Positions 1 through 64,000 of a stretch of 64,000 nt of DNA are shown here, piece after piece. The translations under genes were made by a program, and so were the position numbers. The DNA comes from Kudoa neothunni (Eukaryota > Animalia > Cnidaria): contig OZ199838.1 in NCBI GenBank assembly GCA_964304625.1, positions 16,413,469 through 16,477,468 of the forward strand, in the 5' to 3' direction. Within the stretch, counting starts at the first letter, position 1. Every line of letters begins with the position of its first letter. Under the pieces are notes generated by a model. That model saw nothing but the letters and a program-made list of their open reading frames with translations. It had not been told where the DNA came from and did no database searches.

Positions 1-344
1 GTTGTCCTACGCGCAGCTGAGCAGCAAAGAACCTGGAGACACAATTTTGGGAGCAGGTTTTCTAAAATCAACGTAAGAAACCAGCTCAAATAAAATCCAT
101 CCAATTAGATTCTAAAATCTGACGGTCGTGTTATTACCTCGGTTTCAACGAGATAAGGTGTTTTCATTGATGCAACACATTTTTTGAAACAAAATTCGAC
201 GCTCTCGTTGTAATTGTCGAGAAATGTTTTCATCTAATTTTCGTGTTAGTCATGAGGTTAATTATTTGGTAGCCCATTGTATAAAATCATTCCTACTTGC
301 ATCAGTTGTTCTGCTTCGGTGACGTTCACGCCAGGATTCACCAT
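1..344 (-). CDS. TIMM9: Mitochondrial small TIM chaperone, Tim9 (Tim9/Tim10B family); 3' end runs off the window
   Basis: Not in ORF track. Spliced by hand: exons 344-297, 233-138, 61-1 with GT-AG introns give MVNPGVNVTEAEQLMQMKTFLDNYNESVEFCFKKCVASMKTPYLVETEKTCSQNCVSRFFAAQLRVGQ. It has the twin CX3C motif and the QMKxF..RVGQ framing of Tim9. Confidence 0.85.
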
Positions 345-1974
345 GTCTTGGTTTTTGATTTGGCTGCGTACGCACAATAATACAAACACCTGAATTCTTT
401 TTATTTTTACGGCGTTAATATTTGATTTATATCGTTTATTTTGTTTGATAGGTCTTCAAGAAGAGTTAGATAGGAAATAGAATTTTTCGGTAGGCTTAAT
501 GAGTACTTTAATGCATGGTTTTTGTATTATCTAGAAAATTTTGCATTAATTCATTAGAATTTCTAAAATACAGTTTGGTGTGATTTTTATGGATTTTTAT
601 TAAAAATTGTTTTCATTTAGTTGGCTGAAATAAAGAAATGAATGTTTCTGCCAAACAAAAACAGTTATATTTTTGGGTGTTCAATAATTGGACTTAAAAA
701 AAGAGGGTGAATAGTGTTTAATATGCTTATGAATTTTCCCTCACATAAATAAATGGAGAATTGTATTTATAGTGGTTAATATACATCGCTTAGCATAATG
801 TTAAGCCATTTGCCAATATTCTGGTTATACATGGAAACAAATTAATTCGTATTGTTTGATAATTCGCGGTAAATTTTCAGCTAAAATGAATTTGAATTAG
901 AATACATTGTTACTTAACGTGTGGACTAAGAGAACCCCTTGAGAATGCTTCTCCGTGTGATAAATCAGGAAAATGGCACAGCCTTACAAAACGTTTCCCA
1001 GAAATTAAATATCATTTCCATTGTTTTACATAAATAATATTGGCTTGTTGTGATAAAATAATGCTAATTTAATTTTTAAAATTCTCATAATTTATCAATG
1101 CAGAGTAAAAATATTGTGTCAATGATTAAAGTGTAGTGAGAAATAAATTTGGTTATTGGAAAAGTATTACAGTGTGTGACGGGTAATACGTGTTCCCTTT
1201 GGGATCGGGGAAAGAGTGCGAGTTAGCCAGCAATGATGGGAATACGCACTTTTGAGGCACGTGCGTATATTCAAAATTCAATTATTTGTTGATTATTATT
1301 GTGGTCATTTACTTTAGAGAACATCTATTAATCTAAATGTTTTCTTGCAATCCATGTATATGTTATACAAACCTTCTAAGTAGTAAGTGTACTTTCGTCT
1401 ATTCGTGTTCGTGCCACAATTACAGTTTAAAATTAGTTGGTCGAGTAATCGAGTATCAAGATACTTCTTCCTTAAAAAGGACTTTTTGATTATCATATTG
1501 AGAATATTAGTATGAATTTTACAGAGTCGAACTAACTCTTGGGATCTCATTGACTATTGCTGTACCTTGTTTATAGTGAATATTTTAATTAAATTTCTTA
1601 AAAATATATGATAATCTTTTATGTTAATGAATTTAGGTTGGTATAAGTTTATTCAAATTGAAGTAATTGAGTTCTAAATTGAATACATGAATAACTAAAG
1701 CAAGGATTCGGCTAATTGTTATAATTTCTAATTTTGCCACCAAATCCCGAATACAACATATTCGGCCCTCGCAAAATCTTTGTTAAGTTTCGAAAACGCA
1801 CTCTATTATTCATACATTGACTTTTAAATTAATTATGTGTCGTAAAAACATTTTTAATAATGTTTCGTCTTCAAAATTGTATGATTCAGCCATTTAATAA
1901 TAGTAAATTATCTTCTATATCATTATTTATATATCTACTATAAACTTTTTACAAAATTATTTCAATTAATTAAC

Positions 1975-2063
1975 ATATTTTTTAGTTTATATATTTTTTA
2001 GTTTATATATTTTTTAGTTTATATATTTTTTAGTTTATATATTTTTTAGTTTATATATTTTTT
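1975..2063. repeat. 16-bp minisatellite (ATATTTTTTAGTTTAT) x5.5
   Basis: Perfect units start at 1975, 1991, 2007, 2023 and 2039, followed by a partial unit. Confidence 0.9.
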
Positions 2064-3899
2064 TTGTTACAAGTTTTCTGCAATAAAATGATTAGCTTTT
2101 TAATTTCACTACAGTAAGAATGTGTAAACAAATTTATTATCAATTAATTTTTCAATACTTATTTTTTAAAAAGCTACATTGAAGAAATAAAAAATGCAAT
2201 AGAAATGGCATAAAACCAAGATAGTGCGTAGTAAACTAAATATAGTTGTCCTCATATGACTTACAAAAATTTATGTTCAATCTGATTTAATATTTTCACA
2301 ATTAACTATCATATTTTAAGGTTTCTATTTTAATACATGTGAAAAAATACGTATATAAACTTATATAGGTTAATTGAATGGATTAGCGTATTTTGAGAGA
2401 TTTTTCAATATAAGTATTTTCGATACCGAGCTATGTTGCGCTATTGACGCTAATTTGCTTAAATTGTAGATATAAATGCACGCTGTTTTAGGTAATCCCA
2501 CGAAATTTGAATGACTCCCGCGATATTGAAATTTCGAATATTCAATAGTCTCGACACTCCCATTTTTAAACCTCTAATTGATCGAAATATTTTCCTGGAA
2601 TATTGACGATGTGAAAAAAAAGTTGGATAATAGAGCTCTCTACTCGTGGAAGATGTCCATCCATATTTACCAAAGATGGAGACGAAATCTCCCAACCTCA
2701 CTTTATTATTTGCATGAAGTGCAATAGATTGTTTAGATATAAATCTATGGTTGGTAATCGTCAACCCGAATATATTTCACCACAGATTCAAATTTACATC
2801 AATATTAGAATTTACTCTCGTTGAGCTATATTTTTCGAGGTTTTCAATAAAATAAACACATAATTAAGTTCCTATAAAACAGTATCATTCGTTATGTAAT
2901 AACAAGCAATAGAAATTTCTATTCATAGGAAATCACAATATTTTGTCGTTTATACCTGTCAACATCACGCATTACATTTTTCATTGCGTTCGCGATTTTT
3001 AGAAAATGTGATAATAAATTTATATGTTCTAGAATCAACTAGATCGGGTTGAATATAATATATAATTCGAATTGAGCAAAATTACTAAGAATACGATTTC
3101 GTAATATAAATAGCATAAAATATTTGTTATTGTTTTCTTAAGGATTGATTTATTACTAGTATAGAATTTACAGAGTCATAATTTCGATATAACTCAAAAA
3201 TAAAACCTCCTCATACAAAATCCATGAATATGATTTCGTTCGGGATTCGTGTCTAAAATTTATAGTTAAAATAAATTTCGTTCATGTTTCGTGCCAGAAT
3301 TTAGACATGGTATTAAATTCGTGAAAATACATTCTCTAAATTTAAGGCGTTCAAATGCGCAATAATGAACCAACCAAAATAAATGTCGATTTTTTAAAAA
3401 TAAACGTAGGAAATTGCGGTCCAAAATTATGTGTTATAATTTATCTTATAACTAATTATTTATACGTATATATATTGTATTCAAGCTGCAAATAAAAAAT
3501 TATTTACTCTCTCGTAATTTCTGTTTAAATCCTTCAATAATAATTTATTTATTGAACCCTCTAACGAACGATCTCGAAAACGGTATCCCTGTAACAATTG
3601 GGATACAAATTACCTCACTTTTTTATTGCGCCGATTTGCGTAAAAAAATAATTAATTATGGAATACAAAATATTGTTAAATTTAAACGAGTAGAATCATT
3701 GAAATATTTTATTAATTACGTCAAATAATCTCAAACCAATCTCGATTATGACATTATCAGGATATATCGACATTGTCAGCAAGTGTTCAAAAAAAAAGTA
3801 ACGTTATCGGCTAATAAAAAATTCATTAAAAAACCAAAATAAGCGCAGAAATTAATTTTTGCCCTTTAAAAGAATTTAGAAGCACGAGTGGAGAAATAA

Positions 3900-4900
3900 A
3901 ACTTGCAGCAATTGATATCATTTAGAGTTTTTCCTATCATTTTATTTTTCACAATAATCTCAGCGTAACTATTTTTTATTCAAAATTTTTTAGATAACTT
4001 TTCTTGAGATTCAATTTACAGTGAATTGTACAATTCTTCAGAAATCTCTTTTGGAAAGTTTATCCTTAATTTTTTCTCTAAATTAAATATCTCGTTGAAA
4101 AAGACGATAAGTGGCCATCTTTCAAACTTCTGGGTAGAAATTGATGTCAACATTCTATCCACATTATCAACTCCACTCTTGTTTGCATGGTAATGCATTA
4201 TCGTATGAGGTTTAAAATTTTTAGACGCATCGATTGTCGATTGTCAATTGTCGATTATCGATTATCGATTAAAGCAGGGGTTCTTAACAATTTTTTCAAA
4301 TTTACCACCTTAACATGGAAGCTAAATTCATATCTACTTTTAGATTTTATACTGGTTTGACTAAGGCAGAGGTTATTTTTATTGCAATTTTTCATCCCAT
4401 CAACTCCTACTCCCAAGTTGTCTAGTTGTCTACAGATTAGATTTTTTAGATTTTGCTAAATTAACCATGATCAAAACTAGTGACGTTTAAATATTATTTA
4501 CCACGCAGATTGCAACATTAAGTAATACTATTATTAGGCAACATCATTAGTAAATAAAGGGGGGCAAAAAAGAAAGAGAAATTTTATAGTTTTATAAATA
4601 TTTGTTAAATACGTCACAAACCTCTATCCGCAAGAGTTTCCCATCAAATCATGATAACGCTTAATTTACTCACTTTCATTTAAAATTAACCCCCGGTTGA
4701 GAACCCTTGGATTACAGTATTATCAGTGTTATTTGTTTATCCTTATGAATAGTTATAGTTATAGTTATAGTTATAGTTATTAGTATTAGAAGTCTTGCAT
4801 AATCTTAAAATTCAATTTCATTGTTATCATGTCACTCATCATCGAAATAATGATTTCTGAGCACATTTTTGCATACTTTATAATAATACTACCCCTTTCT
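3900..4900 (-). mobile_element. Decayed piggyBac transposase remnant (limits approximate), interrupted by a hAT MITE
   Basis: KPHTIMHYHANKSGVDNVDRM...ERWPLIVFF matches the piggyBac C-terminal catalytic block (KPxxIxxYNxxKGGVDxxD...RWP). Confidence 0.65.
4275..4709. mobile_element. Non-autonomous hAT (Charlie-type) MITE
   Basis: Terminal inverted repeats CAGGGGTTCTTAAC / GTTGAGAACCCTTG. 8-bp target duplication GATTAAAG (4267-4274) / GATTACAG (4710-4717). Confidence 0.8.
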
Positions 4901-5194
4901 GGGGTAAAGAATAATAAAAAAACAATCAATTAATGATTTTATTTTTGATACAGCATATAATTCCACCTTAACTTTTTGAATTATTATCATTAATATCTAT
5001 GGGATCTATTTGTTCGTCCGAGATATCACTCTCATCAATAACTTGATCGTCAAATTCGCTTCCAAATTAAGTATATTCGTGGTCAATGAATCTCTCGCGA
5101 CGTTTATTTCGAATAACACACTACGCACATTGTCCCAACTAGTAGTTATTTTGTCATTATTTTCTTCAAATATACAGATTTGATTTAACCAATA

Positions 5195-5228
<34 letters not shown>

Positions 5229-6042
5229 TAAAAGATACTCTTTCGGTTAAAAAAATAAAAAAGTGTGGAAAATTCTACCCCACCAAAAATTAAATGATAA
5301 TATTGGAATAAAATATTTTCTTTTCATTATTTTTTTCCAATTTATTCGATGAAAAGTAAATCATTATAAGATTAAGGAATATTGAAAATCTGGTGGGATA
5401 TAATAAATGATCACAACTGTAAACTGGTTACGAGTTTATTTGTGTAAAATAGTTTTAGGATTATCATTTGGATCCGGTAAACAAGGATCAATGCGAATAC
5501 TGGATAATCCACTTTCAGCGTTAGCATGAGAAATTTTCCGGTCAGTATTAATTAATCGTCAATAAAGAGATTTGTTGGATTAAGATTCGTCGAACAAGTG
5601 TCTCTACTGTGTTCTTCAGCTTTCAGTCTTCAACTAAAATATTCGTATAAAATTTGACAGTCGTATTCATGAAATATATGTAGTCCAAATAAAGATGTAT
5701 AAATAATACGTTGCGCAGTTCACTTGTTCGCATGTGACACGTCCAATAAAACGCAATACATTACATCGATTCTACGCGCACGCAACAACTCACTTATCGT
5801 CCTTTTCCTCCTGAACAATCAAAATCCAATATTCCCCAAAAATATATTAAAACGAGAAAAACACTCACTCCTTGTGATACAACAAATAATAGCATCACAA
5901 TAATTCCGATAATACAACATAATCGATACAAATATTAGTTGTTATTAATTATTCAAGAATTCATAAAATCAATCCAACAATAAACAACTCCAAAACAGCA
6001 ACATTTCGTGTTAGTGATAAGCAGATGCGTCATATCATTGCA

Positions 6043-6052
6043 CGCATGCGCA
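6043..6052. promoter_or_regulatory. NRF1/EWG-like palindrome CGCATGCGCA just upstream of ZNF207
   Basis: CpG-rich palindrome about 15 nt before the ATG in an AT-rich background; resembles the NRF1 consensus GCGCATGCGC. Function is inferred. Confidence 0.4.
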
Positions 6053-6066
6053 TTGTAAACTAAAAT

Positions 6067-7262
6067 ATGGGTCGTCGAAAGAGAAAGGTTATGAAGCCCT
6101 GGTGCTGGTAGTTACTTGGATATTCGGTGGACAGTGATTTAATTGAAAACCCCAATTCAAAGGTATTGCAACCGGGAATTTGACGACGAAAAAGTTCTGG
6201 TGTACCATCAAAAATCCAAACACTATCGTTGTCAGATATGTCGAAAAAAGCTGTTTTCAGCAATGGGCCTCTCAGTCCATTGCATGCAAGTACATAAAGA
6301 AACCATTACATCGATTCCCAATGCATTACCACATAGAACTGATTTGGATATTGAAATTTTTGGAATGGAAGGAATTCCCCAGGAAGATTTGGAGGAAAGA
6401 ATGCGAATGTTGAATGGTTTGTTAGGTGGTTGGACGATAAATTGAATTTTTAAATTGTGGATAGGTGATAGTAAATCCAACGTGAAATCAGCGGTATCCG
6501 GCAATGTGCCATATTCTTCGGTGTTGTCTTCGAATCCACCAGTTCCTACTACAGCTACAACTATTAATGCTACTGTTGCCACTTCTGTTGGTTCAACTGT
6601 TCCATTTTCATCCAAATTTGGTAGTAGATTTCTATTTTGTATATTGTCTAAATTGTTGTTGTGAAGTTCCTCCTCCACCGCCACCTTCGGCTGATATGTA
6701 ACAATTCTGTTATTGGATACATATTTTAAATTGAAGCTTTAGACCACCACCTCCTCCTCCCATTGAACCTCCTGCTATAATTAATCCTCCAAACCCCTCA
6801 AATGTTGGTTCATTTTTTATGGGTTCACCTCTTAGATTATATCTAGAATCAAAATATTTCGGCAAGCTTATTAGATTTGGGTCAGTATAAAAAATTTAAT
6901 GTGTGTATTTCGTCATCGTCAATGATAGTCCATCCCGAATATGATATCTCATTAGTAACAACAAAACTTAACATTATGGAATCTGATTGATCTTATGTGT
7001 GTGTGTGTGTGTTTAGGAGGAGTATAGATTGTCTCAACGAGAGTATCGAAAGTGTTCCACTTTACCAGCCAACGGTAGCAGTGATTTATCAATTGAGAAT
7101 TTACTAATTTTCTCCAATTTAATAGGTGGTGGATTTTATGGAAATGGGAATGTGAATAGCAATGTGAGGCCGCCGACGGTTGCATATGGCTATTTGCGTA
7201 TGTCGAGTGGTGGTTATCCTGCACCTTTACCAAACAATCAACCCAATAATAGTTATAAATAA
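6067..7262 (+). CDS. ZNF207: BUB3-interacting GLEBS-motif zinc finger protein (BuGZ), multi-exon
   Basis: MGRRKRKVMKPWCW|YCNREFDDEKVLVYHQKSKHYRCQICRKKLFSAMGLSVHCMQVHKE...DIEIFGMEGIP, a Pro-rich middle, and the GLEBS-like IVHPEYDISL|EEYR. GT-AG introns. Confidence 0.95.
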
Positions 7263-7353
7263 ATAATGCGCATGGTCGTATGCACACGACAATAGAACAA
7301 ACACTCTTATATATATATATAATTTGTATATTTAAAACAAAACTATGCTACGG

Positions 7354-12604
<5,251 letters not shown>

Positions 12605-12733
12605 TTAGAATTAAATTTTAGTTGTTTTTTTCAGATTGAGGGTTACTATAGCGACTGAAAACTGACCCCAATAATACAACACTAATGCGCAACTAGGGGG
12701 ACTATGGACTATAAACGTGAGATCTAAATTAAA

Positions 12734-12743
12734 CGCGCATGCG
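12734..12743. promoter_or_regulatory. NRF1-like palindrome CGCGCATGCG upstream of DUS2
   Basis: About 140 nt upstream of the DUS2 ATG; same motif class as upstream of ZNF207. Confidence 0.35.
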
Positions 12744-13875
12744 AGTGATTACTGGAATTTTTAGGCGTCTTTTCGAAACACAATTTTTTTAAATATAACC
12801 AATACCACAAAAAATACAATCAACTAATAATTGAGCTTTAGCGTTTGAATAATTAAATTTATTAATAAATCATATTTTTAAAAAATAACTCATTTGAGTT
12901 ATTAGCTTAATCGATTTATAAATCAAAAATATTCTCACTATAAATATGATATATTAATATTTTCAGCCTACAGTTATCTCTACTGATCACAAGTATAACT
13001 TTAACACAGCAAGGCAGTGTTTCCCGACCTTTTTTGTATCACGCCCCACCTCTATCAAAAATATCAAAAGTATTGATTTTTTATTTAAACTGTTGATAAT
13101 TTTGAATAAAACTCCTTATCACATTAAAATCTGAAATCAATTAATATATATTACTTTTCTTTTCTCATTAGAATTAGAATTAATTGAAATCTTTCATTCT
13201 TCATTCATCAAAAACAACGTCAAATGAAACTCGTGGTAACCCAACCCCAACCTTCATTAGGAAAGTCTTTCGTGTATATGGGGCTAACGAACCGAAAATA
13301 AATATTATAAATACAAAATTAATCTATACCACTCTTAATGAGACAATTAATGACTGAGATTCAAGCCAGTCTGATTCTATTCGGATGAATATTATTTTAA
13401 ATATTATCTCACAATTACCATTATAGGTGTCACACCAATACTTAGAATTTTACGAATCCCACCACACATTACACACTACAGCGGTTAATTAAAGTTTAAA
13501 AATTTTCAAGCAATTTTTACTGTTTATCGAGTATAATAGTTTAACTTCTGCGACTTAAAATTAAAATTATTAGTATATCTATAAATTAATAAATAACCTG
13601 TAAATATTTTTGTTTAAAATATCTTCAGGATAACGAAGTTTTGGACTGTATGCAATATCGAGATCTTCCTGTGATCAAATTTGGATAGATAATGCGGCGG
13701 CAATATGTTCCACCATATTTGCATTGTGTTAATTCTCAAAGTACGCAGACAAATGTGTTAAATAAAAATCTCAAGAAAGTATAATTTTACTGCTATTATT
13801 TTCGCATAATATAATAAACACGAATATCGAAATAAGAAGAACAATACAGAATAGTTGATCAATAGAATGAGGAGA

Positions 13876-16783
<2,908 letters not shown>

Positions 16784-17446
16784 TTTAATCGAAGATGGTG
16801 TCAGCGCGCGATCTACTCACCACAAATATTTTACGGATAATCTACCATACCATAGGGATTATCATTATAAAGTGGGGGGGCAGTTACATTGATATTTTCA
16901 GGGGAATTTATTATTTTTTCTCATTATTTTAATAAATTATATTGTTAAATTTGTAGTAATATTTGAAATTTATCGATTGTTTTTAAAGAATATTAATTCC
17001 TAATTTGATCCCAAAATAATGAGACTATTCCTATTTAACTTTGCTTCATATTACTTTCTACGGTAAAATGTACGATAGTGTCTGTAATCCGAATCAACGA
17101 CAACCTACTCAAATGAACCCCTTGAATATTTCAATAATAAGTATTGATCAGTGTTCCGCTATTTGTCATCACAACAGCATTTACAGTAATCTATTAATGC
17201 AGAGAGCTCCTTGTCCCTCGCGATTATTTTGACAGACTACACCATTAATTAATTTGGCTCAAGTAAAGCATGTTTTATGTGCTGTAGAATTTAATTTTGT
17301 TGGATTGTCTATCATTAAATCTGTCTATAAGAAAAAAGAATCCGTATTTTATGCAAGTGATAGATGTTCAGTTGTGACAAAAATTATAGCATAAATATAA
17401 CGCTAATCTCGGGTTAAAAATATAGGATTAATATTCCTCATTTTAA

Positions 17447-18048
17447 CCCTTTCTATTAATTACTTTATATAATTTTTGAATGTGAAAATATTTTTTTATT
17501 ATGTCAATATAAAATTAATTATTTTTTGAAATGATGAGAAGCAACAAATGCCTCGAGTTGAGTTAGAAGCGCCTGCGCAAGAGTAAATAAATATACCTTT
17601 ATTATAATAGTATAGTTGATGTTTATTCGATTTTATAAAAATGAATTAATACAACCTGTATGTTTTACATCAAGAGCAATACAGATGAATATCAAACTGT
17701 AGGACTTGCGTAAAAAAGGTTAAACTATCCTGCAGTTGAACTTAGAATTTTGAGGTTTCAATAAATTAAAAATATACACATATACTATTTAATGAGTTTA
17801 TTCTAAGAATAAAATATGCTTTGATATGTATCTGAATTCAGTTATAGTGATGAGGAGCAGGAGGAGGAAGAAGATGACTACCGTTTAAATTAGACAGTGA
17901 GCTCAAAAAATCTAATAAGTAATTTAATATTTCATTTCTGATGACGGAAGAGTAATTTTTTTGATGTTTTATATAAAATTATTTAAAATTTAATAGAATG
18001 AGTAACAAAAAATTTTCAGTTATTGAATTAAATTCGGGGTTCAAAGGG
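17447..18048. mobile_element. Short non-autonomous piggyBac-like element
   Basis: TTAA|CCCTTT ... AAAGGG|TTAA ends. Internal acidic SEFSYSDEEQEEEEDD remnant, as in piggyBac transposase N-termini. The TIR match is short. Confidence 0.45.
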
Positions 18049-20229
18049 TTAATGTAATGACAATAATCGAATAGAATATGACTATAACTTGAAAAAATTT
18101 GGATGATAATAATATTGATGCATTGTGTGGTTATGTATCAGAATAAGCTCTACACGTAAAATAAAGTAATTCATGTATCTGAGAGCTGGGAGGAAATCGT
18201 TACAATATTACATTTAATTGTGGAGTGAATTAACGTATAACAGTCAAATATTTTTAAAAAACGTGGGTTAAAAAATAGTAGACCTCTTATTATGTATTAT
18301 GGGGTGTTTGATTCATTCTATGACTTAATGTTAATAAATGAATTATCGTTAAAATTCGGAAATATTAATCAATTATTCTTTGTTTAGTCCTTTTGTGAAA
18401 TAATATATGCCTTGGGTTAGTTTAACTTATAACATTTTCAGTCGTAGATCTTAAAATTCGGGCCAATTATGATTATGAGATGGGTGGACGAGAATTAACG
18501 AATTCACATGCCATGGTATGCTTAATCTAAATTTGGTGTTTTCTACATCAGTTAAATCAACAATTCTCTCCAAAAATCATTTATATTTCAAATCCTTGTG
18601 CCCTATTTATAATATTTTAGTAAATTGAAATAAAATTTCAAAAATGTCATGTTTTTATAAGATGCCATTTTGTAATTTAGTTATAGTTACAAAATTTTTA
18701 GCTTTATGAAAAGAAGATCAAATATAAACTTTTTTGATTCTTTGGTAATTTTAAGATGTATATTGTTGAAATTTGGCTTAATATTATTGTTACATCGTTG
18801 GAGCGTTTTAGAAGTTTTAAATAAATCCCACAATATTCCAAGATAAAGTTTAAGAATCTTAATATAGTTTTACATTCATAAAGACTAAACATTTATTTAG
18901 TTTTTAAATATTTTTTACAAACTTACAATTTATGTACTAAGAAATAATGCATAATTTATGGATAAAGTTCAATCTAGGTTTTGTCGTAAATAGCTTTTAT
19001 ATGATAGTTTTGTTTCAAATTCTTAAATATTAAGATTAAAAAATTCTAAATTAGTAATAAGCACGATTTAGGTGTGTTTAATATAAATCTTCCCCTAATA
19101 AAAAAGTAGCGCGTATTAAGTCATACAATGAATTATTAATTTGTGTGCTTGGATGTTGCACACGTAGGAAATCAAAAACTAAATATTAGGTAAATTCCAT
19201 TCTTTCGACCCATTTAAGTTTTGCTGTCGAAAACGCAATTCTAGAATTCCCTTGATATTTATTTAAATAATAATATACAATTTATAGTTAACTTAGTACA
19301 GGGGGTAACCACTAATTCATGATCCCTTTGGAACTTAATAAAATTACAAACTAGACAGCATTTAACTCAAATTCGTACTTTTTAGGAATGAATGCACAAT
19401 AAACTCAATTTTTAAGAGCGTGTTTTCTGATGTTTGGTTTTGTAAAATGCAATGCAACCTCAGAGTTCGACCAAAAATTTTTAGTCAGAACAAATCCAAC
19501 TGGTGAAAAAACAGAGAAGAACAAAGATTCTAGAAGAAGAATCGCTCAATCAAATTGTAGGAACGTCATCGAATGAGAAACTTTTTTTATAATCTATCGT
19601 ATGATGACCAACAAATATTTATCCTACGTTTCATTTAATATTCAATTAATTATTATATTCAATATTTATTTGATACACGGTAAAGAATTAAACTAATTTC
19701 CATTATTTTTCACTTATTTTGCAAGGGAAAAAGTTATTCAGAGTTCGAACACATTTCTAGAACGGATTATGGTCGATGTCCGAGGTTGCATTGGAAATCT
19801 AATCGAAAAAGCGAATTGATGACTAGTGGCATGAGCAGTGTTAAATAAATGTGGGTTTGATTTATAGTGAACTCTATAAATTCACATTTGTAGTATGATT
19901 GACACGAAAGCATATAGTTAACGTCAAGTCTCATCGAATGTGAGCTGAACGATGACTACTTGATTGATAGTTTGAAAACTTTACAAACAAATAAATAAAA
20001 AAATAAATAAAAAATAAAAAAAAACAACAACATAATCTTGAATGTTGTTCCATATAAATTGTGCAATAATTTAAAAAGATAATTTAAAGTATAGTGGAAA
20101 ACGTCGACCACCAAAAAACATGACTAATAACTTAAATTGAATGTACATAAATGATCAATTTTTGCGATGATGTGAGACAAGATTTGGGCAGTCAAAGATC
20201 GACCGCGCACATAACACAGTAGCAGGGAT

Positions 20230-21926
20230 ATGCACGATTTATATAGCCAGTATGTTTTGCATATGGCTGCAGCCGGGGTGGATTTTAACACCCAAGGATC
20301 ATATTGGTACTTTGGAGAGGTTGTAACATTCAACGAAGTTACACAAGCTCCCGCTCGGGAAAAACGATCGCCTGGGAGGATCAACTATGAGGTGAGCCTA
20401 TTTTGTTTTGCAGTTTTTGTTGATGTGATCAATTTAGTAATTTTTTTTGTTTGATGCGATGTCGATAAAACTATTTTGGCTGATGGTGAATTGGGTTTTT
20501 AGCGCCAAAAAGATTCATTAAATGTTTCGATCCATATTTCTAAAACTTAAATCAGTGACTTTATGGATTTATTCGACAAAATCAGCTGTAGAATTATTAT
20601 GTTGATAAACTAAGCGTATTGTAACAATACATAAATGAGTGATGTTTTGCTCAATTATTTTTCTTAGTAACAATGTTGTAAGCTAAACATGGTCCATTCG
20701 AATGGAGTTACATGAATAACACACTTATTATATTGTTAGAGTGAGGATGGTTTTCAACCATGGAATAATACTTTACACTTATTGTTATTAGTACTAATGA
20801 ATATTCGATTCAGACCATTCAATCTATTCATAATGAATGTATTTGTGTGTATCTTCGGCAATAAGTAATGTGTATGAAGTTGTAATTTGTATGTTGATTG
20901 AGGAGTTGATAGTTGCTAGGAAGTTTTTCAGCGTTTTAATGTGTTGTTAAATTGTTTTTCTTTGTCTAATCGAGCTTAAGCTATTACTGACATTTTGATC
21001 GAGATTCCACGAAAATCAGCCAATTCAGTTTTCAAAGTCGTCCCAATGTATGTATCTTATCTAGCTCAATTCAACACCACCAACAACAACAGCGCTTATG
21101 CTTCGAATAACAATGCCCAAATGAGTTTGATTGGAAATCGTATGTTTGTTTAGTGTCCAGTTCGAATGTGTCATATAGATGTATTGATTGTTTAGGTAAT
21201 ATTGGTTATGAGTCGATAGACGAAGTTTTGAATTTTTTGCTGAATGCATCCCAACAACTGAAGATTGCATTCGAACAAATTAAAATACAAAATGAAGCAT
21301 TATGCGATGCCACTATCAATCAAATTCGTGCACAGGCTCAGTTGGACAAGCAAGACGTAATAACTACTGAATTCCATTTCACTAACACAAACACATTATC
21401 ACACTGTCACATTGTCACAGAAATATTGACATTGATTTGTAGGCTCTAATGAAACAACGTGATGAGTTTGTGTCTATCCTAAGAAACCTACTACCAAACG
21501 ACGGAGAATTGATTGTACAACAACTACTCACTCAATTACAACTGGAAACCAATAAAACAAATAAAGTGAGTATTATCTTCGACAGATTCGCTTCAAAGTC
21601 CACCACAATAACCTTAAAATTTGTAGGTTTGCTTAAACTGCAGCAGAGATGCCTATCTAGAATGCACCGCATGTAGAATGGCTTGCTATTGTTGTATTTT
21701 CTGTCAGAAAAAAGATTGGGACCGGCATCAAAATGATTGTACATTACAGCAATTGATAAATACAAACAATCAGAACGACGGAACCAATATAAATAATTCG
21801 ATTGCGAGCACACAGTCAAATATCTCTATACCAATTATGATTAATCCATCCGACCCTATCAATATCCCAAACAACATCAGCAGTGAACATAATAGTATGA
21901 ACAATAGCACCACCACCCATCGTTAA
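20230..21926 (+). CDS. DEAF1: DEAF1-like coiled-coil + MYND zinc-finger protein (5' exons tentative)
   Basis: SIDEVLNFLLNASQQLKIAFEQIK resembles the DEAF1 NES/coiled coil. The last exon encodes CLNCSRDAYLECTACRMACYCCIFCQKKDWDRHQNDC (DEAF1-type MYND). Exons 20230-20391 and 20814-20838 can be spliced in frame but are not homology-supported. Confidence 0.75.
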
Positions 21927-23768
21927 GGTGTTTACATGTGGTTGTCTTTTGGTTACAGAAAATATACGCAGCGTTGTTACTCATTATTCATTTGTTGATC
22001 ACCAGCAACATATGAACAATAACATTATAATATTTATATATATAAACCTTAGTTTCATCTGAGAGAATTATTTTTTTTTGCCCAATTTATTAATTTTATA
22101 TTTCACTATATACAATCTAATAGTTTCGTTGGTGATTTTTACGGTCCAACGAATATTGAGCTATTCTTATGAGTAAAATTCTCTATAGCTCTCATTAATT
22201 TTATCCAAAAATTACAGGTGTTCGCGAATTTCCTATTTTTTATCGTGGGTTTCTTGTGTTTTGCTTGCACAAACATTGTTCTCTTTTTTAGTCCGCATAC
22301 ATGAATTATAAAATATGTTAAAATGAGATGAATGCGCAACCTATGAATAGGGATTGTATGAAGTAAAGTTGTGTTTGCGTGTCGTATCTATGTTTTTTTA
22401 TGTGAAATCCTTTGTTGTCTACGATTCCCACAAATACGCCTGCGCGACAAATATTAATAAAACATTTAATAATTTATTCAACTGTCGTTGCATTATCAAA
22501 AGCTCTAAAAGTATTTAGAGAATACTTTTAGGACGTCAGTACGCCGGATACGAAATAAAAATGACGCCTGCACATAACAGAAAAGAGGGTTAATTTACAA
22601 TAACATAGAGAAAATAAAAATCCAAATACATAAATGGAGTAGAGAATTTTGTCCATTTTTACTCCACGATTCTTCACGAAAAACAAGTTTAAGAATCTCT
22701 AATTTATTTGTTAGTAGTTTAGAATTAAAAATGGCCGATTTCATGTTAAATAATATTAAGTGTCAATAGTTGGGGTGATATTTTACTATTTCTATCACGT
22801 GAAAACAAATAACTGAGCCAGGATTTAATATATTATACGCATAATCAAAATTTAATTAAATATAACAAATATATTTTGTGGCAAATCCATTACAGAATGT
22901 ACGCGCTTTTAAATACACTTCTAAAACCCTTCAATGATAAAATTTCCACTGCAAACAAAATATTTTAGAATATTTTAAGATTACTAATTCTCAGTTATAT
23001 TACGACTTTATAGGAGTTGTTGTTGTGTCGAATTTACAACCTCAATCTGGTAAAAAATATAAATTTGCACGTTTCACTTGGGGTCAAATTCATATCTACC
23101 TCAAGGTTTTATACTGGTAAATTCTTATCCTATGGTGTGCACGCATTGTGTAATGATAATTTTTTTATCCCAGAAACTTCCACTCTAAAACTGTCTAAAA
23201 ATTTAATTATTCCTGGCCCTATCAGTTGCGCGTAGAAATAGAAATTATTAAGTATATTCAAAATTAGTGATACTTGAATATTATGAACCATTTAAATAAA
23301 ACTGTCTAAAAATTAAATGGGTCATAAGTGGAAAGGAATGATAATGGCTTTATAAATAATTGTTCAATACTTATTCTTAAAAATATTTTAAGTATTTCTG
23401 CCAAACTTCTCAATGATTTGAAGAGCCATAAATAATATAATTCCCTAGATATCCTTAAGGGCGTCACAAACCGCACTATGCAAAAATTTCCCCATCCAAT
23501 TTCGATGCCACTTAAAATTTAATCCTAATCGAATGCCCCTGTTATAGTGTATTGAATTCGAAAGAAAATCGACCTTAAAACTCCCATCAATAAAATAACA
23601 GCTAGATATTAAAGTAAAACAATGATAATAATATATTCTGATTATTTTTGAAATAAATGAAAGTGATAATAGAAAATATTAAAAAAACAAGTCTAATTCT
23701 AATAAACTAAAATAGTATGTGTAGTAAACAAATGTAATTCATGTTATAAAGAAGAGAACAATAAAAAT

Positions 23769-26757
23769 CTATATAGAAGAATAAGCTATTAGTTTTTTCT
23801 ACGCACAATTCAAAGGCTGAGCATGGATAGGTGAGTTCGAATTCCTTCAGCAGATCAGGATGAATCATTCCAACAGTTCCAATTGGTTGTTCCATCAACA
23901 TTATCTTGGCATTGCGTCCAGGGAACATCGATGGTTGTTCTAAAGCAGAACAATATAAATTTAGTAACCTCGAAAGTATGCCATTTATGCGATACATTCT
24001 TCAGAAATATTCGAAATATCACAATAAATAGGGTGTATGGTGAGAATGTAAGATATTAAAAGGCGACATAAACAAGAAATTACCCTCAGAATGATCCAAA
24101 TAAAAATAACGATCAGACGAACCTTTGCCGAAACTAATGCCCAAAAAGGCCATAATCTTGTCTAGCAAACCTTTGATGATTTCGAATCCACTATTTTTTT
24201 CCACAGTAAAGTGCGCACATTCGTTTTTCGTTTACAGCTCCCACAGCTTAATCACAGAAAACACAATCAACTAATAGACGACCAATCTCTCAATAATACC
24301 TGAAATACCGTCGTTTACTCTACACACTACATCCCCAACCTCAAATATTTTAATAGGAAGAGGCAGTTTTCTGTTGTTTTGTAAGTGTTTTCAGTAAACC
24401 TGGTAGTAAACTGTTACGAACGGCCTACATACAATAATACATTCAGCTGTGAACTGTCAACGCCCACACCAACAAAGTTGAGAAAAATACATTAAGTTCG
24501 TTGTTGGAAGCTATTTGAACCACTTTATCCTGCACTTTAAGGTTGTGCATTTTAGTTGACAATTCATCCATTGAACACACAATAAAAGACAACGCCTCTG
24601 TGAATCCTCCTCGAACTGCCATTTGACGCAGTTTATCCCCAAATCGGTTCGCATATTGTTCACTGCCAATAGTGCAGATTTTAGGATATTTCTTCTCAAT
24701 ATTATTGAAGCCATGTGCAACAGCAGCATCCTCCATAACATCACAAGCATGGAGAATATCTTTCAAAATAACAACGTCATTCAATTAAATAAGAAATACC
24801 TTGTCTCGTGGGTGGAATTGTAACAACAATGTTTGTTTCATCATTACAACAGGCCACCGGAAGCAAAGACATTCTCTCCAAGTAATTCACATAGTCCTCA
24901 CGACTACAACTACGCCAATAAAATTATGTAATATTTATCGAACGGAAACAAACTTACTCGATTCCTATGGATCGATTCAGATAGTCAACAGATAAAATTT
25001 CTTGTTTGGGTTTATAATCCTACATTCATTTGTTACCACAAAATATTTCATAATTTTAATACGATACTAATTTATAGTTCAAAAAAAATTGTTGTTATTG
25101 AATAAAATAATATTTTAATATAAATTAATTGAATAAACAAATATAAGACTTTGAATAGATTATTATACTGCAAACATTATTCTAGGATTGTTCAAAATGA
25201 ATTTAACAAAGCAGTAATTTTATCAATTCAAATTTTGGTAAGCAGATTACGTACTTTCAAAAAGGATTAAAATCGCTCAATGTTAAACAAAAACCTTTAT
25301 AATGGTTTCAGAATTAATGCATTAAAAATATTAATGCCTTTAGAATTAGAGTATTCAAAATACTCACCGGAGTGTAAAAACCCTTCTCACAATCATAAGA
25401 CAAAACTTTACCACATTCAATTCTATAATTTTATGAGATGCATGATAGTCAATATCAATGCTACATACGTGTATTTGTTGGCACAATGTTCACTCAACAT
25501 TGTACATATAGTTAGAAGCACTATTTCGGTCTAAAAACAAAACGTGGGTATTGAAAAATTGTTTGTCTGTTATTTGCATATGTGTGTGTATATGATGTGT
25601 ACCCGACGTTTATCTGTTCCGGTGCATTCAATTAAAATATTTTTAGTGGAATGTTTCACTTGAGTGTGTTGTCCTAGTAATGAATGAATGAATGAATGAA
25701 TGAATCATTAATTAATTAATTAACTAAGCCACAAAAGAAAAATCAGCCTTACCATTAATTATTGGCGGCAATGATAGAATTGTATTGTTTGAATCAACAA
25801 TAATAGGATATTTAGGATAATCTCTAATAATCGGGAGATATTCCTTTAAATGATTTTTCTAAAAGCTAATCCATAAATGAGCAGTCCAATTCTTTCTACT
25901 TCGAATCGATTAAACATTTCAGTCGCATCAAGTTCTTCATCCTAAAGAACCAATTACATTATCTCTAATTAGCGCATTTATGTTACAATAGTTAGTGGCA
26001 TAAATTTGATGTTGCTAGGAGCTGCTGCTGTGTATTTTAATGGCAACCGAACGGTATCCAAGTCATGAACTCCTATAGCAACCAGCTTCCTTTTTCGACA
26101 AATATTATGATGAAGCTTCTCCTGTAGATCAATAAGACTCTTGAAAACATCCTGAAAGTGAAGTCGTATAAATATTTTAAGTTGAGGTGGAGTTAAAGTG
26201 GTACGGGAGTAATTGTCATATCACGTAAAATTGCAGTGCCAACATATGGTCGAATAGAAGCAACTTCGGGTTCAACTTTCATCACAAAATCACTTGAACC
26301 ATTCACAAATTTGTAACATGGATATTTAGATCTATATATATATGTGTGTATGATAGATTACAGTTATAAATATAGAAATTCACTTCTCTAAAAATATTCG
26401 AAGTGCTTGTGCAAGTCCTTCAATACACAATAAATCATATCTAAATTCAGTGGAATTATTTAAAATGTAAACGAGTTAAACCTGTTAGCTCCTATTTCGA
26501 TCTTATACACTACACAACTTGTGGAATCATCACAAGGTTCCTCAACCTTACAGAAATTTAGAATCTGTCTAAATTGATAAAATGATTTTTTTTACAATCT
26601 CATCGATTTCGATTCCAAATTGAAAACAAATTTCGTCAAATTCATCATCGCCTATTTTGGGGTTATTTTAGTCTTTTCTGGGTTATTAAAAATAGCTACT
26701 ATATTTCTGGCCGATTTTCGAAAATAATTCGTCTCGCTTGACTGCTATAGTAGGCAT
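23769..26757 (-). CDS. FARSB: Phenylalanyl-tRNA synthetase beta subunit, multi-exon; 2-3 apparent +1 indels
   Basis: [127 protein letters not shown]...PCSAFE. The stop is at 23769 if the last A-run is over-called, otherwise at 23707. Confidence 0.96.
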
Positions 26758-28809
26758 TTTGGAATAATATTCGACAAATACGGCACGTGTACTCAAGAGT
26801 GTACGCAATCGCGGGTGTTCGGTATACTTCGTATACATCTTTTAAGTGATATCTACTAGATTGGTCAATAAAATTAGATGATCATATAGTTTTCAAATTT
26901 GGTATAATTAAATAGATTAATAGAAGAGTTTGGAATAATTTCCGTGCAAAGTAAAATTAGGATAGGATTAAGATGAATCGTTGCAAGTGGGATTACACCA
27001 ATTAGTTTCTTAATATGTGAAGTTTTTCAAAATTGATATTTTTCAATTATTAAATATGATGTACAACAATTTTATTTAGGAATCTTAGTAAGAATACAAT
27101 TCGATGTTGTAATTAAAAAAAATTGATGATAAATCATGGTTTTAATATTTATATAAAAATAATTAGTATTAAAAATTATTGTTAGGTTTAAGTAAAATTC
27201 GTTGTTCATAATGATTTTTGTTTCATACTCAAAATTAAGTTATTAACTTATTTAATTTCATCGTACATAGGGAAGAGGAAATAGTAATTCTGATCTGGAA
27301 TTTCGAAAGGATAATATAAATAAATATATTTTGGTTTAAAAAATGTTGAATATTTTCAATTTTATGTCTTACTATGATAAATTTAGAGAGTTAATCATAC
27401 CGGGATTTGGAAAATAAATATGATGAATTTTGAGATATATTTGTAATTTTGATATGTGTAGATATACGTGGAATTTTTAAACATCATTCAATTCATCAAT
27501 GGCGATTAATTACATTTTAATGTTTATAAGAGAATGATAAACCATATTTTATATCAAACATCTATTTGTAATCAGAGGAAGCGATGTTGGTGTTAATTTA
27601 TTCTTTAATTGATTTGATATGTAATAGGTTAAAATCATCTGGTCATTTTTAAATATTACATTTTATAAAATAACACATATTAACTGAACTTAGAAATTTT
27701 TGTCATTATAGGGTTCAATACAATGGTTCTTATCCTGACTTTAATAAAACAGAGGTTTAGGTTTAAAGGTTTTGCTTATTGGGCCTTTATTTATTGTAAT
27801 TATGATAACTTATATTTTAAAAATTAGAATATTACAGATAAATGTGATCAATTTAATTTTTTGTAATAAAAATGTTAACAATTAATTGAATAATTCGAAT
27901 TACGGACGTTTTATCTCAAACTAAACTCATAAAGCAATTACATCTCCGTCTGAATAAAAAGTGTTCCTCGTGATTTTCATTGTGAAATAAACATTAGTTA
28001 TTAAAAAGTAGGATAAAAATAGAAAATTTTAATTTAAATTAATTCTGTTTTATAGAGGGAGAATAATAAAAATTGTTTTGGCATTGCGAAATAAATTAGA
28101 TATATTTTTTCAAAATCATAGTTATAGAAATACTGTTAGTTTTAACAATTTTGAGATTACCCTTTCTTCGTACATACATCGCTGGTAATTCTGATGCCGT
28201 AAATTGCTCGATTTTAAAAATATAAAAGAATACAAAAACAGTTCCTAAAACAAATTTATTTTTATGTTAGACGAATATTGATGAAAAATTATTTAGAATT
28301 CTCATTTTGGTGAGAATCTAGCAATACGCATGATGATGCTGATCGTGTCAACCTTCAAACAGGTGAGATTGTAGCAAGCATTTCTAACACAGACAGAAGT
28401 TTCGAATTAAATCAATGACTGTTTTAAATTTATAAACTAATTCTTTGATTATTTGAGACAACACTCTGTCTTGATTAAGTTAAATTAAGGTACCTACAAT
28501 AAATACCTCAAGAAAATCATCGATCTTTACCAAAACTTTATTAGAAGCCGAGTTTTTTAAAGTTATTTCGTGAATTAATATCTGTTAAAATAAAGTCATT
28601 ACATTTAATTAAAAAATTTTTCTATTTTGAATAATTTAAAAAGCACGTTATAAACCCTCCTGGAATAAGAGTAAACTGTTAGCACTTTCCAAGGAATTGT
28701 CGAAAAACTCGAAATTGGCCCAGAACATAAAAGAAAAAAAGTCAATTATCGAAATTACATTATTTGTTATTTTTTAAATATTATAAAATCATTAAAATCT
28801 CATTTAATT

Positions 28810-29340
28810 ATACTGTATACCGGTTTTTGCATCCAAAACCGGATTCGTTGTAATTTAGCCTAGATTTTTCAATGCAACTGATATTAGATCTAAATTAAGC
28901 GACATTCAAGATTTCAAGAAAACTGCATAATTTTGAAAATAAGAGAGCTGTTGCTTTCTATGTTGTCGTTAACTAAGCAAAAGACCAGAAAGAAGTTTCC
29001 GAGGATTTAGGAATTCCGAGATCAATACTAAATGATTTGGCTGAAAAGTATAGTCTAATACTTCACCCAAAAGATTATTAGAGGAGATAAGAGAAACCCT
29101 TCAAATAAGTTGACTAAACATAATCTAAAAGGTTATTCTCAGCATTTGGAGATATTCCATGACCAATGTTTTTCATTCATGGATATCAACCGTAATTAGA
29201 TCAGAATAACATGTATATTTGGTCCTAACACATACAAAATTCTCTTTGTTTATCTAGCGCTGTTAATTGAATAGAAAAAATTGCCATTAACCGCAAGCTA
29301 AGGTATTCCAGTTTTGATTGCAACAAGCCCAGTAGAAATT
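28810..29340 (+). mobile_element. Possible degraded Tc1/IS630-like transposase fragment
   Basis: KDQKEVSEDLGIPRSILNDLAEKY (about 28980-29050) resembles the N-terminal HTH of Tc1/IS630 transposases. No TIR pair confirmed. Confidence 0.3.
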
Positions 29341-29647
29341 ATATGCCATTATAAATTTTTTTTTAAATTTATAAGAAAAATTCTAAAGTCACTAAGGTTG
29401 AAGGAAGTTAATTAAAAAACAAGTAACCTTAGATACTTTCGAAAATGCTAACAATCGTTCACTTTAATTGATAAATCCTTCTTTAAAAAAATTAGTTTAA
29501 AAACTTAAAATATGCGATTTTTTAATAGTATGAATATATATAACATTGTATTTATTGATGTACCAAATCCTATTATTAAATTCATATGAATGGTAATAAT
29601 TGAATCAAGATATGCAGTATAATCCGATTTACTCTCTGCACTAAAAA

Positions 29648-32588
29648 ATGAAATTTCAGTCATGCTCAGTTAGTTTATTAATTTCATTTTTATGTAATTT
29701 ATTTATGTTGATAATTTTCTTAAATTCCTATAGTTATTAATGTAAATCCGACCTCAGAAAATAAACCAGCAGTCCAAACTCCTACAAAAATACTTTCGTA
29801 TAACATTGTAGAAGGCCAAGTTCAATTGGATTTGACTGGGTCAGATTATGAAGGAGCTACGAAAAAATGCCTCATAAGAAGGGAGAAGGATGATGGAAAT
29901 GGATTTGATCAGATAAATAATTGTGTAACTAGCACTGTAACAGACAAATGTGTGCGTACTTGTGCAGGAAATGACAACAAATTAGCGTTTAGTGTGCTTT
30001 CACCAAGAACAAAATTTATCTATGTATATTCCGGAACTGAAGCTTCAGCAATCCAAGAAAAAATTAGAGGTGGAGGGGTTTTTGGACTTGCAATTCGTAA
30101 TCTAAATAAAATTATTTATTTTCATTAATTAAAAATAGCGCTCTTGGTGAATCCATCAATAACAGTGTCCATAGATACTAATACGAAAAAATTAACGCTT
30201 GCAGCCAAGACGTGTAAAAAAGTTGCCTGTCCTATTGTTTATAAAGGTATTCAATACGCGGCCGGTACAGTAGGGGCACATTGCGATTCTAATAACGGCG
30301 ACAACCAAGTTGACTTTGACCTTATGATTCCTCATTATGAAATGATATGCACAAATTACCCAAGCTTCTTTTATCATATGCCAAATCCGTACATGAAAGA
30401 AAATATTGACATATACAAACCCCAATATTACGTTACTCACAAAAGTGTTGACACTAAGACAAATTATGTCCTGAAATTTACCAACTCATTTCCTTCCGAA
30501 ATGTGTTTATTCAGTATTAAGGATGGTTCCGATACTGCTACAGAGTCAACGAACGCTTACGCATCAGTGTGCGGAGGAGGAACTGATAAACAGTGTTATG
30601 CACCTTGTGATAATGTCGAATTAACCCTTAATGCGTACAAACCAATCGTCAAAATATTAATTCAGACCAGACATCATAATTTAGAAGTAAGCAATGGAGA
30701 CATTGAAGGTTTTGACGAAAAAAAATATGGTATGATTTTTATTTAAAAAAGTCAGATATTCATTTATCATAGCTATCGAAGAGCCTGCCACTCCGAATAC
30801 ACTTTTTAGTGTACAAACGGATGTAGGGATTACGCTTAACCCTTCTCCATACAATAAAGATGGCGCAACTATAAAATTCAATACGTGCACTTTGAAGCAT
30901 TTTCCTGCCGATAAACTGAGACCAGGCGCTGGAACTAATACGCAATGCGCCAATAGCACGCCTTGTGGAAATGCCTGTGCAACACCTTCTGTTATACAGC
31001 AGTTGACTGCGGGAAAAGCTTACATAATTGAGATTACTCCAGAAAGCATAAATAATCACGCAAATTTTAAAGAATATCTATTTTTCAGAACAAGTAAGAG
31101 AAATACTCATTGCACCTATTGAATTTTTCTTAGAAGAATCTAGTTCATCAAACTTTGCTGTCACAGTTCCAATACCAACTGACGTGACTGCTGCAATTAA
31201 AGCGGTTGATGGTGACGTTGGATCAGCAACAACTGAACCGACCTGTTCCTATTACGTCAGTATAAAAGATAAAAACACGTTCGTAGAAGCAGAATGTGAA
31301 GACAGCAATCCATGTAGAGGATTTTGTAAAGACACCAAGAAGTTGATAAATCTAAACCCTAAAACAAACTACGATATTAAAGTCGTTTCACACAAAGACT
31401 ATGGAATCAAAATATTTGAAAATATTTCAACTAGTAAAATAATTTAAATTTAAGCTAATATAAATTATATTCTTTAGCTTGGTCAACCATGACCCTTTCC
31501 CAAAGATTCCTAGATAAAGGGTTTAAAGTGGCTGGAACTTTGACATCCGTTTATCCACAAGCAACATGTCACTATAAAATAAGAGAAAAAAACGGAGAGA
31601 CTCTAAAAGATGTTTATTCCTGTCCAGCAGTTGTCCCTCCGTCGCCGTCGGTCAGTCCAGCCACTGAAAATATTGCTGCTCCTCCTACATCTACTCAAAC
31701 GGAGGCAGCGCAAGAATCTAGGCTGGTCAGCGTTTCAAATTTGTCTGGAATAAAGATAGCAAGAGCAGTTAATGCAGAAGAAGAGAATTTGACATCCACT
31801 GAACCCGCCATTACTCAATCTATGTTTCCACCATGTAGCAAACCACCACTCTGCAGCAATATAATAATTAGTGATGGTTATGAGGCTAATAAAGAATACC
31901 AAGTATTGGTGACGGCTGTAGGTCGTTCAGAGGAAGTTACAATCGATATTCCTAAAAGTACTATAACAAAATTAATATAGAAATTTTCTAAATTGTCATA
32001 TAAATATAGATTCACTCCCAGAACTATCTCAAGATACGAACAAACAAATTACCGTTGTTATTGAGAGAGTAGGAGATACGTTAAAAATCACGTCATTGCT
32101 TCCAAAAGAAAAGGATGATAATTCAGTATGTCGATGGATACTGAGAGACATCACTGATGTTTCTCAACGAATAGTGAAAAAATGTGATTCCAGTAGAAGT
32201 AAAGTTTGCAAACTTCCAACTTGCAAATCATTTACTATCAAAGAGGTAAGTGATACCAATGATTATCACTTAACACTTATTCACTCCCGAGATCCCAATG
32301 TTAAAGGAATTGGAATAATAAAACGAGGTGACTAACAATTAATAATAATATCAATTATTATTATTATTATAATTAATAATTTAGGAGAGACCTCTAATCA
32401 ATCCAGGTAAAATTAATATTTTAATATTTAATTTATTATATTTTTAGGGCGAGCACTTCAATGTATTAAATTTTGAGTTGATATGTTGGAATAAGTTTTC
32501 ATTTAGGATTGTTGGAATCATTGTTCCATCCGTTATTGTTATTATAGGAGTAGGATTTTACTTTGGTTATTGGAAGAATAGAGGATAA
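29648..32588 (+). CDS. Variable surface protein, array copy 1: ~845-aa type I membrane protein with Cys-rich FN3-like modules (intact)
   Basis: Ten exons (about 29648-29693, 29734-30096, 30139-30729, 30773-31093, 31134-31433, 31478-31957, 32010-32327, two micro-exons of 22 and 15 nt, 32507-32588) splice to one 2538-nt frame. Signal peptide MKFQSCSVSLLISFLFI; TM and tail IVGIIVPSVIVIIGVGFYFGYW-KNRG*. Confidence 0.9.
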
Positions 32589-33311
32589 CTTCGATTAACT
32601 CAGTTAATCATTTGGAACATTTACATTAATTTTTATTAGTTTATAATTGAATATATTATAAATATTTGTAAATTTATTTACAAAAACTATATATTTTATT
32701 TGAAATATTGTTAGTATAATATTCGAAATTGATTGAAGTCTATCAATAAAATAATAAATGTATATTGACATAAATTAGCTGCGATAATTTTATCATTCCA
32801 TTATAAATGAAATCAATTGTATAACATTTAATAGGATAATTTAAAGCTTAAATTTTTTTCACGCAAATAATTTACAAGTTTATTCCTAAGGATTATTTTA
32901 ACAACACAAATACACTAAATTAAGATTTGTGTGTGATATCTCAGTAAAATTAGCATTAGTCTAGTTTTTATGTACTTTTATAATCCATTATAGATCTTGA
33001 GTATTTTGTTCTAAATTATTGAAAAGATTTCATTCGTAATTTTTGAAGTTTCATTTGTCGGACGAAATTAAGCTTGGTACATAAATGCGTGCAGTCTACT
33101 GATTAAGGGGAGATGATTGGGTTTAATAAGCCACTGATTGATGTTGAAAATTCAAAAATATATCAAAAATTAGAAAATAAAACGATCTTTGAATTCTATA
33201 ATAAATTAAAAAAGAATTGGAATAAGTAAATTTCATAAGTTTAAATCAAGGCCGAACCTAACTACCTTTCCGAATTGAATAACAAATTTTTAAGCATTGT
33301 AATTATTTTAT

Positions 33312-34819
33312 GGAAATGGCTATATCTTAGGTACCTGATAATCCGGTCGCGCTCAGACTATATCCCGGAGAATGAATATCTCTAAAAACCACTGCATATA
33401 TTTTGTTCAGATTTTAAATTTTATCTAATATTTACTTAATTTAATTTTTCGTAAGTATTAAAAAAATTTGCAGAAGAATAAGTTTTCAGTAGTGCAACCA
33501 TCCTAAGTCTATCAATATTAAGGTGTAATTATATTATATTTTTAAATTTTTTCGGTAAAAAAAGCATATTCCCTTTTTGAATTATTTAATATAAATAATT
33601 AATTCTTCGCTTAAAGTAATTTTAGCTTTCACTGTATACTTTCGGGTTAGACTGAAAGAGATGAATTAACATGTTTATATACGGAATATGGTTTATTTCT
33701 TGTGAAAATCTTTATATTGTCATAATAAAACGTGAATAATTAAAATTTCGATTATTACAAACATTACACTTGGTTTCTACGAAATCTTTTATATTTATCG
33801 GTGGGAAAGGCATATGAAATGAGGTTTTTAAACGTGAATCCTATAATAGAAAAGAATAAATAAAATTCTTCAGTTATTATTTGCAGGAAAAAACTCTTGG
33901 AAACAAAAAAATTCTAACAGAAGTTAAAATAAAAACAAATTTTTTGATGGTGATGGTTAATATTACTGAATTTTGTGGGGAACTTTTTTATAAGGCTATA
34001 AGTTCTATTAGCTTACTAGAATAAATATCTACAAATAGTGATGATGTTTATATCGTTCGTGCCCCCCAATAAATTTGATTATTTGTTGACAAATATATAA
34101 TTTACAATATAATATAGTTGAAGATGTGTGAAAGTATAGAAAAAGGAAATCTTTTATGATTTAATTTTTGATAATGAGAAAGAAGTGTCTCCTGTAGACT
34201 TAACATGGATGCCACTTATCAACAAGACAAAACCAGACATAAATAAATGAATTAAAACCCCATAAGGAACTAATAAATAATTGCAATAAAGCTGAAAATA
34301 GAATACAACAACCATTATTAAAAGTCAAAATATTATTATCGTTGTTGGATTTTTAAACCTCAAAATTCCATCGAAAGTAATGCCAATTGTAAGGCTAGAA
34401 AGAATTTATTTGTGAAGAGTTGTGAATATAAAAATATACAACAATAATTCACGACATCAATAAATAAAAAAATTCAATATGACATATTAAGTTTATTTTT
34501 TGTATATGGAAGCTGTTATATTTTATTATTTCTAACTCACATGATCAAGTCATAATATATTCCATATCTTTTAGGAATACAAAATAACACGAGAAAAAAA
34601 GAGAGTGAAAATTTCAATAATTGTTGTCTTATAAATGATAATTATACTTAAATATTGATGGACTCAGAATGGTAGTTGCTCTACTGAAAATTTATTCTTC
34701 TGCAAATTTTTTTTATACTTACGAAAAATTAAGTTAAATAAATATTAGATATGTAGAATGTGAACAAAATATATGCAGTAGTTTTAGAGATGTTCATTCT
34801 CTGAGATATAGCAACTTTC
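33312..34819. mobile_element. Non-autonomous long-TIR DNA element (Merlin-like GG termini) in spacer 1-2
   Basis: About 200-bp inverted repeats (33312-33530 vs 34630-34819) and an imperfect 8-bp TSD TATTTTAT/TTATTTAT. The homologous site in spacer 2-3 (about 40510) is empty. Confidence 0.65.
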
Positions 34820-34831
34820 TTATTTATTCTA

Positions 34832-35700
34832 ACCCTCGAGCAAAATGGGGTACAAATAGGGTCCAAACGATATTAGGATGTATTTTCTTTGATTAATTTT
34901 TAATTCCCAGTTCTAATGTTTTTCTTATTTTTCTATAAATCATAGATCTATAAAAAATGTTATTAATATAACTTCGAAATTTCTTAATCGAATATTAAGA
35001 TAAAAAAATCTTCCAAAGAAAATGGCGTCTTCATTGATTCAAGATGTTTATTGAAAATTTTTGAACAGAAAAACGTAATTATAATATTATTAAGAGAAAA
35101 ATTTGTTGTAAAAATTATTTTATGCCTAAAATGAATAACCCAAAAAATATACACTCAGGTGCGGATATACATATTTTTTGTCAGGTCATGGGTTTTTTTT
35201 GAAAATAAAGGCTGTAGTATTGACATCCATGACTATGATACCCCAAGTCTGTTTTATTTAACAGAAACTATGGATCAGAACAAAAATATTTTGCGTTGGT
35301 CGATACTGATGACTCCCTTATTTATAAAAATGGACGTTCGTAGGGTTAGACGGATCCATCGAAAACGCAGACGCCTGCTGAAAATATGATCAGCTTTAGT
35401 CAGGATGTGATTCATTATAATATGCAGTGGATTATTTTAAAAAAGATTGCCTCTGAGTTTTCTGAAGCGTTAAGAATAAATAAAATAATCGCGAATGCAA
35501 AAATAAATGCATCGAATTGAAAACATCGGGAAAAATTTTCAAATGAAAATTAGTATTGCAGAATGATAACAAAAAATGAGATTTATTATGTGCACTCGTT
35601 CCCAAGATAAAAAACAAACCTAGAAGACGACTTGTGTATGGCTCCTTGCTGCGAAGAACATTCAGTTTTTCTTACAAAAGCTTTGACTTATTATTTTTCG
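34832..35700 (+). mobile_element. piggyBac-like end/remnant carried in the array spacers (also about 40515-40800 and 52254-53100)
   Basis: TAACCC start followed by a GGGGTnCAAATAGnnnCC subterminal palindrome (clearest at 40770: GGGGTCCAAATAGACCCC). Degenerate ORF follows. Confidence 0.4.
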
Positions 35701-36833
35701 ATTTACGTTGTTTGTTGAACTCGTGTATGATTCACTTGAATTATTTTAACTAACATGTAATGGTAGCATTCTCACCCTTTTTTAACAACAATTATCTTAA
35801 TACAAATCCTTACTTCATGTATCAATATCTCCTTATATTTTAATTTCGTCGCTACAATATTCTTTTAATTTTAGGGTGTAAAATAATTATTCAAATATCT
35901 TAAATGTGGCGGGGGTTACGTTCTAATTTATTATATTGATGTACTCTGTAAAATTAAGTTTATTCGAAATTCGAATAATCATAAAAACCCGTAGAATCTA
36001 ATCGGTATTATAATTAAATTATTACTAAGAGTAAGAGATTTTTTATGGCAGTATGCAAAGTATTTAAAATCAATCAATTCAGTTTTAATGATTCTTAAAG
36101 TTTTTGACTTTAGCATTACCGCGCGTATGTGATGAAATATTTAATGTGTAATTATCTTTGAAAGCGTACGTGTTTTGCAAAAAAACTTCTTGGTAATGTA
36201 GAAAAATATTATGCAAATAAGTTTATACAAAAACACTAAGTTCTATATGGGCTATTTTACTCGGGGGTATCCGATTTTGGTATACTCTGATGGTTAAAGT
36301 AGAGGAACTTCATAGGTTTTTCTGTGATAAAAATACGCGAATAGCGCTTGACAAGGAATTAACAACATAACTGAGAATTAGTCACCACAAATAAAGGAAA
36401 AATATCGAAATTATATTGTTTCTTCTTTGTTCAAATATTGTAAAATTATTAAAATTAAAATAAATTTTAGTTACACTGTATGGAAATTATTTATAAATGT
36501 GTTATTTTATTTTTTACCTGTATAAGAAAATTTTTAGCCACCAAAGTTTAACGAACTTAATTATAAAAAAAGTAAGGTTAGATGATCTCAAAAATGTTAA
36601 ACGTTTACATAAATTCTTTAATCTTTATTTGAGAGAATTTTGTTTAAAAATATTAATTATAAATTTATCAGGAAAAATAAGTTCAAAAAAATAAAATACA
36701 AAATTTTTCAATCATGTGAATATATATAAAATTGGATTTATCGATGTATCAAATCCTATTGTTATGTTCATATGAATATCAATAGTTAAATCGAAATATA
36801 TAGCTTAATCTGATTTACTCTCTATACCAAAAA

Positions 36834-39781
36834 ATGAAAACTCAATTAGTCTCAGTTATTTTATTGATTGCATTTGCATGTAATTTATTTATATTGATTA
36901 TTTTATTAAATTCGTTTAGTTGTTAATATAAACAGCGCTGTTGAAACCAAACAAGCACCTCAAATTCCTACAAAAATACTTTCGTACGACATTGTAGAAA
37001 GTAAAGTCCATTTGGTTTTGACTGGATCAGATTATGAAACGGATTCAAAAAAATGTCTCATAAGAAAGGAGAACGATAATGGAAATGGATTTGATCAGAT
37101 ACATCCTTGTGTAGCTAGCGATGGAACCGATGGGACTGACAAGTGTGTACGCGCTTGTTCAGGAAATGACAATAAAATAGCGTTTAATGTGCTTTCACCA
37201 AGAACAAGATTTATCTATGTATATTCCGGAGCGCAAGCTTCAGAGATTCAAGCCAAAAATAATGGCGGAGAGGTTTTTGGACTAGCTATTCGTAACTTGA
37301 ATAAAATTATTCTTTTTTAATTTGAAGTAGCGCTCTTGGTAAACCCAAGAATCACGATATCCACAGATGCAACATCCAAAAAATTAACGCTTGCAGCCAA
37401 GACGTGTAAAAATGTTGACTGTCCTATTGTTTATAAAGGTATTCAATACGCGGCTGGTACAATGGGAGACAATTGCGATTCTGATAACAGCAATAACAAA
37501 GTTGATTTTGACCTTATGATTCCTCACTACGAGATGATATGTACGAATTACCCAAGCTTCTTTTATCATATGCCAAATCCGTACATGAAAGAAAATATTG
37601 ACATATACAAACCACAATACTACGTCACTTACAAAAAAGATGACACTGCTAAGAAAAATTATATCCTAAAATTCACCAACTCATTTCCTTCCGAAATTTG
37701 TTTATTCAGTATTAAAGACGCGTCAAGTTCTGCAACTACCAATCCTTACGAATCTGTGTGTGGGGGTGAAGCTGATAAAATGTGTTTTGCACCTTGTGAT
37801 ACTGTTGAATTAACACTTACTGTTTCCAAACGAATCGTTGAAATATTAATTCAGACTAGACATCATAATTCAAGAGAAAATGATGGAAACATTGAGGGCT
37901 ACAAGGAGAAAAAATATGGTATGATTTTTATTATGAAAATTTAGATATTTATTTATTATAGCTATCGAGGAGCCTGAAGCCGCGAATACACTTTTTAGTG
38001 CGCCAACAACTGCGGGTATTACACTTAGCCCTTCTGCATACAACCCAACCACTGGTGCCGATACAGTCAAGTTCAGTAAATGCGCTTTAAAATATTTTCC
38101 TGCGGACAAACTCAGAAAAGCTCAAGGGGACGATTTGCAATGTTCCGAAAGTGCTGCCTGTGGAGATGTTTGTGAAACAGCGTCTGTTATACAGGAGCTG
38201 ACTGCAGGGAAAGCATACATAATTGAGATCACTCCGACAACTATATCTGATCACACAGAATTTAAAGAATACCTATTTTTCAGAACAAGTAAGGAATATA
38301 TTCATAACACTCATTAAATTATTTTTAGAAGAATCTGGTACATTAACCTTCGCCGACACAGCACCCACAGCAACCGACGTGACTGCTGCAATTAAAGCGG
38401 TTGATGGTGACGTGGTAAAAACAGTAACAACTGAACCGACTTGCTCATATTATGTAAGTATAAAAGATAAAAACACGTTCGTAGAGGCAGAATGTGAAGA
38501 CAGCAACCCATGTAGAGGATTCTGTAAAGATACTAAGAAATTGATAAATCTAGACCCTAAAACAAACTACGATATTAAAGTTGTTTCACACCAAAACTAT
38601 GGAATCAAAATATTTGAAAATATTCCAACTAGTAAAAAATTTTTTAATTTAAGATAATATAAATTATATTTGTTAGCTTGGTCAACCATGACTCTTTCCT
38701 ATAGATTCCTAGATAAAGGGTTTAAAGTGGCTGGAACTTTGACATCCGTTTATCCACGAGCAATATGTCACTACAAAATAAGAGAAAAAGACGGAGAGAC
38801 TCTAAAAGATGTTTATTCCTGTCCAGAAGTTGTCCCTCCGTCGCCGTCGGTCAGTCCAGTCACTGAAGATATTGCTGCTCCTCCTTCACCTACTCAAACT
38901 CAGGAAACGAACCAACCTACGCCGGTTAACAGTTCAAATTTGTCTAGAATAAAGATAGCAAGAGCAAGTAATGCAGAAGAAGAGAATTCGACATCCACTG
39001 AACCCGCCATTACTCAATCTAAGTTTCCACCATGTAGCAAACCACCACTCTGCAGCAATATAATAATTAGTGATGGTTATGAGGCTAATAAAGAATATCA
39101 AGTATTGGTGACGGCTGTAGACCGATCAGAAGAAGTTACAATCAATATTCCTAAAAGTACTATAACAAAATTAATATAGAAATTTTCTAAATTGTCATAT
39201 AAATATAGATTCACTCCCAGAACCATCTCAAGATACAAACAAACAAATTACGGTAGTTATAGAGAGAGTAGGAGATACGTTAAAAATCACGTCATTGCTT
39301 CCAAAAGAAAAGGATGATAATTCAGTATGTCGATGGATACTGAGAGACATCACTGATGTTTCCCAACGAATAGTGAAAAAATGTGATTCCAGTAGAAGTA
39401 AAGTTTGCAAACTTCCAACTTGCAGATCATTCACTATTGAGGATGTAAGTGATACAAATGATTATCATTTAACTCTTATTCACTCCCGAGATTCCAATGT
39501 TAAAGGTGTTGGAATAATAAAACGAGGTAACTAACAATTAATAATAATAATAATTATTATAATAATTAATAATTTAGGAGAGACCTCTAATCAATCCAGG
39601 TAAAAGTTATATTTTAATGTTTAACGTATTACATTTTTAGGGCGAGCACCTCAATGTATTAAATTTTGGGTTAATATGTTGGGATAAGTTTTCATTTAGG
39701 ATTGTTGGAATTATTGTTCCAGTCGCTATTGTTATTGTAGGGGTTGGATTTTACTTTGGTTATATGAAGAATAAAGGATAA
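36834..39781 (+). CDS. Variable surface protein, array copy 2 (intact)
   Basis: Same 10-exon structure as copy 1. Signal MKTQLVSVILLIAFA; C-terminus IVGIIVPVAIVIVGVGFYFGYMKNKG*. Confidence 0.9.
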
Positions 39782-41196
39782 CTTTGATTAACTCAGTTAA
39801 ACATTTGGAACATATTACATTATTTCTTATTAGTTTATAATTAAATATATTATAAATATTCCTAAATTTATTTACCAGTAATTATCTATTTTATTTGAAA
39901 AATTGTTAGTATAATATTCGATATTAATTTAAGTCTATCAATAAAATAATAAATGTATATTGGCAAAATAAGTTGTGATAATTTTATCAATCATTTATGA
40001 ATGAAATTAAGTTTATAATATTTAATAGGATAATTTGAAGGTATAAAATTTTTGTTCACGTAAATGGTTTATAAATTTATTCCTAAGGATTATTAAATCA
40101 ACACTAACACTCTAAATTAAGATTTATGTGTAATATCTCAATAAAAGTTGAATTAATCTAGTTTTTATATACTTTTGTAAATCATTATAGATCTCGAGTA
40201 TTTTGTTCCAAACTTATTGAGGGAAGGTTTAAGTATTATTAATTTTTCTGAGCTTTATTTGTCAGAGACAATTTTGGGTGGTGCACAAAAGTGTGCTTTC
40301 AGCTTATTTAAGGAGTGATTATAGCCAGTAAACTACCAATTATTACTGAAAATTCCAATATCTATCTACAGAATTTGAAAATAAAACAAATCTATAAATT
40401 ATTGAACAATCTTACAATGATTCGGGAGAATAAAATTTCATTTGTTTAAGTCAAAACCAAACATAACAACCTTTCTAAATTGAATAACCGATTATTTGGA
40501 CATTATAGTTATTTTAACTCCCCCCCCCCCCCCCCGAATTAGATAGGTTCCATTTGGACCCCAAACGATATTATGATGCATTTTTCTCTGATTCATTTTT
40601 AATTCCCAGCGCTATATCTCAATTATTTTTCTTTCGAATATAATTCTATACAAAAATATTATAGAAATAATTTTTTAATTTCTTAGCAAAAATTAAAAAT
40701 AAAATAATCTTCCGATGAAAATGGGTCCTTAATTTACCCCATATTTTATTTAACCTTCCAAGCATTTTTGGGGTCCAAATAGACCCCAGACCCACTTTAA
40801 CCTCAATTCATTGCTTACTGAAAACGTTAAATTGGCGGTAATGAAGGAGTATACGCCTCACCGAATTCGACCTTTTGTACATGTCCTACATTCCTGATTT
40901 TTATTTCATTGTTTAAAACACATTTTTTAAATATTGAGAGAAGTGAAAAAATACACAAAATCAAAATTTTGAAAATACCCGAAAATATTCAATCGGGAAA
41001 TTTTGGTACTCACGCACGGGCATGCGCATAAATACTTTTCATCAATTTTTGAACTTTCTAAACATTCAAAAATATCTGAAACAATTTAAATCAATAAGTT
41101 AGTCTTTACTCTCTCAGAATTTTGTACAGTTCGTCAAGTAACATGAGATTTTGAAATGTTATCAACAATGCATCGTAGAATATATATATATATATA

Positions 41197-43155
41197 CAGT
41201 CGAGATTGGATATTGCGTGATTCGGTATTTCGTAATTTAAGATTTTCGATATGAAGATATTTACATTGGGACTTAATTTTAGAGTTATATCATTACTTTA
41301 TTTATTAAATTAATTATATAGAATAAAAATGAAAAAATATTTTTTCTACGTGCCTCTGATTTAGTATTGCGTAACGTAAATTACCAACGTGACTCGATAT
41401 TGCGTGATTTCATCTTCAATATGTCCAGGGAGCAGCGTGAAATTTCTGAGAAAATTAGAATAATACAATATTACAATTCAATAAAATCAATAAAGGGCGC
41501 AAAGAAAATGACGGTTGAAAAGTTTAAACTTAATGGTATGATTATTTTTAATCGATAACAATTTATTTTTTAAAGAACATTCAACGCTTGGCAGGATTCT
41601 TTCTCATGAAACCAAGCTGAAAAATTCAGATGTTGCAGGGAATAGGAAGAGGCATTCAAATGGAAGATTTATCAACATAGACGAAGAAGTTTATGAATGG
41701 TTTATCAAAAAACGCACCAATGGTCACATTTCTGGTGACGTAATACTTGAAATAGCCACCATAATTGCCAGAAAGAATGAATTCAAAATTTTAAAGCAAG
41801 CAGGGGTTTAAAAAAGGTTTGGAATCATTTTCAAGCATTTTCATGGTGAAGCTGCAAGCACTAACGTCGAGTCTATTGATTCGTGGATCTATGAAAATAA
41901 AAATTTGATAAGCATATACAGCCCAAAAAATATAATCAATATTGACGAAACTGGTTTGTTTTATGAGAAATTACAGAACAGCAGTTATTTATTAAAAGAA
42001 GAAAATGACATTAAAGGTAAAAAGCTATCGAAAAAAAGAATAACGATCTTGGTATCGTGCTCTTTAAGCGGAGAAAAGTTGCCCTTAGTCGTAATTGGGA
42101 AATACCAAAACCCCAGGTGCTTCAAGGGAGTAAAAAATTTACCTTATGAGTATTATGCCCAAAAAAATTCTTGGATGACATCTGCTATTTTTTTTCCAGA
42201 TACTGAAAAAATTAAATTTTAAAATGGAGTTAGAACAACGAAAAATACTAATCTTGCTGGACTAATGTCCAGCACATCCCAAAGATATCACTTGCTTTAG
42301 TAATATAAAGTTTTTCTTCTTACCTAAAAATACTACAAGTGTTTTACAGCCACTCGATCTCGGAGTGATTAATTGTCTTAAAAGTAGATTAAACAAATAT
42401 TGTGTAGCCATATGGCATTATGTGATGATTCGTTAAATAATAAATTTACATTACTTAATGCAATTTTGACACTCCAAGAAGCATGGAACAGTATTCCACC
42501 TGAAATTATTGTCAACTATTTTAAAAAGTCGGGCATATTTAGCGAAAGTAAAAGCTAATGCGAACTTCAAAAATTAATCCATTATCATAGGAGATACAGA
42601 GACGGAAACAAATGATAAAATTTTCGAAGATGAACAGAGTATAAATATACAATGAAATTTTAATATTTTTATAGTCGAGGAGGAAACATGGGAGACCAAC
42701 TTTGATGATGATAACGGCGATGTCTTATATCAACAGTGAATCCAATTCAGAACGAAATCGAATCTGATGAGGAAGAATCAAAAGTTCCAATAAAAATATA
42801 AAGCACGCCGTAAGTACATTAAGGAAGGTGTTTATTCAGGAAGAACCACCTGGACTCATCGATCTTTATCCGATAATGGATCGAATTTTAAAAATATCAT
42901 CTCAAAAATGGCACCAAACTAAAATTACTTCATTTTTTCATAAAAATTAATAATTTTGTCTGGTTGAGTTATATAAAATTCCTTATATTTATTTTATTTC
43001 ACTAGCAATGATTTAAAGTAGGAAAAACGCATAAAACAAGTTTAAATCGAATATTTTTACAAGTGCACATGTACGTGACTCGATATTGCGTAAAACCTTT
43101 TTATTGCGTAGTTTTTCCTTGGTTCTAAAAATTACGCAATATTGAATCTCGACTG
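41197..43155 (+). mobile_element. pogo/Tigger element nested in the Merlin element; transposase disrupted
   Basis: TIRs CAGTCGAGATTGGATATTGCGTGATT / AATTACGCAATATTGAATCTCGACTG flanked by TA. CENP-B-type HTH (IDEEVYEWF) and DDE_1 motifs NIDETGLFY, RITILVSC, LPKNTTSVLQPLDLGVI, with stops and frameshifts. Confidence 0.9.
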
Positions 43156-43612
43156 TATATATATATTAGATTTAATCAAAAATTAATATGGAATTATAAA
43201 AACATTTATTTAAATATTTTTAATTTTTATAGTTCATTAAACATTCTAATTAATGATTGAACTTAGAAATAATACCTCGTGAGTATGATTTTATTTATTT
43301 TATTCTAATTCCATTGGATATTTCTGTTGGAATCGCGCTCTAATAGAATATAACACGTTGTAATTTTGTTTACATTCCATATGAACTCGACTGCGCAGAT
43401 TTTATTGAATCTTCATGTGTAGTCTGATAAAAACACACTGAAACGCACTTTCATAAGTATACAAATTATCATCAATCTATGATTCAACTTAAATATCACA
43501 CCAAAAATTTAAACACATTGAAAAATGTAATTATATATTTTATTTTTCGATTTCTTTAACGAAATTATCTAAATTGAATATATTCATATACGGAATGTTC
43601 TGACTGATTATT

Positions 43613-43646
<34 letters not shown>

Positions 43647-44038
43647 GTAGGATATATGGAGTTACAGTTTTCAAATCTACATGATAAAATTGATTTTCTA
43701 TATTCTAGTATATATATATATATATATATATATATTACAATTGTTTGTGCAATATTTATGTATTGATGCTATAATGTTAAATATGCATATAGTATGAACA
43801 AATTTTATGTTATTAATTGGATCCTTTGCAATATAAATTTAATGTGAATTAATCATCCAAACCTAAGGTAAAACATTTTAAACTTTCCTCAAAAGTAAAT
43901 TCTTTATTTTTAAGATGTTTCTGTAATTAACGGTGCTATCTTTTGATAAACATAACAATTGATATATATATATATACACTCTATTCACATAAAAAGTAAA
44001 TACTAAATAATATCGAAGAAAAAGTAATAAATTTCAGG

Positions 44039-45181
44039 TTAATGTATAGAGTTTATATAAGAAATTGAGCTCAAAATGAACTCGAAGAATTCCCACGTAT
44101 TTCTGTGTTTTGATCTTGGCCATTCTACGTGCAAGTAAGAATTAAGCATAGATCTAGGCACCCCATTCATTCTGCGTAGTATCTTCGTTTTTAAGTGATG
44201 CCAGACCACTTCTACTATATTTGTGTGGTTATCATCATCCACGTATTGTAAAGAATGGTTTGTTTTTATACGATTATAGCCAAGCAAGCTTAGTTTGCAA
44301 TATCCCTTCCACTCGTCAGTAAATATTGTGGCTCCCTCATTTATCTCTTGCGAGATTAACGAGTTAAGAGTGTGTTTGTCTCTTCTCTGAACGTTGAAAA
44401 AACGAGATTCAAGCAGACTACGTTGGTCTTTGCCGTCCACGGAACATTCACAAACTCCGACTACCCAGGGCCGTCAACCCGGTTATCATAACTTTCTCCG
44501 GTAGACTGCGTCTCAGAATCATCATCAGACTCAGAGTCACTAGGTAGATAAGCATCGTCAGGGGCATCGTGTCTCCAATGATCCATTTGGAGGTATCGGT
44601 CCTATTATTCTTCCGTTTACCTCTCAGTAAACTTTCGTCGATCTCAAAAATAGTGTTTTTTCACCAAATTTCTCGCGACCATCGAAAGTTCGAGTATAAA
44701 CACTCCTGAGGGAATAAAACCAAAACGAAACAGTTTTATTACTGGTGTCCATCAAATTCATTGTGGAACATCTTTGTTCTCCAACACACCACAGATAAAC
44801 AAGTTAGAATATTTGGGATATTGTCAGTTTCGATGAGTTTTGTCCCAAACAGTTGGTTATGACAAAAAAAGTGTTGTTGCGTGGTGAAAACGTTGTTCTA
44901 CAATTTTTTCTCAAGAATATAAAAAAAGTAATATATAATTCTATAAACTTTAAGCATTTATAGGTTATTCTTTCGAGCGCATCGTAAATTAAAGCATTAT
45001 CAGGGTCGGTCGATCTCCTTTTTCGCTGAACTATGTTCACTTTCATAGTGTTGTATTTATGTCAATTTTTACATCTGGTCGGAATTTCTTGGATCAATCG
45101 TTTCGTGGTTAAATAAACGATTGACGCCTTATTATCCAACAATAATTTATAAAATTGTCGTTGATTAGAGGTATCGCTCAT
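44039..45181 (-). pseudogene. ISXO2/Merlin transposase pseudogene
   Basis: FEIDESLL, GATIFTDEWKGY, NHSLQYVDDDNHTNIVEVVWHHLK, LNSYL motifs; several frameshifts and stops. Confidence 0.85.
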
Positions 45182-45790
45182 CTTACCACATTAGTTAAAT
45201 AGCGTCAAAAATGTAACGATTTTTTAACGCGAATCTTACGTTAGTGACAAATTTTAAAACTTAAACTTTATTGGGTAAATAAACGGTAGAACAATTATAT
45301 TAAACTAAAATTCGACTCTTAATAAAAAGTCCATGAATCGATTATATTAATAAAATTATTTTTAATTTTGAAAAACGCGGTAAATATGTCAGGGTGTATT
45401 CATCATCATATTCACTAAATATTTTACATCGGTATTACGTCAAACAGTTTTCGAGCAAAACAATTAAATATGATCTTGCAAGGATAAATAATCACTTTCT
45501 TTATAAATTTCTGGGAGAGTGAAGACTTATTTATCGATTTAATTTGGTTTGGATATTTTTGAGTGTTTAGAAAGTTCCCAAGTCGTTGAAAAATATTTAT
45601 GCGCATATCCGAGCGCGAGTACCGAATTTTTCCGAGTACGTATTTTTGGGTATTTTTAAAATTTTGATCTTGTATATTTTCTCACTTCTCTCTATATTTA
45701 AAAATGTGTTTTAAATAATGAAATCAAAATCGGGAATGTAGGACATGTGCAAAAGGTCGAATTTGATGAACCGTATACTTCCCCATTACC

Positions 45791-46010
45791 TGCACATGAA
45801 GGTAAACCTTTTTGTTTGGCTAATTAATTTCTCTTCATGATTATCGTGAAGACGCATACTACAATCTTTTTGCTTCGTATTCACTCAATCCATTCGTATA
45901 CCTCTTCATCAACAGAATGAAATTGTCCTGCACACAAATAATTTCAATTTTTAGGTTCCAAAAACATTTATAGGTTTTGATGATTTTATTTTTCATCTCT
46001 AGGATGCCAT
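45791..46010 (-). mobile_element. Second pogo/CENP-B HTH fragment
   Basis: AGQFHSVDEEVYEWIE*IRSKKI parallels GRFINIDEEVYEWFIKKRTNG of the element at 41197. Confidence 0.45.
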
Positions 46011-47170
46011 TAAGAGTCAAGATAATTGATACTTTAAAACGTGATACAATGGCAGTTTTTGGATTATTAGATTGGAGACTTTCATAATAATTAGTAATAT
46101 CGTACTTTTCGGCAATAGATATAGTTTTAGGAGCGTTCTGACATTAAATATTGACTTAACTAAATAATAAACAAGAAGGACCAAAAAAAGTGCATGAAAT
46201 TTGTCAATCACGTGACTTTTAGTTATATTATTTAACAGCTTTTTAAAATCATTTTTGTACAAAGTTTGATTAAAATTGTATAAGAAACATATTATATAAA
46301 TAATAACCATCCGATATTCTAACTAAATTGGTATTTAAAAGGTGTGTAAAATTGGTTACTTACTGTATTATGATTAAACAATTACTAAGGGTGAGAGGCT
46401 TTTTTATGACAATATGCAAAGTATTTAAAATAAATCATTTCAAAATTAATGATTCTCCAATTTTATTAATTTTGGGCTTTACCGCGTATATACGAGAAAA
46501 ACTTTTTGGAAATGTAGTAAAATATTATGTCAATAAGTTTATGCAAAAAAACACTAGAGTCCATATGAACTCTATTTTACTCGAAGGATATCCAATTTTG
46601 GTTTACTTGGGCGATTAACGTTTAAGACACGTCATAAGCTTTTCTGTGATAAAAGTACGCGGATAGCGCTTGAAAAGGAATCAACGACATAACTGGGAGT
46701 TAGTCACCACAAATAATGGAAAAATAGGTAAAATGTCAAAATTATATTGTTTTTTTTTGTTGAAATATTGTATAATAATTAAAATAACATTTAATTAAAT
46801 TGTATAGAAATTATTTACACATATGTTACTTTATTTTTAACCTGTATAAGAAAATATTTCATCACCAAGTTTAAACGAATTCGGTTATAAAAAAAGTAAA
46901 CTTAGATGTTTTTTTAAATGTTAAACGTTCACTTTAATTGATAAATTCTTATTTGTAAGAGTTATGGTAAAGATATTGAATATAAGCTTACCTTGAAAAA
47001 CAAAAATAAGGTTAAAAAAATAAAATATACAATTATCCAATAGTATGAATATGAGTATATATATAACATGGTATTTATTGATGTATCAAATCCTATTGTT
47101 ATGTTCATATGAATATCAATAGTTAAATCGAAATATGCAGTTTAATCTGATTTAATCTCTGCACCACAAA

Positions 47171-50127
47171 ATGAAATTTCAGTCAGTTTCAGTTAGTTTA
47201 TTAATTTCATTTTTATGTAATTTATTTAGGTTGATTATTTCATTAATATCTTATAGTTATTAATACTAATCTCGCTACTGAAAATAAACCAGCAGCTCAA
47301 GCTCCTACAAAAATACTTTCCTACAACATTGTAGAAAGGAAAGTCCATTTGGTTTTGACTGGATCAGACTATATAACGGATTCAAAAAAATGTCTTATAA
47401 GAAAAGAGAAGAATGATGGAAATGGATTTGAACAGATACATCCTTGTGTAGCTAGCGATGAAACCGATGGGAATGACAGATGCGTACGTGTTTGTGCTGG
47501 AAGTGACAACCAAATAGAGTTTAATGTGCTTTCACCAAGAACAAGATTTATCTATGTATATTCCGGAGCGCAAGCTTCAGGTATCAAAGATAAAGATACA
47601 GGTGGAGAGGTTTTTGGACTTGCAATTCGTAATCTAAATAAAATTATTTATTTTCATTAATCCAAATTAGCGCTCTTGGTGAATCCAAAAATCACGATAT
47701 CCACAGATGCACCATCGAAAAAATTAACGCTTGCAGCTAAGACATGTAAACAAGTTGCCTGCCCCATTTTTTATAAAGATATTCAATACATGGCCGGTAC
47801 AGTAGGAGCAAACTGCGATTCTGATAATAGCAACAACCAAGTTGACTTTGACCTTATGATTCCTCATTATGAAATGATATGCACAAATTACCCAAGCTTC
47901 TTTTATCATATGCCAAATCCGTACATGAAAGAAAATATTGACATATACAAACCACAATACTACGTCACTTACAAAAAAGATGACACTGCTAAGAAAAATT
48001 ATATCCTAAAATTCACCAACTCATTTCCTTCCGAAATTTGTTTTATTCAGTATTAAAGATGCGTCAAGTTCTGCAACTACCAATCCTTACGAATCTGTGT
48101 GTGGGGGGTGAAGCTGATAAAATGTGTTTTGCACCTTGTGATACTGTTGAATTAACACTTACTGTTTCCAAACGAATCGTTGAAATATTAATTCAGAATA
48201 GACATCATAATTCAAGAGAAAATGATGGAAACATTGAGGGCTACAAGGAGAAAAAATATGGTATGATTTTTATTATGAAAATTTAGATATTTATTTATTA
48301 TAGCTATCGAGGAGCCTGAAGCCGCGAATACACTTTTTAGTGCGCCAACAACTGCGGGTATTACACTTAGCCCTTCTGCATACGACCCAACCACTGGTGC
48401 CGATACAGTCAAGTTCACTACTTGTACATTAAAACATTTTCCCGCTGACAAACTCAGAACAACCCAAGGAGAAGAAACGAAATGCGGAAATAATGATGCA
48501 TGCCAAAATAATTGTGGAACAGCGTCTGTTATACAGGGACTATCTGCAGGGAAAGCATATATAATTGAGATTACTCCAGGAAACATTCAAAATCTTTCAG
48601 GTTTTAAAGAATACTTGTTTTTCAGAACAAGTAAGGAATATATTCATAACACTCATTAAATTATTTTTAGAAGAATCTGGTACATTAAACTTCGCCGACA
48701 CAGCACCCACACCAACCGACGTGACTGCTGCAATTAAAGCGGTTGCTGGTGACGTTGGATCAGCAACAACTGAACCGACCTGTTCCTATTACGTCAGTAT
48801 AAAAGATAAAAACACGTTCGTAGAAGCAGAATGTGAAGACAGCAATCCATGTAGAGGATTTTGTAAAGACACCAAGAAGTTGATAAATCTAAACCCTAAA
48901 ACAAACTACGATATTAAAGTTATTTCACACAAAGACTATGGAATCAAAATATTTAAAAATATTCCAACTAGTAAAAAAATTTGAATATAACCTAATATAA
49001 ATTATATTTGTTAGCTTGGTCAACCATGACTCTTTCCCATAAATTCCTAGATAAAGGGTTTAAAGTGGCTGGAACTTTGACATCCGTTTATCCACGAGCA
49101 ATATGTCACTACAAAATAAGAGAAAAAAACGGAGAGACTCTAAAAGATGTTTATTCCTGTCCAGAAGTTGTTCCTCCGTCGCCGCCGGTCGGTCCAGTCA
49201 CTGAAGATATTGCTGCTCCTCCTACACCTACTCAAACTCAGGAAACGACAGAATCTAGGCTGGTCAGCGTTTCAAATTTGTCTGGAATAAAAATAGCAAG
49301 ATCTGGCAATGTAGAAGCAACTGATGCCACACCCACTGAACCCACTACTACTCAATCTATGTTTCCACCATGTAGCAAACCACCACTCTGCAGCAATATA
49401 ATAATTAGTGATGGTTATGAGGCTAATAAAGAATATCAAGTATTGGTGACGGCTGTAGACCGATCAGAGGAAGTTACAATCAATATTCCTAAAAGTAACA
49501 TATAAAGGAATTAATATAGATATTTTCTAAATTGTCATATAAATATAGATTCACTCCCAGAACCATCTCAAGATACAAACAAACAAATTACGGTAGTTAT
49601 AGAGAGAGTAGGAGATACGTTAAAAATCACGTCATTGCTTCCAAAAGAAAAGGATGATAATTCAGTATGTCGATGGATACTGAGAGACATCACTGATGTT
49701 TCTCAACGAATAGTGAAAAAATGTGATTCCAGTAGAAGTAAAGTTTGCAAACTTCCAACTTGCAAATCATTTACTATCAAAGAGGTAAGTGATACCAATG
49801 ATTATCATTTAACGCTTATTCACTCCCGAGATTCCAATGTTAAAGGTGTTGGAATAATAAAACGAGGTAACTAAGACTTAATAATAATATCAATTATTAT
49901 TATTATTATAATTAATAATTTAGGAGAGACCTCTAATCAATCCAGGTAAAATTAATATTTTAATATTTAATGTATTATATTTTTAGGGCGAGCACCTCAA
50001 TGTATTAAATTTTGAGTTGATATGTTGGAATAAGTTTTCATTTAGGATTGTTGGAATCATTGTTCCAGTCGCTATTGTTATTGTAGGGGTTGGATTTTAC
50101 TTTGGTTATATGAAGAATAGAGGATAA
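47171..50127 (+). CDS. Variable surface protein, array copy 3 (two +1 indels in exon 3: pseudogene or assembly error)
   Basis: Same exon structure. Extra T (about 48041) and extra G (about 48105) in homopolymers relative to the otherwise near-identical copy 2 tract. Confidence 0.85.
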
Positions 50128-50129
50128 CT

Positions 50130-53100
50130 TTGATTAACTCAGTTAACATTTGGAACATATTACATTAATTTTTATTAGTTTATAATTTTATAATTGAATA
50201 TATTATAAATATTTGTAAATTTATTTACCAATAATTATTCATTTTATTTGAGGACCACTAAAAAATAAATTTACATCGGCAGAATAAGTTGTGATAATTT
50301 TATCATTTCATTATAAATGAAATCAATTGTATAATTTAATGTTATTAATTTATGATCACATAAATAATTTGTAAACTCATTCATAAGGATTATTTCAACA
50401 ACACAAATACACTAAATTAAGATTTGTGTGTGATATCTCAGTAAAATTAGCATTAGTCTAGTTTTTATGTACTTTTGTAATCCATTATAGATCTTGAATA
50501 TTTTATTACAAAATTATTGAAAAAATTTAATTCGTAATTTTTGAGGTTTCATTTGTCGTACAAAATTACATGTGGTGTATATATGCGTACTGTCTATTGA
50601 TTGATATCACAATTCCAAAATATATCAAAAAATTATAAAATAAAACGATCTTTGAATTCTTTAATAAATTAAATATGAATTGGAATAGTTAAATTTCATA
50701 AGTTTAAATCAAGACCGAACCTAACTACCTTTCCGAATTGAATAACAGATTTTTAAGCCTTGTAATTGTTTTATGGAAGTGGCTATATCTCAGGGAATGA
50801 ATATCTCTAAAATTACTGCATATATTTTTTTCATATTTAACATATTATCTAATATTTACTTAACTTAATTTCTCATAAGTATTAAAAATATTTGCAGTTG
50901 AATAAGTTTTCAGTAGCGCAACCATCCTTAGTCTATCAATATTAAGGTGTAATTATATTATATTTTTAAATTTTTCGATAAAAAAGCATATTCCCTTTTT
51001 GGATTATTTAATATAAATAATTAATTCTTCGCTTAATGTAATTTCGGCGTCCATTGTATACTTTCGGGTTAGAATGTTAAAGATGAATTCTAGCATGTTT
51101 ACATATAGAATATAGTTTATTTCCTGCGAAGATCCTTATATTGTCATAATAAAATATGAATAATTAAAATTTTGATTATCTCAAACATTACACATGGCCT
51201 CTAAAAATATTTTTATATTCATCGGTGGAAACACGTATGAAATAAAGTTTTTAAATGTTGGTCCTATAATAGAAAATAATGAATAAAATGCTTTAGTTAA
51301 TATTCGCAGGAAAAAACTCTTGGAAACAAAAAAATTCTAACAGAAGTTAAAATAAAAACAAATTTTTTGATGGTGATGGTTAATATTACTGAATTTTGTG
51401 GGGAACTTTTTTATAAGGCTATAAGTTCTATTAGCTTACTAGAATAAATATCTACAAATAGTGATGATGTTTATATCGTTCGTGCCCCCCAATAAATTTG
51501 ATTATTTGTTGACAAATATATAATTTACAATATAATATAGTTGAAGATGTGTGAAAGTATAGAAAAAGGAAATCTTTTATGATTTAATTTTTGATAATGA
51601 GAAAGAAGTGTCTCCTGTAGACTTAACATGGATGCCACTTATCAACAAGACAAAACCAGACATAAATAAATGAATTAAAACCCCATAAGGAACTAATAAA
51701 TAATTGCAATAAAGCTGAAAATAGAATACAACAACCATTATTAAAAGTCAAAATATTATTATCGTTGTTGGATTTTTAAACCTCAAAATTCCATCGAAAG
51801 TAATGCCAATTGTAAGGCTAGAAAGAATTTATTTGTGAAGAGTTGTGAATATAAAAATATACAACAATAATTCACGACATCAATAAATAAAAAAATTCAA
51901 TATGACATATTAAGTTTATTTTTTGTATATGGAAGCTGTTATATTTTATTATTTCTAACTCACATGATCAAGTCATAATATATTCCATATCTTTTAGGAA
52001 TACAAAATAACACGAGAAAAAAAGAGAGTGAAAATTTCAATAATTGTTGTCTTATAAATGATAATTATACTTAAATATTGATGGACTCAGAATGGTAGTT
52101 GCTCTACTGAAAATTTATTCTTCTGCAAATTTTTTTTATACTTACGAAAAATTAAGTTAAATAAATATTAGATATGTAGAATGTGAACAAAATATATGCA
52201 GTAGTTTTAGAGATGTTCATTCTCTGAGATATAGCAACTTTCTTATTTATTCTAACCCTCGAGCAAAATGGGGTACAAATAGGGTCCAAACGATATTAGG
52301 ATGTATTTTCTTTGATTAATTTTTAATTCCCAGTTCTAATGTTTTTCTTATTTTTCTATAAATCATAGATCTATAAAAAATGTTATTAATATAACTTCGA
52401 AATTTCTTAATCGAATATTAAGATAAAAAAAATCATCCAAAGAAAATGGCGTCCTCATTGATCCAAGATGTTTATTTAATATTTTTGAACAGAAAGACTT
52501 AATTATAGTATTATTAAGAGAACAATTTGTTGTAAAAATTATTTTATGCCTAAAATGAATAACCCAAAAATATACACTCAGGTGCGGATATACATATTTT
52601 TTGTCAGGTTATGGGTTTTTTTAATTAAAGGCGGTAATATTGACATCCATGACTATGATACCCCAAGTCTGTTTTATTTAACAGAAACTATGGATCAATA
52701 TATAAAGGAGATTTTGTGTTGGTCGATACTGATGATTCCCTTATTTATAAAAATGGACGTTCGTGGGGCTAGACGAATCCATCGAAAACGCAGACGCCTC
52801 CTGAAAATATGATGTGTATTAGCCAGGATATGATTCATTATAACATCCAAAGGATTATTAAAAAAAGGTTTCCTCTGAGTTTTCTGAAGCGTTAAGAATA
52901 AATAAAATAATCACGAATGCAAAAATAAATGCATCGAATTGAAAACATCAGGAAAAATTTTCAAGTGGAAATTAGTATCGCAGAATGATAACAAAAAATG
53001 AGATTTATTATGTGTACTCGTTCCCAAGATAAAAAAACTGACCTAGAACACGACTTGTGTATGGCTCCTTGCTGCAACGAACATTAAGTTTTTCTTGCAA

Positions 53101-54260
53101 AAGCTTTAAGACATTATTTTTCGATTTACGTTGTTTTTTGAACTCGCGTATAATTCATTTGAATTATTTTAACTAACATGTAATGGTAGTATTCTCATCC
53201 TTTTTTAACAACAATTATCTTAATACAAAGCTTTACCTCATGTATCAATGTCTCCTTATATTTTAATTTCGTCGCTACAATATTCTTTTAATTTTAGGGT
53301 GTTAAATAATTATTCAAATATCTTAAATGTGGCGGGGGTTACGTTCTAATTTATTATATTGATGTACTCTGTAAAATTAAGTTTATTCGAAATTCGAATA
53401 ATCATAAAAACCCGTAGAATCTAATCGGTATTATAATTAAATTATTACTAAGAGTAAGAGATTTTTTATGGCAGTATGCAAAGTATTTAAAATCAATCAA
53501 TTCAGTTTTAATGATTCTTAAAGTTTTTGACTTTAGCATTACCGCGCGTATGTGATGAAATATTTAATGTGTAATTATCTTTGAAAGCGTACGTGTTTTG
53601 CAAAAAAACTTCTTGGTAATGTAGAAAAATATTATGCAAATAAGTTTATACAAAAACACTAAGTTCTATATGGGCTATTTTACTCGGGGGTATCCGATTT
53701 TGGTATACTCTGATGGTTAAAGTAGAGGAACTTCATAGGTTTTTCTGTGATAAAAATACGCGAATAGCGCTTGACAAGGAATTAACAACATAACTGAGAA
53801 TTAGTCACCACAAATATAGGAAAAATAGGTCAAATATCAAAATTATATCGTTTCTTCTTTGTTCAAATATTGTAAAATTATTAAAATTAAAATAACTTTT
53901 AATTACACTATATAGAAATTATGTATAAGTGTGTTATTTTATTTTTCACCTGTATAGGAAAATTTTTAGCCACCAAAGTTTAACGAATTTAATTATAAAA
54001 CAAGTAAGCATAGATGCTCTCAAAAATGTTAAACGTTTACTTAAATTCTTTAATCTTTATTTTAGAGAATTATGGTAAAATGTATAAATTATAAATTTAT
54101 CAGGAAAAATAAATTCACAAAATCAAAGTATGCAATTTTCCAACAATATCAATATATCACATTGTATATATCGATGTATCAAATCCTATTGTTATGTTCA
54201 TATGAATATCAATAGTTAAATCGAAATATACAGTTTAATCTGATTTACTCTCTGTAGCAA
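50130..54260 (+). repeat. Spacer 3-4, a segmental duplicate of spacer 1-2 (about 32590-36830)
   Basis: Colinear over about 4.1 kb; 51306-52435 reads as near-identical to 33883-35010. Confidence 0.9.
50775..52242. mobile_element. Duplicate of the long-TIR non-autonomous element; a related truncated end starts at 57387
   Basis: Termini GGAAGTGGCTATATCTCAG ... CTGAGATATAGCAACTTTC; same insertion site as 33312-34819. Confidence 0.65.
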
Positions 54261-54263
54261 AAA

Positions 54264-57218
54264 ATGCAAACTCAGTTAGTCTCGGTTAGTTTATTGATTG
54301 CATTTGCATGTAATTTGTTTATATTGATTATTTTATTAAATTCTTGTAGTTATTAATACAAATCCTACTACGGAAAATAAACTAGCACCCCAAACTCCTA
54401 CAAAAATACTTTCGTATGACATTGTTGAAAGTAAAGTGTTGTTGGTTTTGACCGGATCAGATTATGAAGGAGCTACGAAAAAATGCCTCATAAGAAAAGA
54501 GAACGATAGTGGAAATGGATTTGATCACGTAAGTACATGCGAGAATAGAGATACACAGGTTGAGACAGGCAAGTGTGTACGTGCTTGTTCAGGAAATGAC
54601 AATAAAATAGCATTTAATGTGCTTTCACCCAGAACAAAGTTTATCTATGTATATTCCGGAACAGATGCCGCACAAATTCAAAATAGTAATAACGGTGGGG
54701 ATGTTTTTGGACTTGCTATTCGTAATTTAAATAAAATTATTCTTTTTTAATTGAAAATAGCGCTTTTGGTGAATCCATCAATAACAGTGTCCATAGATAC
54801 TAATACGAAAAAATTAAAATTGGCAGCCAAGACATGTAAAAGAGTTGACTGTCCCATTTTTTATAAAGGTATTCAATACGCGGCCGGTACGGGACAGGGA
54901 ACATGTGATACTGATAACATCGCCAACCAAGTTGACTTTGACCTTATGATTCCCCATTATGAGATGAAAGCACGAATTACCCGAGTTTCTTCTATCAAAT
55001 GCCAAATCCATATATGAAAAAAAATATCGACATATACAAACCCCAATACTACGTTACTTACAAAAAAGATGACGCTGATAAGAAAAATTATATCCTAAAA
55101 TTCACCAACTCATTTCCTTCCGAAATATGTTTATTCAGTATTAAAGACGCTTCGAGTGCTGCTACAGGATCTACAAAGAATTATGCATCAGTGTGCGGAG
55201 GAGGAACTGATAAAAAGTGTTTTGCACCTTGTGATACTGTTGAATTAACACTAGCTGAGTCTAAACCAATCGTCGAAATATTAATTCAGACTAGATATCA
55301 TAATTTAGATACAAGCGGTAGTAGCATTGAGGGCTATAAACAGAAAAAATATGGTATTGTTTTTTAAAGAAAATGTATCTATTCATTTATTATAGCTATC
55401 GAAGAGACTGACGCTACGAATACACTTTTTAGTACACAAACGGATGTAGGGATTACACTCAACCCTTCTCCATACAACACAGCCACCGGTACCAATTCAG
55501 TAAAGTTTGTTACGTGTGATTTAAAGCATTTTCCTGCCGATAAAATCAGAAAGACTACAGGGGATGTTTTGCAATGCAACGGTATCGATTCTTGTGGAAA
55601 TGCTTGTGCTACTCCTTCTGCTATAAAGGGACTATCTGCAGGGAAAGCATATATAATTGAGATTACTCCGACAGCCATAAATAATCATGCTGATTTTAAA
55701 GAATACCTGTTTTTCCGAACAAGTAAGGAATATATTCATAACACATATTAAATTATTCTTAGAAGAATCTGATTCATCAAACTTCGCCGACACAGCACCC
55801 ACACCAACCGACGTGAGTGCTGCAATTAAAGCGGTTGATGGTGACGTAGAAACAACAGCAGAAACTGAACCAACATGCTCATATTACGTCAGTATAAAAG
55901 ATAAAAACACGTTCGTAGAGGCAGAATGTGAAGACAGCAACCCATGTAGAGGATTCTGTAAAGATACTAAGAAATTGATAAATCTAGACCCTAAAACAAA
56001 CTACGATATTAAAGTTGTTTCACACCAAAACTATGGAATCAAAATATTTGAAAATATTCCAACTAGTAAAAAATTTTTTAATTTAAGATAATATAAATTA
56101 TATTTGTTAGCTTGGTCAACCATGACTCTTTCCTATAGATTCCTAGATAAAGGGTTTAAAGTGGCTGGAACTTTGACATCCGTTTATCCACGAGCAATAT
56201 GTCACTACAAAATAAGAGAAAAAGACGGAGAGACTTTACAAGATGTTTATTCCTGTCCAGAAGTTGTCCCTCCGTCGCCGCCGGTCAGTCCAGCCATTGA
56301 AGATATTGCTGCTCCTCCTTCACCTACTCAAACTCAGGAAACGAACCAACCTACGCCGGTTAACAGTTCAAATTTGTCTAGAATAAAGATAGCAAGAGCA
56401 AGTAATGCAGAAGAAGAGAATTCGACATCCACTGAACCCGCCATTACTCAATCTAAGTTTCCACCATGTAGCAAACCACCACTCTGCAGCAATATAATAA
56501 TTAGTGATGGTTATGAGGCTAATAAAGAATATCAAGTATTGGTGACGGCTGTAGACCGATCAGAAGAAGTTACAATCAATATTCCTAAAAGTACTATAAC
56601 AAAATTAATATAGATATTTTCTAAATTGTCATATTAATATAGACCCACTCCCTGAACTATCTCAGGATACAAACAAACAAATTACGGTAGTTATCGAGAG
56701 AGTAGGAGATACGTTAAAAATCACGTCATTGCTTCCAAAAGAAAAGGATGATAATTCAGTATGTCGATGGATACTGAGAGACATCACTGATGTTTCTCAA
56801 CGAATAGTGAAAAAATGTGATTCCAGTAGAAGTAAAGTTTGCAGACTTCCAACTTGCAGATCATTCACTATTGAGGATGTAAGTGATACCAATGATTATC
56901 ATTTAACGCTTATTCACTCCCGAGATTCCAATGTTAAAGGTGTTGGAATAATAAAACGAGGTAACTAACAATTAATAGTAATATTAATTATTATTATTAT
57001 AATTAATAATTTAGGAGAAACTTCGAATCAATCCAGGTAAAACTAATAAAATAATGTTTAATGTAATATATTTCTAGGGCGAGCACCTCAATGTATTAAA
57101 TTTTGAGTTGATATGTTGGAATAAGTTTTCATTTAGGATTGTTGGAATCATTGTTCCAGTCGCTATTGTTATTGTAGGGGTTGGATTTTACTTTGGTTAT
57201 ATGAAGAATAAAGGATAA
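54264..57218 (+). CDS. Variable surface protein, array copy 4 (one -1 indel at about 54969)
   Basis: Same exon structure. GAG ATG AAA GCA CGA lacks the T of the conserved Cys codon in EMxCTNYPSFFY. The C-terminal half is nearly identical to copy 2. Confidence 0.85.
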
Positions 57219-57752
57219 CTTTGATTAACTCAGTTAAACATTTGGAACATTTACATTATTTTTTATTAGTTTATAATTTTATAATTGAATATATTATAAA
57301 TATTTGTAAATTCATTCACCAATAATTATCCATTTTATTTGAAATATTGTTAGTATAATATTCGATATTAATTGAATTTACTTAAAGGTAGTGGCTATAT
57401 CTCATGTACCTGATAATCCGACCGCGCTTAGGCCATACCTCAGGGAATGAATATCTCTTAATACATTTCACATATTTTACATATCTAATATTTACCTAAC
57501 TTATTTTTCCGTATGTTTTGGAAGATATGGAAGAATAATAAATTTTTAGTAGGGCTGAAATTTGGTCTAAATCCCCCTAATATACAATAAAATACTGCTT
57601 ATATTAATTATAAAAACAAATTTTATACAAAACGAAACAAAGAGGCTAATAAGAGTTGTTTGGTTGTAGATTGATTTTTAGATATTGTACGAAACCACTC
57701 CATAAGTCATGTGGATTATTTCTTCTCCATTAGAATTCAACAAGAAATTCAT

Positions 57753-58900
57753 TAACCTTCCCTGTATTGTGTGAAAAAAAAACGCGTGTTCCGATGGGGT
57801 CCGTCCGGACCTTAGAAAAAACTATCTTAATGATCTTTAATTGCTTTGTGCCATGCTTTAAACAATTGTTCAACTATTTATTAGATGTTCTGCATAGGAA
57901 ATTAAATTAATTATGAAGCGATAGTAGGCTACAAAACAGGGCCCCATAATCTACCAATATCGTCTATTTAAAATTAAGGAAGAATTTAATCGTACAAAAA
58001 TCAAAAATGAATACATTTCATCCGAATATAAAGTAGTTTGGAAAATGAAAATCAATTTAACAATGAAAGGATCAAATTGAATAAGGGTGTCTTGGATCTA
58101 ATGAGTAGTTTAGCGGAATTTTTAAAGTATATATAAAACTAATGTTCGAATTAACTTTGGAAATTTGATTTATACATTCTTTTTTTCCAGACATAATTTG
58201 ATACAGTAGCGCAGGGTTATTACGTAGCATGATTATTGCGTATTTTTAGAAATAATGTCGAAAATTCAAAATATACAAAATAACTACAGATATAAATCGT
58301 GAGATAAGAGTAAAATATACGGATAGATTTAATTATAAAATTAAGAAATAATTTGTTCATTGGGAAAAATAGGAGTGCATGCTTATTACGCACCTAAAAT
58401 TTGTTGTTTGATTACATTGGCATGGTTAGGACGCAGTAGGAAAATAGGGAAAATTATCGCTTACATGGAGAAAACATGTAGATTATTAAATAATTGTATA
58501 AATTAAGAACTAAGAGTAGCTCTAAAGCGAACATTGTTAGGCGCTTCCGCTTTAAATCAGTCACCACAATGAATATAATTGTATCAATAAAAGCAAAAAT
58601 ATTCGCAGACTTTGTTTCAAGTGATTTAAAATTTTATCGAAAAACTCGGAAAAAAATTCAAACTACTCGATATAAGAATGAATGGATCGAATTTTCGAGA
58701 GCGAGAAATATAAAGCTGGCCAGAGAGTACAATATAATAGGAAAATAAATTAGCCAACGACATAAAGGATGGCAAAAACAACAACATTCCTATAACTGTC
58801 GGTCAAAGACAGTTCCATGAGTTTGTTTCGAGAGTTAGTCTTAAAATGAACAAATTAAATAGAAAATCTAAAGGAAATAATGAAATTATTTAAGACCCAT
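57753..58900 (+). mobile_element. Decayed piggyBac-like element (limits approximate)
   Basis: TTAACCTT end with subterminal GGGGTCCGTCCGGACC palindrome; degenerate coding remnants follow. Confidence 0.35.
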
Positions 58901-60602
58901 CACACCAAAATGCTGAATCACATCACAAAGTTAAATTTTTTATTTTCTAAAATACAATAAACTTCGTTTAAACAAGAGAAATAACAAATTTCTTGTTGAT
59001 AAAATAATTGCCTTAAACTACTTTATTTATTAACAAAATACTCTGTCAACGATGAAAAAATTTTTACGACAATTTTTCACATCTCTCTATTAAAGTTATT
59101 ATTAGTGCAATGAGAGAATAAATAAAAAAAGCAGAAAAGTGGCCGCGTATCCACCAAATTTCTCCTACACACGCACGCGCCAAAAGCATGGATAGTAAAT
59201 AATGCAGGGTTGTTACGCACTCGAGTTTTTTCTCCAAAAAAGTAAGCAATATCCCTGCACAACTGTATATGAAAACACTAGATATTTCGCCTTAGTTCTG
59301 TGATGTAATCTTTAATTTACGATGGCGTCTATTTGCACTCCCTCGGTGCATGCGCGGAGGATTAAAGCATTATCTCTATATGTGCTTTTTCTCTTATATT
59401 AGTTGTTGCAGAAAATCACTAATAGCCAAAAACGATAAATAATATTTTTTGAAAAATGAATAAAATAATAAAAATATTTTTTCTATTTCTTTGTTATCAA
59501 CACAATTTTTTAATTGTTTTAGTCTTCGTTTTATTTAAATGGAACGAAAATTGAAATCATACAAGTTGAAATTATTTTCATTTTTTTGATTTATGTAAAA
59601 TGTGATTTTATTCTCGTACTGATCTTTTCTGTTCTTTAGGCTCTTGTAAAATTCGTTGTATTGACTACCAGCAAGTGTATTTAATTGATCCAATATTTCA
59701 AAACAATTTTTTGTTGTTTTTAAACTTTGATTTTAAATGTATATTGGTTGGTAAAACATTCAAGCCGATATTTTGTGAATCAATATCGGGGAAGTTTTAA
59801 TTGTTGAAATATCGTCGTCTGTTATGTTACACATATGATTATTATCGAGGAATATATCATTGTTTGTATAAACCATCTTCCAATACACATAGAATCAGAA
59901 GTCAAAATTAAAGATTTTACCTTTGCAATTAAATGTTTTCATGAGAGAGAATATTGTTGAAAAAATGTATAATCAAACTTGTATATATTATCTTGAAACG
60001 TAACCATTGCTGAACAAGAAATAATGTGAAAAAGAACATGTTTTTTAAATTCCAAATTGATAATAATTTCAGATTTTGAGCCTCTAATTTGATTTTATCA
60101 GCGGAAAAACTGGACAAACGATCTATTATTACAAAAATATCATCATCAACAATTTTGTTCTTCATGAGAATCAGATCATTTTTTATAAATCATCACGATG
60201 GATGGGCTTACAGTAATTGAGTATTGAATGGACTTGGTGAATTAACGATGATTTTGACATAAGGTTTTTATCTTGTCATGCTTTTGTTCAATCCTATTAT
60301 TTGTATTTGAACCAAATGTCAGTGCATTGAGACCATGAACATGAGCCCAAATATTTTGAATATTAATCCAATTGTTTTCCAAATATCGAAAATACACTGG
60401 ATTTGTCGAATATAATTCATTCAAACGAATTAAAATGAGTCGGCACTTTCAGAATATATTTAATTTTTTGATAAGATTTTTTAAATTATCAGATGAACAG
60501 AATCGTTTGTTGAATAAATCGCGGCCTTCTGAACTCATTACGCTCAATACTAATAAACCGCACAAAGATATATTCACGTGAGTTTTTCTTGTAATTATTA
60601 TC

Positions 60603-62200
60603 CGAATGGAGAAATTTTGCCGGTGGAGAAAGATAGCCTGCGCGTGTGCGAATGCAAAAAATACATAAACCGTAATTTTTTATTGAAAAAAAAATTCAAA
60701 CTACCTATAATTTTATTTTAATTTCCAATTATACGTTTTAGATATAGCTTCTACATAAAATGTACCATAATAGGAACTATAATTCGAGCATATCTCCTTC
60801 AATTTTTTCATTTTTATTTCCGTCTTTTTGTTCTGATTTGTTGTATTTGGATTACATAGCTGATACATAATTTCCTGTTCAATCAAACTTTGTCGCTCTT
60901 TTAGATTTGTGATGAATGTGACTAATCCTGAATGTGATTGGTCAAAGCGGGAATAAAAGTGGCGATCGAATATTTCTGCGTTGTTAGATGTTAGTTTTAC
61001 ATCGTTCAGCACTCTTTGGTATGCATTCCATGATTCAATGGGACACTTTTTGCTTCTAATAAGGTTTTTTTCAAAATATATTAAGAATAATTGAAGATTA
61101 GGAATCTGAAATTTTTCAGCAGAAGTACACAATTTTTTGAATTCAGCTTCAACAAAATCTTTAGGAACAAATGCGAGTGACATAACGCATTTAATGAAAA
61201 CTTTAAAATCTAGGTTATTTTGGTATTCCTCGGAAAGTCCAAGTGATTGAATTTTTCGGTAATTACATTGTCCGAAATGAAACAAACAAAATTGTGCATC
61301 ATGTTTTGATGCTTTTTTAAAAGCATTATATACTGCTACTTCAAAGTCAATAATTATTGATTTCGGTAACTCCATATTACCCTTCTCCTTGATTATTTCA
61401 ATAATCTCCGTGTAATTTTTCTCAGACTTGTCCGACATTAAAACAAAAGCTAGTGGAAAAACCCTGTTGAATGCATTACCATGAATAGCATATAACTGAA
61501 AAAAATCCTTCGGCGCAACGTTAAAAGTTCCATCCGCAATCCAAAAATCTGAATTTTTCAGATGTAAAAGGTTTTTCTCTGTAGAAAAAATGATTATTCT
61601 GTTTTCGTCATCAGAACCTGAATCGAACAAACAAAAGGATTCATCTCTCAGAGTCTTAATTTTATTACAAAGACTTGTCGCTGGATAAATTTGAATATTG
61701 TTTCATTTTCTAAAATTTCATATGTTTTTGTATACAAAAGATTTAGGAATAATCGGCAATTCATTAATGTTTTCTTTGCTGATTGCAATACTATACACCT
61801 TGTTTGTTGGATATAAAGTAGTTTCTGCTAAGAATTTTATTTTATTGTGGAATAATTTTTTATTTTTGTCCTCCTCCGATACGACGTGATTGTGAAATCC
61901 AGTTTTTTCAATGTTTTCCGTATTATCAAGAGTTGTTACTCTTAACCTTCTTTTACATTGTTTAACTTGACACCTCCAGTATTGAATTTCATTTTTTTTG
62001 TAATCTTTGACGTAAAAATAATCTTCATGAAGCATCATGTCGGTATTTTTGGTAGTCTTAAGCATAATAATATCTTTATTTGAATTTCCACTCATCCTGG
62101 GTCCCTTAGCTGGTCTTGCGCAGTTAATATGCGTTTAAAATTAGGTTTTATTCACGTCTGCGCATGCAATCTTTCTCCACCGGCAAAAATTCTCCATACC
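60603..62200 (-). mobile_element. Inner compact MULE element (1598 bp)
   Basis: About 45-bp TIRs (ATGGAGAAwTTTTGCCGGTGGAGAAAGAT) and a perfect 9-bp TSD ATTATTATC (60594-60602 and 62201-62209). Confidence 0.92.
60713..62095 (-). pseudogene. FLYWCH-type zinc finger + MULE DDE transposase: one 460-codon frame with two in-frame TGA
   Basis: YWRCQVKQCKRRL..HNH; WIADGTF..FFQLYAIHG, IDFE, CLFH, LAFVP, TSNNAE. ORFs 62095-61718 and 61630-60713 are in the same frame. Confidence 0.88.
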
Positions 62201-62939
62201 ATTATTATCTAACCATTTTTTAATATATTAAACATGGAAGTTGACATGAAATTATTTTATGGGGTAAATATAATTGTAATTTTTACGATAAATAATAACT
62301 GACGTACCGCTTTAAAAGTCAATTAAAAAAATATTATGTGTCGTTAACAGCTATTATTATTTGTTTGAAATGACTAATATAAGAGTAAAAGCACATATAG
62401 AGATAATGCTTTAATCCTCCGCGCATGCACCGATGGAGTGCAAATAGACACTATCTTAATTTCCTCTGTATTTCCTTATTTTAAAAAATTTTATCTTATA
62501 AATTTAATATCAGAAGTGGGTTTTCATAATTATATAGTTAAGTGAAACGAACTAAAATCCTAAGATTTTTAAATTACATTATTAATTCTCTTTAAAAATC
62601 ATTAAAGTTAAAAGTTTTTCAGAGGAACTGCTGATATCCTTCTAGTGGCAAGCTTATAATAGTAAATCCTAAAGCAAGATATGTTATTTTTGGATTAAGA
62701 CTCGGTAATTCGCGGTAAAATTCTATGATATTCTAAGAATCATCGTTTACTCAATTAAACCTTACATGTTAAATATCTAAATCTTCAAATATAAGAGAAA
62801 AATATATTTTATCTAAAATCGAAACATACTTTTGCCTGTAAAGGCACAAAAATCATTAATGTTGACCGATATTAATTTTTTTTAAATGTAATATTTTTAC
62901 ACCAATCCAAATGCTTTAAATTTTTAGAGGAATACAAAA

Positions 62940-64000
62940 ATTTATGGATGCTTTGAATCTGTCTATCCAAAACTAGGTTCAAATTAGACGGAGTTGAGGT
63001 CCAATCGGACTCCATTCCGGGCAGGGAGGGTTAATGCCATCCATACGAACTGTTCCATCCTCATTAACTGATGATATTCCATTTCTTGGAGATACTAGAT
63101 ATTTTATTGCATCCCAAATGCTCTCAATTGTGTTCGTGTGAGCTCCCGAAATACTATCCACATATTCTATATTGTGGTTAACAATGAGGTGAGTGTAGAA
63201 ATTATGAAGTGTGGCGTAGCTTTTGAAACAATCAGTGATGATAATGGAGCCTGGTTTAACATAATATTTTTATTAGAGTTTTAGTTTTTTTTTACAAGAT
63301 CAAACCCCTGGCGCAACTTGTTAGGTTGTGAAGGTGGGACTGGTTAGGCCTTCTCCATTTACGCTTTAGGTAACGCAGCGTCATATTAAAGCGATTTACG
63401 TTTATGCGGTAGTGTGGGATTTAACCCACAAAACATCCTCGATTCGGAGCAACCACCATCTCGACCATACCTTGGACTAACCCAGAATTAGTCTGGGAAG
63501 GTCGTCTGAATGCGGGCGTCGACCCTACTGAAATCCCCTACTGGGTTGTATTTCGTTCCTGTACGTACCCCGGCATTTATGAACGCCCGAAATCTACCCT
63601 TCCACCAGGCTCCCCTCCCAGCTGCAAGTAAAGTCACGATAAATCGTAGATCCTTGCGATTACTATAGCCTTCCTACTTCATTTTGGATTAGGAACACAG
63701 GAACGCCTGAATTAGGCCTTGAACTCACAACCTCAAGGTATACGATCTCGACCTAACACCACTATGCCATATTGTCCATTAGAGTTTCAGTAATTCTATC
63801 GGGGACCTCCACTAAAAACATTCTTCTTTGGGGCGTCCTTCCCACATCCCCAAGAACCCATGCCCCATTAAAACCATGGCCTTTGTTATCTTTATTTTAC
63901 CAAACTTCGACTCATCAATTTCTACGACTGTGTTTTCTTCTCTAATTATGATGTCCTCGAATACCAAACTGTCGGCCATCATTTATCTGAGGCAGTGCGA
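62940..64000 (-). pseudogene. Merlin/ISXO2 transposase remnant split by a SINE
   Basis: VVEIDESKFGK, VEVPDR, VKPGSIIITDCFKSY, VNH, SGAHTNTIESIWDAIK motifs. Confidence 0.8.
63286..63777 (-). mobile_element. tRNA-derived SINE (~490 nt)
   Basis: Head with A-box TGGCATAGTGG and B-box-like GAGTTCAAGGCC, GC-rich body, A-tail. 14-bp TSD ATTAGAGTTTTAGT (63272-63285) / ATTAGAGTTTCAGT (63778-63791). Confidence 0.85.

What the first reader, a model, noticed from the sequence alone, without database searches (positions are those of the whole stretch)
29648..57218. Tandem array of an unrecognised variable surface protein family (candidate antigenic-variation or receptor system)
Seen: four co-oriented 10-exon genes (ATGs at 29648, 36834, 47171, 54264) encode ~845-aa proteins with a signal peptide, about seven Cys-rich modules, a Pro/Thr-rich loop, a conserved TM helix and a tiny basic tail (KNRG/KNKG). 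The ORF track misses both ends. I do not recognise the family. Known: a variable Cys-rich ectodomain with an invariant TM and minimal tail is the layout of parasite coat antigens such as Giardia VSPs (analogy only, no homology claimed). Inference: a lineage-specific variant surface antigen, adhesin or allorecognition family.
Basis: partly seen in the sequence, partly recalled or inferred. Interest (0 to 1): 0.92.

Follow-up and report, generated by a model that had tools for sequence, protein, structure and literature searches.

The report
Kudoa FN3 surface-protein gene repertoire
A fish-muscle parasite related to jellyfish, known for losing most of its genes, devotes roughly one gene in twenty to a single apparently undescribed family of variable cell-surface proteins, a good but untested candidate for how it evades or binds its host.

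Summary
Four co-oriented 10-exon genes are real. The genome matches the Kudoa neothunni (Myxozoa) assembly. The modules are not VSP-like (3.3% Cys, no CxxC). They are four-cysteine beta-sandwiches on phase-1 exons; module 5 is fibronectin type III by fold. The array holds 11 copies. About 240 loci were seen genome-wide and about 250-300 are estimated, some 5% of the published gene count. Neighbouring copies are gene-conversion mosaics. The variable-tip/constant-stalk pattern holds only within subfamilies: family-wide, distal exon 3 is more conserved (52-58%) than the membrane-proximal module (37-51%). Apparent positive selection did not survive a recombination control. Homologues with the same exon order occur, in several copies, in three other samples. 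No paper, Pfam family or named protein describes the family. No expression data exist, so antigenic switching is untested. Best reading: a host-facing variable surface repertoire. The scan found this family before at other loci of this genome.

The parts
29648..32588 (+). Copy 1, intact, 845 aa. Exons 29648-29693, 29734-30096, 30139-30729, 30773-31093, 31134-31433, 31478-31957, 32010-32327, 32385-32406, 32448-32462, 32507-32588
29648..29693 (+). Exon 1: predicted signal peptide (Lys n-region, hydrophobic core)
   Evidence: hydropathy 2.2-3.1 over 11 residues in 12 sequences; no dedicated predictor run
29734..30096 (+). Exon 2: module 1, four Cys; highly variable loops; fold inferred from the pattern, not modelled
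   Evidence: no Pfam or Atlas match
30139..30729 (+). Exon 3: module 2 (Ig C2-set-like, low confidence) plus module 3 (FN3-like), joined by an aromatic linker; the most conserved exon family-wide
30773..31093 (+). Exon 4: module 4, the most variable module within subfamilies
31134..31433 (+). Exon 5: module 5, FN3 fold with four Cys
   Evidence: pLDDT 80.6; Z 9.3 over the whole domain to FN3 domains
31478..31957 (+). Exon 6: module 6 carrying a 70-aa Pro/Ser/Thr-rich insert (31624-31833) between its 2nd and 3rd Cys
31753..31764 (+). (I/V)-A-R motif inside the variable insert, kept in 23 of 23 copies aligned; candidate protease-processing site (inference)
32010..32327 (+). Exon 7: membrane-proximal module 7; 94% identical within the local subfamily but 37-51% in distant subfamilies
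32385..32588 (+). Micro-exons 8 and 9 (22 and 15 nt, short stalk) and exon 10 (TM helix, 4-residue basic tail)
32590..36833 (.). Spacer duplicated at 50127-54263 (90.6% over 4.2 kb): copies 1+2 and 3+4 come from a two-gene segmental duplication
36834..39781 (+). Copy 2, intact, 850 aa
40824..45803 (.). Nested DNA transposon relics between copies 2 and 3 (long-TIR element holding a DDE_1 element and an ISXO2/Merlin-like transposase)
47171..50127 (+). Copy 3, frameshifted in exon 3 in the assembly (two extra bases in homopolymer runs); pseudogene or assembly error, unresolved
54264..57218 (+). Copy 4, frameshifted in exon 3 (one base missing near 54968); probable pseudogene, not tested with reads

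Best explanation
A repertoire of about 250-300 type I membrane proteins of the myxozoan Kudoa neothunni. Each is a rod of seven cysteine-stapled FN3/Ig-like beta-sandwiches on a TM anchor with no signalling tail. Shown: architecture, fold of module 5, family size, tandem arrays on all three chromosomes, birth and death of copies, and gene conversion that shuffles loop-sized patches between neighbours and homogenises the 3' half. Inferred: the proteins sit on the parasite surface facing fish or annelid tissue, and the many variants let different stages or cell lineages show different epitopes, so the family works as a variable surface coat that blunts acquired immunity. The conserved module 2-3 core would serve a shared structural or binding role, and the insert in module 6 may be a processing or shedding site.
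For: About 240 loci seen against 5,316 predicted proteins (PMC12239612). Most copies kept intact under purifying selection: exon dN/dS 0.23-0.59; 24 of the 30 nearest copies show no internal lesion. Variation sits in loops rather than strands. Mosaic copies, p<=0.001 in exons 2, 3, 4 and 6. Tail of only four residues. Stage-specific antigen change is reported for Kudoa thyrsites and other myxozoans (PMC8481699).
Against: No expression, localisation or antibody data. Positive selection signals are matched by a neutral simulation on mosaic trees. The distal exon 3 is the most conserved exon family-wide, unlike a pure decoy coat. No expression site or shared 3' flank motif across subfamilies. Kudoa spends long inside muscle cells, partly hidden from antibodies.
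Confidence: 0.48

Rival explanations
1. Adhesin or receptor repertoire: each subfamily binds a different host ligand (tissue or host recognition in fish and annelid), with FN3 loops used as binding surfaces; many members are co-expressed and immunity is secondary.
For: The fold is that of animal adhesion molecules. The variable patches lie in loops. A conserved aromatic core in exon 3. The architecture is kept in distant samples. Deep subfamilies at about 55% identity persist.
Against: No ligand known; the 4-residue tail cannot signal alone; conversion scrambles copies, which fits poorly with fixed specificities.
Confidence: 0.27
2. Largely neutral expansion: one structural surface protein multiplied by tandem and segmental duplication in a transposon-rich genome; copies are redundant and loop variation reflects relaxed constraint.
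For: No robust positive selection. About a third to a half of codons in distal exons fit omega near 1. 6 of the 30 nearest copies are broken. Transposons lie between copies.
Against: Several hundred mostly intact copies in a genome that has otherwise lost most gene families; several paralogues in each of three other samples.
Confidence: 0.15
3. Self/non-self recognition between parasite cells or clones, like Hydractinia Alr proteins (homophilic Ig/FN3-like ectodomains).
For: Cnidarian host lineage; Ig-like plus FN3-like domains, mostly one per exon, clustered with pseudogenes, as in Alr (PMC9546547).
Against: Seven modules rather than 1-3 Ig plus one ECS; no ITAM/ITIM tail; about 250-300 loci on three chromosomes rather than one complex; no sequence link found.
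Confidence: 0.1

Closest known systems
Fibronectin type III domain receptors and adhesion molecules (contactin, DCC/neogenin, NCAM, LAR, Dscam FN3 arrays)
   Same: Module 5 has the FN3 fold (Z 9.3, rmsd 3.1, 91 aligned); tandem modules on phase-1 exons; type I topology
   Different: 7-18% identity; below the Pfam fn3 cut-off; four Cys per module; no Trp in modules 1-5; no signalling tail; hundreds of paralogues
Diplomonad VSPs and the VSP-like genes of the myxozoan Sphaerospora molnari (10.64898/2026.02.11.705288)
   Same: Signal peptide, large ectodomain, one TM, very short conserved tail, large family in a fish parasite
   Different: 3.3% Cys and no CxxC/CxC (VSP: >10%, >5 motifs); beta-sandwich fold; ten exons; different tail; about 250-300 copies against 18 in S. 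molnari and about 110 in diplomonads; switching not shown
Hydractinia Alr allorecognition proteins (PMC9546547)
   Same: Cnidarian single-pass proteins with unusual Ig and FN3-like domains, exon-per-domain layout, clusters with pseudogenes
   Different: Domain number and order, no ITAM/ITIM tail, not confined to one complex, no homology detected
Toxoplasma SRS and Plasmodium 6-Cys surface families (from own knowledge, not tested here)
   Same: Large families of Cys-stapled beta-sandwich surface proteins in tandem arrays with gene conversion, serving both adhesion and immune interplay
   Different: Different fold and lineage; GPI anchor rather than TM; analogy only
Insulin-receptor FnIII-2 insert domain (from own knowledge, analogy only)
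   Same: A disordered insert with a basic motif inside the penultimate FN3 domain
   Different: No L, CR or kinase domains; cleavage not shown; insert absent in one distant homologue

Membership tests
VSP (Giardia/Spironucleus, S. molnari VSP-like) | More than 10% cysteine (at least 5% in the search pipeline) | tested here: not met
   3.3-3.4%; criteria
VSP (Giardia/Spironucleus, S. molnari VSP-like) | More than 5 CxC or CxxC motifs | tested here: not met
   0 CxxC, 0 CxC
VSP (Giardia/Spironucleus, S. molnari VSP-like) | Signal peptide, single TM, short conserved tail | tested here: met
   hydropathy and tail alignment
VSP (Giardia/Spironucleus, S. molnari VSP-like) | S. molnari tail signature [KR]X[KR]XK[KR] | tested here: not met
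   tails end K-N/S-R/K-G/S-stop
VSP (Giardia/Spironucleus, S. molnari VSP-like) | Mutually exclusive, switching expression | not testable with these tools
   no RNA holder; RNA run X10 gave 0 reads
Fibronectin type III superfamily | Beta-sandwich of FN3 topology | tested here: met
   module 5:
Fibronectin type III superfamily | Same fold in all seven modules | tested here: inconclusive
   module 3 FN3-like Z 6.5 and module 2 C2-set-like Z 7.0 on a pLDDT 62 model; modules 1, 4, 6, 7 not folded; profile-profile between modules not significant
Fibronectin type III superfamily | Pfam PF00041 above the gathering score | tested here: not met
   16 bits against 25; 17 of 35 members at E<=0.1, best 7.7e-4
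Fibronectin type III superfamily | Leu-x-Pro...Tyr motif before strand F | tested here: met
   L73 nearly invariant and Y79 invariant in alignment A1
Fibronectin type III superfamily | Core Trp of strand B | tested here: not met
   no Trp in modules 1-5
Hydractinia Alr | 1-3 V/I-set Ig domains followed by one FN3-like ECS | tested here: not met
   seven modules, with FN3 folds at positions 3 and 5
Hydractinia Alr | Cytoplasmic tail, often with ITAM/ITIM | tested here: not met
   4-residue tail, (three Alr tails are also under 14 aa)
Hydractinia Alr | Sequence homology and allele-specific homophilic binding | not tested
   no Alr sequence was available by reference; none appeared

The most novel reading that the evidence does not exclude
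The family is a true antigenic-variation system in an animal parasite: a conversion-diversified archive of about 250-300 FN3-scaffold coat genes of which each parasite cell or nested cell generation expresses one or a few and switches, built from an animal adhesion fold and shared by a wider clade of marine myxozoans.
Probability: 0.2. Interest if true: 0.9.

Novelty: new variant of a known kind. Interest (0 to 1): 0.62.

Why it matters
Myxozoans cause major aquaculture losses and have no vaccine. Antigen change during infection has been reported, but its genes are largely unknown (PMC8481699). A family holding about 5% of the genes of a strongly reduced genome, and not mentioned in the genome paper, gives a concrete target: one stage-resolved or single-cell RNA-seq experiment would show whether it switches. 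The conserved module 2-3 core and the TM end also offer diagnostic or vaccine candidates. It would be one of very few variant-surface repertoires known in an animal parasite.

Tried and rejected
Sphaerospora molnari as source: rejected (40.17 Mb in 40 contigs, against 4 contigs and the TAAACC telomere). VSP membership: rejected. Positive selection: M1a/M2a tests were significant in exons 2-4, but neutral simulations on mosaic block trees reached the observed statistic in 1/12, 3/12 and 1/12 runs, so it is not claimed. 'Invariant stalk': true only within subfamilies. PDB sequence searches gave nothing credible; the NMDA-receptor and Plasmodium CSS hits are short and weak. ESM Atlas feature search on exon 2 gave only chance-level FG-GAP hits. 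Profile comparison between modules was not significant. No shared 3' flank motif across subfamilies; no Rfam match. Run accessions of the homologue samples are in no paper, so their species are unknown.
Full report
Observation. The window holds four co-oriented genes with ATGs at 29648, 36834, 47171 and 54264 and nine short AT-rich GT-AG introns at shared positions. Copies 1 and 2 give 845 and 850 aa. Copy 3 has two extra bases in homopolymer runs of exon 3 (48041-48044, 48103-48108) and copy 4 lacks one base near 54968, so both are frameshifted in the assembly. Contigs from three runs of one sample match copy-3-specific 5' stretches with no differences. At 48041 most depth lacks the extra base, as paralogues would, with a residue of about single-copy depth in two runs; the second site shows no indel. 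This is inconclusive. Introns 1-7 are all phase 1 and introns 8-9 phase 2. The spacer between copies 1 and 2 is 90.6% identical to that between 3 and 4, so the four arose by a two-gene duplication.

Organism. The genome is 40,260,978 bases in 4 contigs. An earlier scan note suggested Kudoa neothunni, which I tested. The published assembly is 40.2 Mb with N50 12.0 Mb, three chromosomes plus a mitochondrial contig, 30.4% GC, median intron 49 nt and one (TAAACC)n telomere (PMC12239612). The only such array here lies at 12.04 Mb on contig 2. The paper predicts 5,316 proteins, had almost no parasite RNA, had about sevenfold k-mer coverage, and never mentions fibronectin or antigen. The identification rests on these matches, not on a sequence comparison.

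Protein. Each copy has a hydrophobic leader, seven modules with four Cys each, a short stalk on two micro-exons, one TM helix and a four-residue basic tail. Cys content is 3.3-3.4% with no CxxC, so it is not a VSP by the criteria in the S. molnari preprint. Pfam fn3 hits only below its cut-off. The exon-5 model (pLDDT 80.6) aligns over the whole domain to FN3 domains, best Z 9.3, and nearly all of the top 50 are FN3 domains. The exon-3 model is weaker (pLDDT 62): residues 1-81 resemble C2-set Ig domains (Z 7.0) and 89-196 FN3 (Z 6.5), both in the range that may mean only a common arrangement. Modules 1, 4, 6 and 7 are inferred from Cys spacing and exon phase. Module 6 carries a 70-aa Pro/Ser/Thr-rich insert with an (I/V)AR motif kept in all 23 copies aligned; a processing site is a guess. 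As the operators required, all searches and folds were run exon by exon by reference; the joined spliced protein was never sent to a search or fold tool, so no full-length search or model exists. Spliced models were built only inside scripts, with X at breaks.

Family size. A motif pattern matched 236 times against 19 for its control. Counting by hand, the lists give about 203 distinct loci, adds about 25 and about 13. The third list was about 78% covered by the first two, which gives about 250; the lists are correlated, so 250-300 is my estimate. Exons 3, 5 and 7 keep similar spacing in distant copies, so the architecture is general. Copies lie in arrays on all three chromosomes; the local array has 11 copies over about 120 kb. 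Of the 30 nearest copies, 6 carry internal frameshifts or stops.

Diversification. In the ten intact copies of the local subfamily, amino-acid identity is 69, 79, 66, 85, 83 and 94% for exons 2 to 7; dS falls from 0.41-0.59 to 0.12-0.22 along the gene and dN/dS stays at 0.23-0.59. A second array on contig 2 shows the same trend, and its introns do too (0.71-0.80 for introns 2-4, 0.86-0.96 for 5-9). Since silent sites follow the gradient, it reflects homogenisation of the 3' half rather than protein constraint alone. Incompatibility tests show mosaicism in exons 2, 3, 4 and 6 (p<=0.001), nearest neighbours change along the gene, and identical runs of up to 345 nt are shared by different pairs. 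Loops vary more than strands (p 0.02 and 0.003). Site models favoured a class with omega 2-6 in exons 2-4, but neutral simulation on mosaic trees reproduced such values (12 runs per exon), so positive selection is unproven. Between subfamilies the order reverses: exon 3 is 52-58% identical, exon 5 about 41-57%, exon 7 about 37-51%. The most conserved part family-wide is thus the distal module 2-3 unit.

Range. Searches of 1.8 and 5.8 billion proteins returned only unnamed exon-sized fragments, then generic fn3 proteins; the length filter of the second tool hides full-length kin. The eleven fragments traced come from three samples, each with several paralogues. Their contigs show the same module order, phase-1 introns of 26-41 nt and, in one, the same micro-exon phases and the TM-end motif YFGYWK; one lacks the insert and one ends after module 5. 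A neighbouring nucleolar gene in one sample is only 30% identical to its counterpart here, so that sample is a different species, probably another myxozoan (inference; unnamed).

Mechanism. Shown: architecture, one fold, copy number, conversion, turnover. Inferred: surface display and role. A tail too short to signal, hundreds of mostly intact variants and loop-focused, recombining variation fit best a host-facing repertoire that varies the parasite's antigenic surface (0.48). An adhesin or ligand-binding repertoire is the main rival (0.27) and may overlap with it. Neutral expansion (0.15) and Alr-like self recognition (0.10) are less likely. Stage-specific antigen change is reported in K. thyrsites and other myxozoans (PMC8481699), but nothing here shows switching: no listed holder is RNA and the RNA run laid gave no reads, which is no test.

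Novelty. Five literature searches found no description. Variable surface families are known in parasites and now in S. molnari, and FN3 is a common fold; this combination and scale appear undescribed. I rate it a new variant of a known kind, interest 0.62. The scan has already reported the family from other loci of this genome. New here: the recombination control that removes the selection signal, the conserved module 2-3 core, the insert motif and the broken copies.

Noticed in passing
window 40824-45803: Nested transposon relics: outer arms of about 300 nt (83%), an inner DDE_1 (pogo/Tigger-like) element with short arms near 41197-43155, and an ISXO2/Merlin-like transposase at 44039-45046.
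   Followed up: partly
window 59314-62462: MULE transposase with a FLYWCH finger (arms 60606-60643 and 62160-62197) inside a second pair of 140-nt inverted arms.
   Followed up: partly
window 33358-33532, 34638-34817, 50777-50956, 52061-52240, 57431-57555: A repeat of about 180 nt in both orientations in the spacers; MITE-like.
   Followed up: no
window 6066-24784: Housekeeping genes flank the array on the left: a C2H2 zinc-finger protein, dihydrouridine synthase, MCM7 and PheRS beta.
   Followed up: partly
L031 1349-3470 (G000:C2 about 5.426-5.428 Mb): The only SSU rRNA copy found covers just model positions 1158-1823; its 5' part is replaced by AT-rich DNA with a 114-aa ORF holding two C2H2-like fingers. 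It recalls an rDNA-inserting R2-clade retrotransposon (own knowledge; untested).
   Followed up: no
L038 1-1002: A homologue in another sample appears to go from module 5 straight to the TM helix and has a long Glu/Lys-rich insert in module 5: module number and insert position vary between species.
   Followed up: partly
window 29487-29647 and equivalents: About 160 nt upstream of the ATG is conserved among the four copies; possible shared promoter, or just recent duplication.
   Followed up: no
G000:C3 35000-460000: A dense cluster of at least 25 family members lies at the start of contig 3, possibly subtelomeric.
   Followed up: no

Follow-up and report, generated by a model that had tools for sequence, protein, structure and literature searches.

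Patchwork paralogues in a tandem array of membrane-protein genes of Kudoa neothunni point to interlocus gene conversion

Patchwork relationships among paralogues are a well-known mark of gene conversion in tandem gene arrays. Four neighbouring genes of Kudoa neothunni, a myxozoan cnidarian that parasitizes fish muscle, show such a pattern in a window of 64,000 nucleotides (the whole stretch of DNA analyzed here; assembly GCA_964304625.1, contig OZ199838.1, positions 16,413,469 to 16,477,468 of the forward strand), and they raise the question of whether pieces have really been exchanged between the copies and, if so, by what kind of process. An initial annotation, made from the sequence alone, proposed segmental gene conversion and likened it to antigenic-variation systems. 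Our analysis, in which tree conflict is combined with significant recombination tests, strongly supports segmental conversion, and we assign a probability of roughly 0.85 to the scenario in which the four genes became patchworks by ordinary germline interlocus gene conversion within a large tandem family of membrane-protein genes. A literature search found no paper on gene conversion in myxozoan nuclear gene families. The published K. neothunni assembly comprises 40.2 Mb in three chromosomes and a mitochondrion, with an N50 of 12.0 Mb, 30.4% GC and introns of 49 nt (PMC12239612). One haploid assembly was analyzed, and mosaics were read from this assembly and from short-read unitigs that probably derive from the same sample.

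Gene architecture and growth of the array

The four genes belong to a tandem array of at least 11 copies extending over about 120 kb (C1:16.44-16.56 Mb). Within the window the copies are collinear (c1 29487-32800, c2 36673-40000, c3 47002-50320, c4 54105-57440), and each has ten exons separated by GT-AG introns, which in c1 measure 40-57 nt, the domain exons being of phase 1-1.

29648..32588, + strand: copy 1 (c1), intact gene
29648-29693, 29734-30096, 30139-30729, 30773-31093, 31134-31433, + strand: c1 exons 1 to 5
31478-31957, 32010-32327, 32385-32406, 32448-32462, 32507-32588, + strand: c1 exons 6 to 10
36834..39781, + strand: copy 2 (c2), intact, ten exons as in c1, mosaic
47171..50127, + strand: copy 3 (c3), open in all exons but exon 3
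54264..57218, + strand: copy 4 (c4), open in all exons but exon 3

As assembled, c3 exon 3 is out of frame because each of two homopolymer runs has one extra base, a T at 48041 and a G at 48103. Exon 3 of c4 carries a 1-nt deletion near 54967, within a patch of about 80 nt that has no close relative (best match 89%). The start codon, the signal exon, all ten exons and all splice sites are present in 10 of 14 copies, and the 5' flanks are alike among copies (diversity 0.14).

The predicted product of c1 would consist of a signal peptide, six exon-encoded Cys-containing beta domains (for the genes of the array in general the number is about seven), a Pro/Ser/Thr linker encoded by exon 6, a transmembrane helix and a tail of four residues. 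Exon 3 of c1 encodes two beta domains, otherwise there is mostly one domain per phase-1 exon, and the beta domains of the family have 3-4 Cys each. No exon of the gene matched a Pfam family above its gathering score; exon 5 reached 16.7 bits (cut-off 25, E = 0.0087) against PF00041, fibronectin type III (fn3), and the other exons had no match. The structure model of exon 4 (pLDDT 71, pTM 0.61) has seven strands, and its best Foldseek matches in the PDB, almost all of them to fn3 domains, are weak (E 0.03-0.2, TM 0.5-0.6). The beta domains are probably fibronectin-III-like, in what is probably a type I membrane protein. A search of 1.84 billion representative proteins returned 14 relatives only, all of them unnamed fragments. 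The genome of 40 Mb contains at least 450 exon 3-like candidates, and the family could number hundreds of genes and perhaps make up several per cent of all genes.

The backbone of the array is a two-gene unit. Positions 29487-39932 and 47002-57376 are 88.7% identical across 10.5 kb, and the unit is seen four times, with further occurrences at array positions of about 77-88 kb and 97-108 kb. The array would have grown partly via repeated duplication of this unit of about 17 kb, which accounts for a backbone in which c1 pairs with c3 and c2 with c4. Between the genes lie a spacer with converted tracts and, at the junction between units, the remnant of a transposon, which carries DDE_1 and IS1595-like DDE fragments and is bounded by inverted repeats of about 290 bp (40837-41129 and 45499-45790).

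33839..36404, + strand: c1-c2 spacer with two converted tracts, compared with the c3-c4 spacer
40837..45790, no strand assigned: junction between units with transposon remnant, outside the repeated gene

Conflicting relationships among the copies

Every pairing and motif listed in the initial annotation was located in the sequence. Copies 1 and 3 agree against 2 and 4 in the signal exon, in exon 5 (LNPK..HKDY vs LDPK..HQNY) and in exon 7 (KSFTIKE vs RSFTIED). Copies 1 and 4 agree against 2 and 3 in exon 2 (YEGATKK vs Y(E/I)TDSKK), at the start of exon 3 (PSITVSIDTNTKK vs P(R/K)ITISTDA(T/P)SKK), at the start of exon 4 (QTDVGITLNPSPY vs PTTAGITLSPSAY) and likewise at the start of exon 5. The third possible pairing, 1~2 / 3~4, which the annotation did not mention, occupies a patch of 23 nt (c1 31001-31023). 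Informative sites number 77 for 13|24, 81 for 14|23 and 19 for 12|34. The tracts behind these pairings can be seen directly:

30301..30421, + strand: 1~3 tract of 121 bp, identical throughout, paired with c3 47833-47953
31174-31383: second 1~3 tract, equivalent to 48711-48920, 99.0% identical
30149..30185, + strand: identical 1~4 stretch where exon 3 begins, partner c4 54771-54807, 16 polymorphic sites, P <= 1e-4
37546..38075, + strand: c2 side of the 2~3 conversion tract (exon 3 second half, intron 3, exon 4 start)
47886..48417, + strand: 2~3 conversion tract, c3 side
38457..39543, + strand: 2~4 near-identity tract, c2 side (exon 5 to exon 7 with introns 5 and 6), partner c4 55891-56977

The 2~4 tract has 17 differences in 1089 columns and includes stretches of 345 bp and 317 bp with none. 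In the 2~3 tract, c2 and c3 differ at 5 of 538 columns (3 by substitution, 2 by a single inserted base in c3), and its edges are sharp: the 20 nt that precede it have 5 differences and the 18 nt that follow have 7. The tract as first described is real and its 3' edge was right; the 5' edge had been set about 65 nt inside a stretch that is identical in c1, c2 and c3. Genome-wide, only c2 and c3 carry this sequence (next best match 84%), so that the exchange took place directly between these two copies.

The mosaic structure is highly significant in the recombination tests applied. Site patterns among c1-c4 fall into 48 runs, compared with 105.4 +/- 6.2 in 100,000 permutations (minimum 78; p < 1e-5). 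A GENECONV-like fragment test found longest matching runs at polymorphic sites of 58 for 2~3, 49 for 2~4, 19 for 1~3 and 16 for 1~4 (all P <= 1e-4). The PHI statistic for the four copies is 0.361 vs 0.587 +/- 0.014 under permutation (z about -16) and z reaches about -29 with 14 copies, P <= 5e-4 being the lowest value attainable with 2,000 permutations. Block trees place c4 with c9 at the 5' end (support 100/100), yet with c2 in exons 5-6 (100/97 in block E, 99/97 in block F); c3 groups with c2 in the shared tract (100/100), yet with c5 in exon 5 (99/99). AU tests against rival clades gave p from 5e-4 to 1e-47 for blocks and clades that were picked post hoc, with the data already inspected. 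With 14 copies they rejected the grouping of c1 with c3 in three blocks, and at no point was c4 the sister of c1. As the annotation had stated, no single tree fits c1-c4; PHI, the fragment test, block trees and AU tests alike reject one.

The view of a patchwork among four paralogues had to be widened. The four copies are mosaic indeed, but the set of four is an effect of where the window ends, in an array of at least 11 copies. Many segments of c1-c4 are 98-100% identical to copies beyond the window, and the nearest relative often lies there. Copy 2 resembles c7/c9/c4 in its 5' flank and c6/c7 in exon 2 and the start of exon 3, then c3 at 37546-38075 and c4 at 38457-39543, with c11 being 100% identical to it at 38889-39000. 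Positions 48602-49369 of c3 are 98.7% identical to c5, outside the window. The 5' half of c4 (53799-55578) is 99% identical to c9, 50 kb downstream and beyond the window, its segment 55891-56977 corresponds to c2, and its 3' end is 99.7% identical to c8. The sequence type of the 1~4 patch at the start of exon 3 is also carried by c5, c7, c9 and c10. Several of the 1~3 and 1~4 pairings are the mere complement of another pairing in a set of four sequences.

Tracts across exons, introns and spacers

Could the patchwork be an artefact of assembly, created by chimeric paralogue consensus, by haplotigs placed in tandem or by over-correction of reads in a low-coverage meta-assembly? The starting material gives some reason for concern, as HiFi k-mer coverage was about 7 and the genome of a diploid parasite was assembled with hifiasm-meta from within fish data (PMC12239612). 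The consensus may be weak in places, as c3 and c10 have +1 insertions in homopolymers, and some single-base indels in these copies look like homopolymer consensus errors; at 48041 most of the short-read unitig depth lacks the extra T (all of it in one library, 15/23 in another). The array region of 154 kb, however, is free of N, and its copies differ by 11-17% overall, a distance much too large for haplotigs or over-corrected reads. Copy-specific short-read unitigs match the assembly exactly. Those covering c3-specific segments show 0 differences at single-copy depth, depth rises where tracts are shared, and precisely at 48417, the edge of the 2~3 tract, unitigs stop or fork. A tract that two loci share while both of its flanks differ between them is moreover a mosaic under any phasing of the flanks, and the pattern is pervasive, comprising 60 tracts in 11 copies and their spacers. 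We therefore regard an assembly artefact as very improbable.

The 60 tracts (>=150 bp, >=98% identity) were counted over the 154-kb array region, spacers included. Among the 55 copy pairs, 118 tracts of 107-1595 bp were found (median about 420 bp), and 101 of the 118 contain intron sequence. Exchange does not proceed by sub-exon cassettes, as had been proposed, or by exon cassettes, since tracts ignore exon borders and extend into the spacers, where 33839-35008 = 51262-52431 and 35815-36404 = 53238-53827 are 99.5% identical over 1170 and 590 bp, although overall identity of the surrounding two-gene unit is just 88.7%.

Along the gene, tract sharing climbs from 0-6 of 55 pairs in exons 2-4 to 25-55 of 55 in exons 5-10, with diversity at 0.12-0.36 in the former and 0.01-0.09 in the latter; introns 5, 6, 7 and 9 are as uniform as the exons of this second part (0.05-0.10). 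At the opposite extreme stands a hypervariable core in exon 4:

30880..31050 (c1), about 38075-38250 (c2), about 48417-48590 (c3) and about 55509-55680 (c4), + strand: exon 4 hypervariable core

Its pairwise diversity is 0.22-0.36, it is common to 0-1 of 55 copy pairs, and a genome-wide search for a donor found none. With pN/pS of 0.55-0.66 in the core and 0.46-0.86 in variable windows overall, the variable windows show no excess of amino-acid change.

A history of duplication without any exchange, in which strongly uneven rates or selection left convergent or conserved segments, can draw on the low dN/dS of the membrane-proximal exons (0.15-0.19 in exon 7, 0.26-0.33 in exon 5). These values imply that selection contributes to membrane-proximal similarity, and purifying selection could explain part of the uniformity of exons 5-10. 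As an account of the patchwork, however, such a history is contradicted by the non-coding tracts: near-identity extends to introns, to synonymous sites and to spacer stretches of 0.6-1.2 kb, and tracts in silent and non-coding DNA exclude convergence or selection as their source. Edges are abrupt (0.9% differences within the 2~3 tract vs 25-39% in the neighbouring 20 nt), and the conflicting clades are each supported at about 100%, a common tree being rejected by the AU tests. The probability of this alternative is close to nil.

Concerted evolution or antigenic variation

The scenario best supported is interlocus gene conversion. After duplication of the two-gene unit, homologous stretches of about 0.1-1.6 kb would have been copied repeatedly from paralogue to paralogue by a process that is blind to exon, intron and spacer, possibly with some unequal crossing-over. 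We infer that transfer was non-reciprocal and took place in the germline, not in somatic cells, and which way each event went is inferred in the same manner. In exons 5-10, where copies are similar, conversion would be frequent and maintain near-uniformity, i.e. concerted evolution. In exons 2-4, which are membrane-distal, it would be rarer and leave sharp-edged patches, which would make each gene a different mosaic, and the most diverged core of exon 4 would be essentially untouched. Concerted evolution by gene conversion is well known from tandem gene families of animals such as MHC class I/II, KIR/LILR and other Ig-superfamily receptor clusters, globins and protocadherin constant regions. 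The Kudoa array resembles these clusters in its tandem paralogues, its short, sharp-edged tracts that disregard exon borders and its conflicting trees, and also in that conserved parts are homogenized but the ligand-facing parts that diverge most remain different. Unlike those clusters, the Kudoa family is unnamed and without a Pfam match, and its host lineage is a myxozoan cnidarian.

Segmental conversion also drives antigenic variation, as in the VSG mosaics of Trypanosoma brucei, vlsE of Borrelia, msp2 of Anaplasma, ves1 of Babesia bovis and MSG of Pneumocystis. Like these organisms Kudoa is a parasite with a large surface-type family (exon 3-like candidates number 450 or more in 40 Mb), mosaics made of paralogue pieces and some broken copies that share tracts with intact ones. 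The array might accordingly be pictured as a programmed diversity system, fed by conversion from an archive that includes pseudogene donors, expressed one copy at a time and evading fish immunity. The predicted type I topology would fit, as diversity peaks membrane-distally over a uniform membrane-proximal stalk, and exons 2-4 do contain mosaics. The genome paper reports that hardly any transcriptomic reads map to K. neothunni (PMC12239612); here, one RNA run gave 0 reads on the locus, and none of the other listed RNA runs shared sequence words with it. In another myxozoan, unrelated gene families have prompted a proposal of antigenic variation (bioRxiv 10.64898/2026.02.11.705288). These variant surface candidates of Sphaerospora molnari are likewise expanded, lineage-restricted membrane families discussed for immune evasion, but by their descriptions they are CXXC-rich and VSP-like or RIFIN/STEVOR-like, which sets them apart from the chain of beta sandwiches in Kudoa; the text of that paper mentions neither fibronectin nor gene conversion.

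The parallel to antigenic variation as drawn by the initial annotation is nevertheless not supported by our data. With 10 of 14 copies complete and preceded by a conserved 5' flank, the copies do not form a silent archive, and the sequence gives no hint that silent cassettes feed one expression site, in contrast to the layout of the VSG, vlsE, msp2, ves1 and MSG systems. The 'pseudogene' status of the broken copies may itself be consensus error. Introns and spacers hold tracts just as often. Exchange is not focused on the variable exposed region, sharing being highest in the conserved stalk, so that conversion mostly erases differences here; the exon 4 core is neither exchanged nor matched by a donor elsewhere in the genome, and pN/pS is below 1 throughout the variable windows. 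We thus consider a programmed diversity system unlikely. It is equally doubtful that the fn3-like family is a variant surface coat of Kudoa in which conversion generates ectodomain mosaics against the adaptive immunity of teleosts. If true, however, such a coat would be the first system of the antigenic-variation type in a parasitic cnidarian.

The gene array and its genomic setting

The four gene copies (c1-c4) of the window, which spans C1:16413469-16477468, belong to a larger tandem array. A genome search with exon 3 (genome 40.26 Mb, four contigs) showed that the array extends past the window, with further copies (c5-c11) in the adjoining 90 kb examined, at array positions 68.3, 77.4, 84.6, 96.8, 104.0, 134.2 and 145.0 kb. 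No fewer than 11 copies are spread along some 120 kb (G000:C1:16441000-16562000), and the end of the chromosome, which is 17.15 Mb long, is about 0.7 Mb away. Related copies are found elsewhere, at C1:16307556, C1:15546778 and C2:7082554.

Copies c1-c4 are collinear genes of about 3.3 kb starting at 29487, 36673, 47002 and 54105 (spacings 7.2, 10.3 and 7.1 kb). Every one of them has ten GT-AG exons (E1-E10), whose placement was guided by a four-way alignment; introns measure 40-57 nt, with phase 1-1 for the domain exons.

Exons of copy c1 (window coordinates)
29648-29693, 29734-30096, 30139-30729: E1 to E3
30773-31093, 31134-31433, 31478-31957: E4 to E6
32010-32327, 32385-32406, 32448-32462, 32507-32588: E7 to E10

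The predicted product begins with a signal peptide, followed by Cys-containing domains of about 100 residues (E3 codes two); E6 codes a Pro/Ser/Thr-rich linker, and two micro-exons precede one hydrophobic helix with a four-residue tail. Given the signal peptide, the Cys domains, the single hydrophobic helix and the short tail, a type I membrane protein is predicted from sequence, with E2-E4 coding the membrane-distal domains and E5-E10 the membrane-proximal half.

The array contains a two-gene unit, some 17 kb long, four times, as [c1,c2], [c3,c4], [c6,c7] and [c8,c9]. Positions 29487-39932 and 47002-57376 match at 88.7% over 10.5 kb, and the background pairing of c1 with c3 and of c2 with c4 is this duplicated unit. 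The genes identified just upstream, a dihydrouridine synthase fragment and C-terminal exons of MCM7, are ordinary housekeeping genes, so the array sits among normal neighbours. Scanning the window for Rfam families and tRNAs gave no hit.

Other features of the window
11287-11652 and 13879-14565, minus strand: dihydrouridine synthase fragment and MCM7 exons
40837-45790: element of about 5 kb at the junction between two units, with inverted repeats of about 290 bp at its ends (83.6% alike)
33358-33532 / 34638-34811 and 50777-50956 / 52061-52240: inverted-repeat pairs of about 175 bp (84-86% alike), about 1.1 kb apart

Transposase fragments of two kinds lie in the junction element, DDE_1 (pogo/Tc1-type) and IS1595/ISXO2-like DDE, and suggest DNA transposons that are nested or have decayed. 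The shorter inverted-repeat pairs occupy matching positions in both intra-unit spacers and may represent a MITE-like insertion predating the unit duplication.

Conflicting relationships among the copies

The motifs quoted in the initial annotation are all present and pair the copies as it stated. Its near-identical tract common to c2 and c3, spanning intron 3, was likewise recovered (37546-38075 in c2, 47886-48417 in c3) with five differences in 538 columns, and its edges are sharp, with 5 differences in 20 nt on one side and 7 in 18 nt on the other. Among 177 informative sites, 81 group c1 with c4 and c2 with c3, 77 group c1 with c3 and c2 with c4, and 19 group c1 with c2 and c3 with c4. These patterns form 48 runs, versus 105.4 +/- 6.2 after shuffling (100,000 shuffles, minimum 78). 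In a GENECONV-like permutation test, stretches of 58 (c2/c3), 49 (c2/c4), 19 (c1/c3) and 16 (c1/c4) consecutive matching polymorphic sites each gave P <= 1e-4, and the PHI statistic was 0.361 versus 0.587 +/- 0.014 expected. By all three measures (runs, GENECONV-like test, PHI) the conflicting pairings of c1-c4 are confirmed, far beyond chance. A patch of 23 nt (31001-31023, 38196-38218, 48538-48560 and 55630-55652) carries five consecutive sites of the rarest pattern, reading QQLTAGKAY/QELTAGKAY versus QGLSAGKAY/KGLSAGKAY, so that each of the three possible pairings of c1-c4 occurs.

A nearest-neighbour scan over 14 copies (the array and related copies elsewhere), combined with high-stringency self-comparison, revealed, for many segments of c1-c4, a closest relative that lies beyond the window.

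Closest relatives of c1-c4 segments beyond the window
c4 53799-55578: c9, ~99% identical
c3 48602-49369: c5, 98.7% identical
c1 30077-30525: c7, ~98% identical
c1 31728-32349: c10, 98.7% identical
c2 38642-39120: c11, 98.1% identical
c4 3' end: c8, 99.7% identical

Block trees clash: c4 groups with c9 at the 5' end versus with c2 in E5-E7, and c3 groups with c2 in the tract around intron 3 versus with c5 in E5, each with ~100% support. AU tests rejected the rival groupings (p 5e-4 to 1e-47, for blocks picked after data inspection). In trees of all copies c4 is never the sister of c1, and in three of the four blocks c3 is not its sister either. The four-copy pairings of the initial annotation are thus present in the sequence, but several merely complement another pairing in a set of four; the long block joining c1 with c4 and c2 with c3 is the unrooted expression of the c2/c3 relationship alone. 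Across the 14 copies, a motif table shows that segment types assort independently.

An assembly artefact, with the patchwork created by the assembler, is very improbable. When a tract occurs at two loci that differ in both flanks, it is a mosaic under any phasing, and the copies, differing by 11-17%, are too diverged for haplotigs or over-correction. The only read data covering the stretch come from a single sample, as three or four short-read libraries whose unitigs are 150-470 nt long. Segments specific to c3 are matched exactly by unitigs at single-copy depth, depth is greater over common tracts, and the unitig graph has a branch point right at 48417, the edge of the tract; all of this speaks against an artefact and for genuine mosaics. 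RNA from the one run examined gave 0 reads on the stretch.

Ten of the 14 copies are open across all ten exons with canonical splice sites; four (c3, c4, c10 and the chromosome 2 copy) are broken as assembled. Exon 3 of c3 has two single-base insertions (48041 and 48103), c4 a one-base deletion near 54967, and the chromosome 2 copy several indels. Copy c10 (array 134180-137400, C1:16547650-16550870) has eight +1 insertions of its own, almost all of which make a homopolymer run longer, plus one deletion; despite these indels its long tracts are 98-100% identical to other copies, and it looks more like a locally poor consensus than an old pseudogene. The insertions of c3, too, lengthen homopolymer runs, and at 48041 short-read unitigs lack the extra base (all depth in one run, 15/23 in another). 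The assembly was recovered from yellowfin tuna data with a HiFi k-mer coverage of ~7 (PMC12239612). With homopolymer indels, such coverage and the unitigs at 48041, putative pseudogene status of the broken copies is only provisional.

Tracts, gradient and mode of exchange

Among the 55 pairs of the 11 array copies we found 118 near-identical tracts (median 420 bp, range 107-1595), of which 101 contain intron sequence. Spacers are converted as well: 33839-35008 equals 51262-52431 and 35815-36404 equals 53238-53827, each at 99.5%, versus 88.7% for the whole unit. Exchange thus follows homology of the DNA and disregards exons or 'cassettes', and the sub-exon cassette exchange initially proposed is not supported by our data. 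The core of the c2/c3 tract was found in c2 and c3 only (genome-wide search), which indicates direct exchange between the two, possible in either direction. Exchange falls only weakly with distance (rho -0.28, Mantel-type P ~0.02), too weakly to carry weight in the interpretation.

Diversity is 0.12-0.36 in E2-E4 versus 0.01-0.09 in E5-E10, and the pairs lying within a common tract rise from 0-6 of 55 to 25-55 of 55. The most diverged part is the exon 4 core (c1 30880-31050), common to 0-1 of 55 pairs. Shuffling of the variable cores as cassettes was ruled out: donors were sought for odd patches and none was found, the best genome-wide match being 79% for the exon 4 core of c3, and the best outside match 89% for the c4 patch 54850-55010.

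Diversifying selection finds no support in exon-wide dN/dS (0.15-0.5; E6 0.7-0.95) or in pN/pS of the hypervariable exon 4 windows (pN 0.33-0.42, pS ~0.6, ratio 0.55-0.66). In the Pro/Ser/Thr linker (31645-31760, homologous in c2-c4) pooled pN/pS reaches 2-5.7 in 15-codon windows with few synonymous differences; relaxed constraint, slippage in low-complexity sequence and selection are possible causes. In all copies, the neighbouring introns 1-4 diverge by 0.16-0.23, and synonymous divergence of E2-E4 (0.41-0.72) is two to three times as high; constraint on the tiny introns or their AT-richness, or conversion sparing diverged exon cores, are possible explanations.

Bounded tracts, significant incongruence and non-coding DNA inside the tracts, three features of gene conversion, are all found here, and in its behaviour the array resembles concerted evolution through interlocus gene conversion, a textbook mechanism known from many animal receptor clusters. 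The likeness to antigenic variation, as initially suggested, is not borne out by the features that can be tested. Programmed antigenic variation combines a silent archive with exchange at the variable core, whereas the array is without silent-archive architecture and its exchange is not centred on the variable core. Decisive for such a system would be somatic switching and exclusive expression.

Extent and significance of the family

Genome-wide candidates number at least 450 for exon 3-like, 321 for exon 4-like and 304 for exon 7-like sequences; they are spread over all three chromosomes and frequently form tandem clusters, for example at C2:9.79-9.87 Mb and C3:0.07-1.0 Mb. Since the published annotation contains only 5,316 predicted proteins, from protein hints, much of the family may lack annotation. 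Protein searches, alignments and fold prediction used single-exon translations. A Pfam search with six exon translations gave no match above threshold, exon 5 showing a sub-threshold fn3 match, and a public set of 1.84 billion representative proteins yielded just 14 homologues, all of them unnamed singleton fragments. For exon 4, AlphaFold with an alignment of 27 sequences modelled a beta domain of seven strands (pLDDT 71), whose best PDB matches, weak as they are, are nearly all fibronectin type III domains. Together with the exon 5 match this makes an fn3-like fold likely, though not established. Variable residues of the model showed no significant preference for strands or loops (p = 0.08), and no claim on their placement is made.

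One of the 14 fragments, an exon 3-like ORF (37% identical), lies on a eukaryotic Logan contig of 7.3 kb from the unrelated public run SRR31175926, where it adjoins short-intron genes for SNF5/INI1 and ribosomal protein S14. The contig probably derives from another myxozoan, and the family is not confined to the K. neothunni genome.

Our literature search found no paper on this gene family or on nuclear gene conversion in Myxozoa. The present analysis adds the two-gene duplication unit, the partners beyond the window, the converted spacers and a caution on four-copy pairings. As the mechanism is known, our understanding of multigene families is unchanged and the value is descriptive. Our results also highlight that a subset of copies, such as those of a 64-kb window, can give misleading conclusions, and that recombination has to be taken into account before trees, orthology calls or dN/dS tests can be relied on for this family. 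In a reduced cnidarian parasite, a very large and unannotated set of predicted surface-type genes is evolving through frequent copying from one paralogue to another, which keeps the membrane-proximal half uniform and leaves the membrane-distal domains as mosaics. Kudoa spoils the flesh of tuna and other fish, and the family is a natural first candidate for studies of host interaction or immune evasion in this parasite.
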